Positions 1 through 64,000 of a stretch of 64,000 nt of DNA are shown here, in pieces. Origin of the DNA: Promethearchaeota archaeon (GTDB lineage: Archaea > Asgardarchaeota > Heimdallarchaeia > Hodarchaeales > Hodarchaeaceae); contig JBHLMN010000003.1 of the NCBI GenBank assembly GCA_048938105.1, forward strand, positions 288,001 to 352,000. Reading direction: 5' to 3'. The translations under genes were made by a program, and so were the position numbers. The first letter of the stretch is position 1; the number at the start of each line of letters is the position of its first letter. Below the pieces are notes generated by a model, which made no database searches, was not told where the DNA came from, and saw nothing but the letters and a program-made list of their open reading frames with translations.

Positions 1-1098
1 ATTATTAATGTTGTCTCTGTTCTCATTGTAGTTTATTTTTTCTCTCATGGAAGCCTTGATTTCCTTAGAAGACAGCGTACAAGAATGTTAGGTCCCCATT
101 TTATGGACACAAGTTATACGTCAGCAATTTCTATTGCTTTTAAAACTGGGATCTCTAGAATGAAGAAACATAAATATCAAACAACTATCACTCTTTTAAG
201 TATTTGTCTGTTAACTTTTGCATTAACTCTATTAACGTCTGCAAGTGCTCTTTTTAAGAATAATATTCTTGTTTTAGGATTACCTATTTTTATAGCAATA
301 CTACTAATGATAAATACCTCAGTTACTGTTGTATACTCATCAAAGAGAGAGATTTCTATATTCACATCATTAGGGGTTACCCCAACCCATATTATATCCC
401 TATTCTTAGTAGAATTTCTTGTATCTGCCATTATAGGATCTGTAATTGGTTATTTGGGAGGAGTAACTTTCATTAGAATAGTTTCAACAATTGGGCTTAT
501 TCCAAAAACGTTACCCATCAATTATTCCTCTGGGGCTGTTGTTACTACTTTAGCTTTTAGCATGGTTGGAATGTTCTTGAGTATAATCTATCCACTAAAA
601 ATATCTAGTCGAATGTCTGTACCCTCTCTTAAAAGAACCTGGGTATTGACTACAGTACCAGTAGAAGATGGAACAAAATGGAATATACCGTTACCAGTTG
701 TTACGGCTAGTGAACAAGAAGCTGAAGGAATTATCGTATTTCTAATGGAATTTTTCGTAATATTCAAATCCGAGAGTGTGGGAGGCCCATTTTTTGTGAA
801 TAATATTGATATAAAAAACTTCAAAGGAAAGGCAAAGCTTATAACTGCTACTGTTACTCTAGCGCCATTTGATATGGGAATAAAGCAAACTATGAAATTT
901 TTCACCTTTTTTGATAGAAAACAAGATCATTGGACGTTTGAGATTGAATTAGTCCGCTTGGAGGGCGTATTAATAGCATGGGAAGCCTCAGTCAAACGAT
1001 TTATAGGCAATATTAGAAAGCAGTTACTTATTTGGAAAAGTCTCTCTGAAGAAGAGAAAGTAGTAAAGATTGAACGATTTCAACAAGAATTCTCATAA
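1..1098 (+). CDS. Large FtsX/MacB-like ABC permease, C-terminal part (5' end outside window); paralogue of 13299..17766
   Basis: Frame is open from base 1 (IINVVSVLIVV...). It has the FtsX-type motif KREISIFTSLGVTP..I..LFLVE and several TM helices. It shares MKK.K.RT, VPSxxRxW, SESVGG, APFDMG and IRKQLLIW with the 1377-aa ORF. Confidence 0.85.
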   Translation: MINVVSVLIVVYFFSHGSLDFLRRQRTRMLGPHFMDTSYTSAISIAFKTGISRMKKHKYQTTITLLSICLLTFALTLLTSASALFKNNILVLGLPIFIAILLMINTSVTVVYSSKREISIFTSLGVTPTHIISLFLVEFLVSAIIGSVIGYLGGVTFIRIVSTIGLIPKTLPINYSSGAVVTTLAFSMVGMFLSIIYPLKISSRMSVPSLKRTWVLTTVPVEDGTKWNIPLPVVTASEQEAEGIIVFLMEFFVIFKSESVGGPFFVNNIDIKNFKGKAKLITATVTLAPFDMGIKQTMKFFTFFDRKQDHWTFEIELVRLEGVLIAWEASVKRFIGNIRKQLLIWKSLSEEEKVVKIERFQQEFS

Positions 1099-1144
1099 AT
1101 ATTTCATTAAATCCTTTGAATAATGAGTTAAAAATTAAAAGCAT

Positions 1145-2506
1145 GTGATTTATTTGGCTAACGAACCGAAGATTGTTGTAATTGGAGCAGGAAGTACAAA
1201 TTTTTGTTTTGTAACGTTAAAAGACATAGTAGAAGAGGAAAAACTTCAAAATGCAACGCTCTGTATGGTTGATACTAATGAGCGTAACTTAAATCTGGTT
1301 TCATCTTTGGCTAAGGTGCTAAAAACCCGCTATCAATCTAAAATAGAATTGATCGCTGATATGAATCGAGAAAAGGTATTAGAGGACGCTGATTTTGTGA
1401 TATTGTCCATTGGGGTTGATCGTGAGCAAACGTGGGAAACTGATTTCGAGATAGCAAAAAAATTTGATATTTGGCATTACGCAGAAAATGGCGGCCCAGG
1501 AGCTTTTGGTCATACAGCTAGAAACCTCGCTGTTGTTATGCCAATACTGTATGACATTCATGATTTGGCATCAAACACATGGCTAATAAATTTCACAAAT
1601 CCATTATCCAAAATTCACTACGCAGCAAAAGACTATGCAAAAGTGAATTGTGTAAGCTTTTGCCATCAGTACTGGTATGGCTTTTACATCTTGGGACACA
1701 TACTTACTGATGATTTAGGAATTTGTAAGGATGCAAATTTATCATATCTTGACTATCGAAACAAAGCTTTGAAGGAATATAACGTCTTAGCAGCAGGGTT
1801 GAATCACTTTACTTGGATGTTAGAGGTACGAAGAAAGTCAAATGGTGAAGATCTCTATCCATTAATCCGACAAAAAATAGACAAATTACCACCCACTTAT
1901 GAAGCTTTGACAAGGCATATTTTTAAAATATTTAAACTTCTCCCTGTTCCAGGTGAGACCCATCTTTCTGAATATCTTCCATATACTGCCCAAAAAGAAA
2001 ACTGGGAGAAATATAATCTTTATCCCTTCAATTTTGATGAAAATAGGCAAAATAAAGTCAAAAATTGGCAACTAATAAAAGAAATAATTGAGGGGAAACT
2101 CCAAGTTGAGATATTAAAGCCAGATCAGGCTGAAAGAATTGCAAATTTAATTACAGAAATATATACAGATGCTTCTGCCTTTGAACCTGCATTGAATATT
2201 GAAAATAATGGAGCAATAGCAAATCTACCGACGGATGCGGTAGTTGAAGTTCCATGTTTAGTGAATAAAAAGGGAGGCTTAGGTATCTGTGTCGGTAAAC
2301 TACCAGAAGCAATCGCAACTTTATGCAACAATGAAATTTCGATTGCAAAATTAATTACTAAAGCATCAGTTGAAGGAGATAAAGAAGCTGGGATTCAAGC
2401 ATTCGCATTAGATCCAATGATAAACGATCTTGATTTAGCAGAAAAGTTATTTCATGAATATTTAGAGACATTTAAGGATGTTCTCCCCCAATTTACCGAT
2501 TTGTGA
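1145..2506 (+). CDS. Family 4 glycoside hydrolase (NAD+/Mn2+-dependent, alpha-galactosidase/glucosidase-like)
   Basis: Motifs IVVIGAGS (Rossmann), ENGGPGA, NFTNP, CH, GLNHF, N.GAIANLP.DAVVEVP and A..LDP. TTG at 1154 is a possible alternative start. Confidence 0.9.
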   Translation: MIYLANEPKIVVIGAGSTNFCFVTLKDIVEEEKLQNATLCMVDTNERNLNLVSSLAKVLKTRYQSKIELIADMNREKVLEDADFVILSIGVDREQTWETDFEIAKKFDIWHYAENGGPGAFGHTARNLAVVMPILYDIHDLASNTWLINFTNPLSKIHYAAKDYAKVNCVSFCHQYWYGFYILGHILTDDLGICKDANLSYLDYRNKALKEYNVLAAGLNHFTWMLEVRRKSNGEDLYPLIRQKIDKLPPTYEALTRHIFKIFKLLPVPGETHLSEYLPYTAQKENWEKYNLYPFNFDENRQNKVKNWQLIKEIIEGKLQVEILKPDQAERIANLITEIYTDASAFEPALNIENNGAIANLPTDAVVEVPCLVNKKGGLGICVGKLPEAIATLCNNEISIAKLITKASVEGDKEAGIQAFALDPMINDLDLAEKLFHEYLETFKDVLPQFTDL

Positions 2507-2529
2507 GTTATTACATTATTATTCAAATT

Positions 2530-3465
2530 TCATAAAGGTTCTCTCGAATCAGTTAAACATAAATTGACCAATTCATCTATTTTAGCAGTACCAACACACA
2601 TGACTTTATCAGCACCACCCCAGTATAATTTCAGAGTACCATCATCTTCAGGAACAGCCCCACAGGTAAAAACCACGTTATGTACATACCCAGTCACTTC
2701 CCAAGGATCTTCAGGCTGTAGAATCCATTGATCACCTACACCCAAAACTATAGCAGGATCATCCAACTTATGTAGAGCGACTCCTAAACGATAAACGGAT
2801 CCATCCATAGTAGGGAAAACTCCATGATAGATACTCAACCATCCTTCTTCTGTGCGGATTGGAGGAGCACCAGGACCGATTTTCATTTCATCCCAATGAT
2901 ACATAACTGGTTTCATTACAATACGGGAATCCCCCCAATACTTCAAATCAGAAGAGAAACTTATCCAAATCGACCAGGGACTAATATCTGAATGAGGTCT
3001 ATCTAATTTTACATATCTTCCATTGATCTTTTCAGGGAATAAAACAGTGTTCCGATAATCTGCTTGAGTAATAAAAGCGATCCTTTTTACTGACTCAAAA
3101 TCCTGAGTTTTTGCTAGCCCTATACGAACGCCATGTCTTGAATAAGCACTGTAAGTAATGTAATGAGTATCTTCTATGAAAGTGATGCGAGGATCTTCAA
3201 CTCCAAATTCCTCATATTCTTTGAAAATCCCGTTGTCAGCAGGGATCATAAAAGGTTCTTCTCTAGACGTAAAATTAAATCCATCTTGGCTCTCAGCAAT
3301 ACCAATGATGGACCTCCCATTTTTACGATGCGAGCGGAATAACATTATATATCTAGAATCATGTTTTACGACACCTGCATTATGCACTGTCTCAACAGCA
3401 TAGGGAATATCATTTACTGTTAATATTGGATTCTTTTCATAACGCTTTACAAAATCTCGTTTCAT
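2530..3465 (-). CDS. GH130 beta-mannoside phosphorylase-like protein
   Basis: Motifs NPIL, EDPR, RNTVLFPEKINGRY, KIGPGAPPI, YHGV, NVVF.CG and WGGAD. Confidence 0.9.
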   Translation of the reverse strand: MKRDFVKRYEKNPILTVNDIPYAVETVHNAGVVKHDSRYIMLFRSHRKNGRSIIGIAESQDGFNFTSREEPFMIPADNGIFKEYEEFGVEDPRITFIEDTHYITYSAYSRHGVRIGLAKTQDFESVKRIAFITQADYRNTVLFPEKINGRYVKLDRPHSDISPWSIWISFSSDLKYWGDSRIVMKPVMYHWDEMKIGPGAPPIRTEEGWLSIYHGVFPTMDGSVYRLGVALHKLDDPAIVLGVGDQWILQPEDPWEVTGYVHNVVFTCGAVPEDDGTLKLYWGGADKVMCVGTAKIDELVNLCLTDSREPL

Positions 3466-3563
3466 ATTGCAATCCCTTCAAAGCTTTAATTTGAGAAATC
3501 AATCCTTCATTCAAACTGAGAGTTAGATTAACAGAGAAAATGTATACATAACATTTAAATTTC

Positions 3564-4496
3564 TTAATTCGATCTAATTGTAAGTTTAACCATCTTTTCT
3601 ATCTTACTGCGTGTTTTTGTTGAAGGCTTATCTTTCATATAGAAAATTAAGCAATAAATATCATTCTTCTCTTGATTAGACCATAAATAAGTATCGAAAT
3701 ATTTCTTGCCAATTAGAGCTTTTTTCTTGGATCTTTGAATACTTCGCCAAACTACTATCTTTTTCTTGTAATAAAGTCTTTTGAATTCTACGGGAAGATA
3801 TCGCGATGGTATTCCTGGAAGATTTTCCTTATAGTACTCCCTGAACCATTTAGGCATCTCATCTGGATTGAAGATTTTTTGATCAGCTAATCCAATACGG
3901 TAAGCAAAGAGATCTAGTGTTTCATCTCTAAGATGGAGAAAAGTCAGTCCAATCAAGAACTCTCTTTTGATTAAGTTGCTATTTAGAAATGGAGTGTGGA
4001 TTTGGAGGTTTGGAGCTGACCAGATCGAGAATATACTCTCTGGATGGCAATTGATGTTTGCCATTATCTCCCTAATTCGAGGCTTTTCTTCCGATTTTTT
4101 TGATGTGAGAAACTGAGAAGTACAAATTATTAATCGTTCTGTTTTATTACAGATCCAAACCATTAAATAGCCTTGAACTTTTTCCTTTTCTAATTCCCAG
4201 TATATATATTTTGCATTATGTCCATTTATTTTCTGTGATCCTTCAGTTTTTCTTTTGATTTTTCTATATGACTTTTTTAACGATTTAAAATAATCCTCAA
4301 TAACTGTACTAATTTTGGGAGCTTTCTTGTCAAGCTTAGCCCAACTTAACTCCATTTTTTTTTCTTTAGAATCTCGAAAACCAAAATAACCAGTTTTTTC
4401 TTGAGACTTTTTCCTGTCTTTTTTTTCAAAAAACATAAACCAATTATTTGGAACTTTAACCAGAATATGCTGCCAACCAAGCGTCTGATATTTCAT
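3564..4496 (-). CDS. Hypothetical basic cytoplasmic protein, possible accessory of the FtsX/OPT system
   Basis: 310-aa ORF with no TM segment, Lys-rich. No motif recognised with confidence. Confidence 0.7.
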   Translation of the reverse strand: MKYQTLGWQHILVKVPNNWFMFFEKKDRKKSQEKTGYFGFRDSKEKKMELSWAKLDKKAPKISTVIEDYFKSLKKSYRKIKRKTEGSQKINGHNAKYIYWELEKEKVQGYLMVWICNKTERLIICTSQFLTSKKSEEKPRIREIMANINCHPESIFSIWSAPNLQIHTPFLNSNLIKREFLIGLTFLHLRDETLDLFAYRIGLADQKIFNPDEMPKWFREYYKENLPGIPSRYLPVEFKRLYYKKKIVVWRSIQRSKKKALIGKKYFDTYLWSNQEKNDIYCLIFYMKDKPSTKTRSKIEKMVKLTIRSN

Positions 4497-4566
4497 CTTA
4501 ATTCCATCAAGAAAACTAAAATCATTTAAAATTCTTTTCGTTAAACCGTAGTGAGGTATTCAAGAT

Positions 4567-5625
4567 TTGTATATGAAAGTAGCTCGGTTTGAAAGTCCTT
4601 TCAACATTAAAATAAGACAATGCAAAACTCCAACGATAGGAGATAATGATCTACTAATTAATGTAGCTTATTGTGGAATTTGTGGAACAGACATTCACAT
4701 TTATGAAGGTCAACTACCTTTTGTCACGTTCCCAATTGTTCCCGGACACGAATTTTCGGGAACAATAAAAGCTATGGGAGCCAAAGTATCTAATTTTGCG
4801 ATAGGAGAGAAAGTAACAGTCAATCCAAACCTCTCATGCAAAGATCATGGTTATAGTTTCGATGAGTATTGTTATTATTGCAAGAAAAATCGTCCTCATT
4901 TCTGTATTAATTGGGAGGCTATTGGAGTGACAAGGAACGGTGGTTTTTCGGAATTCGTTGTTTGTCCTAGCACTTCTGCATATAAAGTACCCCATAATGT
5001 ATCTCTATCAGAAGCAGCTTTTGTGGAACCAATAGCTTGTTGTTTACATGGTCTTCAAAAAGTAAATATAAATTCTGAAAACACAGTGTTGGTTATCGGG
5101 GCGGGACCAATTGGGTTATTGATGGTGTCCCTAATTAAATCATTATATTGCGCAAAAATCATCGTAAGTGAACCTAATCATTCTCGTAGACGTCTGGCAA
5201 CCCAACTTGGTGCAGATATTACGGTTGATCCAACAGATGAAGTCTTAGAAGATGTAGTAAAAAGAGAAACAGAGAATTTTGGGGTCGATGTGTCGATAGA
5301 GGCAGTTGGATTGACAAAAACCTCACTTGAAGCAATAAAATGTTTAAACAAATGTGGAAAAGCTTTATTATTCGGTGTTTCAAAACATGGAGACACAATT
5401 AAGTTAAATCTCTTTGAATTGTACAGTAAAGAGCTATCGTTATATGGTAGTTTTACCAATCCATATGAAAACGACAAGGCTCTTAAAATTCTAGAGAATA
5501 AGGCAATTCCAGTTTCAACATTAATTTCACACACGCTTCCAATTGATAAGTTGGAAGAAGGACTAAATTTAATAAAAAACAAAACACTAGACGCGAAAAA
5601 GATACTTATACGGATTAAAGAATAA
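4567..5625 (+). CDS. Zinc-dependent MDR-family (sugar-alcohol-type) dehydrogenase
   Basis: Motifs CGICGTD, GHE, a four-Cys structural Zn site, EP.AC and GAGPIG. ATG at 4573 is the likely start. Confidence 0.9.
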   Translation: MYMKVARFESPFNIKIRQCKTPTIGDNDLLINVAYCGICGTDIHIYEGQLPFVTFPIVPGHEFSGTIKAMGAKVSNFAIGEKVTVNPNLSCKDHGYSFDEYCYYCKKNRPHFCINWEAIGVTRNGGFSEFVVCPSTSAYKVPHNVSLSEAAFVEPIACCLHGLQKVNINSENTVLVIGAGPIGLLMVSLIKSLYCAKIIVSEPNHSRRRLATQLGADITVDPTDEVLEDVVKRETENFGVDVSIEAVGLTKTSLEAIKCLNKCGKALLFGVSKHGDTIKLNLFELYSKELSLYGSFTNPYENDKALKILENKAIPVSTLISHTLPIDKLEEGLNLIKNKTLDAKKILIRIKE

Positions 5626-5706
5626 GTTAAAAACAAAATTCCAAAATTAGATTATCTCAAAAATATAAAGGATTTATAATTTAAAACAACAGAAAAGGTG
5701 TAAACT

Positions 5707-6069
5707 CTGACAGATCAGGTAATCCAATGTCCCTGTGGGCAATTTATAGAAGATTATAGTCAATATCAATTACTTTATCTTAAGAAGGAGATGGAAGAGA
5801 TTGATATTCTCTGCCCAAACGATTTTTGTTATCTTAGAGAACTCGGATTCTTAAAATTTTCAATTGATAATTCGGGACACATAAAATTAAATATAGGCCG
5901 ATTTTACGCACCATATGTAACTTGGAATGCCACACGGATGTCAGAAGAGACGATAGTCAAAACATTAAAACAACATCTTATTGAGATCACTGAGAAACAT
6001 GTTTCTTGGGAAAAAGTGAAAGAAGACTTTCTAAAGAAAAAGACTAAACAAACTTCAAAGGAGGCTTGA
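5707..6069 (+). CDS. Small putative Zn-binding protein (CPCG...CPNDFC), probable CTG start
   Basis: The frame of ORF 5791..6069 is open back to TAA at 5701-5703. AAGGTG (5695-5700) lies 6 nt before CTG 5707. The extension adds QCPCG, which pairs with CPNDFC. The stop overlaps the TTG start of the next gene. Confidence 0.7.
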   Translation: MTDQVIQCPCGQFIEDYSQYQLLYLKKEMEEIDILCPNDFCYLRELGFLKFSIDNSGHIKLNIGRFYAPYVTWNATRMSEETIVKTLKQHLIEITEKHVSWEKVKEDFLKKKTKQTSKEA

Positions 6070-6674
6070 AATTGAGTCTAGATCTGCCTGAACCCGAATT
6101 TCCATTCTTGGATGTTTTGTATCTATCGTTTTCTAATATCCGGCGAAGATTTTTCCGTTCTATTATCACTGCTTTAGGAGTAATTCTAGGAATTGCGTTT
6201 ATGGCAGCTCTTCTTACTAACTCTCTTACATTAGGGTTAATGGAAGAAGAATCTGAAGTAGAAGCCTACCAATACTGGTTAGTCGGAATATCATTAGTAG
6301 TTTGTTTTGGTGGTATAACTAATAGCATGTTGATGGCAGTTAATGAGAGAGTTAAAGAAATAGGCGTATATAAATGTATTGGAGGGTTGGATACTCATAT
6401 AATACGATTATTCATTGTAGAAGCTCTTCTTCTGGGCATTCTAGGAGGATCTATAGGAGGCATTGTGGGTATAAGCATAGGAATAGCTATAAACCTTAAT
6501 CGTTTTACTTGGGATCAAATATCCTCTGTTCTATTGCTAAACAGTTTTTCACTTGTTCTTTTGTTTGTTTTTTGTTTAGGAATCTCAATGGTTTTAACAG
6601 CACTAGCAACATACCTTCCAGCTCGAAGAGCAGCGAATTTATCCCCAGCAGAAGCCTTAAGATATGAAAATTGA
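6066..6674 (+). CDS. Minimal FtsX-like ABC permease (4 TM, almost no ectodomain)
   Basis: Motifs RSIITALGVILGIA, NSMLMAVNERVKEIGVYKCIG, LFIVEA and YLPARRAANLSPAEALRYE. Confidence 0.9.
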   Translation: MKLSLDLPEPEFPFLDVLYLSFSNIRRRFFRSIITALGVILGIAFMAALLTNSLTLGLMEEESEVEAYQYWLVGISLVVCFGGITNSMLMAVNERVKEIGVYKCIGGLDTHIIRLFIVEALLLGILGGSIGGIVGISIGIAINLNRFTWDQISSVLLLNSFSLVLLFVFCLGISMVLTALATYLPARRAANLSPAEALRYEN

Positions 6675-6677
6675 ACT

Positions 6678-7412
6678 GTGTTGGTATTTATGAGTCTTGA
6701 AGAATATGTCGTTGAAATCACTGATGTATTTAAGGAGTATTCATTGGGGAAGGTTGTAATTCCAGCTCTTCAAGGAATTTCCTTCAAAATAAAACGAGAG
6801 GAATATGTTTCTATAATGGGACCCTCAGGGAGTGGAAAAAGTACACTTTTTAATGTGATCGGAGGGTTAGACATAGTTACAAGTGGAGAAATATTTATTG
6901 ACCAAGTAGACATAGCAGAGCTAGATGCTTATGAATTAGCTTGGCTTCGTAATCGTAAAATTGGATATATCTTTCAAACTTTTAACTTACTGTTAGCATT
7001 CACCGCTCAAGAAAATGTTGAGACTCCTATGGTATTTGCGGGAGTACCAAGAGAAGAAAGAAGAAAAAGGTCAAGAGAGATTTTGAGACTAGTGGGTCTA
7101 GAGCATAGAGCAAAAAACAAACCAGGTCAACTTTCAGGTGGACAACAACAAAGAGTAGCAATAGCACGAGCACTAGCAAACAATCCGGCAATTGTTCTTG
7201 CAGATGAACCGACTGGAAACTTGGATTTAGCAACCGGTTTAGAAATCATTGGATTACTAAAGAAACTAAATGTAGAAGAAGGAACAACAATCGTTACCGC
7301 AACACATGATTTGAAAATGATTAATATTAGTGATAGAATCATATGGATCCGTGATGGGAAAGTGGATAGGATTGAAGATCGTGCGGATGTCCATATTAGC
7401 TTAAAATCATGA
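6678..7412 (+). CDS. ABC ATPase, MacB/LolD (FtsE-like) subfamily
   Basis: Walker [32 protein letters not shown], Walker [11 protein letters not shown] and THD. ATG at 6690 is the likely start. Confidence 0.95.
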   Translation: MLVFMSLEEYVVEITDVFKEYSLGKVVIPALQGISFKIKREEYVSIMGPSGSGKSTLFNVIGGLDIVTSGEIFIDQVDIAELDAYELAWLRNRKIGYIFQTFNLLLAFTAQENVETPMVFAGVPREERRKRSREILRLVGLEHRAKNKPGQLSGGQQQRVAIARALANNPAIVLADEPTGNLDLATGLEIIGLLKKLNVEEGTTIVTATHDLKMINISDRIIWIRDGKVDRIEDRADVHISLKS

Positions 7413-7413
7413 A

Positions 7414-8160
7414 GTGGTGATACAGATGGCAGAGGAAATTACTATAAGATTGGAGGATGTCTGGAAGACATACATCATAGGAACTGAGGAAGTCAATGCG
7501 TTACAGGGTGTTTCATTAGATATTCCCCAAGGTGAATTTCACGTAATTATGGGGCCTTCTGGATCAGGGAAAACTACGTTTCTAAACATGGTTGGAGCGT
7601 TAGATGTTCCCTCAAAAGGAGAAGTTTATTTTGAGAATGTTCCACTTTCGAGTTTAAATAAAAAACAATTAGCATCATTACGATCGTATAAAATTGGTTT
7701 TATTTTCCAAACTTTTAATCTTGTACCAGTCATAACTGCTCTTGAAAATGTTCAACTACCATTAATATTTCAGAAATATCCGAGAGAGGAAAGAAGAAAA
7801 AGAGCAGAAGAAATACTCAAACGAGTCGGCTTGGGTGATCGAATGCAACATACACCAGATGAACTTTCTGGTGGACAACAACAACGTGTGGCAATAGCAC
7901 GAGCTTTAGCGGGAGAGCCAAGCCTTATCCTCGCTGATGAACCTACAGGTAATTTGGACCTATCGACTGGTTTTCACATTGTAGAATTGTTGAGAGAATT
8001 AAGTCAAGAAACTGGTATCACTGTAATTAATAGTACACACGACTTAAAGCTTATCGATATCGCTGATAGAATTTCTTGGTTAAGAGATGGGGAAATTACT
8101 CGAACTCAAAAACGATTAGATGTCTTTATCACTGAAGACGATGTACATATACCCCAATAA
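7414..8160 (+). CDS. Second ABC ATPase, MacB/LolD subfamily
   Basis: [33 protein letters not shown] and THD. A GGTGAT SD precedes ATG 7426. Confidence 0.95.
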
Positions 8161-8269
8161 TTACAAAGATAAGAAATTTATGTATTAATGATCTGAAAAA
8201 CAGAAAAATTAAAAAAACTAGATTATTAAGAAAGAGTTAATCGCTGCTGATACTAGTGAGGTTAAAAAA

Positions 8270-8449
8270 ATGGAAATAACAGATATTCTAGCTGCTATTT
8301 TTGTTGTTCTTGCATTAGTTATAGCAATATTCAGTACTAACATACGAAACGCGCTTAATAATGATTTACTTCTATTCATCATCGAAGCGGGCCTATTAAT
8401 AGGAGTCATTGCGCTTGCTGTTATTGGTCAGACAATTTCAAGAAGCTAG
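8270..8449 (+). CDS. 59-aa two-TM membrane peptide (not in ORF track)
   Basis: GTGAGG SD, then ATG 8270. Translation is MEITDILAAIFVVLALVIAIFSTNIRNALNNDLLLFIIEAGLLIGVIALAVIGQTISRS*. It has two hydrophobic helices and is co-oriented with the ATPase genes. Confidence 0.7.
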   Translation: MEITDILAAIFVVLALVIAIFSTNIRNALNNDLLLFIIEAGLLIGVIALAVIGQTISRS

Positions 8450-8456
8450 ATGAAGA

Positions 8457-10853
8457 TTATTCAATCTTAATTACTCTTAATTCTCCACTCTTTAACTTAA
8501 TTTTCACCTCTTTGTACTTCAGGCTTTTAACGTTTATAATGGTTAAAATTTTGTTATTTTCAAAAGAAATTATTTTCATTTCTTTTTTACTGCTTTGAAT
8601 CCTTTGAAATGAAATGTTGCAGGTCACATCTTCTTTTAAAGGATTAAAAACGATGAAATTTTGTTCATCTGGAGGAAAATTCTCCATTTCATCGAAATCG
8701 AACACATCAAGGTTCAAGACCATAATTTCTTTGTTATCACATTTAGCTAATGCCTCAAAGATCAGATACAAGAAAATCACTTCCCCAGCTCCGTATATTT
8801 CTCTTCCCAAAACTCCTGAACATTTTCCTTTTGGAAAAATTTCTTGTGACCTTGAAAAGTGAGGAGGTGTTTCCAACATTTCTAGATCTTCAAATGGAAT
8901 ATACGGACAAGTAGTCGCTCTTCGGGGAGGATAGATGAATTCTGTAGGTAAAACGTCTGAAAAATAATAAAAACTATTGATTCTTATTAAGTTGAAGAAT
9001 TTAAACAACCCCCTGGGTATGAGGTTATTATTACCTGTGTTAATCGCTATTTTCAGAAATGAAAGCCAAGGATAGATCGACTCAAGGTTTTCCTTCATTG
9101 CTGGGTAACGAATACCAACACAGGCCATTATTAAACCTAAAATGCTACGTTTCCCCTTCCAATCAAACGAATTATCTTCATACCAATAAAACATTCGTAG
9201 TTCGTCAAGAATTAGGCATTTAGAAAAGTCTAAATACTTCTTGTTATTGGTTATTCGATACAATTCAGCAAAACCAGCCACCCCATAAGCGAGTTCCAAG
9301 GGCTCCCAGAATAATTCATCTGGGGAAAAACACATGAGTTTATTTGCTACTTTTTTTGCTTCTTGAAGATATTGTTTATCGTTAAAGAAAGAAAACGCCT
9401 CAATCAATATATAGAGATATATCCCTAGGCAAGCATAATTCTTTGCAATCATCTTCCAAGAAATGTCCTTTTCCCCAAGCTTTTTAATTAATAGTTGCTT
9501 CCTCCTCGGATTAGTAGTTAGCACTTTTCCCAAGGGATTGAGTGTATAGGGATCATAGAATGCTGTAATCTCGTAATTATGGTTTTTAACAAATAATTTT
9601 GTAAGATTAACCATTTCTTTAAACACTAGAAGAAATGTGGGACATTTTTCAATCATCGGTAATAAGCGAATTAGCCATCCAAATCGTAAAATAGGTTCAA
9701 ATAGGTACCAGGAGTCCCCAATTGTTAATTCCGCTGGTTTAATGATTTTAAAATCACCAGATTCATCAATTTCGATGTTATTATATAGAATGTTTAATTT
9801 TGGATCAATAAAATTACTTAGAGATTTACATGTCCGTTTTACATGTTCTTCTTGATTTTCATCCTTATGTAATTGCAAATATAGAATCCAAGGAGGTAGA
9901 ATATCAAGTAGAGTCATCGTCTCAAAAAAGTGTTTCTTAGCATGAATCTCCCTACGTTTCAATTCAGCTCTATCCATTACATAAGCATGATATTTTGGCG
10001 ATCTAGGGCCAACCCAACAATAATTCTCCTTCATGAGATCATCTATGCATCTTGAACTGAATTCAGTCCACGTAAGATCGTTTCTAGGATATGGTACACT
10101 CCCAGGGATGAGTCTCATGCATTTAGTAACTAAGGACTCAACTGCTTCCCATTTACTGGGCTTTTTCTGTCTATAACGGAGAGAAAGATAGGAATCAAAA
10201 ACCATTCTAAAATTTTTGGGGATTTGGATAGCAGATTCAAGAGGAATTCTATGAAGAAGCCCAAATGAACCATTTCTTTGGAAACCACACTCATAAATCG
10301 AAAATCTTTCTATATTTTCTGGTGACATCCATTCCATTTGAGAAAAATCAACAAAGAAAAAGGTTTCAACTCCTGATTGAGGATTCCAAATATATGCAGC
10401 AGGCATATCATTCGATTTCCATTCATTAGTAGGAGGAGTATGCCGTGTGGGTTGGTTGATAGATATTATTTCTTTAGAATCCGTAATTTTGGGAATTAAT
10501 GACAATTGGATCTCTGGCCCTCGTTTGATGAATGTTGTATCTTTTTTGGCTATTAAGGTTGTGTGAAAGTGGAACCATGGATAGAGAGCTTCATTTGCAG
10601 ATATGTTGGTAGAAATAGAAAAGCTTTCTGAGAGAGATTTGGAAACCTTAATCTTTGATGAAGATAATTTAATTAATTCAGAAGCATGGAGATCTGTCTG
10701 GTTTTCTAAAGTTAAAAGGGGAATTTCAAGACTTTTTATCCATTTTTTATCTTTCTTAATTGATAATGAAATAATATATGAGTTTTCCACCTTTTTTAAT
10801 GATACTTTTTGATCTCGAACTATCAAATCATATTCGTTGGGTATGTTCATCAT
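8457..10853 (-). CDS. Uncharacterised cytoplasmic protein, putative helical-barrel glycan-active enzyme; paralogue of 28123..29994
   Basis: 798 aa with no signal peptide. Shares DSWY..E, KEN.E, YIP[FY]ED and G[RK]EIYGAGE with the 623-aa ORF. Enzyme function is inferred. Confidence 0.75.
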   Translation of the reverse strand: MMNIPNEYDLIVRDQKVSLKKVENSYIISLSIKKDKKWIKSLEIPLLTLENQTDLHASELIKLSSSKIKVSKSLSESFSISTNISANEALYPWFHFHTTLIAKKDTTFIKRGPEIQLSLIPKITDSKEIISINQPTRHTPPTNEWKSNDMPAAYIWNPQSGVETFFFVDFSQMEWMSPENIERFSIYECGFQRNGSFGLLHRIPLESAIQIPKNFRMVFDSYLSLRYRQKKPSKWEAVESLVTKCMRLIPGSVPYPRNDLTWTEFSSRCIDDLMKENYCWVGPRSPKYHAYVMDRAELKRREIHAKKHFFETMTLLDILPPWILYLQLHKDENQEEHVKRTCKSLSNFIDPKLNILYNNIEIDESGDFKIIKPAELTIGDSWYLFEPILRFGWLIRLLPMIEKCPTFLLVFKEMVNLTKLFVKNHNYEITAFYDPYTLNPLGKVLTTNPRRKQLLIKKLGEKDISWKMIAKNYACLGIYLYILIEAFSFFNDKQYLQEAKKVANKLMCFSPDELFWEPLELAYGVAGFAELYRITNNKKYLDFSKCLILDELRMFYWYEDNSFDWKGKRSILGLIMACVGIRYPAMKENLESIYPWLSFLKIAINTGNNNLIPRGLFKFFNLIRINSFYYFSDVLPTEFIYPPRRATTCPYIPFEDLEMLETPPHFSRSQEIFPKGKCSGVLGREIYGAGEVIFLYLIFEALAKCDNKEIMVLNLDVFDFDEMENFPPDEQNFIVFNPLKEDVTCNISFQRIQSSKKEMKIISFENNKILTIINVKSLKYKEVKIKLKSGELRVIKIE

Positions 10854-11096
10854 AGATCGCCATTAAGCACAATTTAAATCGAAATTCACTGGTTCGTACA
10901 AAAAATTCTTAAAACGGAAATTGTATCGAGATTCCCGAAGTTAGAACAATTTTTTATGACTTGAGCAATTCATTTTCCACGATTATTGAAGTTATTGTAA
11001 TATTAAGTTGAGTCTTCCTGCAAAAAATTTAATAAAACAAACTTTTGAAAAGCACTAACTACTTTTTCTTATACATTAAAAAGTATTATTTGGCTT

Positions 11097-13280
11097 GTGA
11101 TTCGAATGTGTCCAGAAACTGAAGAAAATGAGGAGTTAGACAAGGTACGTTCAGGACTCACGGTTAGATCATTGATAATTAGCTTGAGTATTTTACTTCT
11201 TTGGGGTTTAATGAGTATATTCAGTGCAAATTTTGGTGAAGCACCTGATATTTTTATTGAAGAAATGTCAATCTTATTTCCATTCTTTCTATTAATTTTT
11301 GGACTTCAAGCTCTTGAAAGGATTCGAATCAGAGGATTAAAACTTACTCGACAAGAATTGACTTTTATCTGGGCTATGCTGGTTGTTGGTATCCCTATTA
11401 CTGCGGGTGGATTTCTTGCAGGTAGGTTGTTATTGAATGCAATGTATCCTTTAAGAGGTGAACCCCCACCTCCCACTGATTGGGCTCCTCCTTTTTGGGG
11501 ACCAACTTCATCGACTGAATATTATAGATCGTTTGAAGGGGGAGGATTCCCTGATTACAGTCAATGGTTAATTCCATTACTTTTCTGGGGAATTACTAGT
11601 ATCGCTTGGGCATTTATGTGTCTTTTCTTAATTCAAATTTTTAGAAAACCTTGGGTAGACGTTGAGAGACTTGCATTTCCACTAGCTCAACCAGTTCTGG
11701 AACTATTGGAAGCACCACTAGCTCAACCTGATGAGAAAAGAAAACGTTATGTTTTTCTTGCAATAGGCGCCTTGATTGCAATATTTTGGTCTTCTCTTGA
11801 GTTTCTACGAGTTGTTTACCCAGACTGGGGTGATATTTTCAAAGATGTAGATATATTCGGGATAGTACCAGGCAAAGCATGGAATATAAAGATTGATTTT
11901 GGCGAGGTGTTTGGGTTAAGCGCCTTTTTACCCAATGCATATCTTTTAGCTCGACCTGAGCCAGCGATGGTCGCAGCTTTTCTCCTAGTCTCATTAAATG
12001 TTTTACTTTCTGCATTGGTCTTTTATCTATTATTTTGGGTTTTAATCCCAGTTTTTGAGACTGAAATTGGTTTGATTGCACCTCCAACAGGAGCAGTTGC
12101 ATCTATCCCAGATATTGACCTAGGATTTGCACGAGTCGGGGGAATATCTCTTTTTACATTTGGAGAATTTGGGATGCTTTTTGGAGTGGCTATTTGGGCA
12201 ATTATTTTACAAAGAAGGTATCTATGGCGATCAATTAAAGCAATCTGGGATCCAAGTATAATTGATGAAAGTGGAGAGCCAATACCTTATAGAACTGCTT
12301 GGATTGGTATGATAGTGTGTGCTATAATTTTCTTGGGGAGTTTATTAATAAGTGGTGCACACATAATAGGAGGAATTTATGCAGTAATCTTTCTAATGAT
12401 AGGTTACATAGCAGGCGCTAGACTTAGAGCAGAAACAGCAGGTATGGGCATTGGACACCCTGGATATTTACATCTCCACGCGCAGCATACAATTAGAGTA
12501 ATTATAGGAGTAGATGACGAGGGAAAGCCACTGGACCCGAAAGGATTTTATATTACGGCAATGTGGGTTCAATTCTTCCAAAGAGATTCAGCACCAGCAT
12601 CACCAGCAGTATCCTCATTAGAATCATACAATATTGCTAGAGTAACCAAAACTCGTGCACGAGACATATTTATTAGCCATTCTATTGGTATAATCTCAAT
12701 AATTTTGTTATGTTTAATAGTGTGGCCAATCTTTACTTATTATTATGGGCTTGAAAATGAGTGGTCAGCAGAAGATGTTGCTGGAGCCTACTTTCATTAC
12801 ACTGACCAAGCATATGCCCTAGCTCGGGGTAGTTTTTGGGATCACCAAAGTTATGACATTAATATATGGGGACAAGCAATAATGGGAATGGTTTTTGCTA
12901 TTGGATTGAATATACTTCGATTATCAAGGCCATGGCTGCCTCTAAATCCTGTAGCTGCACCTATACTTTTAAGTCTTAGAGGTGGATATTGGTGGTTTCC
13001 GATATTAATTGCCTATCTTATTAAATATACAACAGTAAGAATCGGTGGAACTAAAGCTTACACTTCATATCTCTTACCTGCGGCTGTAGGGTACCTAATT
13101 GGTACAGCTGGTATATGGGGATATACTCTAGTGGCAATAATGATTCCTGCACTCTTTCCAGGACTGTTATTTGATCCGCTAATTGAATTTATTTACTATT
13201 ATGGCATTATTTTATTAGTTTGGTTCATATCAATAGTCGCAATTATTCTTTTCATAATTCGGGGTATAATCAGAAGATGA
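11097..13280 (+). CDS. Polytopic membrane protein, DUF6785/DUF6784-like (OPT-superfamily-related)
   Basis: Many hydrophobic segments. Motifs SGLTVR, LTRQE, W.DVERLAFPLAQ, RLRAETA, PWLPLNP and RIGGTKAY. The family name is recalled from motif similarity. ATG at 11106 is the likely start. Confidence 0.75.
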   Translation: MIRMCPETEENEELDKVRSGLTVRSLIISLSILLLWGLMSIFSANFGEAPDIFIEEMSILFPFFLLIFGLQALERIRIRGLKLTRQELTFIWAMLVVGIPITAGGFLAGRLLLNAMYPLRGEPPPPTDWAPPFWGPTSSTEYYRSFEGGGFPDYSQWLIPLLFWGITSIAWAFMCLFLIQIFRKPWVDVERLAFPLAQPVLELLEAPLAQPDEKRKRYVFLAIGALIAIFWSSLEFLRVVYPDWGDIFKDVDIFGIVPGKAWNIKIDFGEVFGLSAFLPNAYLLARPEPAMVAAFLLVSLNVLLSALVFYLLFWVLIPVFETEIGLIAPPTGAVASIPDIDLGFARVGGISLFTFGEFGMLFGVAIWAIILQRRYLWRSIKAIWDPSIIDESGEPIPYRTAWIGMIVCAIIFLGSLLISGAHIIGGIYAVIFLMIGYIAGARLRAETAGMGIGHPGYLHLHAQHTIRVIIGVDDEGKPLDPKGFYITAMWVQFFQRDSAPASPAVSSLESYNIARVTKTRARDIFISHSIGIISIILLCLIVWPIFTYYYGLENEWSAEDVAGAYFHYTDQAYALARGSFWDHQSYDINIWGQAIMGMVFAIGLNILRLSRPWLPLNPVAAPILLSLRGGYWWFPILIAYLIKYTTVRIGGTKAYTSYLLPAAVGYLIGTAGIWGYTLVAIMIPALFPGLLFDPLIEFIYYYGIILLVWFISIVAIILFIIRGIIRR

Positions 13281-13298
13281 ATCATAAGGTGTACAGCA

Positions 13299-16200
13299 AT
13301 GAGACAAATTAAGATACTCATCTTTTTTTTTTTCCTTCATTCTAATCTCTACTACTTTATTTACACTGTATAATACTGGAATCACACACCGAATCGACTC
13401 TGAAAATCAAATAGCTAAGCTCACAAGTGTTTCACCATCAAATAGCAACATATTAACAAGTATCAATGATTTTCCAGGATTCAAGCAATTAAGTGAGCAA
13501 ATTAATGAAACATACTTTGATAATATTCTGAGTCATATCCATAATTTTTCTAGTTTTGGGAGCCGTGTTACAGGGTATTCTGGGTATAAGCAATCTATTA
13601 ACTATATTCAGAATTTCTTTATTAGTCAAGGTTTGGTAAACGTATCTACCATTCCATACTCCCTATTAGTTCCGTTAGATCTTGGTACAAAGATAGAAAT
13701 CAATGGACAAAATTATACAGCACATAGTTTCACACCAAATTCTGTTCACGCATGTAAAATTCCCTCTACTGGATTATCTGGGAGCTTAATCTATGGAGGA
13801 TTAGGTTCCTATTCGGAAATGGATCGTAAAATAATAGATGGCTCAATTGTTGTGCTTGAATTTAACTCTCAAGATAATTGGATAAAAGCAGCCAGTTTAG
13901 GAGCAAAAGGAGTCATTTTCTTACCACCAAATAACACTGATCGATTTGAAGCTGAAGTTAAATCCATCGATATTCCCCTCAATTTTCCCCGTATTTATAT
14001 TAATGATACTACGACAGCAAAGATCATCAAACAGATAAGTAAGCAAACAAACCAAATGGCCACCATATATTCCAACATAGAGTGGACTTTAGTTTATGCA
14101 GAGAATGTAATGGGGTTATTACCTGGTTTGGATGATGATATCATAATTATTTCTGCTCATTTTGATTCATCTTCTGTAGTTCCAGCTGTTGCCCCTGGGG
14201 CTGACGAAGCTTGTGGTATTGCTACATTGTTTGAACTTATTCGTATTATGAAAGACAATAACATTGTTCCGCAAAAAACAATCATGTTTTTGGCACTTTC
14301 TGGTCATAATCAAGCAGCAGCAGGAGCAAGGGAATTTGTCTATCAGAATTATAAATTATTGAATGTTGATTCTGGAATTAAACTCTTCATTTCTCTAGAT
14401 CTCTCTGTTACAAATAATAAAATTGGAATAAATCCATATGGTTATTTATACCAGTTTAAATTGCAATATACTACTGTAAATCGGTTGATTGAACGTATTC
14501 AAGATGTAGGTGAGGGCTTTCTACAGAGTTATTCAACAACTATTCAAGAGGAAACAGGATTTTCTTTTGAAGTGAAATCTTACTGCAACAGACAAGAGTT
14601 TAAAGATATCGCTCCAATAACTTTTCTAGGTGATCAAGAGCCATTTGTTGCTTCGAATGTGATAGGACTCTCTCTGTTTACTACGGAATCACATCGATTA
14701 CGATTCAATACTCCCATTGATTTCCCTAAATATACACAATCAGAAAAAGAACATCTAAAATCCCAGGTTATCTACTCTATATGCGCATTATCTAAGTTAG
14801 TTATTGAAGAGGCCCTTGGTGAGAAGCTTGATCTTCAAAATAAAGATTTTTCGTTAAGACATGGCAGTCATGTTGGTTTTGGAATCATTGAAGGTCATTG
14901 TAAAGAATATAATGAAACCATAGCATGGCTTACGAATGTTCCTAATGCACTTATTCGTGTGAGATCGCGTAACCTCAGGGATGATACCTATGGGGAATAT
15001 TCATACATTACGAAAGCTGATGACGAAGGATTTTATCAGGTCAGAGGGGTCTCTTCATCTCAACCTGATTATCCACTACAATTTGTTGTGGAAGCTTTTG
15101 TATTTGATTCTAAAGGCCAATTAATCAAATCAATTAATCTTGGCCCACGAGGGCAGTACTTTAGAAGTGCAAATCGACTCACTAGTCGAACAATAACGAT
15201 CAACCCCACTGTCTTTGATTGCGGTACAGTCACATTTTTTGAAGTTCTTCACCCTTATACCCAAGTGGCTTCAGCTGAATTATTGAACTACCAGATTATA
15301 GATCCAGATACTCGAACCCCTTTCTTTTCATACGGTTATACAGGTTTGAGATCAGTTAGTTTAGTATTTCTCGCACCTAATACCTCATCTGTTATGGTAG
15401 GCCGATTTCCTGATGGTGTCATCGGGATTTATGCAACAAATTCTAGTGTAGACACATTACGAGGAAATGGATACAAAGTCAAAGGAGGCGAAACCAAAAA
15501 TCTTGGAATATCAGCTTATACTACTGCTCGAGATTTCCAATCTATGACAAAAACCTACATAGACTTGTATACATCATATAATATATACGATGCTTTAGCT
15601 GATGATGCTTATTCAAGAGCAAATAGCCTCATAAAAACAGCAAATGACTTGAAAAACAATTTAAAATATTCAGAGTCAATCGTTTTAATCAAAGAAGTAC
15701 AAACATGGTCATATGATGCATTTAAGCAAGCTAGAAAAGTTATTGAAGATGGGACTTCTACTACAATATTTTTTGCTATTCTACTTATCCCATTTGCCTT
15801 TGCTTTATCCTCCTTACTTTTTAATTTTGAAAGTGGTATTAAACGTATTTCGGCTGCTAGTATTATATATGGAATAACCTTTGGTTTTTTCTACCTAATA
15901 CATCCTGGGATGCATCTTTCAAAGAATATAGCAATTATAATTCTAGGAGTGATTGCTTTAATTTTCGTTTTTCCTGCATTGTACATGATATATCAAGAAG
16001 GATATGACTTTTTAAAGAGTCTACGCATTAAATTAGTAGGAGCTCATTTTGTTGACACTTCTCGGACATCCACTATCCTTATTGCTATGAGTACAGGTAT
16101 TTCAAGGATGAAGAAACGAAAAGGAAGAACAATTATTGCTCTTTCAGGTATAGTCCTCATAACCTTCTCATTAACTCTCTTTACATCTGCAAGCACTCAA

Positions 16201-17766
16201 GTAGGCGTCTATTCCAGTGGAATAAACAGAGAAACTCCTTATAATGGAGTTTATTTTAGAACGAAAGATTGGAATTCCCCGCTTTCAAATCAATTACTTG
16301 AAACTCTCGAAGTTCAAAATGGTAATATTTCCATGATTTCTTCGCGATGGTGGCTCTATCCTACTTCAGATGAACCAAATGGATACGTTAATATCGCATC
16401 TACAAAGAGTGACCTTAATTGGCAAGGATCAGCTATATTAGGATTAACCCCTGAAGAACCCAATTTTCAACCCATCATACCAATACTTTCAGCTGGAAGA
16501 TGGTTTAATAATTCAAACAATATGGAATGCATTCTCTTTGACTCCATAAGTGATAAATTGGATGTCTCCATTAATGACACAGTAAGTTGGACTGGGATTG
16601 AGTTCAAGGTTATAGGTATAATTGATGCCAATGAATTTGATAAGCTCAAAGATTTTGATGACGAGGAAATAACACCAAAAAACAATCTTGTACCTTCTCC
16701 TAGTGCTCACTTACGAGCAGATGAAACCTTCATTCTTCCAGCGCAAACTGCTAAGTCATTTGGTGCAGCACTGTATTCAATTTCCATTTTAATAGATCAT
16801 TCAGCAGCTTTAGAACTCGCAGACACGACTTCTACTACTTATGGCCGGTTTCTGGAGATTAGAGTAGGTTACGAAAATGAAGTATCTTTACATAGAAGAA
16901 TAACTCAAAGCCTCGGTCAAGGATTTGTTGAATTAGGAATTCCTTTGGGTATCGCAGTCCTCCTCATGATAAATACTTCAATAAGTACTGTCTATGAATC
17001 AAGGAAAGAAATAAATACGTTTACTTCATTAGGTTTAGCTCCATTCCACATCGCTGGTCTTTTCCTAGCAGAATTTTTAGTCTACGCAATAATTGGTTCT
17101 GTAATCGGATATTTAGGTGGTATTACTTCTGCTGTTGTACTTTCAGCTTTAGGAATATTTCCTGAATCATTAGCAATTAATTACTCCTCTGGATCCGTAG
17201 TAAATGCATTAAGTTTTGGAATTATTGGTATTCTTCTTAGTACGGTATATCCTCTTAGAATTTCTGCGAAAATGTCAGTTCCTTCTGTAAGGAGAGCATG
17301 GGAGCTTACAACATCTCCTGAGGAGAGCGGAGAGAACTGGAATATTCCTCTCCCATTTGTTGCAAGCACAGAACAGGAATCTGAAGGTATCCTTGAGTTT
17401 TTAAGGGAATTCTTTGAAATTTATGAATCTGAAAGCGTTGGCGGGACTTTCTTTGCTCAAAATATCACTTTAAAAGAAACAAACGTTGAAAGAAAAGAAA
17501 AACACCTATCAGCAGTGGTAACCCTTGCTCCATTTGACATGGGATTAAAACAGACTTTTGACTTATTTACGTATCTTGATGAGATCAAATATAGATGGGT
17601 CTTCGAGATTAATCTTAAACGTTTAGAGGGAATATTATCAGCTTGGGAAACATCAGTCAGACGCTTTATCGATAGTATTCGAAAGCAACTACTTATTTGG
17701 AGAAATCTTTCCAAAGATGAGAAGGCATTAAAGGCTGAACAATATAGATCAAAATCAGTAAAATAA
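13299..17766 (+). CDS. Giant FtsX/MacB-like permease with N-terminal M28/PA-like ectodomain; one-base frameshift in T11 tract (13323-13333)
   Basis: AAGGTG SD and ATG 13299 (frame 3) join the long frame-1 ORF (track 13633..17766) if one T is removed. This gives 1488 aa beginning MRQIKILIFFFSFILIS. Motifs include GSRVTG, a PA-like A..LGAKGVIF, SAHFDS, PGADE and the FtsX motif RKEINTFTSLGLAP. Confidence 0.85.
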
Positions 17767-17782
17767 TAGTGAGGAAATAGGC

Positions 17783-19696
17783 ATGGTAGGTGACAATGAT
17801 AGCCCTAATAGCAATTCTGAGGAGATTATATCAACAGAAGAATATAGCTCTGGATTAACATGGCGAGTTGGCCTCGCAATCGTTTATTCAGCTATAATAA
17901 TTCAACCAGCTGCAATATATTTGTACTTCATTACCACAAATTGGTGGTACATTGGAGCGATAAGTACTACAACTATTGTTCTTTTTGCTGTACTTGCTAA
18001 ATACTCTGATAATCCCCTGTCAAAGCAAGAAGTCTTTATCATGATCAATGTTACAACAACGGCTGCGGGTATGGAGGCAATTGTCGCGTTAGTCTATAAT
18101 TATTATCTAAAGCATCATCCTATCACTCAGTCAACAATAATAAACGGTTCAAGATTAACCGATTTAATTCCTGATTGGTTTGCACCAGATTTTTTTGGTC
18201 CAATTCAAACGTTATTTGTCCCTGTATTCATCCTCCCTCTTGCTTTAATAATACTAAGTGCATTTTTAGCCAAAGCTACAGACATTTCACTAGGTATAAT
18301 ATTCAATTATCTCTATACTAAAGTCGAAGTTTTGCCATTTCCAACTGCAGAAGTAGAAGCAGAGAGAGCAAAGAGCCTCACATGGGAAGATAAGAGAAAA
18401 TTACAGGTTTTCTCAATAAGCGCTTTTATCGCAAGTATAATTGGATTTATTCTATACTTTTTTCCACTAGTTTTTGGATTTACGATTATTCCAATTCCTT
18501 GGTTTGACTTTAACCAAGCAATTGAAGGAATTCTACCAGGTGGATCCTTTGGAATTGCAGTAGATCTTATCTACTTTGGATTCGGTTTTATATTGCCTAT
18601 GCATATCGTGATTAGTATTTTAATAGGTTCCATCTTTATTAGTCTAATTGGAAATCCATTACTAGTAGCTACGGGCAATTTTCCACGATGGGAAAAAGGT
18701 TTATCTCTTATTGACACCTTTAATTATTCTCAACTTGATTTTTGGCTTCCATGGGGTATTTCTTTCTTAATTTGTGCCTCATTAATCCCAGTCTTGCGTA
18801 ATCCAAGAATATTTGTTAGAACGTTAAAAGATCTAAGAAAATTGAGCCAGGGAAAAGGAGAAGAGATTGAGGAAGGGTCTCCTCGGTTGAGTATTTTACT
18901 TAGTTTCTTCCTTCTCGGTACAATTGGTTCTGTCGTAATTGCAGTTTTACTCGTTCCTGATCTTTCTTTACAATTCATAATTATTTTACTTATTCTGACT
19001 GTTGGATGGAGTTTTTTTGGTTCCCTAGCAATGGCTTATGCACTTGGAATAACTGCAAATCTCCCGAATATACTCTACATTAAAGAATCAGCGTTTGTTT
19101 TTGCTAATGCTCCAGTAGGTGGAGCCATTTGGTTTGTCCCCTCATTAGTTATATCACAAGGAGGAGCTAGTTGGGTTGCAACATTTAAAACCTCTGATTT
19201 AACGTTTACAAAACGGGGAAGCTTAATTAAGGCACACATTGGAGCCTCACTTGTAGCTTGGTTTGTAGGCATATTTTGGGTTTCTGCTCTTTTATCAGTC
19301 GCTCAAGTACCCTCTGTCATCTTTCCTGTCCCATTTTGGCCTTTAGATGTAGGAAGAACAATTGCTTTCGTTTCAAATCCCTCAGTAGTTCTCAATCCTG
19401 TTGTTTTAGGTGTTGTCTTTATTATAACCCTAATCCTTTATCTAATTGAATGGTTTACACCTATACCTATATCCGTCATATCTATAGCAGTAGGTACAAC
19501 CAATCTGTATGCAATTCCGTATGCATTTACAACTTTCTTAGGAGCCTTAGTTGCAAGATTACTGAAAAACAGAATGGAATATTGGGAAACCGATCGTGCA
19601 ATAATAGTGGCTGGTTTTGGAACTGGACTAGGGATTGTTATCTCATTAGCCACATTCATATCATTAATTATGAATACTATCGCCTTACCCTATTAA
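17783..19696 (+). CDS. OPT-superfamily-like polytopic membrane protein
   Basis: Many TM segments. Motifs SGLTWR, LSKQE, IPDWFAP, E.LPFP and IVAGFGTG. It follows the giant permease directly and has a GAGG SD. Confidence 0.75.
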   Translation: MVGDNDSPNSNSEEIISTEEYSSGLTWRVGLAIVYSAIIIQPAAIYLYFITTNWWYIGAISTTTIVLFAVLAKYSDNPLSKQEVFIMINVTTTAAGMEAIVALVYNYYLKHHPITQSTIINGSRLTDLIPDWFAPDFFGPIQTLFVPVFILPLALIILSAFLAKATDISLGIIFNYLYTKVEVLPFPTAEVEAERAKSLTWEDKRKLQVFSISAFIASIIGFILYFFPLVFGFTIIPIPWFDFNQAIEGILPGGSFGIAVDLIYFGFGFILPMHIVISILIGSIFISLIGNPLLVATGNFPRWEKGLSLIDTFNYSQLDFWLPWGISFLICASLIPVLRNPRIFVRTLKDLRKLSQGKGEEIEEGSPRLSILLSFFLLGTIGSVVIAVLLVPDLSLQFIIILLILTVGWSFFGSLAMAYALGITANLPNILYIKESAFVFANAPVGGAIWFVPSLVISQGGASWVATFKTSDLTFTKRGSLIKAHIGASLVAWFVGIFWVSALLSVAQVPSVIFPVPFWPLDVGRTIAFVSNPSVVLNPVVLGVVFIITLILYLIEWFTPIPISVISIAVGTTNLYAIPYAFTTFLGALVARLLKNRMEYWETDRAIIVAGFGTGLGIVISLATFISLIMNTIALPY

Positions 19697-19706
19697 AAAA
19701 AAATAA

Positions 19707-20387
19707 TTACAGCCTTCTTTTCTGTATGTCGGTATTTCTATGTATATGCAGGGAAATAGTTTCTAAACCTTCAATAATTGTATCCAAAACTTTATAGTAC
19801 TTACCTTTAGAGGTAATAGCTCCAAGATACTTCTCTAAATTAATATTCCATATTAGTTCAGTAGGATGATGAAATACTTTATAAAATTCCGAAGTATACT
19901 CTTTCAAGTCTCTTGTAACAATTGGCTGTGAGAATAATGTTATTAATAAACTATCAGGAATAATAGTTGAGAATAATTTCTGAAGGACACTATCCTGATT
20001 AAGAATCTCAGCCAATGCATTGTCTATAATTAAGTCTGGGATTTCAGCCTTTAAATGTTTTAAAAGGGGATTTGAAATAAAATGGAATTTTTTCCTAATG
20101 AAACCAATACGAGAAATTTGACATTCATGACCTTTTAATTTCTGGAATAGGGGAATATCTTTATCCGAAAAGTTAATTTGATCTAATATGGTGATAGCTA
20201 CGATAAATTGCCATGATCTATCAGCAGAGACCCACAATTGTTTAGGTTTAATTAGTAAATAATTGAAATGATATTCCTCTTTAGGAATTAATAAACTGCC
20301 GCCTACATCTGAAAGCTCCCATTCTCCGTACTTCTTTAAATATTTTGCAAACGGGGGAAGTAGCATATCAGTGTAAGATTTTACCAT
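19707..20387 (-). CDS. Hypothetical protein
   Basis: 226-aa ORF filling the gap, convergent with the OPT-like gene. No recognised motif. Confidence 0.6.
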   Translation of the reverse strand: MVKSYTDMLLPPFAKYLKKYGEWELSDVGGSLLIPKEEYHFNYLLIKPKQLWVSADRSWQFIVAITILDQINFSDKDIPLFQKLKGHECQISRIGFIRKKFHFISNPLLKHLKAEIPDLIIDNALAEILNQDSVLQKLFSTIIPDSLLITLFSQPIVTRDLKEYTSEFYKVFHHPTELIWNINLEKYLGAITSKGKYYKVLDTIIEGLETISLHIHRNTDIQKRRL

Positions 20388-20691
20388 CTTTGTTCATTTT
20401 TATTAATATTTTAGTTTTAGTTATTATTACATTTGGACTGTATTTTATAAGATTTAGTAAATTTCTGTAGTTGTTTCACTGATGTTTCACTTTATGTTAT
20501 TTTTAGAGCGTTAGACTTCTTTTATCAGGAGAATATGATGTATCCAAAAAATTCTTCATTTAGATCTAAAAATACAATTCATTCTGCATTTTCTATTGAT
20601 TTGATAAGTAAGATTCCTTTTTTAAGGTGCGAGAAATTTTAAATCAATGTACTTATAACAATTAAATCAAAGTTTAAAGGGTCGTTATCAA

Positions 20692-22938
20692 ATGAAAAAA
20701 AGAGTATTTTTGTTAATAGTTGTATTCCTATTTCTAAGTGTTCAAATTATAACTTCTAGTAAAGCACCACAGATAAATACATATCAAGATATACTAAAAT
20801 CACAAAGTACAGAAACTAATGCAGTAGAAATAATGGTAATGGTTAACTTGACGTGTATTGCACCTAGTGGTCATGATCTGCCAGGAAACACCCCTATAGT
20901 TGTTAATCTATCTACTATTGCAAAAGTAATTCCTGAAACAGTTGATGCTTTCGGAATGAAAACAACTGATAAGGCTGATGATATAAAATGGGATTCAGCT
21001 TATGTTACTTATAATAACGACCTGATACCAGCTCAAGTTGATGATATAGATATCTATAAAGGCTACTCCGATGGAGATGAGTTGGTTTTCGAACTACCAG
21101 AAGATATTGCACTCACTAACGAAAATAATATTACTTTTTCAATATTTTTTGGCACAAAAGGATTAGATCTACCACCTCCCTATTTTCCTGAGACTTGTGA
21201 TGTCTATATTTACCCAAAAATAGATGAAATTAACGAAAGATACCCTGATATGTTAGGTCCCAAAGATGGTGCCTATTATATGGAAAATGGAATCATTCAA
21301 GCATGCGCATTAGTGGAGGCTGCTTGGAGTAGTGGTGGATTATACGAATTATCAGTTCTAGATGACCAAGGTGAATCCCAATGGGATGCAATAAAACAAA
21401 GATATAAAGTATCATTTGATATGTGGAAATGGTCACGTTTCGCATTAATTGAGCAATTTATTTCAAAAAATCAATTTGCCACAACTTTTCCCTTTAAATT
21501 AGAACATTTTATCTCTGGACCCGTTCGTGCACAATTCCAAATGCAGTCTAAATCTGATTACGGGAAAAGTGGCACTCCATGGGGTAATATTCCAAACGTA
21601 TATGGTCTTGTAACGTATGACCTTTATGCGAACCAACCTTATCTTGATTATACACTTGAAATCGTCGGACCTGATGCAAACAAGCATCCCTCACTAGTTA
21701 TTCAGTATCAAAATCGTGAGTGGGGTGGAAAACCAGGAAGCCCATATAAATCCATTTACGTACCAGGCCAAGGCTGGCTGGAGCGTAATCCAAATGACAT
21801 ACTAACTCATAAAGTTTTAGAAGCAGGTTTCAATCAATCATGGTATCTTGAAGGATTATATGGAAACCAGAAAATACTTCCCTCATCATTTGCTGGGCCT
21901 GATGATGACCAACTTGGATATGGATTTATCTTTGATGATACAGGTTTTGCCAATATCACCTGGGATGCGGGTTCAGAAGCTGTTCTTAGCTGGTATGACG
22001 CCTGTGAATTCCCCTTTCGTACGCGATACTGTCCTTATGATGTTAGCATCTTAGCGGGACAAGATAGAATAAGCTATGTGAAAGATCAATATCAAGCATG
22101 GCTGCGACCTGATCCTGAATTTTCACTTACTGCTTCTCTTGTTACCCCAGCTGAGATCCCCTTTGATTATATTTTCATTACAAAACCTGATATTATATTT
22201 GATAATGTCACAGATCTTCTACAAATAGTAAATATTAGTGCTTATTCAACGGTACTAACAGATTTTCTCACTGGGACTACCCCAGACGTTAGTGCGACCT
22301 ACAAGGTGTTGACAGAAAGAAAACAGATAGAAACAGGTATAAGTGGGAGTTTAACTTGGAAAGATAGCAGTGAAACATGGGAAGCTTTAGATGTAGATGT
22401 GAGCTCGATCAATTTAAATGAATCACATGTTGTTGTTGCTTATTTTACGGTCAATGACATTTCCGGTCGAAGTGCTATTTCGGAACACTTCATTGAGGGC
22501 ATACTGCCGGATCTCACAGGACCAATCATCTCTGATGTAACTAGAAGCCCAGCTGATGTTGTACGATTTACTGATTCTGTGAATGTTACTGCTTCTGTGG
22601 AGGATGAGGAAGGAGAGGTAACTTTAGTTTACCTTTTTTATTCAAACGGAAGTACGTGGTATAATCTTACAATGAATCAAAGTTTTGGGTTCTATAGAGG
22701 CACGATTCCACCTCAGAAATCTGCCACAACGGTTAAATTCAAAATAGGGGCATATGATGATGCCCCTCTCGCAAATTATAATGAATCCGAAATATTCGAG
22801 TATTTTGTTTCAATAGAATATATACAAGGACAAGGATTACTCCCACTTATAGGAATTTCTGGAATAATAGTTGTAGCAATCGTCATTGCGTTAAAAAGTG
22901 GAGCCTTACATCGAGAGAAGTATGACCAAGTTGAATGA
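20692..22938 (+). CDS. Secreted, C-terminally anchored protein with DUF4861-like motifs and an Ig-like stalk
   Basis: Signal peptide MKKRVFLLIVV. Motifs PAQVDD...DELVFE and GPVRA. Stalk segment D.TGPII...V.VTASV.D, then a C-terminal TM helix. Confidence 0.7.
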   Translation: MKKRVFLLIVVFLFLSVQIITSSKAPQINTYQDILKSQSTETNAVEIMVMVNLTCIAPSGHDLPGNTPIVVNLSTIAKVIPETVDAFGMKTTDKADDIKWDSAYVTYNNDLIPAQVDDIDIYKGYSDGDELVFELPEDIALTNENNITFSIFFGTKGLDLPPPYFPETCDVYIYPKIDEINERYPDMLGPKDGAYYMENGIIQACALVEAAWSSGGLYELSVLDDQGESQWDAIKQRYKVSFDMWKWSRFALIEQFISKNQFATTFPFKLEHFISGPVRAQFQMQSKSDYGKSGTPWGNIPNVYGLVTYDLYANQPYLDYTLEIVGPDANKHPSLVIQYQNREWGGKPGSPYKSIYVPGQGWLERNPNDILTHKVLEAGFNQSWYLEGLYGNQKILPSSFAGPDDDQLGYGFIFDDTGFANITWDAGSEAVLSWYDACEFPFRTRYCPYDVSILAGQDRISYVKDQYQAWLRPDPEFSLTASLVTPAEIPFDYIFITKPDIIFDNVTDLLQIVNISAYSTVLTDFLTGTTPDVSATYKVLTERKQIETGISGSLTWKDSSETWEALDVDVSSINLNESHVVVAYFTVNDISGRSAISEHFIEGILPDLTGPIISDVTRSPADVVRFTDSVNVTASVEDEEGEVTLVYLFYSNGSTWYNLTMNQSFGFYRGTIPPQKSATTVKFKIGAYDDAPLANYNESEIFEYFVSIEYIQGQGLLPLIGISGIIVVAIVIALKSGALHREKYDQVE

Positions 22939-23225
22939 AATTTCATCTTAAATTATTCCATTTTATCCTATTAATCATATAAGTGAAGTAAGAATAGAGT
23001 ACTCCATTCATCACCGGTTTTTTCGAATAATAGAAGAATTATTTCAGTTTTCATGATAAACACTTTTTCATATCACCCCATGTTTGGATCGAAGTACGTT
23101 ATCTTTAAAAGGACAATTTCTGACTTCGAATAAAATGTTAGAAAAATACTTCTGAAGTATATATTCTGACCCAGAAAGAGAAAACGCTAAAATATAGCTC
23201 TATATATATATATTGAGGTATCAAT

Positions 23226-24791
23226 ATGATAAAGAAAAGAACATTGTTTTTGACTCTAAGTTTGTTTGTTCTATTATTCCTAATGAATTCGATGACATCA
23301 CTTAAAGCGACACCTCCACAATTACGAATATCTGCAGCCACAAAAGTAGCAACGATTACTGTAACTGGTGGATCTGGAGGTCTAGTGGCAAAGACCCCAA
23401 TTATTATTGATGAATCAGAGTTTGATGCCTATTCAATAGCTCTAGCAACAGCTATTGTTAAAGATGGAACTACAGAGTTGAAGACTCAATATGATTCAGA
23501 ACTCGGAGAACTCGTATTTCAAATACCAAGTGCAATTGCAGCAGATGGAACCAAGACATTTGATTTATATGGAGAAGCAACAGGTACAACTAATGGTCAA
23601 ACAACGACAATTAAAGCAGCTGAAGGGAATTATAGTGAAACATATAGTGATTGGTTACCATCCTCACTCACAGACAATGGATGGATGATTAACGCCACTC
23701 ATATGTCCCCAAACGTTGTTAATGTTGGTAATGTTGTCTGGGTAGAAACAGATTGGGTAATTTTATGCTTCCAACTACAAGCACAATGGAGACAGGGTTC
23801 TCTTAAACATATATACCTAAAAGATGAAGGCTGGGATCTCCAAATGGCTAAATTCAATGCCTCTCAACATTGGCAATTTACTTGGAGTGGTTGGCCCAGT
23901 GACCATAATTATGGCTGGGAAAAAGAGTACGATAACGGATATGGTCTGGATGATGCCACAATTGTTAAAGCTGGACCAGTACGAGCTGTAGTACAAACAG
24001 TCAGCTCAACTGGATGGCGTAGTCCTTGGGGCGCCCCCTACTACAATCTTAATCAAAGCTTAACATGGTGTATCTATAACGACTTCACTGGTTGGTCTCA
24101 GCACTTTGAGTTGACAAGCGACAATACTACTCTTCTAAATCAGGCGTTTACAAACTTCACAAAGATCAATTATGGAGAACCAATGCAATGGCAACATAAA
24201 CTACGCGATCAGGGTTTCCAGGGTGGTGGTTATAACTTATCCGCAGGATGGCCCCACAACTTCACCAATATTTATACTCCTGGACAACCCATTGGCTATA
24301 GAGGAGCTGGTATGACGCTCTCTAGCTTAAATGTCTCCTTATTAACCGAACCTTACCTGGGCATGTACAATTCGTCTGGATATGGATATATGTACCACTG
24401 GGGAACTCCTGTCGAAAATGTTACACAAATAAACTGGTCTGGTGAAGAAGTCGCCATTCATAGCTCACTCAATGCTTTCCCCGAAGAAGGACTTATGCGC
24501 TATTGTGCGCCTTTCAGTAATTATGCAGGAAACATCACGGAACACATAGATGCAGAAAATGATCGCTGGACAGCAACCTATACGATATCAACTGCTGCTC
24601 ATGTCCCTGAAACTACTCCTACTGCAACTAAAACCGCAACTAAAACCGCAACTGCAACTAAAACCGCAACTAAGACAAAAACCAAAACTAAAACCACAAC
24701 CACAACTGGCGGTGCGCCTGGATTTGGCCTCCTCACCTCAATCATAGTTGTTGCTGCTGCAGCAGCAATAGTCCATCGAAGAAGGAAATAA
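23226..24791 (+). CDS. Cell-surface protein with Thr/Lys linker and PGF-type sorting tail; paralogue of 20692..22938
   Basis: Signal peptide. Motifs TQYD..GELVFQ and GPVRA. Many NxS/T sequons. Ends with TATK repeats, PGF, a TM helix and HRRRK. TATA run and GAGG SD lie upstream. Confidence 0.8.
   Translation: MIKKRTLFLTLSLFVLLFLMNSMTSLKATPPQLRISAATKVATITVTGGSGGLVAKTPIIIDESEFDAYSIALATAIVKDGTTELKTQYDSELGELVFQIPSAIAADGTKTFDLYGEATGTTNGQTTTIKAAEGNYSETYSDWLPSSLTDNGWMINATHMSPNVVNVGNVVWVETDWVILCFQLQAQWRQGSLKHIYLKDEGWDLQMAKFNASQHWQFTWSGWPSDHNYGWEKEYDNGYGLDDATIVKAGPVRAVVQTVSSTGWRSPWGAPYYNLNQSLTWCIYNDFTGWSQHFELTSDNTTLLNQAFTNFTKINYGEPMQWQHKLRDQGFQGGGYNLSAGWPHNFTNIYTPGQPIGYRGAGMTLSSLNVSLLTEPYLGMYNSSGYGYMYHWGTPVENVTQINWSGEEVAIHSSLNAFPEEGLMRYCAPFSNYAGNITEHIDAENDRWTATYTISTAAHVPETTPTATKTATKTATATKTATKTKTKTKTTTTTGGAPGFGLLTSIIVVAAAAAIVHRRRK
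24621..24707 (+). repeat. Coding tandem repeat (GCAACTAAAACC-type units; TATK/TK linker)
   Basis: Visible 12- and 6-bp periodic repeats encoding TATKTATKTATATKTATKTKTKTKTTTTT. Confidence 0.9.
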
Positions 24792-24796
24792 TAAAA

Positions 24797-24825
24797 CCCT
24801 TCCATTTTTTTCCCCTTTTTTTTTC
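24797..24825 (+). terminator. Archaeal-type pyrimidine/oligo-T terminator
   Basis: CCCTTCCATTTTTTTCCCCTTTTTTTTTC immediately after the stop at 24791. Confidence 0.65.
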
Positions 24826-24906
24826 TAACAAGATTTGAAGAAACTATTTAGATTGAAAATAGGTCTTTAATCCATACAAGATAAATGATATGATAACTGA
24901 TGATAA

Positions 24907-26877
24907 CTACAATAGCTTCAACATTTCTTTACGTGAATATATAATTAGACTAAAAAAAACTAGAATCAGGAAAATACTAGGAAACGAGCTAGTTTTTGTT
25001 TGTATTGTGGTTTTGGTTATTGAACTTTGTTTCGTTTCAGTAAGAGTCGTTGATGTATCAGTTGTTGAAGACGAGGTATTGGTTGTTGTAGAAGCTGCTG
25101 AAGACGTTGTTAATGAACTAGTTTCTATTATTATTGGTTTATAATCGACCGTTACATTATTAATGAGTGTTCTAGTTCCATTGTAGCTCAATATACCGTC
25201 AGTAGGGGCTACAACCACCACGGCGGCTGAATCTGCAGGAAGGTGAAAAGAAGCCAGATTTGAGACGTTTGTTACTAAGAAACTCTCGGTAACTGTATCA
25301 TATAGATTCATCGCTTCTGAGCCAACGTTGATTTCTACCGTTTTATAAACATCATAAGGATTGTAGTAAAGATATGTAGGATAAGCCTCATTATGGTAAT
25401 AATCAGTTACTAGACAATCTAATTGTAAGATTTTCTCATCATTTGTAGGAGTAATAATTCCACCGAAAATACCCACATGAGAACTTCCATAAAGACCTAG
25501 ATTCGTTGGGCCCCACCCAAGCCTGATAGCATCACCTGTAGCGAAGGGGCTTTTATCATCCCATGTTCTACGGAGCCCCTCATAAGCAATACAATAATTC
25601 GTATCATACGCTTCTATCCAGTCCTCACAGTCTTGGTGATCCGCATCTAGACCATTTCCATAAAATAATCTAGCAGCATTTGCAGCATTTAACACATATT
25701 TTCCTATAGCTCGTGCATAACGATCATCATATCTTACTACAGGTACCAAAGCACCTACATTTTCGAAGGTTCCCATTGCAAAAGCATATCCGTAATTGTC
25801 TGTTATACTACCGTGCAAACCATGAACATCGTAACCACCCCAATTCTGAGCAATAACACCCCAACCAGGTCTACTATCAGCAGGTCCAAAGCACCAATTG
25901 ATGATCTTACTAATATCGTAAGCTCTCCCAAGTTCTGCATTCATTCGTGCTATGATATGGGCGCCGTATGGAAGTAGAATCTCATAGAGGGGATTAAAAG
26001 AAATTCCATCTAAGAAATGGACACACCACTCGGCAGCAACTAAATATTTAGGATCTCCATACTTCAAATAGGCAATATATTCTAACCAAGCAATAGCTGC
26101 TGCTGCATCAGGTTCTCTATGTTCTCCATTGTATACAGGTTCCATTGTATCGAAGTCAAAAGCAGTGTACCGGAAATTAGGAACTTTCCAAGGATCAACA
26201 CTACCACCCATGCCAACACATGCATCATACCATCTATCGGCAACTGTGCGAACTTCGTTATGAAAATCGCCTGTTTCTGGATAGAAGTATGCTAATTGAT
26301 AGAATAACAAATTAGGGAAGAGTTCATACCAAAAGGTTTTACCTGCCCAATCATATCTTCTATTTAAATAGATATATTGTTCAGTATCGAGATTGTACCA
26401 GTTCTCACACATTTCAACCCAATTATACCCACTTTGGTTACTCTTGTCAATTCCAACGAGGGTAGCGCTCAGTACCGCAGCCATACAGTTAATTGCCTCG
26501 TCAGCCATTGATCTACCAACGTGAGAAGGCATACTGAATGTATCACGATCAAAGTTTGTGTGACTAGTATCCCAGCTGATTAGTGGTAGATATTCACCTG
26601 TTTTACTGAAGTTGAAGACAAGTGCGTCATAATCTCGAGCTACTTGATTCCAGTCTCTCATGTGAAACGGTTCGGGGAGATTTGGCATCAAGTTAACCCT
26701 TTTAATTTGACCTGGTATCGTTAATGCACCAGAAATTTTATTGTTAGTAATTAATACTGACGGAATTATGATTCCTGAACCTAGAATAATCAATAAAACT
26801 AATAATATCGATGTAACACCCACCACTTTACTATATGTTCTGTTCTGTCTTTTAAATACTCGCATTATCATCCACAT
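24907..26877 (-). CDS. Secreted, membrane-anchored uncharacterised protein, putative glycan-active enzyme
   Basis: N-terminal hydrophobic helix. The Trp/Tyr/Asp-rich core contains MPNLPEP..MRDW, FWYE, EPDAAA, YEILLPY, R.GWG and AYEG. Ser/Thr linker, C-terminal TM and basic tail. The start is probably a few codons downstream. Confidence 0.7.
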   Translation of the reverse strand: MWMIMRVFKRQNRTYSKVVGVTSILLVLLIILGSGIIIPSVLITNNKISGALTIPGQIKRVNLMPNLPEPFHMRDWNQVARDYDALVFNFSKTGEYLPLISWDTSHTNFDRDTFSMPSHVGRSMADEAINCMAAVLSATLVGIDKSNQSGYNWVEMCENWYNLDTEQYIYLNRRYDWAGKTFWYELFPNLLFYQLAYFYPETGDFHNEVRTVADRWYDACVGMGGSVDPWKVPNFRYTAFDFDTMEPVYNGEHREPDAAAAIAWLEYIAYLKYGDPKYLVAAEWCVHFLDGISFNPLYEILLPYGAHIIARMNAELGRAYDISKIINWCFGPADSRPGWGVIAQNWGGYDVHGLHGSITDNYGYAFAMGTFENVGALVPVVRYDDRYARAIGKYVLNAANAARLFYGNGLDADHQDCEDWIEAYDTNYCIAYEGLRRTWDDKSPFATGDAIRLGWGPTNLGLYGSSHVGIFGGIITPTNDEKILQLDCLVTDYYHNEAYPTYLYYNPYDVYKTVEINVGSEAMNLYDTVTESFLVTNVSNLASFHLPADSAAVVVVAPTDGILSYNGTRTLINNVTVDYKPIIIETSSLTTSSAASTTTNTSSSTTDTSTTLTETKQSSITKTTIQTKTSSFPSIFLILVFFSLIIYSRKEMLKLL

Positions 26878-27085
26878 CTTTTAACGAAATCCAAATATTA
26901 TTGTACTTTCTTTTTCTTTCAAGGACATCTTTCTGTTCAAGTTGGTCAAGAGCTTTAAAAAAATAGAGATTAGCTAGTTGAGATTTTTTTTTTAACTCGA
27001 ACAACGATAAGGACTTATTTTCCTTAACAAGAATTTCATGTATAATTCTTTGATTTCTTTGTTGAAACTCTTCAAAAACGGACAT
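26852..27085 (-). CDS. Small winged-helix-like protein
   Basis: 77 aa with an AGAGGAG SD. The pattern I..IL...LSL.EL....L....F.KAL..LE...VL.R fits a wHTH. Confidence 0.6.
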   Translation of the reverse strand: MSVFEEFQQRNQRIIHEILVKENKSLSLFELKKKSQLANLYFFKALDQLEQKDVLERKRKYNNIWISLKDVDDNASI

Positions 27086-27125
27086 AGTGCTCCTCTTAAA
27101 ACAACTATCATTTTAGGTTGTTATT

Positions 27126-28031
27126 TTATAAAGAATTAAGGAGTTTTACTTTGTCTATAGTAGCAACACCAATGCATTTGTCAGCAGCACCATAATACAC
27201 AAAATACTGCTTATTTTTTTCAACAACACCACAAGTAAAAGTGACGTTTGGAACATCGCCTACTCTTTCGTATTCTTCTTCTGGAGTAAGGATTGGATCA
27301 TCAAGGATACCAACAATTTTGCTTGGATTTTCTAGATCTAATATCATCACACCAAGGTTGTAATGAAGATCTTTGTCTACTCCATGATAAAACTCTACCC
27401 ATCCCTGATCTGTCTTTATAGGCGGTGCACCAGCTCCCACTTTGAAGTCTTGCCACGTATTGTCTATTGGACTGAATAACTTTTCATGGTCAGTCCACTT
27501 TTTCATATCTTCTGAATAAGCGATCCACATATGCGGTTCAGGAGCTCTGTGGATCAGAACATATCTATTGTTGATTTTTTCTGGAAATAGAACCCCATCT
27601 TTATCACGATATTCATTAATAATTGTTCCATGCCGTATAAAAGTCTTAAAATCAGAGGTGGACGCAATGCCTATATGAAAATCCACGTCTCCTTTAGGGA
27701 CAGGAGTTCTGACCGCTGTATAAGCAATATAGTATTTTCCTTCCAGAAAGGTGATTCGAGGATCTTCCACTCCATATCTTTCAAAATCTTCTTCAGGTAT
27801 CATTACTGGTTCATCGTAAGTTTCAAAGTTGAAGCCATCCTTACTTCGTGCTAAACCCAGAGTAGAAATATATGTGTCATAGTCTCCAATCGCACGATAT
27901 AGTAAGAGTATCTCATCTCCAAAGGTTGTTGCAGCACAATTGAATACTCCTCCTTTCTCCCAATTATGATTCGGATTAGGTTTGATAATAGGATTTTTCT
28001 CAAAACGTTTTAACTGAATCATGAAAAACAC
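27126..28031 (-). CDS. GH130 beta-mannoside phosphorylase-like protein
   Basis: Motifs NPII.P...WE..GVFN, LLYRA, EDPR, KDGVLFPEKIN, HR, KVGAGAPP, YHGV, GDVPNV.F.CG and YYGAAD. Confidence 0.9.
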   Translation of the reverse strand: MFFMIQLKRFEKNPIIKPNPNHNWEKGGVFNCAATTFGDEILLLYRAIGDYDTYISTLGLARSKDGFNFETYDEPVMIPEEDFERYGVEDPRITFLEGKYYIAYTAVRTPVPKGDVDFHIGIASTSDFKTFIRHGTIINEYRDKDGVLFPEKINNRYVLIHRAPEPHMWIAYSEDMKKWTDHEKLFSPIDNTWQDFKVGAGAPPIKTDQGWVEFYHGVDKDLHYNLGVMILDLENPSKIVGILDDPILTPEEEYERVGDVPNVTFTCGVVEKNKQYFVYYGAADKCIGVATIDKVKLLNSL

Positions 28032-28122
28032 TTCTTTTAGTGAAAAATGGATCTATTTTCTTCTTTGCTTATTGAGTTCTTATATTTTTAGTGGAATATA
28101 ATTATTATAATATTCCAGATTT

Positions 28123-29994
28123 TTATTTCCTTTTAGAAGTAATTGCATACACTATAACTAGTGCTAATACGAGCGTTGAAATCCCGATGTAACCCAAAAT
28201 TAACATATTTTCTTCAAAAAAGCTAAGATCGGTGCTTTCCGATGTAGCAATTTCGATTGTTGGTAATGTCCAAGTAGCAGGGATATCAACTAAAGATAAA
28301 TACGCTGATCCTTGTGCAGGTAAGTCTATACTAAAAGTTTCTTCAGGATTATACCTACCAATTAGAGTTCCATTTGAATACAGATCAAATTGTTCTGGAA
28401 GATGTTTTAAGGCGAAAGACAAGGATCTTTGTTCATTATATGGATTAAAAATTATAAAAACCCGCTCCTCGGGAGGAGGAGGGTAATTTTGATCAAAAAT
28501 GTTTAAATTGATTATCAAGGAATTAGCATCTTCTGCTTCTGCTAGGGCTTCAAACATTAAATAATTCCAAAGCGTCTCACCTGCTCCATAGATTTCCTTA
28601 CCATTATAACCTGCTTTCATTGGATCAGGGTCGTACGATCCTCTGGAAGCGTGATAATCTATATCTTCATATGGGATATATTGGAGAGTTACGGGTCCAT
28701 AATCACGTTCGTAGGCATCAGGGATATTTGGACTGAAGAAATAAAAATTCTTTATTCGATTAAGATTAAGAATTTTAAGTGGCTCTATAACCTTAAACTT
28801 GGGTTTAAAATAAAGGTTCCTTAGGAAATCCATCCAGAACATAATTGCTTCAATATTTTCTTTATATGCTGGAGCATTAATCCCTCCTTTACCTATTTCT
28901 TTTGGATTGGCATATGGTGAGTGCATTCCATCTCGCCAATCTTCTGGTAACCATAAACTGGGTTCAGGATTAAATCCAAATTGCCAATTGATAGTTCCGT
29001 TATTGTAGTAAAGGACTTGTTCTTCAGCATAAAACAGATCTATAGCAAGTTGAGGATAATCGATAGCTGGAGTAATTTCATCATAATATTGAGTCATTCT
29101 AGCTGCAGCTGCTACACCAGCAGCGACTTCTTGCGGTTCATACATTACATTATATGGAGGTTCAACTGCCCTCATTGCAATTAATGCCTTTTGAGCTTCT
29201 GAAAGATATGTCTTATTTCCTGTTAATTCAAAAGCATCTATTAAGCTATATGCCATTAATCCAGCTGTACAATAATTAATATTGAGATTTGTTGTTGTTT
29301 GTTCTTTTGTTTCAACATCTACAAATTGGGGAAAAAGATAATCGAAATTATCCGCCATTTCAAGAGCGCTTGAGAGGGAACCAAAATATGGCTCGTTAAG
29401 TTCTGTAGCATTACTGATAAGATATAAGTGACCCCATTTTAATACTGAATTCTCCATGAAATACCAAGAGTCGTGTTTTGTCTCATGTGGCCGATTGGTT
29501 GATTGTTTATAGGTTTCTGAATAATATTTTGGCAGATCAGTAATAAATTCGTCAAGTTCTGTCTGTCTAGTTGTGTTTGGATGCAATTGCAGGTATCTAT
29601 AAAGAGGCCAAATGACATCCATTGTCGACATTAACTCCACGGTCTCTCGTGTCCAATCTTCTCCCCCCCAACCGTCTGCTCCTTTCACATAAGGTCTAAA
29701 GCCTTTTATGCCTGTTGATGGCTCATAAAACCAACTTTGATCGAATGTTAAGAGATCTTTAACACATTTTTCCGCATAATCGGTCCAATTTGTCGCATCA
29801 ATGGGAAAGTTAGCATAAGTAGGTAAAGCTGCAATTGCAGCGGTACTCGTATCGATCATATCGTCCCAGTACAAATCCCCCTCTAAGCTTCTAGGCACCT
29901 GTTTCTGCTTAGTAATAGTAAGTGAATTTGGGAAAGAAAAGATGACTAATGATATTAATAACACTGTTATATTGTTATACCTTCGTTTTTGCAT
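28123..29994 (-). CDS. Secreted, C-terminally anchored paralogue of 8457..10853 (unassigned family)
   Basis: Signal peptide, C-terminal TM and KRK tail. Shares DSWYFME, KENIE, YIPYED and GKEIYGAGE with the 798-aa ORF. Confidence 0.75.
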   Translation of the reverse strand: MQKRRYNNITVLLISLVIFSFPNSLTITKQKQVPRSLEGDLYWDDMIDTSTAAIAALPTYANFPIDATNWTDYAEKCVKDLLTFDQSWFYEPSTGIKGFRPYVKGADGWGGEDWTRETVELMSTMDVIWPLYRYLQLHPNTTRQTELDEFITDLPKYYSETYKQSTNRPHETKHDSWYFMENSVLKWGHLYLISNATELNEPYFGSLSSALEMADNFDYLFPQFVDVETKEQTTTNLNINYCTAGLMAYSLIDAFELTGNKTYLSEAQKALIAMRAVEPPYNVMYEPQEVAAGVAAAARMTQYYDEITPAIDYPQLAIDLFYAEEQVLYYNNGTINWQFGFNPEPSLWLPEDWRDGMHSPYANPKEIGKGGINAPAYKENIEAIMFWMDFLRNLYFKPKFKVIEPLKILNLNRIKNFYFFSPNIPDAYERDYGPVTLQYIPYEDIDYHASRGSYDPDPMKAGYNGKEIYGAGETLWNYLMFEALAEAEDANSLIINLNIFDQNYPPPPEERVFIIFNPYNEQRSLSFALKHLPEQFDLYSNGTLIGRYNPEETFSIDLPAQGSAYLSLVDIPATWTLPTIEIATSESTDLSFFEENMLILGYIGISTLVLALVIVYAITSKRK

Positions 29995-30098
29995 TTATAA
30001 TGAATCTCCAAGCCAAAATCTAAATTAGAAAGAACTGATCTGACATTATCAATCTTCCTTTGAGATAATTAACAATAAAAAGAATTGTATTTGTTTTT

Positions 30099-31991
30099 TC
30101 ATTCTATTCTCTGTAAAAGTTTTTTCAATCTATCAATCGAATCTGATAATCCTCCTGACCGATTTCTACTTAGCCATATCTTTTTATGCTGCATGATTAA
30201 TTGATGTAACTTCTTATGTAGTTTATTTCTCTTCTCTTCAGGTATTTTTCTCAAAGGTTCTTTAATTCCGATTTCTAATCGGGCAATACCAAGGTCGCAA
30301 GAGAATTTTAAGATGTCCGCAGCCCATTGAAATTCTTGTTTTACTAATTCTGCATCCTCTCTTTCCATATTAACGAAATCTAATGACTTAATTGTCTTAT
30401 CAATAAATATGTGTGCTTTCTGTAGTTCCTCAATACTTATATTTTCGAGAACCAACTCAGAAAATTCATTATTAGAAAAAATGAGAATTAAAAATAGGGA
30501 AGAATTATTAGGAGGATTGAATCCAATTTTCGTATATGCACTTCCTAAATCACATGCGATTTTTCCAATAATCCCTTCTTTGTCCTGAAATACATGTATG
30601 TTAAGTAATTCAGGAATAATCACCTTTTCTTTTAGTATTTCAGCGCTTTTCACGTTCCATGCGATTCCTGCACCAATTAAAAAACCCAAATAACAGAAAG
30701 GTAATGGTTGGAGATGTCCATGATCACCCCAATCAGTGATAAGGTAACCCATTGCATTATTCTTCAATCCGTTGATCCCAGCATTACTTAAATTAGCTAA
30801 TGCATTGTCAAATCGGCCAGTAATGCTATTCCAACTACTAGTTCCAGGACAAACATAATAAGATAATCCAAGATTATTCATTACTTGTGTTTGCATGTTA
30901 AAAGGATGATCTGCTTTGTAACCCCATATTAAAGGTATTACATCTTTAGGTAAATATTGAATTAGCTCAGGATGTTCGAAGATAATATCAGCCCAAAATT
31001 GCATTTTTTTCCCTTGTTTCTTTACTAAATCATAAATTTTCAAAAGAAACTCTAGATATACAACGCCTTTTCCTTTTTCTTTGCAAATTTCTGCAGAGCG
31101 ACATTCTCCTAGATCAAAAGTCTCATCAAGACCCACATTAAAGTAATCACTTGTAAAGTGGGGTAAAAGTTGATTATAAAGATCGTGAAGAAAATCGATT
31201 ACTTGTGGATCAATAGGATTCAAGGAAAAAGGTTCCTTTTTGGGACTGAAGGGATGTTCAACACCTTCAGGACATTCTGCAAGATCACGGTAGGGATCAT
31301 GGATCAACCACCGATGAAGATGACCAAAACTATTCTGGTTAGGAATTAATTCGATATAATGTTCTCTACAAAACTCATCCAAGATTAAAATTTCCTCACC
31401 AGTAAAAGGGCTAGCATCTTTCCAAACGATTTCATGACCAGAATATGCAAAGGTGTGCTCCATATAAAGCTGTAATTGATTCATCTTGAATTTTGCTAAC
31501 ATGTCAATTAGACCAAATAGGGTTTCCATTGTTGGAACTTTATCCCTACTTACATCCAACATTACTCCTCGAGACGGAAAATCAGGCCAATCTCCAATTT
31601 CTAAGCAAGGTATTTCTTTGTGATTTGAGAGTTCTAGAATTTGTAAAAAAGTAAGAATCCCGTAAAAAAGGCCTTGTTTATCATATCCAGTCAAATTAAT
31701 TGATTTTTCATTTATTATTAATTCATAGCTTTCAGGGTGCTTGAGTACTGATTTATTAACGATGAGACTAATAAAAATCGTGTTTGTTTTGGGTAAATTT
31801 GTCTTTGATGCAGTAATCGTTGAGTTTATACCTTTTTTATCTAATTCTTTTTGTAAATTTTGAGCGTGAGAAAAGATTATTTTTGATTGATTATTTATTA
31901 CTATCCAAATATCTTTAGGTAGAGCTAGATATTCCTTTTTTATTGTTAATTGCTTTGGTGATGGAAAAAGGTATTCTAATTTATTCATCAT
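30099..31991 (-). CDS. GH20 beta-N-acetylhexosaminidase-like protein
   Basis: Motifs DWPDFPSRGVMLDVSR, QLYMEH, NSFGH, the catalytic DE pair in FNVGLDETFDLG, W.D and TDWGD.GH. Confidence 0.9.
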   Translation of the reverse strand: MMNKLEYLFPSPKQLTIKKEYLALPKDIWIVINNQSKIIFSHAQNLQKELDKKGINSTITASKTNLPKTNTIFISLIVNKSVLKHPESYELIINEKSINLTGYDKQGLFYGILTFLQILELSNHKEIPCLEIGDWPDFPSRGVMLDVSRDKVPTMETLFGLIDMLAKFKMNQLQLYMEHTFAYSGHEIVWKDASPFTGEEILILDEFCREHYIELIPNQNSFGHLHRWLIHDPYRDLAECPEGVEHPFSPKKEPFSLNPIDPQVIDFLHDLYNQLLPHFTSDYFNVGLDETFDLGECRSAEICKEKGKGVVYLEFLLKIYDLVKKQGKKMQFWADIIFEHPELIQYLPKDVIPLIWGYKADHPFNMQTQVMNNLGLSYYVCPGTSSWNSITGRFDNALANLSNAGINGLKNNAMGYLITDWGDHGHLQPLPFCYLGFLIGAGIAWNVKSAEILKEKVIIPELLNIHVFQDKEGIIGKIACDLGSAYTKIGFNPPNNSSLFLILIFSNNEFSELVLENISIEELQKAHIFIDKTIKSLDFVNMEREDAELVKQEFQWAADILKFSCDLGIARLEIGIKEPLRKIPEEKRNKLHKKLHQLIMQHKKIWLSRNRSGGLSDSIDRLKKLLQRIE

Positions 31992-32294
31992 GGTATTTAT
32001 CTCCAGATCTTTGTATTTTGTATGAATAATTACTCAATCTCCTGAATTATTATACATCATAGAAACTTTAACTTAGCGTTTTAATTTTTCTATGTTGAGC
32101 TTCTCTTCAAGTAAATCTAAAAAACTGTACTGAGCAATCTGTGCAAATTGAAACAAGAATGAATACCTAGTCTTAAACAGATGGTATTACATTAAATTGA
32201 TAACATACTTTTCAATCTTTATTAGAATGAATCCACATTCAAGCTGTTTTTACAACCTTATCAATTCGAACAGTATTCATGGTGTTCATATTAA

Positions 32295-34769
32295 ATGAAA
32301 CAAATAGATTTATCTGGGATTTGGAATTGCACTCAAAAAAGCACTAAAAAAACTATTCCAATCAAGATTCCTGGAGATAACCATAAGGCTCTATTAGATG
32401 CGGGAATAATTCTCCATCCATATGAAGGACTGAATGAGCTTGATATACAATGGGTGGGTAAAGAAGATTGGATTTTCTCGCGATCATTCACCGTTGCCAA
32501 ATATATTTTATCGGAAAAGGAAATCTTCTTACATATTGACAGTTTAGACACAATTGCAGATATAAAAATCAATAATAATCCTATTAAAAGTTCTGATAAC
32601 ATGTTTATTAGAACTAGATGTGATATAACTGATTCTCTTGTCGAAGGGAAAAATGAAATAACGATATTCTTTACCTCTGCAGAGAAAATCGCTGAGGAGC
32701 GTTCTAAAAATCTCCCTTACGAAATTCCTCATACATTGAGTCCTGTTTACTCAGAACATAGAAATCTAGTAAGAAAGGTTCAATGTCATTCTGGATGGGA
32801 TTGGGGCCCTTGTATGATGGTTACTGGAATTTATGGCGATGTTTACATTGGTACTCACAGTAAAGGACGTATAGATTATGTGTACACCAGAATTACGAAA
32901 TTGAAAGAGAAGGAAAATATATGGCAAATATCTGTAACTGTTGAATTGCACTCTCCTATAGAATCTGAATCAGAAATTATTAGAATAGATATGAATGAGC
33001 TAGATATATCTGAATCTACTATAGTGACATTAAAAAAGGGAAAGAATGAAATAACCCTGAATTTACTCATTTCAAATCCAAAGCTATGGTGGCCTTTTGG
33101 ATATGGAGAACAGCATCTTTATAATTTAACTGTAACCACTCCTGATGATACATTATCAAAACGAATAGGTTTCCGTCAACTTGAAGTAATCACAGAAGAT
33201 GATAATATTGGCAGAAGTATGGTTTTTCGTGTAAATCAAAGAGAGATTTTTTGCAAGGGAGCGAATTGGATACCAATAGATGCTATGCCTTCTCTCCAAA
33301 GCCCTGATCGATATGAAAAATTATTATCTGATGTCATTGAAGCAAATATGAACATGATTCGAGTATGGGGTGGAGGTCAATATGAATCAGAAATCTTTTA
33401 CAACCTTTGTGATGAAAAAGGGATACTTATTTGGCAAGATTTCATGTTTTCCTGTAGTCTTTACCCTTCTGACCCTGAATTCCTCACTAATGTTGAAAAA
33501 GAAGTCACTCACCAAGTTAAACGCCTAAAAGATCATCCATGTATTGCAATCTGGTGTGGTGACAATGAAAACGTTGGTGCTCTCAACTGGTTTGCTGTTT
33601 CCATGCTAAATAGAGAACGATATCTTAATGATTATATTAAACTCAATAAAACAATTGAGAAAGTTGTTAAAAAGTTAGATCCAGACCGAAAATGGTGGCC
33701 AAGCTCACCTTGTGCGGGGGAAGATGATTACTCTGACAATTGGCATGATGATTCCAAAGGTGACATGCATTATTGGAGTGTATGGCATGAAGGAAAACCT
33801 TTTGAAGCCTATTATGAGGTGACACCTCGATTTTGTTCGGAATTTGGATTTCAATCCTTTCCTTCTCTTGAGACGGTAAAATCTTATGCTCCAGAAGATC
33901 AGTGGGATGTCACTTCTGGAGTAATGGAACATCATCAAAGGAGTATCAATGGGAATGAAATCATAACAAAAACTCTCGCACAGTATTTCAAAAAGCCCAC
34001 TAATTTTGAAGAATGGCTATATTTAAGTCAAGTCGGCCAAGCTTATGCAATAAAAACAGCTGTGGAGTACTGGAGAAGTAAACGCCCTATCTGTATGGGT
34101 ATTCTCTATTGGCAACTCAATGATCTATGGCCTGTCGCATCTTGGTCTTCAATTGAATATAATGGAAAATGGAAGCTTCTTCACTATGCTGCAAAGAAAT
34201 TCTACCAACCAATCCATGTAGCAGCATATAGTAAGGATGGTTATTCAACATTAGAAATTTGGGGTATGAATGATACTAATAAATCTTATGAGATTTTACT
34301 AGATATGAATTTCATTGATTTTTCAGGCAATATTTCACAAAAAGAACAACTTTCAATAAAACTAAATTCTGAAACTGCTAAGCAGATCAGGATACTTAAC
34401 CTAAAGAATGATCTCCCATTCAGTAGGGAAAAAGGATTTTTATATCTTAAAGCTAAAACTCCTTCTGTATTTCTTGAAAACACATTCTTTTTTATCCAAC
34501 CGAAATACTGTGAGCTTAAGCCTGCAAACATCACTTTTGAGATTGACACTAATCAATCATCCATTTTTTTGATTAAATTAGCAACTGACAAACCAGCATT
34601 CTTTGTCACCTTAGATTTTTTTGAAATAAAAGGAAAATTTAGTGACAATTGCTTCACAATAATTCCAGGTCAAAGAAAAACAGTAATCTTTTATCCTGAA
34701 CCTGAATGTATAATAAAGCCAAAAGAAGTACAAAAAGCCCTAAAGATTTTTCATTTGAAGCCAGACTAA
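32295..34769 (+). CDS. GH2 beta-mannosidase
   Basis: Motifs RK.Q...GWDWGP, KGANWIP, NMIRVWGGG.YE, WQDFMF, WCGDNE, GD.HYW.VWH, RF.SEFGFQS and YWQLND.WP. Confidence 0.95.
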   Translation: MKQIDLSGIWNCTQKSTKKTIPIKIPGDNHKALLDAGIILHPYEGLNELDIQWVGKEDWIFSRSFTVAKYILSEKEIFLHIDSLDTIADIKINNNPIKSSDNMFIRTRCDITDSLVEGKNEITIFFTSAEKIAEERSKNLPYEIPHTLSPVYSEHRNLVRKVQCHSGWDWGPCMMVTGIYGDVYIGTHSKGRIDYVYTRITKLKEKENIWQISVTVELHSPIESESEIIRIDMNELDISESTIVTLKKGKNEITLNLLISNPKLWWPFGYGEQHLYNLTVTTPDDTLSKRIGFRQLEVITEDDNIGRSMVFRVNQREIFCKGANWIPIDAMPSLQSPDRYEKLLSDVIEANMNMIRVWGGGQYESEIFYNLCDEKGILIWQDFMFSCSLYPSDPEFLTNVEKEVTHQVKRLKDHPCIAIWCGDNENVGALNWFAVSMLNRERYLNDYIKLNKTIEKVVKKLDPDRKWWPSSPCAGEDDYSDNWHDDSKGDMHYWSVWHEGKPFEAYYEVTPRFCSEFGFQSFPSLETVKSYAPEDQWDVTSGVMEHHQRSINGNEIITKTLAQYFKKPTNFEEWLYLSQVGQAYAIKTAVEYWRSKRPICMGILYWQLNDLWPVASWSSIEYNGKWKLLHYAAKKFYQPIHVAAYSKDGYSTLEIWGMNDTNKSYEILLDMNFIDFSGNISQKEQLSIKLNSETAKQIRILNLKNDLPFSREKGFLYLKAKTPSVFLENTFFFIQPKYCELKPANITFEIDTNQSSIFLIKLATDKPAFFVTLDFFEIKGKFSDNCFTIIPGQRKTVIFYPEPECIIKPKEVQKALKIFHLKPD

Positions 34770-34817
34770 ATTCAGCTCTCAGCATACCAATAGATCTATT
34801 CTTTTTTCCAATTTTAG

Positions 34818-35801
34818 TTATATAGTATTGACTCGAATAAATTCGATAAGCTCATCTATGTGAGAATAAGCAACACAAATTACTGTGTCAGCTGCCCCAT
34901 AATAGATAGCAACACGCCCAGTAGAAGCATCAGTTAATGCTGCACAAGGAAAAACAACATTTGGTACATCTCCCACGCATTCGTAAAGCCTTTGGGGGGA
35001 AAGAAAATATGGCCCAGTCCGATATTTTACCTTCCATGGTTGGTTAATATCAAGTATAGCGGCTCCTGCACTATAAACAAAACCGTTACATGATGTTAAT
35101 ACACCATGATAAATCATAAGCCACCCCTCAGAAGTTTCAATGGGAGTAGGACCAGCCCCAATTTTTGTCGATTGCCAACCAAGATTTGGTGACATTACAT
35201 GACGATGATGACCCCAATGAATCATATCAGGGCTTTCACTGTAGAAAATATCACCCCAAGGGGTATGTCCTCTATCACTGGGTCGACTCAACATTGTATA
35301 TCTATCATTAATTTTCCTAGGAAATAAGACACCATTTCGATTATAAGGTAAAAAAGCGTTTTCTAATTGATAAAATTCTTCAAAATCATAAGTAAATGCC
35401 ACACCAATGGTCGGACCATAATACCAATTGCACCAAGTCACATAAAATCGATCCTCTATCCAGCAAACTCGTGGATCATATCCGTAAACAAAAGTAGCTA
35501 TATCAGAATTTTCGGAAATAAAGGAGATTGGTTCATTATCGATTTCCCAGCCGATACCATCCTTACTCCTTCCTTTGTGAAGCCGCATATTCCGATACTT
35601 ATCATCACACCTAAAAATCCCTGCAAACTCACCTTGAAATGGAACAACAGCACTATTGAAAATACTGTTAGAAGAAGGTATTAAATCCCGTGGAATTATA
35701 GGATTTTGTTTTGAACGCCAAACCACATCTTTACAATCTTCTGGCTTATCTTCCCAAGGGATATTTGGTAGAGGTTCACCTATAATCTTAATATTTTCCA
35801 T
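34818..35801 (-). CDS. GH130 beta-1,4-mannooligosaccharide / mannosyl-GlcNAc phosphorylase-like protein
   Basis: Motifs [51 protein letters not shown] and GDVPNVVFP, typical of the GH130_2 group. Confidence 0.9.
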
Positions 35802-35881
35802 CTTTACTTACACCAATCATTCAGTCATGAATTTTCTATTATTGAATAAATTATTGAGCTATATAGAAAGTTTCACCAAAC

Positions 35882-36871
35882 TTAGCTAGTTTTTATTCGA
35901 GGATCAATAAATCCATATGTAATATCGATTAAAAAATTACCAAGGATAGCAATAATTAAAATAACAATGGTTACACCCATAATAAGGGGATAGTCACGTG
36001 CATAAATAGCCTTAAGATAGAGGTTACCGATTCCTGGCCATAAAAAGACATATTCTACTATCAATGTCTCCCCAATGAGTTCGTTTAGTCTTAAGTTCAA
36101 CAGTGTAAATTGAGGTAAAATTGCATTTCTTTGTGCGTATTTTCTCAGTGTCTTTTTCCTGAATCCCAAATGTCCGGCATAACTTATGTAAGATGAATCT
36201 ATTTCATGAAGAGTCATGGCTCGCATACCTACTGCCCAACTTCCTGCATGCACAAGTAGCAATGTTATGAATGGCGCCAGGTAATGGCGTAAAAGATCAA
36301 TAAAGTAATCAAGACGAAAACCAGGAATCATTTGAGGACTTGATGCCCCAGGATGACTAAGTAAGATATTGTTTCCAACAACAAAATAAACAAAGATGAT
36401 TAATCCCAACCAATAAAACGGTGCGGATCGAAGAATAAGCAATATAAAATATGTCATTTCGTTGGCTCTGCCTTTCAAGTATGCTGATTTGCTCCCAATC
36501 CAATTACCCAAGAAAAAACTAATGAATAATATTGGGATCGCAAGAACAAGAGAATAGAAGAGAGGATGAATTATTACTTCTGAAACTCTCATAGGATAAT
36601 AGGAAATGGATGGTCCTAAATCCAGTTGAATTAAGTTCAACCAAAAAGATAGGTATTGTTCTTCTATTGGCTTATATAGCTCAAAAAAGTAAATCATGTA
36701 AAAATCATTTGTGTCAACCATCAGCCTCGGGATAATAAAAGCGATAGTAAGGGCAATGAATAGTGCTATCAAGTAAAATACAGCTTTCTTTATAAAGAAT
36801 TTTACATAAGCATGACTGAAACTTTTTGTTCCCTTCAAATCTCCGTTAACCATCCTTCTTATAACTATCAT
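35882..36871 (-). CDS. Orphan DppB/OppB-like ABC permease; paralogue of 56152..57288
   Basis: Motifs PRL, DLG.S, EAA-like loop YAGHLGF...YAQRNAILPQ, WPGIG, RDYPLI and YGFIDPRI. Confidence 0.85.
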   Translation of the reverse strand: MIVIRRMVNGDLKGTKSFSHAYVKFFIKKAVFYLIALFIALTIAFIIPRLMVDTNDFYMIYFFELYKPIEEQYLSFWLNLIQLDLGPSISYYPMRVSEVIIHPLFYSLVLAIPILFISFFLGNWIGSKSAYLKGRANEMTYFILLILRSAPFYWLGLIIFVYFVVGNNILLSHPGASSPQMIPGFRLDYFIDLLRHYLAPFITLLLVHAGSWAVGMRAMTLHEIDSSYISYAGHLGFRKKTLRKYAQRNAILPQFTLLNLRLNELIGETLIVEYVFLWPGIGNLYLKAIYARDYPLIMGVTIVILIIAILGNFLIDITYGFIDPRIKTS

Positions 36872-37093
36872 TCTATATTTAATATTGATAGAAGCGAATA
36901 TATTCTACGAACTTTCTTCAAAATAGATTATTTCTAAAATCTTCTTTAATTCAAATTTCAGGCTCAAAGTCATCCAAATATTTAAAATTACTTTGTAGGA
37001 AGAAGTAATCTATTCTTTTTAAATCATCTTAGTTTTTTCTTTCTGCAAAAAAAGCACTCGAAACTTGAAGATTATGTGGGAAGTATCTAGAAT

Positions 37094-37549
37094 ATGACCA
37101 GCATATTGGAAAATCAAACAATTATTCAAATAGGGATAATTGTGAAAGATATTGAACAAACATCATTGATCTATTCAAAGTTATTTGGAATAGAAAAACC
37201 TCAATGGTTTTGGACAGAACCTTTTGATATAGCGAAGACAGAATATAAAGGAAATCCAACACCAACCAGAGCAAAATTAGCTTTCATAAAGCTAAAAAAC
37301 TTAGAGATAGAACTCATTGAACCAGATGACAACCCTAGTACATGGAAAGAGCATTTAGATACCAGAGGTGAGGGAGTCCATCATATAGCATTCATAATAG
37401 ATGGAATGAATCAGAAGGTTCTCGATCTAAATGAAATTGATATGCCTCTAATTCAGAGAGGAGAGTATACAGGGGGTCGGTATGCCTATATCGATTCTTT
37501 AAAAGGTTTGAAAGTGATGATTGAGCTACTTGAGCATGATAATGGTTAA
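37094..37549 (+). CDS. VOC-family (glyoxalase/methylmalonyl-CoA epimerase-like) protein
   Basis: Motifs QIGIIVKDIE, IELIEP, GEGVHHIAF and IELLE. Confidence 0.85.
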   Translation: MTSILENQTIIQIGIIVKDIEQTSLIYSKLFGIEKPQWFWTEPFDIAKTEYKGNPTPTRAKLAFIKLKNLEIELIEPDDNPSTWKEHLDTRGEGVHHIAFIIDGMNQKVLDLNEIDMPLIQRGEYTGGRYAYIDSLKGLKVMIELLEHDNG

Positions 37550-37674
37550 TTAAAAGTGTGTAAAATCCTATTAAAACTTTAGACAATCTTTAACTTCAAT
37601 CTTCACAAATTACTGTAAGTTCAAGTATATTGTTTTCGTATAATTAGATTATTATAAATATAAATTCTTCTTTC

Positions 37675-38319
37675 TCATGATTTCCAGTTAATAACATTGA
37701 TGATCATCTTTTGGAAGACTTTTTTAGCAATTTGTTCTTCCCCATGTCCTAACGCCGTATAAAAAACAGTTCCTAACCCGTATGATTTCGTCCATGCAAT
37801 AGGACGGAGAAATCCCTGATAATCACATACCACAAGAATTTCGAGAGGAGGATACATTTCCATCAAATATAATTCATCAATGAGTGTGAAATCTGATACC
37901 CCCTGCATAATGGGGTGATCAGGGTTAACTACTTGAAAACGATACTCTTCTCCTAAAGGAGGATGAGTCAAGAATCTAGCCCCAAGCATTCGTAAATAAG
38001 CTTTAGAATTTTGAAAGGAACAAGAAGCACCATGGACGCCAATGAATGTTTTAGGTCCTCCAGTTTCTCCCCAGGGTGAGCCAATTATGGCATTTAAAAG
38101 ACCATTTTCTTGTTCTGATGTTAATTCTCTTCCTGTCGTGTAACAGACAATAACTTGAAACTTCTTGATATTTTGAGGTAAGAAAAAGTCTAGATCTTCC
38201 GTTAATGTCACCTTAAAGCCAACTTCTTCTAAAAAATCTTTGAAAATTGGTCCCATTACCGAGAAATCGTGAAATTCTGTTTCTAAGCCTCCAATAACTA
38301 AAATATTAACATCATTCAC
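37675..38319 (-). CDS. ThuA-like domain protein
   Basis: Motifs HDF, G.HGA, G.RF..HP, HPI..G, DELY and YG.G.VFYTALGH. Confidence 0.85.
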   Translation of the reverse strand: MNDVNILVIGGLETEFHDFSVMGPIFKDFLEEVGFKVTLTEDLDFFLPQNIKKFQVIVCYTTGRELTSEQENGLLNAIIGSPWGETGGPKTFIGVHGASCSFQNSKAYLRMLGARFLTHPPLGEEYRFQVVNPDHPIMQGVSDFTLIDELYLMEMYPPLEILVVCDYQGFLRPIAWTKSYGLGTVFYTALGHGEEQIAKKVFQKMIINVINWKS

Positions 38320-38385
38320 TGTTCTCCTCTCATAATACTTAGTACGGACAATAATCAGTATTTTTATGGATTATTTCTAGGAAAT

Positions 38386-39129
38386 CTATTCAAGATATTT
38401 TTGCAGCCATTTTATACTTTCAGCAATGAATTCCTCTAATTGCTCATTATGGAATAAGTGGTCTGCATTTTTTACTAAATGGAGTTTATGATTAACTGTT
38501 GAAGGTATTTGACCTACTGCTTTTACAGATAGTTCTGCCTTAACTGCACTATCAATTTCTCCATGAATAATCAATGAAGGTATGTTTAATTTTTGAAGAT
38601 TTTCATTAGTAGTGATTTCTTTTAATTCATGAATGAAATCTTCCTCAATATATATTTCTGGGGGAGTAGCAGAAGGTAATTTAAAGGGAAAATGACTGTA
38701 ATGTGACTTATTCGTGATTTGCTCCAAGTAGAATGCAGGAGCCCAAAAGATAGCAGTTCGTACAGGAATATTTGCTATAAGAGCTGTTAATCCTCCAAAA
38801 CTTAATCCGATAGTGGCAAATTTAGTGTAATTTAACCTTTCTGCCCAATGAAAAATATCTTCCAAATCACTGACCTGTTTCGATAATAAAACTGGCTCTC
38901 TCTTATTTTCCCCTGAACCTGAAAAATCAAAGATTATGGCATCATATCCTATTTTATTCAATTTTTTTGCTGTTTTTGGGAATCGTCCCCACTCATACTT
39001 GTCTCCTGTAAAACCATGACACAAAATTACTAATGGAGGTTTTTCTGTTGTTTTGACTGATGTTTCATATAGAATCGAAATTAATTCCCCTCCTTTTCTT
39101 TTTGGAATCTTTATTTTCTTTTCTGGAAT
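38386..39129 (-). CDS. Alpha/beta-hydrolase, probable ATT start
   Basis: Motifs HGFTG, FDFSGSGE, nucleophile GLSFGG, IHG.ID and ADH. The frame is open 35 codons upstream of the track start (39024), up to an ATT located 6 nt after GGTGAG. Confidence 0.8.
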   Translation of the reverse strand: MPEKKIKIPKRKGGELISILYETSVKTTEKPPLVILCHGFTGDKYEWGRFPKTAKKLNKIGYDAIIFDFSGSGENKREPVLLSKQVSDLEDIFHWAERLNYTKFATIGLSFGGLTALIANIPVRTAIFWAPAFYLEQITNKSHYSHFPFKLPSATPPEIYIEEDFIHELKEITTNENLQKLNIPSLIIHGEIDSAVKAELSVKAVGQIPSTVNHKLHLVKNADHLFHNEQLEEFIAESIKWLQKYLE

Positions 39130-39395
39130 TGTGATCTCACCCTATTCATTAAGTTTCGTCTCTATTGAAAATCTTTGCTTTAATTACTGACAAAAAGGAT
39201 CAATAGTTCCTACTGAAGTATGATAAAACGCAATTTATGGATACATATTTATATATCATTTTTAGTTTGTTTATTTTCTGGATAGAATAAGTATTATTGA
39301 TCAACTCTCCTCTCCTCAGGAATCTAAGGTTTTACGAATGAATCTTGATTTTAATTAACCATTTCGCTAAAAATAGCATTAAATTAGTATAAAGT

Positions 39396-42300
39396 ATGAA
39401 GAATTGTGGGTTAAAAATGGATATTATAATAAGGTTGATGAATAATCAAACCTTTTTACTTTCAAAATTTGATTTTTTAGAATTTAATGAAGAAACGAAA
39501 AAAGAAATAGATTTAAGAAAACTAGCAATAAAAATCTTCAATATAGTCAACATCTTTGGTCCCAAAGCCATTGTCCTTGAATGCGAGGACAAAGCTTTAC
39601 AATCTTATCTCATAGATTCTTTGAGTTCCTGTCTTCAAGAGGAATTTACATTTGAAAAGTTAGGTGGAGGAGTTCAAATTTTAACCTCCCTTCCTTTTTA
39701 CAGTGAGGAGCCAATTTCTTTAACATCAAAAATAAAAAAGCTTGGCCAATTTGAAAATCAAATAGGGTTAGGTGTTGAAGTTGGGGGAAAAACAATTAAT
39801 GGAGTATGCATCGATGGTAATGGAAACATCATAAGACGATCAAAAAGAAACATAAGAAAAAGTAAAGGCTATAGATCTGTAATCAATCTCATTATTGATT
39901 TAATAAAAGAATTACTCGAGTCCTTAAATCCTGATAAAATTAAAAGTGTTGGAATCGGTATCCCTGGCGGAATTGGCCCCATTCTTGTCCGAAGAATGAT
40001 AATAATGGGAGATTTCCATGATATCAACCTCAGGGCTGAAATAGAAAATGCTATTGGTCATCCTACCTTTATTGAAAATGATGCTAACGTCATTGCTCTA
40101 GGAGAGAAAGAAATTTCAAGGATTGAAGGAGATTTCTTCACCCTTACACTCGGTGAGAGCGTTGGAGGAGGTATTATCATAAATGATCGTATAATTCATG
40201 GCGAAAACTACTTTGCCGGTGAATTAGGACATATAATTATTGATTACTCCCCAGATGCATCTGTTTGTGGTTGCGGGAATAAGGGCTGTTTTGAAGCGAA
40301 GATGGCAAAAATTACTGCTTTTACAAAAGAGAACTTGGATGAGATGGCAAAAGACGTAGCTAAAGCTATTAAGGTCATCGTTAATCTAACAAATATTAAC
40401 CAAGTGCTTATTGGGAGTAGTATTACGAAATTTGGATATAATTTTTATGAAGCCATACGAGATAATTTAAAAACTCGTTTTATTCCAAAAATAACCCCTG
40501 TTCAGGTTTATGAATCCTCATTAGAGAAATTTCCTGAAACTGAGCGCAAATTTGTAGGTGCAATCGGTGCAGCTATTATGGGGATGCAAAAAGTAGGAGA
40601 AATATCAGAAAAAGTTGTTGTAGTTGTCAAAGATAGCGATAATGAAATGGGAATAGCAGCAGCTCAAATAATAGCAGAACAAATACGAAGAAAACCGAAT
40701 ATGGTGTTGGGATTAGCAACTGGAAGTACTCCTATCAGTATGTACAAAGAATTAGTACGGATGCATAAAGAAGAAAACTTAGACTTCTCACAGGTTTCAA
40801 CTTTCAATCTTGATGAATATTATCCGATAAAAAAGGAAGATAGTCAAAGCTATTACACTTTCATGAATTATTGGCTATTTGACCATGTAAATATCAATCC
40901 TCAGAATATTCATGTCCCTAATGGGGATATTCCTAAAGACGATCTTGAATCATACTGTGAGCATTTTGAACAGTTGATATCTAAGGCTGGAGGCATCGAC
41001 ATTCAGATTTTAGGCATTGGGGAAAGTTTTTTTACTGATAAGAGAGAAATTCAAGGAGGCCATATCGGATTTAACGAAGCTGGTTCAGATTTTTCTTCAC
41101 GTACGAGAAAAATAGTATTAGCAGAGAAAACCCGAGTAGATAATGCGCGATTTTTTCAAAGAATCGAGGAAGTCCCTCGCTATGCGATTACTATGGGGAT
41201 AGGGACAATCTTGGAAGCTAAGAGAATAATTATGCTAGCTTCAGGAGAGCATAAAGCTCTCATAATTAAAGAAGCTGTTGAAGGAAGAATTACCCCCTCT
41301 ATACCAGCCTCTGCATTACAAGCCCACGCTAATACTACTTTCCTAATCGAAAAAGGCGCAGCATCCAATTTAAGTCGAATGTCCATCCCATGGTTATTCT
41401 TTGATATGGATTGGACGAATGAAAGCACTAAAACAAAAACTGATGAAATTAAGATTGATGAGGCGTTGATTTGGCTTTCATTAACCACCAAAAGACCATT
41501 GACTCAACTCGATTTACAAGATTTTCATAACAATTTTCTTTCAGATCTCCTTCAGCTTTACAATTACAATGTTCCTAGTTTAACCACCGAGGTAATAGAC
41601 AGGATTACCAATAAAATTGTCTATAAAGAAAAGCTTCCGAGACGTAAAAAGATACTAATCATCTCTTGTAGGCCTGGTGACGATGGTGTTATTGCTGACA
41701 TTGTTAGAGCTTTAATTAGTAATCATAATAAAGTAAAAATTGTAAATATGGTTAGTGGTAACATTAATGTGAAGAATTCTGATGTAATCGATTATTGTGA
41801 ACAGAACATTTTTGAGAAATCAATTAAGGAACGTATCTTAAATAATACCATTGATATGATTGATTTATTGCAGCTAAAGACTCTTGTTAGGAAATCTGAG
41901 TCAATAGATATGCATGCATATATGGGGATCTCATCTGAAAATCAAATTTTCTTGAATTTGCCATTCTATGAAACTAGAACAATCGAAAAAATCATTGAAA
42001 TCTCTGACGATGATATTATACCATTAATTTCCGTTTTAGACAAAGAACAACCAGATATAATTCTTATTCTAGGAGGAATAACTGATCCCCATGGACTTAA
42101 AGCAAGAATTGTAGAAATATTCGAATTAGCATTAAATAGATCTAAGATCCAAAAAGTAGATTTATGGTATTATAAGACGACTATGGAGGAGTTTTCGGTT
42201 GCTAAGGGAGATTTAATTATTCCTTTTTCTGAAAAAGAAATGGATCTGAAAGCAATAGCAATTCAACGATTAAATAGTCAACAGGTGGTTGATTTCCTTA

Positions 42301-42458
42301 TTATTCCTGGATTTGACCCACGACCGCTTTGGGAACGTATTAAAGAGCGGAATCAAAGAGTTGGACACATCCTTAGAACAATTGGTTTAGTTCCTGATGA
42401 ATATATTTACGCTTCAATTTGTCAGGTTTCTCAATATATCAAAGAGAGCTCTAAGTAA
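39396..42458 (+). CDS. nagB: Fusion protein: ROK sugar kinase + glucosamine-6-phosphate deaminase (NagB) + LmbE/PIG-L-like domain
   Basis: ROK motifs EVGG, ENDAN, GGGII, GELGH and CGCGNKGCFE. NagB motifs GLATGSTP, FNLDEY, GGIDIQILGIG, GHIGFNE and AITMGIGTI. C-terminal motifs PGDD, FLNLPFYET and DPHG. Confidence 0.9.
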   Translation: MKNCGLKMDIIIRLMNNQTFLLSKFDFLEFNEETKKEIDLRKLAIKIFNIVNIFGPKAIVLECEDKALQSYLIDSLSSCLQEEFTFEKLGGGVQILTSLPFYSEEPISLTSKIKKLGQFENQIGLGVEVGGKTINGVCIDGNGNIIRRSKRNIRKSKGYRSVINLIIDLIKELLESLNPDKIKSVGIGIPGGIGPILVRRMIIMGDFHDINLRAEIENAIGHPTFIENDANVIALGEKEISRIEGDFFTLTLGESVGGGIIINDRIIHGENYFAGELGHIIIDYSPDASVCGCGNKGCFEAKMAKITAFTKENLDEMAKDVAKAIKVIVNLTNINQVLIGSSITKFGYNFYEAIRDNLKTRFIPKITPVQVYESSLEKFPETERKFVGAIGAAIMGMQKVGEISEKVVVVVKDSDNEMGIAAAQIIAEQIRRKPNMVLGLATGSTPISMYKELVRMHKEENLDFSQVSTFNLDEYYPIKKEDSQSYYTFMNYWLFDHVNINPQNIHVPNGDIPKDDLESYCEHFEQLISKAGGIDIQILGIGESFFTDKREIQGGHIGFNEAGSDFSSRTRKIVLAEKTRVDNARFFQRIEEVPRYAITMGIGTILEAKRIIMLASGEHKALIIKEAVEGRITPSIPASALQAHANTTFLIEKGAASNLSRMSIPWLFFDMDWTNESTKTKTDEIKIDEALIWLSLTTKRPLTQLDLQDFHNNFLSDLLQLYNYNVPSLTTEVIDRITNKIVYKEKLPRRKKILIISCRPGDDGVIADIVRALISNHNKVKIVNMVSGNINVKNSDVIDYCEQNIFEKSIKERILNNTIDMIDLLQLKTLVRKSESIDMHAYMGISSENQIFLNLPFYETRTIEKIIEISDDDIIPLISVLDKEQPDIILILGGITDPHGLKARIVEIFELALNRSKIQKVDLWYYKTTMEEFSVAKGDLIIPFSEKEMDLKAIAIQRLNSQQVVDFLIIPGFDPRPLWERIKERNQRVGHILRTIGLVPDEYIYASICQVSQYIKESSK

Positions 42459-42466
42459 TAATAAAA

Positions 42467-45073
42467 TTGTTTTTACGGAGTAAGACAACATTGAGTAAAA
42501 AAATTATCTTGAATAAAGAATGGAAAATGCAATCTTCTGGAAATTTATCAAAGTTTGGTGAAGTGATTTCCACTACTGATTTCATACCAGAAGATTGGTA
42601 TACTGTTGATGTTCCGACAACTGTCATAAATGGTCTTATTTTAAATGATGAATTCGATTTTAAAGATCCTTATTACGGATTAAATCTGAAATCAATACCA
42701 GGACACAAAGCACATATTACTCAACAGAATTATGAAAGCCGATATATGCCTGAAGACAGCCCTTTTAGAAAATCATGGTGGTTTAGAAAAGAGTTTTTAC
42801 TAGAAAGGAAGAATGGTAATGAGGAAACTTGGATAGCTTTTGATGGTATTAATTATTCAGCAAATATTTGGATAAATGGAAAACGGATTGCTGGTTCAGA
42901 TCATATAATTGGAACATATCGACGTTATGATTTTCATGTTACTCCTTTTGTGGATCTCGGAAAAAAGAACATAATTGCACTAGAGGTTTTTTCGCCTAAT
43001 CCTGATGATCTTGGAATAAGTTTTGTAGACTGGAACCCTTTACCTCCTGATGATGACATGGGTATTTGGCATCCAGTATATGTTTATATGACAGGCCCAG
43101 TTGCATTAAAGTATCCATTTGTGAAAAGCAAATTGAACATTGAAACTTTAAAAGAAGCTGAATTACTAATCAGTGTTGAACTGCATAATACACAAAAAAA
43201 CCAAGTAGAAGCTATCGTGGAAGGAAAAATTGGGGAAATAACTTTTCAAAAGGAATTATTCCTATCTTCGTATGAAAAAAAGGAATTCATTTTCTCTTGT
43301 GTGGATTTTCCCCAACTTCTAATAAAAGATCCACGTATTTGGTGGCCTTATCAACTTGGTTCGCCAGAGTTATATAAGCTGGATCTAATAGTCAAAGTGA
43401 ACGATGAAATCTCTGATGAAAAAGTAATAAATTTTGGAATAAGAGATGTAAAGTCTTCTATCAATGAATATGGTTCATGTGTATTCACTATCAATGGACA
43501 GAATATTCTCATCCGTGGTGGAGGTTGGACATGTGATATGATGCTTCACCAATCGAAAGAACGAGACGAAATTGATATTTCCTTTTTAAAGAATCTCAAT
43601 ATGAACACTTTACGACTTGAAGGTAAATTAGGATCAGATTATTTTTGGGAAAAATGTGATAGAGAAGGAATACTCGTTTTAGCAGGATGGGTCTGTTGTA
43701 GTCATTGGGAAAAGTGGAATAACTGGAAAAAAGGAGATTTAAGGGTTGCAAAAAAGTCTTTAGACTCTCAGATTCGTCGTCTTCGTAATCATCCAAGCTT
43801 GATAGCATGGTTATATGGGAGTGACTTCCCACCACCCGAATTTGTTGAGAAAGTTTATCTTGACGTATTAAAAGAACACAATGAACTTCCAATAATTTCA
43901 AGTGCGACAGCTGCACCTTCAGTAATTCTTGGAGAAACAGGAGTAAAGATGTCAGGGCCTTACACTTATGTACCACCTATCTATTGGTATACTAAAGGAA
44001 AACCAGGTTTTGCTGAGAGCTTTAATACTGAAACAGGGCCTGATGTGTGTATTCCTCCTTATGAGAGTTTGATGAAGATGTTACCTGAAAATCAGTTGTA
44101 TATAGGCAGCGAAGGTTGGAATTATCATGCAGGACTTGGTTCTTTCAAAAATACAGAAATAATAGAAGAAACAATTTCTAAAAGGTATGGTAAACCAAAG
44201 GATATTGAAGATTTTACACGAACCTCCCAAGTTCTTGGTTACGAATGTTGGCGAGCAATGTTTGAGGCATACGGGCAAAATTTTCCTAAAGCAACAGGTG
44301 TTATAGGTTGGATGTATAATAGTGCGTGGCCAAGCTTAATTTGGCAATTATTTGACTATTATTTTAATCCTAATGGTGCATTCTATGGTTCAAAGAAAGC
44401 CTGTGAACTCATTCATATCCAATATTCATATAGTGATGCATCAGTCTGGGTTATTAACGGAACACTTAATAAAAAGGAAAATCTAACCGTAACAGTGAAT
44501 CTATTTAATATTGATCTAGAAAAAAAGTATTCCTTTTCAAAAAAGGTGAATATTAATGGGAATGATAGAAAAAAAACTCTAACTGTTCCTAAAATAGAGG
44601 GATTATCTTCAGTATATTTTATTCAACTCCTCCTTGAGGATGGTTCAATTGTACTTAGTGAAAATTTCTACTGGCTTTCATTAAAAAACGATTTGTTTGA
44701 GGACAAAGATGAATGGTATTACAGTCCAGTTAAAGAACATGCAGATATGAGTAGTTTAAGAGATCTCCTCGATGCAGAAATAAAATGTGATTTTAGTATT
44801 ATCGAAAAAAAGAATGTGTACGAAATTTCTTTACGTATCACAAATATTTCCGATGTAATTGCATTTTTCCTAAGATATTATTTAATTGAGGAAGAAACAA
44901 ATCAATTTCTCACCCCTGTATATTGGGAGGATAACTGTATAAGTATTCTTCCTTCAGAGACAAGAGAAATTACAGGAGTTTTTCCAAAGAATACCATAAC
45001 CAGTAAAGTAAATGTTCAAATTGATGGTTGGAACTGCAGGCAAACATTGCGGTCGGAAAAAGGTATTAACTAA
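42467..45073 (+). CDS. GH2 exo-beta-D-glucosaminidase-like (CsxA-type) protein
   Basis: Motifs DGINY.ANIW.NG, VDWNP.PPD..MG, RLEGK, GW.CC..WE, GSD, KM.GPY.YVPP.YW and FNTETGP. TTG at 42491 is a possible start. Confidence 0.85.
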   Translation: MFLRSKTTLSKKIILNKEWKMQSSGNLSKFGEVISTTDFIPEDWYTVDVPTTVINGLILNDEFDFKDPYYGLNLKSIPGHKAHITQQNYESRYMPEDSPFRKSWWFRKEFLLERKNGNEETWIAFDGINYSANIWINGKRIAGSDHIIGTYRRYDFHVTPFVDLGKKNIIALEVFSPNPDDLGISFVDWNPLPPDDDMGIWHPVYVYMTGPVALKYPFVKSKLNIETLKEAELLISVELHNTQKNQVEAIVEGKIGEITFQKELFLSSYEKKEFIFSCVDFPQLLIKDPRIWWPYQLGSPELYKLDLIVKVNDEISDEKVINFGIRDVKSSINEYGSCVFTINGQNILIRGGGWTCDMMLHQSKERDEIDISFLKNLNMNTLRLEGKLGSDYFWEKCDREGILVLAGWVCCSHWEKWNNWKKGDLRVAKKSLDSQIRRLRNHPSLIAWLYGSDFPPPEFVEKVYLDVLKEHNELPIISSATAAPSVILGETGVKMSGPYTYVPPIYWYTKGKPGFAESFNTETGPDVCIPPYESLMKMLPENQLYIGSEGWNYHAGLGSFKNTEIIEETISKRYGKPKDIEDFTRTSQVLGYECWRAMFEAYGQNFPKATGVIGWMYNSAWPSLIWQLFDYYFNPNGAFYGSKKACELIHIQYSYSDASVWVINGTLNKKENLTVTVNLFNIDLEKKYSFSKKVNINGNDRKKTLTVPKIEGLSSVYFIQLLLEDGSIVLSENFYWLSLKNDLFEDKDEWYYSPVKEHADMSSLRDLLDAEIKCDFSIIEKKNVYEISLRITNISDVIAFFLRYYLIEEETNQFLTPVYWEDNCISILPSETREITGVFPKNTITSKVNVQIDGWNCRQTLRSEKGIN

Positions 45074-45161
45074 AATTACTAGTCAGAAGATTTTTCATTC
45101 TTAATGTGTCTCAATACTTGTGATATCATCTGCTATAGCATTAAAATAAGGACCCCTTCTC

Positions 45162-45866
45162 TCACCAATTCAATGGATTAGCATCAAAGTTAACAAAGAT
45201 TTGTTCATCAATTTTCCAATCCAATAAAATTGTCTTGGCTACATTATTTGCTGCTTCTAATGGGGTAATTGGGGCTTCAGATCCTCCCATATCTGAACTG
45301 AACCATCCAGGATGAATAGCTAATATCTTTACTCCATCTTTCTTATATCGATTATGGAGTAACTTTGACATCATATTCAACGCTGCTTTACTCATACAAT
45401 AACCATATTCACTTTCACGCCATGTTTGGTTACTAATCGATCCAGCTTCTGATGAAATATTAACTATCATTTTTTTTTGGCTGTTCTTCACTAATGGAAT
45501 AAAAAATTTGATCACTTTCAAGGGTGCAATAGAATTGACTTCAAAAGTTTGACTAATGGCCTCAAAATCCGTTTTTTCAAGAATAGGGCGATGGTTTTCT
45601 AAGTGAATGGCTGCATTGTTAATTAGAATATCAATGGAGGATGTAATATTTTTAATCTTTAAAAAAGCAGCTCGGATGTCATTTTCTTCAGTTACATTAA
45701 CTCTAAACAAGATTATATTGTCATTAAACTTAGTTTTTAGTTCCTTTAAACCATTACTCATAGAGCGATAAAGAGCAAACACAATGTTTCCATTTTCAAT
45801 GAGTATTTTAGTAAGAGCAAAACCTAAGCCCCTATTTGCTCCTGTAATCAGGATATTTCTTTTCAT
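45162..45866 (-). CDS. Short-chain dehydrogenase/reductase (CsgA-like)
   Basis: Motifs TGANRGLG, NNA, SS..GSI, YCMSK and HPGW..DMGG. Confidence 0.9.
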   Translation of the reverse strand: MKRNILITGANRGLGFALTKILIENGNIVFALYRSMSNGLKELKTKFNDNIILFRVNVTEENDIRAAFLKIKNITSSIDILINNAAIHLENHRPILEKTDFEAISQTFEVNSIAPLKVIKFFIPLVKNSQKKMIVNISSEAGSISNQTWRESEYGYCMSKAALNMMSKLLHNRYKKDGVKILAIHPGWFSSDMGGSEAPITPLEAANNVAKTILLDWKIDEQIFVNFDANPLNW

Positions 45867-45927
45867 GATTTAACTCCAATGAATTAGTTATTGATCTTAT
45901 TGAACTGGTTAATTTCATAGAAAGTTG

Positions 45928-48357
45928 TCAATTTGAGAATTCTAGAGCATGTTCAATAGCCCAAATGCTTAATGGCCGCATATACATACTTGCCCGATAA
46001 TTACCTGTGACATCCCAGGCTTCAGGCGTACGGTACCAATATCCTCTGTTATAAGTGCTATTAGTGTTATAGACAACATTATATATTCCCCACGCTGTAT
46101 TCCATGCTTCATCTATCATTCCACGGTGAATCATAAATGCGGTAAGGGCATAAGTTGTACCTGTCCATACTTCTTGAGATTGTTCACTAGTTTTGTCAAT
46201 GTCACCATCAGGTCGCATACCATTAACAGCTCCCATTTGCCCATCAGCAAATTTAAGAACATTATAGTTGTAGATTTTTTGTAAGGCCGATAAAATATGA
46301 TTTTCGGAGACTATAGGCTCCAAATCTGTGGCGTCACAATACCATTGACCGCCTAATTGATCAGCCATTATACTGTCAGAATAAGATCCCTCACTTGCAT
46401 CATAGTTATAATACTCTCCATTCCAGAGTTTATCCTCATATGAAGCTTTTCCTCTTACTAACCAACTCGTATACAGATTTACGTTATCTGTATCTCCAAT
46501 TATTATTCCCATTTTAATCGCTGCCTCTAAAGCTGCTAACCACAAACCAGCACAATAAGCACTTTCATTTGACATCTTCCATTCATCATAGGTCTGGTCT
46601 GGAACCCCTTCATTTTCAGGTAAATGATCTCCATCGGTATCATAATTGTGTAAATAATCTAGTGCCATAACAACAGATGTCCAACCATCCTCCACTAATG
46701 TAGTATCATTGGTAAAGAAATAATCACGATAAAGTTGTAAGACGAATTTTGAGTTCATATCTTTCCACATATTGGAATCACGCCACCGATAAGAATTGAC
46801 AATGAACCAGGGATCTTCATAACCAATATCATGAGGGCAGCTTCCAGGAACTTTACGTGGACCAGTCTCATCAGTAGCCCATATTGTCGTAATTGTTGGG
46901 TCATCTATAGGTACAGCTGCAATAAAATCTCTGATTGCTTGTTTTTGCAACTCAGGCCATAGCTGAATTAATGAAAAAGAGGCATAATAAAGAACATCAA
47001 AGGTATTATACATACTATAGTCAAAACACTCAAGAAAACCAAATCGGCCAATCCCTTCTTCAAGAGGCCCTTCACTAACAAGACCATTTTCCCAAAACGT
47101 ACCTCCATCAACTAAATAGTATAACTCGTTGAATAAAGCTGTCTTATACCAATTAGGCCGACTTTCGTCTTCTAGAATTGGTTGTTGCCAAGAATCAATG
47201 GCTTCTTCCCAATTTGTATAATTAGCTAAAGCTTCAGAGGCAATGGCTAATGCATTTCTTCCAGTAGTTCCAAAAAAACGAGTGTACCGTTTATACCATT
47301 GCCTATTCCAGTCAAATTCAGTTATGGGGAAGTCCCAAGCAAGAATAAAGGGGATTATTTGCTGCTCACTAGGATCTAATTCTAATGTAACCGATAAAGC
47401 TGCACCAATATCTTCTAATATGTCCGCATGATCAGTATTGTTAATGTTGTCTAATTTACCATCTGTTGCGAAATCTTGCCAAACATCAGAACCTCCACTA
47501 CTTACAGAAAAGCATGAACGATAGCTGATAGTCCAATTGGGGCTATTCTGTGTTACCAAAGCGAATGAGCCATCCCATTCTTCCTCTACCGTCTCTTTAT
47601 CGCGAGTAAGGATAATTCCAGTCATATTTTTGTCATCAGAGGTGAAGGCGTAGTTATACTTATCCATAAGTGGATGATCAGTATTACAAATTGACCCTAC
47701 AAGGTTCTGCCATGTGAACATCAATCCTACGATTATTGACTCATTTGTTGGATTCTCAACGGCCCATTCAAATACTCCAACAGGATAGCTACTTTCTTTG
47801 TAATTTTTCGGGATAATAGGCGAGAACTGTTTTTGCAGCAAGTTCACAGGTAGCTCTTTCCAATTGTAATCATACCATGCTTTAGGAAATAATCCATAAT
47901 ATGTCCCTGCGCCGACTGGCATATCCCAATTCCATTTTAGGTCTGTGTCTGATTCCTTTAACGATGAAAGAACATGTGCATCAGATTCATCTTTTTGGGA
48001 CACAAAAACAGAGAACTGATTTGCATCTATTGTTTCAAATTTATGTTTCCCAATTTCTAGATGCCAACGAGCGAAATCTCCACGATAGGTTCGGCCAATG
48101 CTTCCTGCACCTAAACCTCCAAGTGGTACTCCGCCCCATTCTTTATCATCTATGATCCAATAACTAGTTTTCGGCTTCCCAGTTTGACTGTAAGGAACTC
48201 CAATTCCTCGTGACCATGCCACCTTAGGTATGGTACTAGGAATAGATACTGGCCCCTCTGGTGAGCTAGGCTGATATAAAGTTAACAAAACCACGCCAAT
48301 AGCGCTTATTAGTAATAATATTGTGATTATGCCAGCTATTATTATATTTCTTATCAT
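45928..48357 (-). CDS. GH116 beta-glucosidase/glucosylceramidase (GBA2-like), N-terminally anchored
   Basis: Motifs GVPLGGLGAGSIGR...GDF.RW, FNELY, nucleophile region LECFDY, PHD.G, WKD.N, acid/base region PDQTYD, ADQL.G and YMRPL.IW. N-terminal TM. Confidence 0.92.
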   Translation of the reverse strand: MIRNIIIAGIITILLLISAIGVVLLTLYQPSSPEGPVSIPSTIPKVAWSRGIGVPYSQTGKPKTSYWIIDDKEWGGVPLGGLGAGSIGRTYRGDFARWHLEIGKHKFETIDANQFSVFVSQKDESDAHVLSSLKESDTDLKWNWDMPVGAGTYYGLFPKAWYDYNWKELPVNLLQKQFSPIIPKNYKESSYPVGVFEWAVENPTNESIIVGLMFTWQNLVGSICNTDHPLMDKYNYAFTSDDKNMTGIILTRDKETVEEEWDGSFALVTQNSPNWTISYRSCFSVSSGGSDVWQDFATDGKLDNINNTDHADILEDIGAALSVTLELDPSEQQIIPFILAWDFPITEFDWNRQWYKRYTRFFGTTGRNALAIASEALANYTNWEEAIDSWQQPILEDESRPNWYKTALFNELYYLVDGGTFWENGLVSEGPLEEGIGRFGFLECFDYSMYNTFDVLYYASFSLIQLWPELQKQAIRDFIAAVPIDDPTITTIWATDETGPRKVPGSCPHDIGYEDPWFIVNSYRWRDSNMWKDMNSKFVLQLYRDYFFTNDTTLVEDGWTSVVMALDYLHNYDTDGDHLPENEGVPDQTYDEWKMSNESAYCAGLWLAALEAAIKMGIIIGDTDNVNLYTSWLVRGKASYEDKLWNGEYYNYDASEGSYSDSIMADQLGGQWYCDATDLEPIVSENHILSALQKIYNYNVLKFADGQMGAVNGMRPDGDIDKTSEQSQEVWTGTTYALTAFMIHRGMIDEAWNTAWGIYNVVYNTNSTYNRGYWYRTPEAWDVTGNYRASMYMRPLSIWAIEHALEFSN

Positions 48358-48382
48358 AGATTAGTTCTTCCTTTGAATATAT

Positions 48383-50827
48383 TTAGCTTATAATTCCTTT
48401 AATTGTAACTTTTTTCTTTCTTATAAATGAAAACGGAATGATATTCCCTTCAATCGGTTGACCATCGACTTCAAGTATAATCGAATTCCCCTCACCAGTA
48501 CGTTCAAGAGAAATGCTGTAATCCACCCCACGGAAGGTACGTGTTGCTTTAAAGCTGGACCAGGATTTTGGAATGATGGGTACGATCTGTAATCCAGTAT
48601 AGGTAGGTCGAATCCCAAGAATCCAATTTGTAATGGCAATATAATTCCAAGCAGCGGTACCAGTTAGCCAAGAATTCTTAGCTTCCCCGAAATTTGGGGC
48701 ATCTCGCCCAGCGATCATCTGAGCATATACATATGGTTCACAACGATGTAGTTCACTAATGTCTTCCCTGACAGAAGGATTAATTCGCATGTAATAATCA
48801 TATGCCTTATCTCCGTGCCCGATTATTGATTCAGAAATCATTATCCACGGATTTGTATGACAAAAAATACTCGCGTTTTCTTTATACCCTGGAGGATATG
48901 ACGAAATTTCTCCTAAATGTAAATAATACTGCGAATAGGGAGGTTGATGGAGCATGATACCATGTGGTGTAGCTAATAGTTTCTCCACAGCAGTTAGCGC
49001 CTTTTCCGCTCTGCCATCATTAAGCCCTATTCCAGCTAAGATGCAGAATCCCTGAGGTTCGACGAAAATCTGCCCCTCTTTGGACTCATGTGACCCCACC
49101 TCATTCCCAAAGTCGTCGTAGGCGCGTAGGAACCAGTCTCCATCCCAACCATATTTGTTAACAGCCTTCTTCATCTTTTCAATCCAAGTGAGATATTCTG
49201 TTACCTCCTCCTCCAAATCACATTCTTGGAGAATCTCAACTAATTCTTTTGCTGCAAGTACGAACAGCCCTGCAATAAATATTGATTCGGCTACTTTTCC
49301 ATCTTTGTTTGTTGTTGTCTGAAAAGACTGGTCTGGTTCTTCAGAAAAACAGTTCAGATTCAAACAATCATTCCAGTCTGCGCGGCCAATAAGTGGTAAC
49401 TCATGAGGTCCCAACCGTTTCTGTGTATAAGAAAGACTTCTCTTTAAATGGTCTAAAAGCTTTTCTTCTGTTCCAGGTTGATTTTCATATACTACAAGTT
49501 CATCGAGTATATTAAAATCACCTGTTTCCTTCAGATATGAGGCTACACTCAAAATTAGCCAGAGGGGGTCATCATTGAAATTACTACCAATGTCATCATT
49601 GCCTCGTTTTGTAAGAGGTTGATATTGGTGATATGCACCACCTGTTTTCAATTGCGTGGCAGCTAAATCCAAAATACGTTCCCGTGCTCGTTCAGGGACC
49701 ATATGGATAAAACCTAACAAATCTTGATTAGAATCACGAAATCCTATACCACGTCCGATTCCAGACTCAAAGAATGAGGCTGATCGTGACAAATTAAAAG
49801 TGACCATACACTGATAGGCGTTCCAAATATTAACCATCCTATTTGTATGAATGTCGGGCGTTTCAACTTGGAATTTTTCTAATAAGCTATTCCAATATGA
49901 ATTAAGGTTGTTAAAGGCCCTTTCCACATTATACTTATCCAAATATTTAGCGATGATTTTTTTTACGGTTTTTTTATTGATCGTCTGTGATCCAGGTGGA
50001 TCAAACTTTTTGTTATGAGGATTCTCGTGGTACCCGAGTATGAAGATGATTTGCTTTGTTTCATTGGGATCTAGAGAAATCTTAACATGATGTGATCCTA
50101 TTGGTGCCCAACCATGAGCTTCAGAATTATAAGAATGACCTCTTTCTACTACCACAGGTTTTTCCCAACTCCGATAAGATCCTAGAAAGTCGTCACGCTT
50201 AGTATCGAATCCTTCTAGAGGTTCTGAACATGCGAAATACGCAAAATGATTTCTTCGTTCACGATATTCTGTTTTGTGATATATTATGTTATTTTCAATC
50301 TCTACCTCCCCAGTATTATAATTTCGTTGGAAGTTGGTAAAATCATCCAAAGCATCCCACAAACAAAATTCAATACAGGAAAAAATTGACAGATTTACTT
50401 GCCTCTCCTGCTGGTTTTTTAATGAAAGTTGCCAAATTTCTAGATTCTCACTTAAAGGGACAAAATATCGTGTTGTTGCTTCAATCTTATTGTACGTGGA
50501 ACCGATGATAGAATATCCTAGCCCGTGACGACAAGTGAAATTCTCCAAATTGTTACGAGTGGGTTGCCATGAAGGAGACCAAAATTCTGTTGTTTTGTTA
50601 TCTCGTAAATAAATGTATCGTCCACCAGAATCCAAAGGAACATTATTATAACGATATCGAGTTATACGTCTTGTTTTTGCATCTTGATAAAATGAATATC
50701 CCCCTGCGGTATTAGAGATAATTCCAAAATATTTTTCGCAGCCTAAATAGTTAATCCAAGGCAATGGAGTATCAGGTTGAGCAATGACATACTCTCTAAG
50801 ATCATCATCAAAATAACCGTACCGCAT
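48383..50827 (-). CDS. GH94 cellobiose phosphorylase-like protein
   Basis: Motifs YGYFDD..REYVI, NFQRN..TGEVE, HKTEYRERRNH, GRGIGFRDSNQD, DWND, GYKENA and KNSWLTGTA. Confidence 0.92.
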   Translation of the reverse strand: MRYGYFDDDLREYVIAQPDTPLPWINYLGCEKYFGIISNTAGGYSFYQDAKTRRITRYRYNNVPLDSGGRYIYLRDNKTTEFWSPSWQPTRNNLENFTCRHGLGYSIIGSTYNKIEATTRYFVPLSENLEIWQLSLKNQQERQVNLSIFSCIEFCLWDALDDFTNFQRNYNTGEVEIENNIIYHKTEYRERRNHFAYFACSEPLEGFDTKRDDFLGSYRSWEKPVVVERGHSYNSEAHGWAPIGSHHVKISLDPNETKQIIFILGYHENPHNKKFDPPGSQTINKKTVKKIIAKYLDKYNVERAFNNLNSYWNSLLEKFQVETPDIHTNRMVNIWNAYQCMVTFNLSRSASFFESGIGRGIGFRDSNQDLLGFIHMVPERARERILDLAATQLKTGGAYHQYQPLTKRGNDDIGSNFNDDPLWLILSVASYLKETGDFNILDELVVYENQPGTEEKLLDHLKRSLSYTQKRLGPHELPLIGRADWNDCLNLNCFSEEPDQSFQTTTNKDGKVAESIFIAGLFVLAAKELVEILQECDLEEEVTEYLTWIEKMKKAVNKYGWDGDWFLRAYDDFGNEVGSHESKEGQIFVEPQGFCILAGIGLNDGRAEKALTAVEKLLATPHGIMLHQPPYSQYYLHLGEISSYPPGYKENASIFCHTNPWIMISESIIGHGDKAYDYYMRINPSVREDISELHRCEPYVYAQMIAGRDAPNFGEAKNSWLTGTAAWNYIAITNWILGIRPTYTGLQIVPIIPKSWSSFKATRTFRGVDYSISLERTGEGNSIILEVDGQPIEGNIIPFSFIRKKKVTIKGIIS

Positions 50828-51059
50828 GTGTTTATCTTCCTCAATTTCTCTTTTTTTCTCTTATTGAATTATCAAAGTTTATGTGTAATCTGATATAATC
50901 ACCTAGTGAAATTTGCATTAAATATCGTTTTTTTTCTCCTAATTTCAAACATATTATCGTTTAATCATGTAAAAGATATAAAGAAAGACTTGAAACTTGG
51001 TTAATTAAATTATTTTTCTTATAAATTGTAAAAACAATATAGAATAAAGGGTTATTTAC

Positions 51060-53237
51060 ATGATTGAAGTATATAAGGATCCAACATATGCATTAAATAC
51101 AAGAACAAAGGATTTATTATCGAGAATGACGATTGAAGAAAAAGTAGGTCAGATGTGTCAACTTGATCTCAGTCACGATCCTAAAATCTGGATAAAAGAA
51201 AGAAATATTGGTTCATATCTTAATGTGAAATGGAAAGATACTCAAATCCTTCAAAAAATGGCTTTAGAAACACGGCTTGGTATCCCTCTTATTTTTGGAA
51301 TCGACGCGGTACATGGACATTGCTTTCATGATGGAGCAACAGTATTTCCAACGCAATTAGCAATGTCCTGCAGTTGGAATCCTGATTTATTAGAAGAGGT
51401 AGCTCGGATAACAGCAAAAGAAGTGATATACACAGGTATTCACTGGACTTTTTCTCCTATTCTCTGTATTGGACGAGACCCTCGTTGGGGTCGTATTGAT
51501 GAAACTTTTGGAGAAGATCCCTTTCTTATAGGAAAATTAGCTTCAGCAATGGTTAGGGGTTATCAGGGGAGGAACTTATCTGATCCCGAAAGCATTCTCG
51601 CCTGTCCAAAACATTTTGTAGCTTATGGTGAAACAATTGGAGGGAGGGACTCTGCAGAAGCAGAAATCTCAAGGAGAAAATTGAAAGATATCTTTTTACC
51701 ACCATTTAAGGAAGTAGTGGAGTCTGGTTGTGGTTCCATTATGGCAGGTTATCACTCAATAGATGGAACACCCTGCTCTGCAAATTCATGGTTATTAAGA
51801 GATGTATTAAAAACAGAATGGGGATTTAAAGGTTTCATTTTGACTGATTGGGCTAATGTAACTTGGTTGCATGAATCACAATTTGTTTCTCCTACATTAG
51901 CCAATGCGGCTGAAATTGCTCTTCTTGCTGGAAATGATATGATAATGTCAACCCCTGAATTTTATGATATCATAATCAAAGGAGTTAGAGAGGGTCACAT
52001 TGATGAAAAACTCATTGATGATGCCTGTTCGCGAATCTTGAAAATTAAATTCCGCCTAGGTCTCTTTGAACAAAAAGGATACCCTATCACTGATCTAAAT
52101 CCCAAAATTATTGGGTGTACGTTACATAAAAAGAAAGCTTTAGAAGCAGCACTTCAGTCATTAGTCTTATTAAAAAATAACAATGATCTTCTTCCTCTAA
52201 ATGAAAATTTAGGTAAGATTGCAGTATTAGGACCTAATGCAGATAATTCTATAGCTCAACTTGGCGACTGGTCCTTTGGAAAAGTTTTAAATTGGCCTCC
52301 AAAAGATAAAGATATTATAAATGGCCATAAAGCCAACACAGTTACTATTCTTGAAGGGATAAAAGCACGAGTTAAAGATAAGAGTTCTATATTGTATGCT
52401 AAGGGTTGTGATATATTAAACCCAGAAATAAAAGATATACAAAAAGCCACTTTTGTAGCTCAGGAAGCTGATGTAGCAGTAGTAGTTGTAGGGGATAGCC
52501 TTAGTTTAGTTGGAGAACATAAGGATCGAGCTTCTCTTGATCTTACAGGTGCACAAAATGAACTCTTAAAAGCTGTTAAAACGACAGGAACCCCTTTAGT
52601 TGTAGTTCTTATAAATGGAAAACCCTTAACAATTCCATGGGTAGCAAAAAATGCTGATGCAATTCTTGAAGCATGGAATCCTGGGAATGAAGGAGGAAAT
52701 GCAGTTGCTGCTGTACTTTTCGGGGATTATAATCCTTGTGGTAAGCTGACGATAAGCTTTCCTCTACATATTGGGCAGTTGCCTGTTTTTTATAATCAGC
52801 TGCCTGGGTGGCATGGAGGTAAATATGTAGACTTGGAGGCTGACCCTCTCTATCCATTTGGCTTTGGGTTATCTTATACTTCCTTTGAATATAAAAATCT
52901 TAGTTTATCAAAAACTAAATTGCAAAAAGATGAAATTTTGTATGTTTCCATGGATATTAAAAATACAGGGCATCGTAAAGGAGTCGAAATTGTACAACTT
53001 TATGTAAATGATAAATATAGCTCTGTAACAACTCCAATTAAGGAATTAAAAGGCTTTAAACGTGTTGACATACAACCTGGAGAAGAAAAACACGTTAAAA
53101 TAGTATTACCCATATCTACATTGTCATTGATTAATTCTGAAGGCGTAGAATGTGTTGAATCTGGAGAATTTGAAATTATGGTTGGTTGGTCATCAAGGGT
53201 TGAGGATCTTTTCAAGAAGACTATTGTTGTTTATTAA
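51060..53237 (+). CDS. GH3 beta-glucosidase/xylosidase
   Basis: Motifs MTIEEKVGQ, DAVHG, RDPRWGR..ETFGEDP, KHF, nucleophile TDW, GE..DR and a C-terminal Fn3-like domain. Confidence 0.95.
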   Translation: MIEVYKDPTYALNTRTKDLLSRMTIEEKVGQMCQLDLSHDPKIWIKERNIGSYLNVKWKDTQILQKMALETRLGIPLIFGIDAVHGHCFHDGATVFPTQLAMSCSWNPDLLEEVARITAKEVIYTGIHWTFSPILCIGRDPRWGRIDETFGEDPFLIGKLASAMVRGYQGRNLSDPESILACPKHFVAYGETIGGRDSAEAEISRRKLKDIFLPPFKEVVESGCGSIMAGYHSIDGTPCSANSWLLRDVLKTEWGFKGFILTDWANVTWLHESQFVSPTLANAAEIALLAGNDMIMSTPEFYDIIIKGVREGHIDEKLIDDACSRILKIKFRLGLFEQKGYPITDLNPKIIGCTLHKKKALEAALQSLVLLKNNNDLLPLNENLGKIAVLGPNADNSIAQLGDWSFGKVLNWPPKDKDIINGHKANTVTILEGIKARVKDKSSILYAKGCDILNPEIKDIQKATFVAQEADVAVVVVGDSLSLVGEHKDRASLDLTGAQNELLKAVKTTGTPLVVVLINGKPLTIPWVAKNADAILEAWNPGNEGGNAVAAVLFGDYNPCGKLTISFPLHIGQLPVFYNQLPGWHGGKYVDLEADPLYPFGFGLSYTSFEYKNLSLSKTKLQKDEILYVSMDIKNTGHRKGVEIVQLYVNDKYSSVTTPIKELKGFKRVDIQPGEEKHVKIVLPISTLSLINSEGVECVESGEFEIMVGWSSRVEDLFKKTIVVY

Positions 53238-53585
53238 GAATGTACGTAATTTCTTTTTTGTAACTTCTATTAATTTTCTATCAATCCACATTGATCAGAT
53301 TAAACTGCTTATTTATGTCCAAAAAAGCTTAGGCAATTTCTTATTTTAACATCATATTTAGTACTACAGTAAGAATACGATAAAAATGAATTATAATTCA
53401 ATATGATATATATTTAACATGGTAAAATACCCTCTAAGTTCACACCTCTTGAAATAAGATCACATGTATTCATGATATGTATCCAAACATTTTACATGCC
53501 AGAAAAGATTTTAAATTGAAGAAGAAAATGATGTCGGTTTACTGAAATCCTATTTTTTTTCAGTAAAAAAAATGAAAGAAGGAAT

Positions 53586-55742
53586 ATGACTTTGAAACAC
53601 AAAACTAGAATTAATATACTAGTATTTCTTATTTTCCTATCTATGTTAGCCTTTCCTTTCAATTCTACAGCGCAAGGCAAAACAGCGGTGCCCGCAGCTA
53701 CTACTGTAGATTATACCACAGGATTCAACGTGAAACTAGGTGACTGGCCTATTCTGACTGTGTATGGTTGGAGTGATTCGATGATGCAGAGCACATTACT
53801 ATCAACTTACTTCACTGATCTGGGAATTTCGACGACTCCAGCATTCATTGAGTATGGAACTTATGTCAATGATTTCAATGCAATGGACTTCGAACTCATG
53901 AATTTCTGTATGGGATTTGGTCCAGCTAATCGACCATTCGCCGCATATGGTGCATTCACAGGTCAGGCAGGTCAATGGGCCAACTATACAGGATGGTACA
54001 GCCCAGAATTTGTGAACCTTCGGACTCAATGGGAAACTATTGACCCAACGAATACCACAGGAGAGCAAGCAATCGCCTCTAAACTACAGGAAATTATAGC
54101 AAGTGAGATGCCATCTATTCCTATGTTTCCAAATGGATATTGGTATTCGTTTAATAAGAAGTATTGGGAGAATTGGCCCACTAAAACAAATAACTGGATC
54201 CATGTAAGTGCACCCTGGAATACTGGTGGTGCTGGAGTGATGATGATGTATTTACTCAACCTTACATCAACTGGAACACCTGCACCAATTACAGGACAAG
54301 GTGCCTCAACTGACGCAGTAGTAATGCCAGCACGAGATGAGATTATTTGGTCTAGCGGTTATTGGCAAGGCCCCACGGGTTGGAATCCATTCTTTTGGGA
54401 AGAAGCATTTGGATCCTTTATCATGTACCAACCACTTTTTGACATGAATTACGAGAAAGGTGAACTGATGCCAATATTAGGCGAAAGCATGGTCTGGAAA
54501 GATGAGGGGTCGTGTCTCGAGATTACACTTCGAGATGAAGCAGAATGGTCTGATGGTACTCCTGTAAATAGTCAAGATGTTAACTACACATACAACTACC
54601 TACTTGCTCCCTTTAGGTTTGGAGATTTCTCAACGCGAGTAAACAAGACGGTGATTGTAGACGATAAAACAATCCAATTCTATATGAACCCAAAATACAA
54701 CTACAGCCAAATTATTTGGGATGGCTTTATTGGATACAATAAAATCGGCCCAGCACACGTATGGGAAGAGCTTGTCCCATGGTGGCGAGATGTAGGATTC
54801 GCTCAAGATTGGGGCGGTTGGGAACTGCAGGAATTCAAAAACAAATGGCTGGAAGATATTACGCTACCAAACGATACTAAAATTCCATTCCCAGCGGAAT
54901 GGAAGGTTTGTTCTGGACCATACCATCCTTACTTCGTCTCCGATACCTTCGATAGGCACATTTACATAAGAGACGATGATTGGTGGGGTAACGATGTCTG
55001 GCAAGCGCCAGAAGCCAAGTATATGGGGCAACTACATTATGCTACCAATTTCGCGGTGAATCAAGCGTATGCAGCTGATGAGATCGATTGGTTTGGTGGG
55101 TATTATCCCCGTATTTGGGAGCTCATAGCTGATAATCCAAATATTGATACTTGGACTGAAGGTGCTGAACCCTATTTCCTCCCGATTTCTGGAATGGTTG
55201 AAGTAGTTCCAAACCACCTCAGATATCCGTTTAACGAGTATTGGTTAAGGGAAGCATTAGCATACGCCATCAATTATTACGACATGTCTGAAGTCTCTTG
55301 TAGTGGTTACCTAGAGAGAGCTCGCATGGGCTACCTTGACGATAGAAGCCCAACACAAGCATACCTTTACGATAGTGCAGTTGAAACGAAGTATCATATC
55401 GATTATAACCTAACGAAAGCAATAGAAATCTTAGAAGAATATTGTTTCAAACATACTGATGGAGCATGGTACACAAAAGATGTTCCTGAAGAATATCAAT
55501 CCATGCTTGGACACGATGGTAACCCACTTAAAGACGAACTTGGAGTTGAAGAAACATCGGAGACTACTGCTACTAAGACCGCTACCAAAACCGCTACCAA
55601 AACCGCTACAAAAACCGCTACAAAGACCAAAACTAAAACCAAAACTTCAACAAGTCAAGCTGGTCCTGGTTTCGAGATTCTCGTTATTGCTACAGCAGCA
55701 TTTTGCATGACATTAGCCTATAAACGACGAAGACGAACATAG
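53586..55742 (+). CDS. Family-5 (DppA/OppA-type) oligosaccharide-binding protein, circularly permuted, with PGF-type tail
   Basis: Contains WNPF, YQPLF, LR..A.WSDGTP....DV.YTY, GPY, LREALAYAIN and LQEII..EMPSIP, but in permuted order. Signal peptide, TATK linker, then PGF-TM-KRRRR. Confidence 0.88.
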   Translation: MTLKHKTRINILVFLIFLSMLAFPFNSTAQGKTAVPAATTVDYTTGFNVKLGDWPILTVYGWSDSMMQSTLLSTYFTDLGISTTPAFIEYGTYVNDFNAMDFELMNFCMGFGPANRPFAAYGAFTGQAGQWANYTGWYSPEFVNLRTQWETIDPTNTTGEQAIASKLQEIIASEMPSIPMFPNGYWYSFNKKYWENWPTKTNNWIHVSAPWNTGGAGVMMMYLLNLTSTGTPAPITGQGASTDAVVMPARDEIIWSSGYWQGPTGWNPFFWEEAFGSFIMYQPLFDMNYEKGELMPILGESMVWKDEGSCLEITLRDEAEWSDGTPVNSQDVNYTYNYLLAPFRFGDFSTRVNKTVIVDDKTIQFYMNPKYNYSQIIWDGFIGYNKIGPAHVWEELVPWWRDVGFAQDWGGWELQEFKNKWLEDITLPNDTKIPFPAEWKVCSGPYHPYFVSDTFDRHIYIRDDDWWGNDVWQAPEAKYMGQLHYATNFAVNQAYAADEIDWFGGYYPRIWELIADNPNIDTWTEGAEPYFLPISGMVEVVPNHLRYPFNEYWLREALAYAINYYDMSEVSCSGYLERARMGYLDDRSPTQAYLYDSAVETKYHIDYNLTKAIEILEEYCFKHTDGAWYTKDVPEEYQSMLGHDGNPLKDELGVEETSETTATKTATKTATKTATKTATKTKTKTKTSTSQAGPGFEILVIATAAFCMTLAYKRRRRT
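55563..55646 (+). repeat. Coding tandem repeat (GCTACCAAAACC-type units; TATK/TK linker)
   Basis: 12-bp periodic repeats encoding TTATKTATKTATKTATKTATKTKTKTKT. Confidence 0.9.
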
Positions 55743-55750
55743 GAATAAAG

Positions 55751-55782
55751 CCTCTCCCCCCTTTCTTTTTTTCCCTTTTTTT
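55751..55782 (+). terminator. Archaeal-type pyrimidine/oligo-T terminator
   Basis: CCTCTCCCCCCTTTCTTTTTTTCCCTTTTTTT just after the stop at 55742. Confidence 0.65.
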
Positions 55783-56151
55783 AATAAAATTAAATCTCAT
55801 GATAATTCACCTCAAATTTGTAAGTAAAATTTACTTTAACCCAATTAAAGGAGTTAATGTTATCATCATGCCACTTTTTTTGATGTGTAAAGAATATAAT
55901 TGTAATGGAACAATGAAAAGACTTTTAAAACCGCAAATAAGAAAGTGGAGGCGATAGATAGTTATCAGATCATCTTTTCGTTCTTTACTTATGTTCTAAC
56001 AGGAATGTGACTGAATAAGTGTACTTACTCATCCCTTAATCATTATTCAAGATAAAACAAATTTCCTTGGATAGCGAAAACTCTTAAGAAAAAAAAGAAA
56101 AATTAACCCAAAAAGTGATTATAATTCCTTAGATGAGATATAAAATTATAG

Positions 56152-57288
56152 GTGAGAAATTTGTCTTCTTCAGTAGAGCAAATAACAGAGATAAAAGAGA
56201 AAAAAAATGTATTACTAAGAATAAAAAGCACTTTTTCCCATTCTTATGCCAAATTCATAATGAAAAAAGCTGGTTTTTATCTACTTGTGATTTTTTGTGC
56301 CCTTACACTCACATTCCTCATTCCTAGGTTAATGCCTGGTGATCCTACTGACAGACTACTTCGGCCTCCTCCGAATGTCAGTGACCCTAAACAGCTGGAA
56401 CAATACTATAAGATGAAAGACCTTATAATAGCCTATTATGGTCTTGATAAACCTATATTCCCTGATCAATTTGTGGAATTCTGGGATCATATGTTCCATT
56501 TGGATTTGGGAACCTCTTATAGTCTTTATCCAGTTTCTGTTGTGGACGCCATGATACCACGGATTTGGATGACACTCATCCTCGTGATTCCAGTATTATT
56601 CATTAGTTTCTTCCTGGGTAATTGGATTGGAGGTAAAGCAGCCTTTGGAAGTTTAGAAAAAGGATATTCAGCCCAATTAGCTGACTTAGTATACTATGTG
56701 AATATGATCCTGCAATCTGCTCCCTTCTACTGGCTTGCTTTAATCGTTTATCTGTATTTCGTGATCGAGCTGAGAAAGCAAGGTGTTACTATTTTCCCAA
56801 TTAATCACCCAGGAGGAGTGGGTCCAGAAATGATCCCAAGTGTCTCAATTGAATATTTCATTGAGCTTTTACGTCATTATGCGTTACCTTTTATCACATT
56901 ACTTGTTACTTTTACTGGTGGTTGGGCAACAGGTATGCGAGCTATGACTCTTTATGAAATGGAATCAGAATATTTGTTATATTCTGAGCAAATGGGATTT
57001 AGGAAAAAGAAGTTACAATCATATGCCCAAAGGAACGCCATTTTACCTCAATTTACTGGATTAAATTTAAGATTTAATGATTTAGTAGGTGCGACTATAT
57101 TAACTGAAGCCATTTTCGGTTGGCCTGGTCTTGGTTCCATGCAATTAAACGCAATCATGATGCTGGATTTTCCATTAATAATTGGCACTTTTATAATTAC
57201 TTTGGTTATTGTGGTCTTTGGTAATTTTATCGTTGATATTACATATGGATTTATAGATCCTCGCATAAGAACTGGTCATGGAGGTTGA
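56152..57288 (+). CDS. ABC permease, DppB/OppB-like
   Basis: Motifs PRLMPGDP, YGLDKP, DLG.S, RNAILPQ, WPGLG and YGFIDPRI. TTG at 56161 after GGTGAG is the likely start. Confidence 0.92.
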   Translation: MRNLSSSVEQITEIKEKKNVLLRIKSTFSHSYAKFIMKKAGFYLLVIFCALTLTFLIPRLMPGDPTDRLLRPPPNVSDPKQLEQYYKMKDLIIAYYGLDKPIFPDQFVEFWDHMFHLDLGTSYSLYPVSVVDAMIPRIWMTLILVIPVLFISFFLGNWIGGKAAFGSLEKGYSAQLADLVYYVNMILQSAPFYWLALIVYLYFVIELRKQGVTIFPINHPGGVGPEMIPSVSIEYFIELLRHYALPFITLLVTFTGGWATGMRAMTLYEMESEYLLYSEQMGFRKKKLQSYAQRNAILPQFTGLNLRFNDLVGATILTEAIFGWPGLGSMQLNAIMMLDFPLIIGTFIITLVIVVFGNFIVDITYGFIDPRIRTGHGG

Positions 57289-58144
57289 ATATATGTTGGA
57301 TTTGATAAAACAAAATCGAGTATTCGCTTTTGCAATAGCTAGTTTTATCCTCATAATTGGCTTTGGATTTATAGTACCATACTTTACTAGAGATCCACTG
57401 GATCCTATTTTGGATAGGTTTGGAACTAGAGTCATTTTTCGACCCCCATCACCAAATTATATCCTGGGAACTGATGATTGGGGAAGAGATGTCTTTGCTC
57501 AACTTGCTCATGCCACACGTAATTCTTTAGAAATCGGTTTTGTTACAGGAATCATGGTTGCAATAATTGGTGTTACTATTGGAACTGCTGCAGGCTATTT
57601 AGGAGGTTGGATTGATGAAATACTTATGTTTCTTACTAATGTCGTTCTTGTTTTTCCTGTCTTTCCAATGTTATTAGTTCTCTCAGCTCATCTAGAAGAA
57701 AGATCTATGTTCATGGTTGCAGCAATTCTTGCTATTACAGGTTGGCCTTGGGTAGCAAGAGCTTTAAGAGCCCAGGTTCTCAGCTTAAAGGAAAGAGAAT
57801 TTGTGAATTTATCACGAGTCTCAGGGATGAGTAATATAAGAATAGCTTTAGCAGAAATTTTACCAAACATGCTTGCTTATATTGGATTGGTCATAGCAAT
57901 AGTTACTGGCGGAGCTATTGTCGCTGAAGCAGGAATTAGCATGTTAGGCCTGGGTCCAAATCCTCTAGTAAACCCTACATTGGGAGGAATGCTCTATTGG
58001 GTCATTCAGAACGAATCGATAAGATCTAATTACTATTGGTTGTATTTTCCCCCAGGGATCATTTTGACCTACTTTTTTGTTGACCTTTACATTTTACATA
58101 GGCATATGGACGAATTGTTCAATCCTAGATTGAGAAGGCGATAA
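57278..58144 (+). CDS. ABC permease, DppC/OppC-like
   Basis: Motifs PPS...LGTDD.GRDV, AR..RAQVLSLKEREFV, EILPN and NPRLR. ATG at 57293 after GGAGG is the likely start. Confidence 0.92.
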   Translation: MEVEYMLDLIKQNRVFAFAIASFILIIGFGFIVPYFTRDPLDPILDRFGTRVIFRPPSPNYILGTDDWGRDVFAQLAHATRNSLEIGFVTGIMVAIIGVTIGTAAGYLGGWIDEILMFLTNVVLVFPVFPMLLVLSAHLEERSMFMVAAILAITGWPWVARALRAQVLSLKEREFVNLSRVSGMSNIRIALAEILPNMLAYIGLVIAIVTGGAIVAEAGISMLGLGPNPLVNPTLGGMLYWVIQNESIRSNYYWLYFPPGIILTYFFVDLYILHRHMDELFNPRLRRR

Positions 58145-58148
58145 CTAA

Positions 58149-59132
58149 ATGTCTGACTTACTCTTGGACGTAAAAAACCTAAAAGGTTATTATAAGGGTG
58201 TTTTTGGTGTTGTTCATGGAGTAGATGATGTTACATTTACGCTTGAAAAAGGGGAAATTGTTGGTCTTGCTGGAGAATCAGGTTGTGGCAAATCCACTTT
58301 AGCTGAACTCATTACAGGAACCCCCAGACCCCTCTTACATTATGAAGAGGGCACGGTTATTGTTGATGGATTTAATATTTATGAAATTAACAAGGAAGAC
58401 TTGAGAACAGAGGTAAAGTGCAAGCGGATGTCATATGTCCCCCAAGCATCATTAGAATCTTTAAATCCCGTGAAAAAGATAAAGAATTTCATCATGGATG
58501 TGGTACGAGAACGAACTGGTAAAAAAGGAGAAAAGAAGAAAATTCAAAAGCTTGCAGCAGACCATTTTGCCAGAGTTGGCCTAGATAAAGATGTTCTTAA
58601 TCGCTATCCCCATGAACTTAGTGGTGGGATGAAGCAGCGGGTTGTAATTGCGATTTCTACTTTATGGAATCCAACACTTTTAATTATTGACGAACCAACA
58701 AGTGCTCTTGATGTCACCTCACAAAAACGTATGGTAAAAATGCTATCGGAAGTAAAAAAGGAAGGGATTATTCAAAGCATCTTATTTGTCTCCCATGATA
58801 TCGCTACTCTCAGACAAATATGTGATAGAATCATCATCATGTATTGTGGTGAAATTGTCGAAACAGGAAAGATGGGAGATATAATCAATAATCCACTTCA
58901 TCCCTATACGAAGGGATTAATTTCATCCATTGTTTCATTTAATCCAGACGGTACTCGTCCAGCTGAATTGAAAAGCATTCCAGGAGAACAACCTGACTTA
59001 AGGAACCCTCCATCTGGTTGCCGATTCCACCCAAGGTGTTATAGTGCTGGCACCCACTGCAAAGAGTATGAACCCCCAATCTATACCCCATCTGGTAAAG
59101 ATCATCAAGTGAAATGCTGGTTATTCAAATAA
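58149..59132 (+). CDS. ABC ATPase, DppD/OppD-like
   Basis: Motifs GESGCGKST, YPHELSGGMKQR, DEPTSALD, HPYT and GCRFHPRC. Confidence 0.95.
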   Translation: MSDLLLDVKNLKGYYKGVFGVVHGVDDVTFTLEKGEIVGLAGESGCGKSTLAELITGTPRPLLHYEEGTVIVDGFNIYEINKEDLRTEVKCKRMSYVPQASLESLNPVKKIKNFIMDVVRERTGKKGEKKKIQKLAADHFARVGLDKDVLNRYPHELSGGMKQRVVIAISTLWNPTLLIIDEPTSALDVTSQKRMVKMLSEVKKEGIIQSILFVSHDIATLRQICDRIIIMYCGEIVETGKMGDIINNPLHPYTKGLISSIVSFNPDGTRPAELKSIPGEQPDLRNPPSGCRFHPRCYSAGTHCKEYEPPIYTPSGKDHQVKCWLFK

Positions 59133-59148
59133 TCGAATTGGTGTTCTC

Positions 59149-59952
59149 ATGACCGCAAATGAATTGCTTCTAAAAGTTGACAAATTAACAAAAATATATT
59201 CATCTGGTCTATTAAGGACAATCCAAGTGATTGGAGCAAAAAATGTATCTTTTAATATTAAAAGAGGTGAAATTATTTCTCTTGTAGGTGAGAGCGGAAG
59301 TGGAAAATCGACAACAGCCAATATGATCTTGAAGCTAATCAAACCAACAAGTGGACATATTTTTCTTAATGATAAAGATATTTTTTTAATTAAAAATAGA
59401 AAAGAATACTATAAAAGAGTACAAGTGATATTTCAAGATCCATATTCCTCCTTTAACTTAGTATACAAAATTGATCGTATGTTAAACCAAGCTTTTAACC
59501 TTCTCGACACTCATTTCTCTAAAGCCACAAAACAGGAAATTATTGAAGATACTTTGGCGCAAATAGGTCTAAATGCAGATGAAGTTTTAGGCAGGTACCC
59601 TCATCAACTTAGTGGAGGGCAGCTACAACGATTTCTCTTAGCAAGAGTCTTAATTATCCGACCTGACTTGTTAATTGCTGATGAACCAACTAGTATGATT
59701 GATGCCTCGTCACGAGCAGGGATCCTGAATCTTCTTGAAGATTTAAAGGACGATACAGGTTTATCTGTGCTGTTCATTACACATGATATTGCTCAAGCAC
59801 AATACATATCCAGCAAGGTTTGTGTGATGAAAAACGGGGAAATTATTGAAAAAGGTCTATGTGAGAAAGTTTTTGCTCATCCACAACATCAATATACAAG
59901 AGATTTACTGGCGAGTATACCTGATCTGCATAATAAATGGGGGGATATATAG
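59149..59952 (+). CDS. ABC ATPase, DppF/OppF-like
   Basis: Motifs GESGSGKST, FQDP, YPHQLSGGQLQR, ADEPTSMID and H.YT..LL. Confidence 0.95.
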   Translation: MTANELLLKVDKLTKIYSSGLLRTIQVIGAKNVSFNIKRGEIISLVGESGSGKSTTANMILKLIKPTSGHIFLNDKDIFLIKNRKEYYKRVQVIFQDPYSSFNLVYKIDRMLNQAFNLLDTHFSKATKQEIIEDTLAQIGLNADEVLGRYPHQLSGGQLQRFLLARVLIIRPDLLIADEPTSMIDASSRAGILNLLEDLKDDTGLSVLFITHDIAQAQYISSKVCVMKNGEIIEKGLCEKVFAHPQHQYTRDLLASIPDLHNKWGDI

Positions 59953-59998
59953 AGCAATATAGGATTTAAAAACGAAGAATTAAAATTGGGTAAAAAAG

Positions 59999-61099
59999 TT
60001 GAAAAACCGAAATTTAGCTTATATGATTATTTTTATTGGAATAATCATGAGTATTGGAATAATACAAATTAGATGTGTAAAGGCAGTAAGAGCAAACAGA
60101 AATGTCAAAAGGATTGGAAAATTTGATGACGGAGGCAAAGGTTTTGGTGTTTTTGTGAACAATTCTATCGCTTACTTAGCTGATGGTTATGAAGGATTAG
60201 ATACTGTAAACATTAGCATCCCGGAGGAGGCGTACAAATTAGGAAAGTATAATGATTATGCTGGCCAATCCAGAAGTGTTTATGTAAGTGGCGCTTATGC
60301 GTATGTAGCTGAAGGTGAACGGTATGGTTTAGAGATTCTCGATGTATCCGATCCTACTAAACCCATCCAAGTAGGAGAATATAATGAATTTGATGGTGAA
60401 GCTAGAGATGTTGTTGTTATTAATTCTTATGCCTTTCTCGCTGATTTTAAGAATGGAGTTAAAATTATTAATGTAACTGATCCGACCAATCCGACAAAAG
60501 TTGGACAATACGACGATGGTGGTGAGGCTTGTGGAATATATATTAATAAAACACTTGCTTATATTGCAGATGGAAACGATGGCCTTGAGATCTTAAATAT
60601 AAGTGATCCACTTAATCCAGTGGAAATAGGCCAGTGCTATGATGATAGTGGCAGAGCTACTGGGATTTTTGTCAGTGGTTCTTATGCGTTTGTGGCTGAT
60701 TTTGACAATGGGCTTGAGATCATTAATATAAGTGACCCAACTAATCCAATTGAAGTCGGGGAATGCTATGATGATAGTGGATTAGCTAATTCCGTATTCG
60801 TTGAAGGTTCCCTTGCTTATATCGCTGATAATCAAGATGGACTAGAAGTGATTGATGTCAGTAATGTCACTAATCCTGTTGAAATAGGTCAATTCTATGA
60901 AGAATATGGCCTTGTCGGCATGGCAATGGATGTTGTTGTTTACAACTCCTTTATTTATGTAGCTCATGGATCACAAGGATTAGAAATTCTGAAGTTTGAA
61001 ACATATTCCCCTCCCCCAGATATTATCCCATTTGTCGTTGTTGGAGCTGTAGTGATTGGTGTAGGAGTTTGGTTTTTCAAAGGAAAAAAAGAGGAATAG
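59999..61099 (+). CDS. LVIVD-repeat beta-propeller surface protein
   Basis: Seven ~42-43-aa repeats (V.GS.AYVAD...GLEI.D.SDP.NP...G). N-terminal signal/TM and C-terminal TM. Confidence 0.88.
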   Translation: MKNRNLAYMIIFIGIIMSIGIIQIRCVKAVRANRNVKRIGKFDDGGKGFGVFVNNSIAYLADGYEGLDTVNISIPEEAYKLGKYNDYAGQSRSVYVSGAYAYVAEGERYGLEILDVSDPTKPIQVGEYNEFDGEARDVVVINSYAFLADFKNGVKIINVTDPTNPTKVGQYDDGGEACGIYINKTLAYIADGNDGLEILNISDPLNPVEIGQCYDDSGRATGIFVSGSYAFVADFDNGLEIINISDPTNPIEVGECYDDSGLANSVFVEGSLAYIADNQDGLEVIDVSNVTNPVEIGQFYEEYGLVGMAMDVVVYNSFIYVAHGSQGLEILKFETYSPPPDIIPFVVVGAVVIGVGVWFFKGKKEE

Positions 61100-61113
61100 A
61101 TTCTGGAAAGAAT

Positions 61114-61887
61114 CTATTTTACTTGTTTCATGTTTCTACAGACGTTTTTGCGGAGAATAACAACCATCAGTGTGAATGCAATTAGTGAAATCGTACATTC
61201 CAATCCTGGAGTTCCATTAGCGGCATTTGAATTACTAGATTCGGGAGCTTCCCATAGAGAAGCTTCATCAGGATAATAATCCCAATAAGAGACGCCGCTT
61301 GTTAAGGTTTCTTTATAGACTGAAGTTGTATCAACTGATGTCCAAGACCAAACCTCAATATCCCAATTGCCAGAATTTGAGAGTATATCCCAAGAAGAAA
61401 TATCGCTTTTCCAAGAGAGACTTTTACTATCAGTGTCTATAGTGGGTTTATCAACACCATTTGATACACCACCAGTTTCATTTTTCCAAACATACCAAGA
61501 GGCTGATGATACTGTAGTAGAAGTTATTCCCCCCACTCTAAACCAAGCTGCGCCAGGAATCATATCACCCATAGTTCTTCCACCCTCAAAGTCAATCCAG
61601 ATTTCATAAATATGTGAACCATCAATAATAGGTGTGTCTTGGCATTTCAGGGTTACTGCTATCTTATTTTCATTGTCAACAGCTTCAACAGAAAGAGATA
61701 CAATATCAATCTCATTTTTAAAGTCACCTATTTTGTAATTATAGTCTGAACCATCCCAACTGATCATCTCAACATCATCTGTATCATCATTTGCTATATC
61801 CGCGTTTGGTAATGATTTTATGGGTATCAATAAGACGAGTACCAGTCCACAAGTAAGAAATGGAATTATTCTTAATTTTTTACGCAT
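61114..61887 (-). CDS. Secreted acidic protein with PGL-variant C-terminal anchor
   Basis: Signal peptide. Contains DDTDDV...EIDI, and ends TPGL, a hydrophobic helix and RK. Confidence 0.7.
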   Translation of the reverse strand: MRKKLRIIPFLTCGLVLVLLIPIKSLPNADIANDDTDDVEMISWDGSDYNYKIGDFKNEIDIVSLSVEAVDNENKIAVTLKCQDTPIIDGSHIYEIWIDFEGGRTMGDMIPGAAWFRVGGITSTTVSSASWYVWKNETGGVSNGVDKPTIDTDSKSLSWKSDISSWDILSNSGNWDIEVWSWTSVDTTSVYKETLTSGVSYWDYYPDEASLWEAPESSNSNAANGTPGLECTISLIAFTLMVVILRKNVCRNMKQVK

Positions 61888-62043
61888 TATTAGTCTGACT
61901 CCTGTTACTTAAACGTTTTTGACAAAGCGCCCTCACAATGAATTTAGTTTATTATATGAATTTTCCTCTATTATTTGATCTGTCACACATTTTCTATATT
62001 TTAATAGATGAATTCAGAACGATTCAAAGGAGGGAGTTTTGTC

Positions 62044-64000
62044 CTATCCCATCTCAATATTAATTGTATGTTTTTTCCCTACTTCTAATATTGATAATTG
62101 ATTGCTTTCTAGTGTTTTTTTCCCAATATTCACCTTTTTTACCCCTTTAGACACATGGTTTGGATTTTCAACCTTTATATCATACGTTGCATCCCTAAAA
62201 CGTCGGATAACACGGAAATTAGTCCATTCATTAGGAATACATGGATCTACCTTCAAACCATGAAATGTTGGTTGTATTCCAAGAATTGATTCCATGACAA
62301 CCTTCATTGACCACGCTGCTGTTCCTGTAAGCCAGGAATTTTTCGCTAATCCGAATTTTGGATGGTTTTTTCCAGCAATCATCTGTGAATAGACATAAGG
62401 TTCAGCTTTATGAATCTCTCCCATCCTGTTCTTCGTAGGTGGGGCAATTTTCTTGTAATATTCATAAGCTCGCCCCCCTCTTCCTAACTTACACTCAGCA
62501 ATGATCAACCACGGATTAGTATGGCAGAATATTGAAGCATTTTCTTTTAATCCAGGAGAAAAAGTAGTTATTCCACCCAATTCTGGATAATACTCGGTAA
62601 AAGGAGGGGCAAGAAGCATGACCCCGTATTCCGTGTCAAGATGCTTTTTTACAGAGTCTAGACATTGATAAGCTCTGTCTTTGGTGGCAACATCACTGAT
62701 AATAGCCCAAGTTTGAGTATTGAGGAAGATTTTTCCTTCCTTACATTTTGAACTTCCTACAGGTTCACCAACATCAGTAAAAGCTCTAATATACCATTCT
62801 CCATCCCATGCTACCTCGTTTACATGATTTCGTATTTCACTAGCCAGATTATTAAATGTTCTGGAATCCTGTTCATTCTCATATTCTTTTGTAAGTGCTG
62901 CTAAATCTAATAGAGCTTTATGAAATTGCATTGCTACCCAAACGCTTTCACCAGCATTATTTGGGCCAGGGAGGCTAAAAGGATCATTCCAATCTGCGGT
63001 ACCTATCAATGGCATACCATGTTTTCCCATGTTATTTTGGGTGAATTCAATTGCCCTTTTGAGATGGTCGTACAAAGAAGCATTAGATCCTTCAATAAAT
63101 GATATTTCTTCATCTAAGATAGATATATCTCCAGTTTCTTTGATGTATTCAGAAACAGCTAAAATCAACCATAAATGGTCATCACTAAAGAATTTCATGC
63201 TTTTCTTAGTGTATTCAGGAAAAGCACCTTTACCAGAGAGAGGGAAATATAAATGATAGACTTTACCACTTTCAAACTGGTTTTTAGCTAGATCTAGGAG
63301 TCGTTGACGGACTTTTTTTGGGAGAACATAATTAATTGCCATTGCATCTTGGCTACAATCTCTAAATCCCATTCCTCTACCTATACCTGTTTCATATAAA
63401 GACACATATCGCGACCAGTCAAATGTGACTTTACATTGATAGGGATTCCAGATATTAACCATTAAATTAAGTTCATTATCAGGAGTGTCTACTACAAGGG
63501 CTTCTAGGTGATTAATCCAAGAATTTGCTAATTTTTTAAGCGCAGATTGTACCTTTAATTGGTCTATATATTTCTGAACATATTCTTTCGCTTCAGCTTC
63601 TTCATTACTAACGCCTAGAATGAATATAATATTTCTTTCCTCGTGAGGATCAATAGTTAAGGCATTACAAGTAGCAGCAATAGGATTTCCACCAAAGGCT
63701 TGAGAATTAAAACACGAACCTCTTTCTACACCTAGAGGATTAATTTCTGACCTGTATTGACCAATAAAAACTTCTCGGTCGCAGTCGTAACTGCTTATAT
63801 CTCCATTTGATGAAAAAAAGGCATATCCAGTACTCCTATCAAAAAAAGAGTAATAAATAATGCCATCCTTGAATTTTGCTTCAGCCACGTTTTGGATATA
63901 CTGAAGATCATTTTGATCTCCTAACGCTCTCCATAAACAGAACTCTGCATAAGAAAAAATACTCAAGTTCTTTCTTTCAGATCTTGTATTTTTCAATGAC
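62044..64000 (-). CDS. GH94 glycoside phosphorylase (5' end outside window)
   Basis: Motifs GRGMGFRD..QD, DD.LW, DWND, WDGEWY.RA, GLKENA.IFCH and KNSWLTGTA. The frame is open to the window edge. Confidence 0.9.
   Translation of the reverse strand, partial: SLKNTRSERKNLSIFSYAEFCLWRALGDQNDLQYIQNVAEAKFKDGIIYYSFFDRSTGYAFFSSNGDISSYDCDREVFIGQYRSEINPLGVERGSCFNSQAFGGNPIAATCNALTIDPHEERNIIFILGVSNEEAEAKEYVQKYIDQLKVQSALKKLANSWINHLEALVVDTPDNELNLMVNIWNPYQCKVTFDWSRYVSLYETGIGRGMGFRDCSQDAMAINYVLPKKVRQRLLDLAKNQFESGKVYHLYFPLSGKGAFPEYTKKSMKFFSDDHLWLILAVSEYIKETGDISILDEEISFIEGSNASLYDHLKRAIEFTQNNMGKHGMPLIGTADWNDPFSLPGPNNAGESVWVAMQFHKALLDLAALTKEYENEQDSRTFNNLASEIRNHVNEVAWDGEWYIRAFTDVGEPVGSSKCKEGKIFLNTQTWAIISDVATKDRAYQCLDSVKKHLDTEYGVMLLAPPFTEYYPELGGITTFSPGLKENASIFCHTNPWLIIAECKLGRGGRAYEYYKKIAPPTKNRMGEIHKAEPYVYSQMIAGKNHPKFGLAKNSWLTGTAAWSMKVVMESILGIQPTFHGLKVDPCIPNEWTNFRVIRRFRDATYDIKVENPNHVSKGVKKVNIGKKTLESNQLSILEVGKKHTINIEMG

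Follow-up and report, generated by a model that had tools for sequence, protein, structure and literature searches.

Within a 64,000-nucleotide stretch of DNA (the window) from a Hodarchaeales (Asgard) MAG lies a gene cluster encoding what appears to be an undescribed system that joins a type VII ABC motor to OPT-fold carriers. Judging from sequence, we lean slightly towards reading it as a modular ATP-dependent nutrient importer. The core set consists of a mini-FtsX protein, two ATPases, a giant permease combining a dead M28 domain with FtsX (permB), a DUF6785 protein, a second OPT-fold protein (OPT2), a PqqD protein and two cytoplasmic proteins. To our knowledge, solute import has not been described for any type VII ABC, nor the use of an ATP motor for any OPT carrier. 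Literature searches on DUF6785, and on the combination of DUF6784, FtsX, PqqD and M28, turned up no account of this system, only a mention of Smar_1400. After corrections, all of the genes named in the first-pass annotation are present in the window. Its list lacked two conserved parts, namely hypW (3564..4496, minus strand), a cytoplasmic core accessory of archaea and bacteria with a weakly PsbP/DcrB-like fold, and h226 (19707..20387, minus strand), a conserved cytoplasmic protein of archaeal systems.

The motor genes form a compact group. Mini-FtsX (6066..6674, plus strand) is a single-copy motor subunit with four TMs and no extracellular domain, followed by ATPase 1 (6678..7412, plus strand) and ATPase 2 (7414..8160, plus strand), whose earlier assignment to the LolD/MacB type holds, with Walker A, Q-loop, LSGGQ and Walker B intact in both. 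ATPase 1 orthologues in Thermoproteota share 65-71% identity. The proposed Zn-finger protein exists as a Cys4 protein (CxC...CxxxxC) of the archaeal motor operon (5707..6069, plus strand), but it includes the first CxC pair only if translation starts at CTG 5707, the probable start. For the 2-TM peptide (59 aa; 8270..8449, plus strand), two relatives have a similar ORF in the corresponding position. Scans for sigma-70 promoters and terminators returned chance-level matches only.

Three FtsX permeases had been proposed, and PF02687 together with a 4-TM FtsX membrane domain is found in all three by Pfam and TM scan (E 1e-12 for 1..1098, 3e-17 for 6066..6674 and 2e-9 for 13303..17766). However, 1..1098 (permA, plus strand) is only the 3′ end of a gene that starts 2660 bp before the window and encodes a 1252-aa M28-FtsX paralogue, regarded here as accessory. 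Immediately upstream of permA (-3222..-2761) is the system's PqqD/RRE gene. Between its TM1 and TM2, permB has an extracytoplasmic, Porter-containing domain (MacB_PCD match and model); mini-FtsX and permA have none, and permA lacks the MacB periplasmic core domain as well. The idea of a fixed set of three permeases was rejected: in most relatives permA is found away from the rest of the machine, and only in this genome is it inserted at this place.

The giant permease permB (13299..17766, plus strand) is a real gene, but its main ORF, 13303..17766, is in another frame than the ATG at 13299, the break falling at a T11 run (13323..13333, plus strand). A run of T10-11 occurs at this poly-T site in 9 of the 12 permB copies examined, this one included, and the T11 run is possibly a phase-variation tract or an assembly slip. 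Its Pfam matches are to FtsX, M28 and MacB_PCD. The protein joins a PA-M28 pseudo-peptidase to beta domains, a helical stalk and extra TMs, and carries in addition an FtsX TMD with its periplasmic core domain and a family-specific C-terminal domain. Across 36 homologues the M28 zinc/catalytic set, made up of HxD, D, EE, D/E and a final His, is degraded: the EE pair has become GH or GK, the last His is absent and the first His is mostly Y or F. An active M28 peptidase was rejected because the catalytic Glu pair and the final His are lost; a link to gamma-secretase or GPI-transamidase was likewise rejected, as the partners are absent and the nicastrin match reaches only E 0.012. A search for the giant permease on plasmids did not find it.

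As first proposed, two OPT-like proteins flank permB. The upstream gene (11097..13280, plus strand) carries DUF6785 and DUF6784 and belongs to an expanded family of OPT-fold carriers, probably substrate-specific subunits; the downstream gene, OPT2 (17783..19696, plus strand), is of low copy number and tracks the giant permease. The AF2 model of OPT2 (pLDDT 86) matches barley YS1 in Foldseek (7wsr; E 6e-11, TM 0.69), and the YS1 fold of the DUF6785 carrier rests on its profile homology to OPT2 (hhalign 99.7%). Pfam OPT scores are 12.3 and 20.4 bits, below the curated cut-off of 25.8, and a PDB sequence search with OPT2 gave nothing significant. YS1 is a proton-coupled, dimeric elevator (PMC9691689). 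With sites placed by motif, YS1 itself not being aligned, the HvYS1 proton-site residues D446, D490 and D494 are missing in both carriers and equally absent from some Asgard OPTs that stand alone; neither YS1 aspartate is kept in OPT2, and close to the acidic site of YS1 archaeal DUF6785 conserves a Glu. By its genomic tie to the giant permease, the OPT pair would not be a stand-alone secondary carrier. Weak OPT2-profile matches in two further genomes (G078 and G134) were rejected as system members, being stand-alone OPTs, and those in G082 and G133, taken without a Pfam check, look the same.

Hodarchaeales, Bathyarchaeia, Thermoprotei and Desulfobacterota all keep the core parts together; this is the co-occurrence that the first-pass annotation had proposed to check across archaea and bacteria. 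Core gene order is conserved in eight Hodarchaeales relatives, and in 53 of the 57 Desulfobacterota loci where the downstream DNA is long enough, DUF6785 and OPT2 follow the giant gene; four Desulfobacterota loci have the giant gene with no OPT pair nearby. The giant permease, OPT2 and DUF6785 are adjacent in many different orders in archaea and bacteria, at about 25% identity. Within the genus, OPT2 occurs in the genomes with permB and was not found in seven without it, and presence is patchy inside one genus.

Copy number provides the strongest evidence for an uptake system with a shared motor. The Bathyarchaeia genome G364 has 21 DUF6785, two OPT2 and two giant genes, with one each of mini-FtsX, ATPase 1, ATPase 2 and Cys4; G348 has 37 DUF6785 matches (some of them fragments), two OPT2 and one motor, and the Thermoprotei genome G472 has one motor and eight trios. 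OPT2 and giant copy numbers are equal in four genomes (8:8, 2:2, 1:1 and 1:1). Motor genes are scattered in Bathyarchaeia, and in Hodarchaeales motor copies equal the number of modules. Cultured Staphylothermus marinus F1 (ratio 1:1) has one complete, intact copy, Smar_1399 and neighbours. By these counts, one motor accompanies many scattered specificity subunits, as in group II ECF systems.

Around this core, the cargo differs from module to module. The anchored surface proteins surf1 (20692..22938, plus strand; membrane-anchored) and surf2 (23226..24791, plus strand; with a Thr-rich PGF-type tail) are paralogues, as proposed (hhalign 99.1%). Both are DUF4861-like and module-specific; DUF4861 (PF16153) is matched by four of seven surf2 orthologues (best E 1e-13), the window's own surf2 having no match. 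The DUF4861 protein BT3233 is required for glycosaminoglycan use (PMC8121099). A further anchored surface protein (24907..26877, minus strand), beyond the range first annotated, travels with the module, as does a conserved GH130 nearest to beta-1,2-mannobiose phosphorylase (27126..28031, minus strand). A cytoplasmic GH127-like (alpha/alpha)-barrel protein (8457..10853, minus strand) and a surface-anchored protein (28123..29994, minus strand) are paralogues. PDB sequence searches with the GH127-like pair, surf1, surf2 and 24907..26877 yielded nothing significant. The surface proteins and the GH127-like enzyme occur in 0 of 82 Desulfobacterota loci and, on gene content, are taken to belong to this module only. 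The assignments of GH4 (1145..2506, plus strand), GH130 (2530..3465, minus strand) and Zn-dependent polyol/sugar dehydrogenase (4567..5625, plus strand) hold. Of these, GH4 is a local insertion that adjoins the module in only one relative, the GH130 at 2530 is inserted here in this genome only, and the dehydrogenase is module cargo in five of eight relatives. Co-occurrence in two domains, copy-number stoichiometry and neighbourhoods support the type VII ABC and OPT pair as one putative uptake system, but a single fixed complex of all the parts once listed is not supported: the surface proteins and GH127-like enzyme are module-only, and permA, GH4 and this GH130 are local insertions.

Gene neighbourhoods also bear on the direction of transport and its substrates. 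Cargo is of mannoside/GH127-like type here, GH57/glucodextranase-like (alpha-glucan) elsewhere, and in a third module TldD/PmbA (four copies) with M28 peptidases; in the peptidase module the permease is short and lacks the M28 outer domain, the motor and OPT still being together. The earlier proposal of oligosaccharide or glycopeptide import agrees with neighbourhoods that point to uptake, but the family, judged by this peptidase module with the same motor, is not glycan-only. CAZyme neighbours had also been suggested as a check. In one genome (G364), with families chosen post hoc and among the matches listed, 5 glycosidases and 6 DegT/Gfo sugar enzymes lie beside DUF6785 genes (11 of 65, versus 0 of 50 controls; p ~0.001), but glycosidases alone give p 0.054. 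Among genes in 1-25 kb there are no matches to a solute-binding protein or BPD_transp permeases, in agreement with the first-pass annotation, but SBP-type ABC sets, read from translations, lie ~25-33 kb upstream and at 53586..59952.

Upstream of the machine, many Desulfobacterota loci carry a GT28/GT4/phosphatase/deacetylase cluster. These neighbours are biosynthetic glycosyltransferases, which counts against import. A PMT-like gene adjoins the C49 copy, and a glycogen synthase adjoins the Staphylothermus copy. At one locus in S. meliloti, an Opp-type SBP importer with no machine gene flanks the same GT28/GT4 cluster. Because this importer adjoins in rhizobia the cluster that the machine adjoins in Desulfobacterota, import by the system is likely. 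A single-query search, with no positive control and hence weak, did not find the rhizobial SBP in five Desulfobacterota genomes.

Group II ECF importers combine EcfAA'T with many S components, and TonB-ExbBD with many SusC proteins represents similar sharing. The present system resembles the former, by analogy only, in having a single energising module, in many cases with two distinct ATPases, and many scattered specificity subunits; however, EcfT and S-component homology is absent, the parts being a type VII motor with FtsX folds and OPT-fold carriers of 650-700 aa. With the type VII ABCs MacB, LolCDE, FtsEX, HrtBA and BceAB it shares LolD/MacB-type ATPases, the 4-TM FtsX fold, a periplasmic core domain inserted between TM1 and TM2 of permB and, probably, an asymmetric membrane dimer as in LolCE. 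In contrast to these, it has no MacA/TolC, LolA or EnvC, its mini-FtsX and permA lack the periplasmic core, and it features a fused PA-M28 pseudo-peptidase, extra TMs, a C-terminal cytoplasmic domain and a link to OPT-fold membrane proteins, in a context that points to import. The characterized type VII systems all act outside the membrane, and none imports (PMC5985334). Compared with YS1 (PDB 7WSR), the OPT/YSL fold is shared, but identity is only 15%, the protomers are two different proteins, the proton-site aspartates are not conserved and the carriers are encoded with an ABC motor. Transferrin receptor and nicastrin share a PA-M28 fold without catalytic residues, but here the domain is fused to an FtsX permease, without presenilin or GPI-transamidase partners. 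Like Bacteroidetes PULs (SusC/D, BT3233), the locus packages a putative transporter with surface glycan proteins, including DUF4861-like ones, and hydrolases; unlike them, it has no TonB-dependent transporter and its host is single-membrane.

In the importer model, surface hydrolases and DUF4861-like proteins would cut and hold a polymer, which in this module is probably a glycan containing mannosides, and the dead M28 domain of permB may bind its fragments. Mini-FtsX and the FtsX half of permB would pair as an asymmetric type VII dimer powered by the two ATPases. Because the membrane domains of type VII systems lack a channel, the motor stroke would be passed to a DUF6785/OPT2 heterodimer of elevator-type YS1 fold, carrying the substrate in. 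DUF6785 would be the exchangeable specificity subunit, one motor serving many as in group II ECF. PqqD, hypW, h226 and Cys4 may be cytoplasmic couplers or receivers, and the cytoplasmic GH130, GH127-like protein and dehydrogenase would process the imported product. In its full form the model would establish primary importers of a new class, in which a type VII motor mechanically drives elevator-type OPT carriers in the membrane, with dozens of exchangeable DUF6785 proteins per cell. This would be a main glycan and peptide uptake route for Bathyarchaeia, Thermoprotei, Hodarchaeales and several bacterial phyla, possibly poly-T-switched in Hodarchaeales; we hold this version tentatively, its likelihood falling a little short of even.

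The neighbourhood and copy-number data apply equally to an importer whose OPT pair is ion-driven and whose type VII motor acts outside only. There the motor would shift the M28 receptor so as to gate the carrier, or to strip or deliver substrate, much as FtsEX and LolCDE act on their partners. Such an arrangement fits the known mechanotransmission rule (PMC5985334), the proton coupling of YS1 (PMC9691689) and the Glu kept by archaeal DUF6785. Nevertheless, it is rather unlikely given that motor and OPT stay linked in the peptide module although its short permease is devoid of an M28 outer domain, that OPT2 is without both YS1 aspartates, and that several conserved cytoplasmic parts suggest coupling on the inner side.

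The usual roles of type VII ABCs would instead suit export or envelope building, with a cell-made glycoconjugate or glycolipid moved outward or surface proteins handled, and the CAZymes being bystanders in sugar-rich regions. The Desulfobacterota glycosyltransferase clusters, the PMT-like gene and the glycogen synthase favor this, but 21-37 scattered DUF6785 paralogues beside catabolic enzymes in 2-Mb genomes, the peptidase module, the patchy presence in one genus and the SBP importer with the same GT cluster in S. meliloti make it improbable. A split into two systems, with stand-alone OPT carriers that are merely co-regulated with an independent type VII ABC, would agree with the view of Anderson et al. 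that Smar_1400 is a stand-alone secondary peptide carrier (PMC2678158), with the scattered motor genes of Bathyarchaeia and with the commonness of stand-alone OPTs in Asgard genomes. This is very improbable in light of the adjacency of giant permease, OPT2 and DUF6785 in varied orders in both domains, the matched OPT2 and giant copy numbers, and the equality of motor copies and modules in Hodarchaeales.

If true, the joining of a type VII ABC to an OPT carrier would be a new transport principle, and the question is directly testable in cultured S. marinus F1 with its complete copy. DUF6785, a family of 21-37 genes in some 2-Mb Bathyarchaeia genomes, would gain a role. Ultimately, the system may account for the uptake of polymer fragments by abundant sediment archaea, an Asgard lineage among them.

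The module around the giant permease permB (13299..17766) keeps the same gene order in eight relatives: PqqD, hypW (3564..4496), Cys4 (5707..6069), mini-FtsX (6066..6674), two ATPases (ATP1, 6678..7412; ATP2, 7414..8160), a GH127-like protein (8457..10853), DUF6785 (11097..13280), permB, OPT2 (17783..19696) and h226 (19707..20387), with at least the surface protein surf1 (20692..22938) kept in seven of them. All genes listed in the first-pass annotation are present in this part (C14:288001-352000) of the 5.85-Mb, 35% GC MAG, whose proteins have their nearest matches under Hodarchaeales/Heimdallarchaeota labels. The genes for permA, GH4 and the first GH130 are insertions at this spot in this genome only. 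The ORF at 1..1098 encodes the last part of permA, an M28-FtsX protein of 1252 aa that shares 55-59% identity with permB, lacks the periplasmic core domain and has a PqqD gene upstream. In most relatives permA lies apart from the module, and no copy turned up in G009, a genome that is 96% complete in one contig. Genomes of the genus either have both permB and OPT2 or lack both. The Cys4 protein requires a start at CTG 5707, and the codon at 5707-5709 is a probable non-canonical start. Upstream of the window, at a distance of about 6342-3253 bp, lies the gene for a helical protein of 1029 aa whose C-terminus bears a RING-like Cys cluster; it is found near the module in three genomes.

In Desulfobacterota the core consists of mini-FtsX, an ATPase, the giant permease, DUF6785 and OPT2, often with hypW and PqqD after it, and both carriers occur in 53 of the 57 loci with enough DNA. 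Surface-protein, GH127-like and Cys4 genes are found in none of the 82 Desulfobacterota loci. The set of cargo genes seen in the window turns up again, together with the carriers, in archaeal contig L131 and a Thermoprotei genome (L207). The surface proteins, earlier assigned to the machine, are thus real parts of the window's module but lie outside the universal core.

The predicted permB model (pLDDT 90, pTM 0.86) comprises a PA-M28 domain, beta domains and a helical stalk, besides membrane helices and a core domain of the MacB type. Across 36 homologues, the M28 site is dead. OPT2 folds like barley YS1 (E 6e-11, TM 0.69), a proton-coupled dimeric elevator (PMC9691689), and DUF6785 is homologous to OPT2 over its full length. 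The YS1 proton-site aspartates are seemingly missing in both carriers, but also in some stand-alone OPTs. Asgard archaea encode stand-alone OPTs of about 800-930 aa without these aspartates (L156-L166), and the source genome has a stand-alone OPT of its own (L153). The protein at 8457..10853 resembles GH127-type barrels (TM 0.66 to a cluster with PF07944 in 34% of members); its paralogue encoded at 28123 is a surface protein. surf1 and surf2 (23226..24791) are mutual paralogues related to DUF4861, one member of which is required for glycosaminoglycan use (PMC8121099). The nearest match of the conserved GH130 at 27126 is beta-1,2-mannobiose phosphorylase. Further on, 30099-64000 forms a large CAZyme island, with GH20 by Pfam and, by inspection, two GH2, a third GH130, a ROK/glucosamine-6-P deaminase fusion, GH116, two GH94, GH3 and an Opp-type ABC importer (53586-59952).

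Copy numbers give the best evidence that the motor and the carriers act jointly. In the phylum containing Bathyarchaeia and Thermoprotei, 43 of 251 genomes have DUF6785. The bathyarchaeial genome G364 has 21 DUF6785 and 2 OPT2, along with two giant permeases (one by N-terminal profile alone) and one shorter permease without M28; its mini-FtsX, ATP1, ATP2 and Cys4 are each single, their genes scattered across the genome. One G364 paralogue of the giant (L201:542-4807, 1421 aa) matches the N-terminal profile and not the FtsX C-terminal profile. G348 has 37 DUF6785 matches, fragments among them, to one motor, and G472 one motor to eight giant/OPT2/DUF6785 trios. Group II ECF importers likewise pair one motor with many exchangeable subunits. 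In Staphylothermus marinus and S. hellenicus each part is single-copy and all lie in one cluster; in Hodarchaeales the count of the Cys4 motor gene equals that of modules.

Genomic neighbours bear on direction and substrate. The neighbours of DUF6785 copies in G364 include GH3, two GH38, GH29, GH4, three DegT and three Gfo/Idh/MocA genes, as well as three URO-D-like and two MttB proteins; control regions hold housekeeping families. In this one genome, and with families grouped post hoc, Fisher's test gives p of about 0.001 for sugar enzymes and 0.054 when glycosidases are taken by themselves. URO-D-like, MttB and corrinoid-protein genes adjoin DUF6785 copies at L187-L204, and such neighbours suggest uptake of methylated sugars or amines. 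The second copy in the source genome and the Staphylothermus copies are set among GH57 or glucodextranase-like genes. That second copy (C49:152013-170199) is complete, lies amid alpha-glucan genes and includes a 991-aa permease without M28, a treble-clef TM protein and a PMT-glucodextranase fusion; in cultured S. marinus F1 (L220-L221) the complete single copy around Smar_1399/1400 has three GH57 genes on one side and glycogen synthase on the other. A third Hodarchaeales module (L133:1180-16515; also L134, L136, L145) places the same motor alongside one OPT-like protein, a short 579-aa FtsX-type permease, four TldD/PmbA and 2-4 M28 peptidases, which points to peptides as substrate and may hint at the origin of the M28-FtsX fusion.

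The Desulfobacterota neighbours (GT28, GT4, phosphatase, deacetylase) look biosynthetic, but where the cluster's GT28/GT4 genes occur in S. meliloti they adjoin an Opp-type SBP importer and no machine gene. Rhizobia (L227:3482-16814) and Desulfobacterota (L063-L127) have in common a GT28-GT4-GT28 cluster close to an ABC exporter, accompanied in the latter by the phosphatase and deacetylase. The best fit to all four contexts is uptake of varied nutrients and, summed over two variants, import is likely.

Type VII membrane domains are motion transmitters without a channel (PMC5985334); a path through the membrane would be supplied by the OPT fold. In the proposed mechanism, the motor's membrane dimer would consist of mini-FtsX and the giant's FtsX half, fragments would be captured by the dead M28 domain, and the motor stroke would drive or gate a DUF6785/OPT2 elevator pair. 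That ATP drives the carrier itself is about an even call. At a T11 run (13323-13333), the reading frame of permB shifts by one base relative to its ATG at 13299. A run of T10-11 marks the permB start in 9 of 12 copies examined, the window copy included (L004-L015 5′ ends), and 3 of the 12 are out of frame there. Among 2332 long ORFs of the source genome, permB alone has a run of at least T10 no further than 240 bp from the preceding stop; genome-wide, A/T runs of length 11 or longer number only 10. Archaeal phase variation, transcriptional slippage and assembly error are possible explanations.

A literature search found no paper describing this system. The sole mention is of Smar_1400, interpreted as a stand-alone peptide OPT (PMC2678158); because the adjacent DUF6785 gene is Smar_1399, Smar_1400 is the OPT2 orthologue by position. 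The system is real, widespread and undescribed: its folds are known, but their combination is without a described counterpart.
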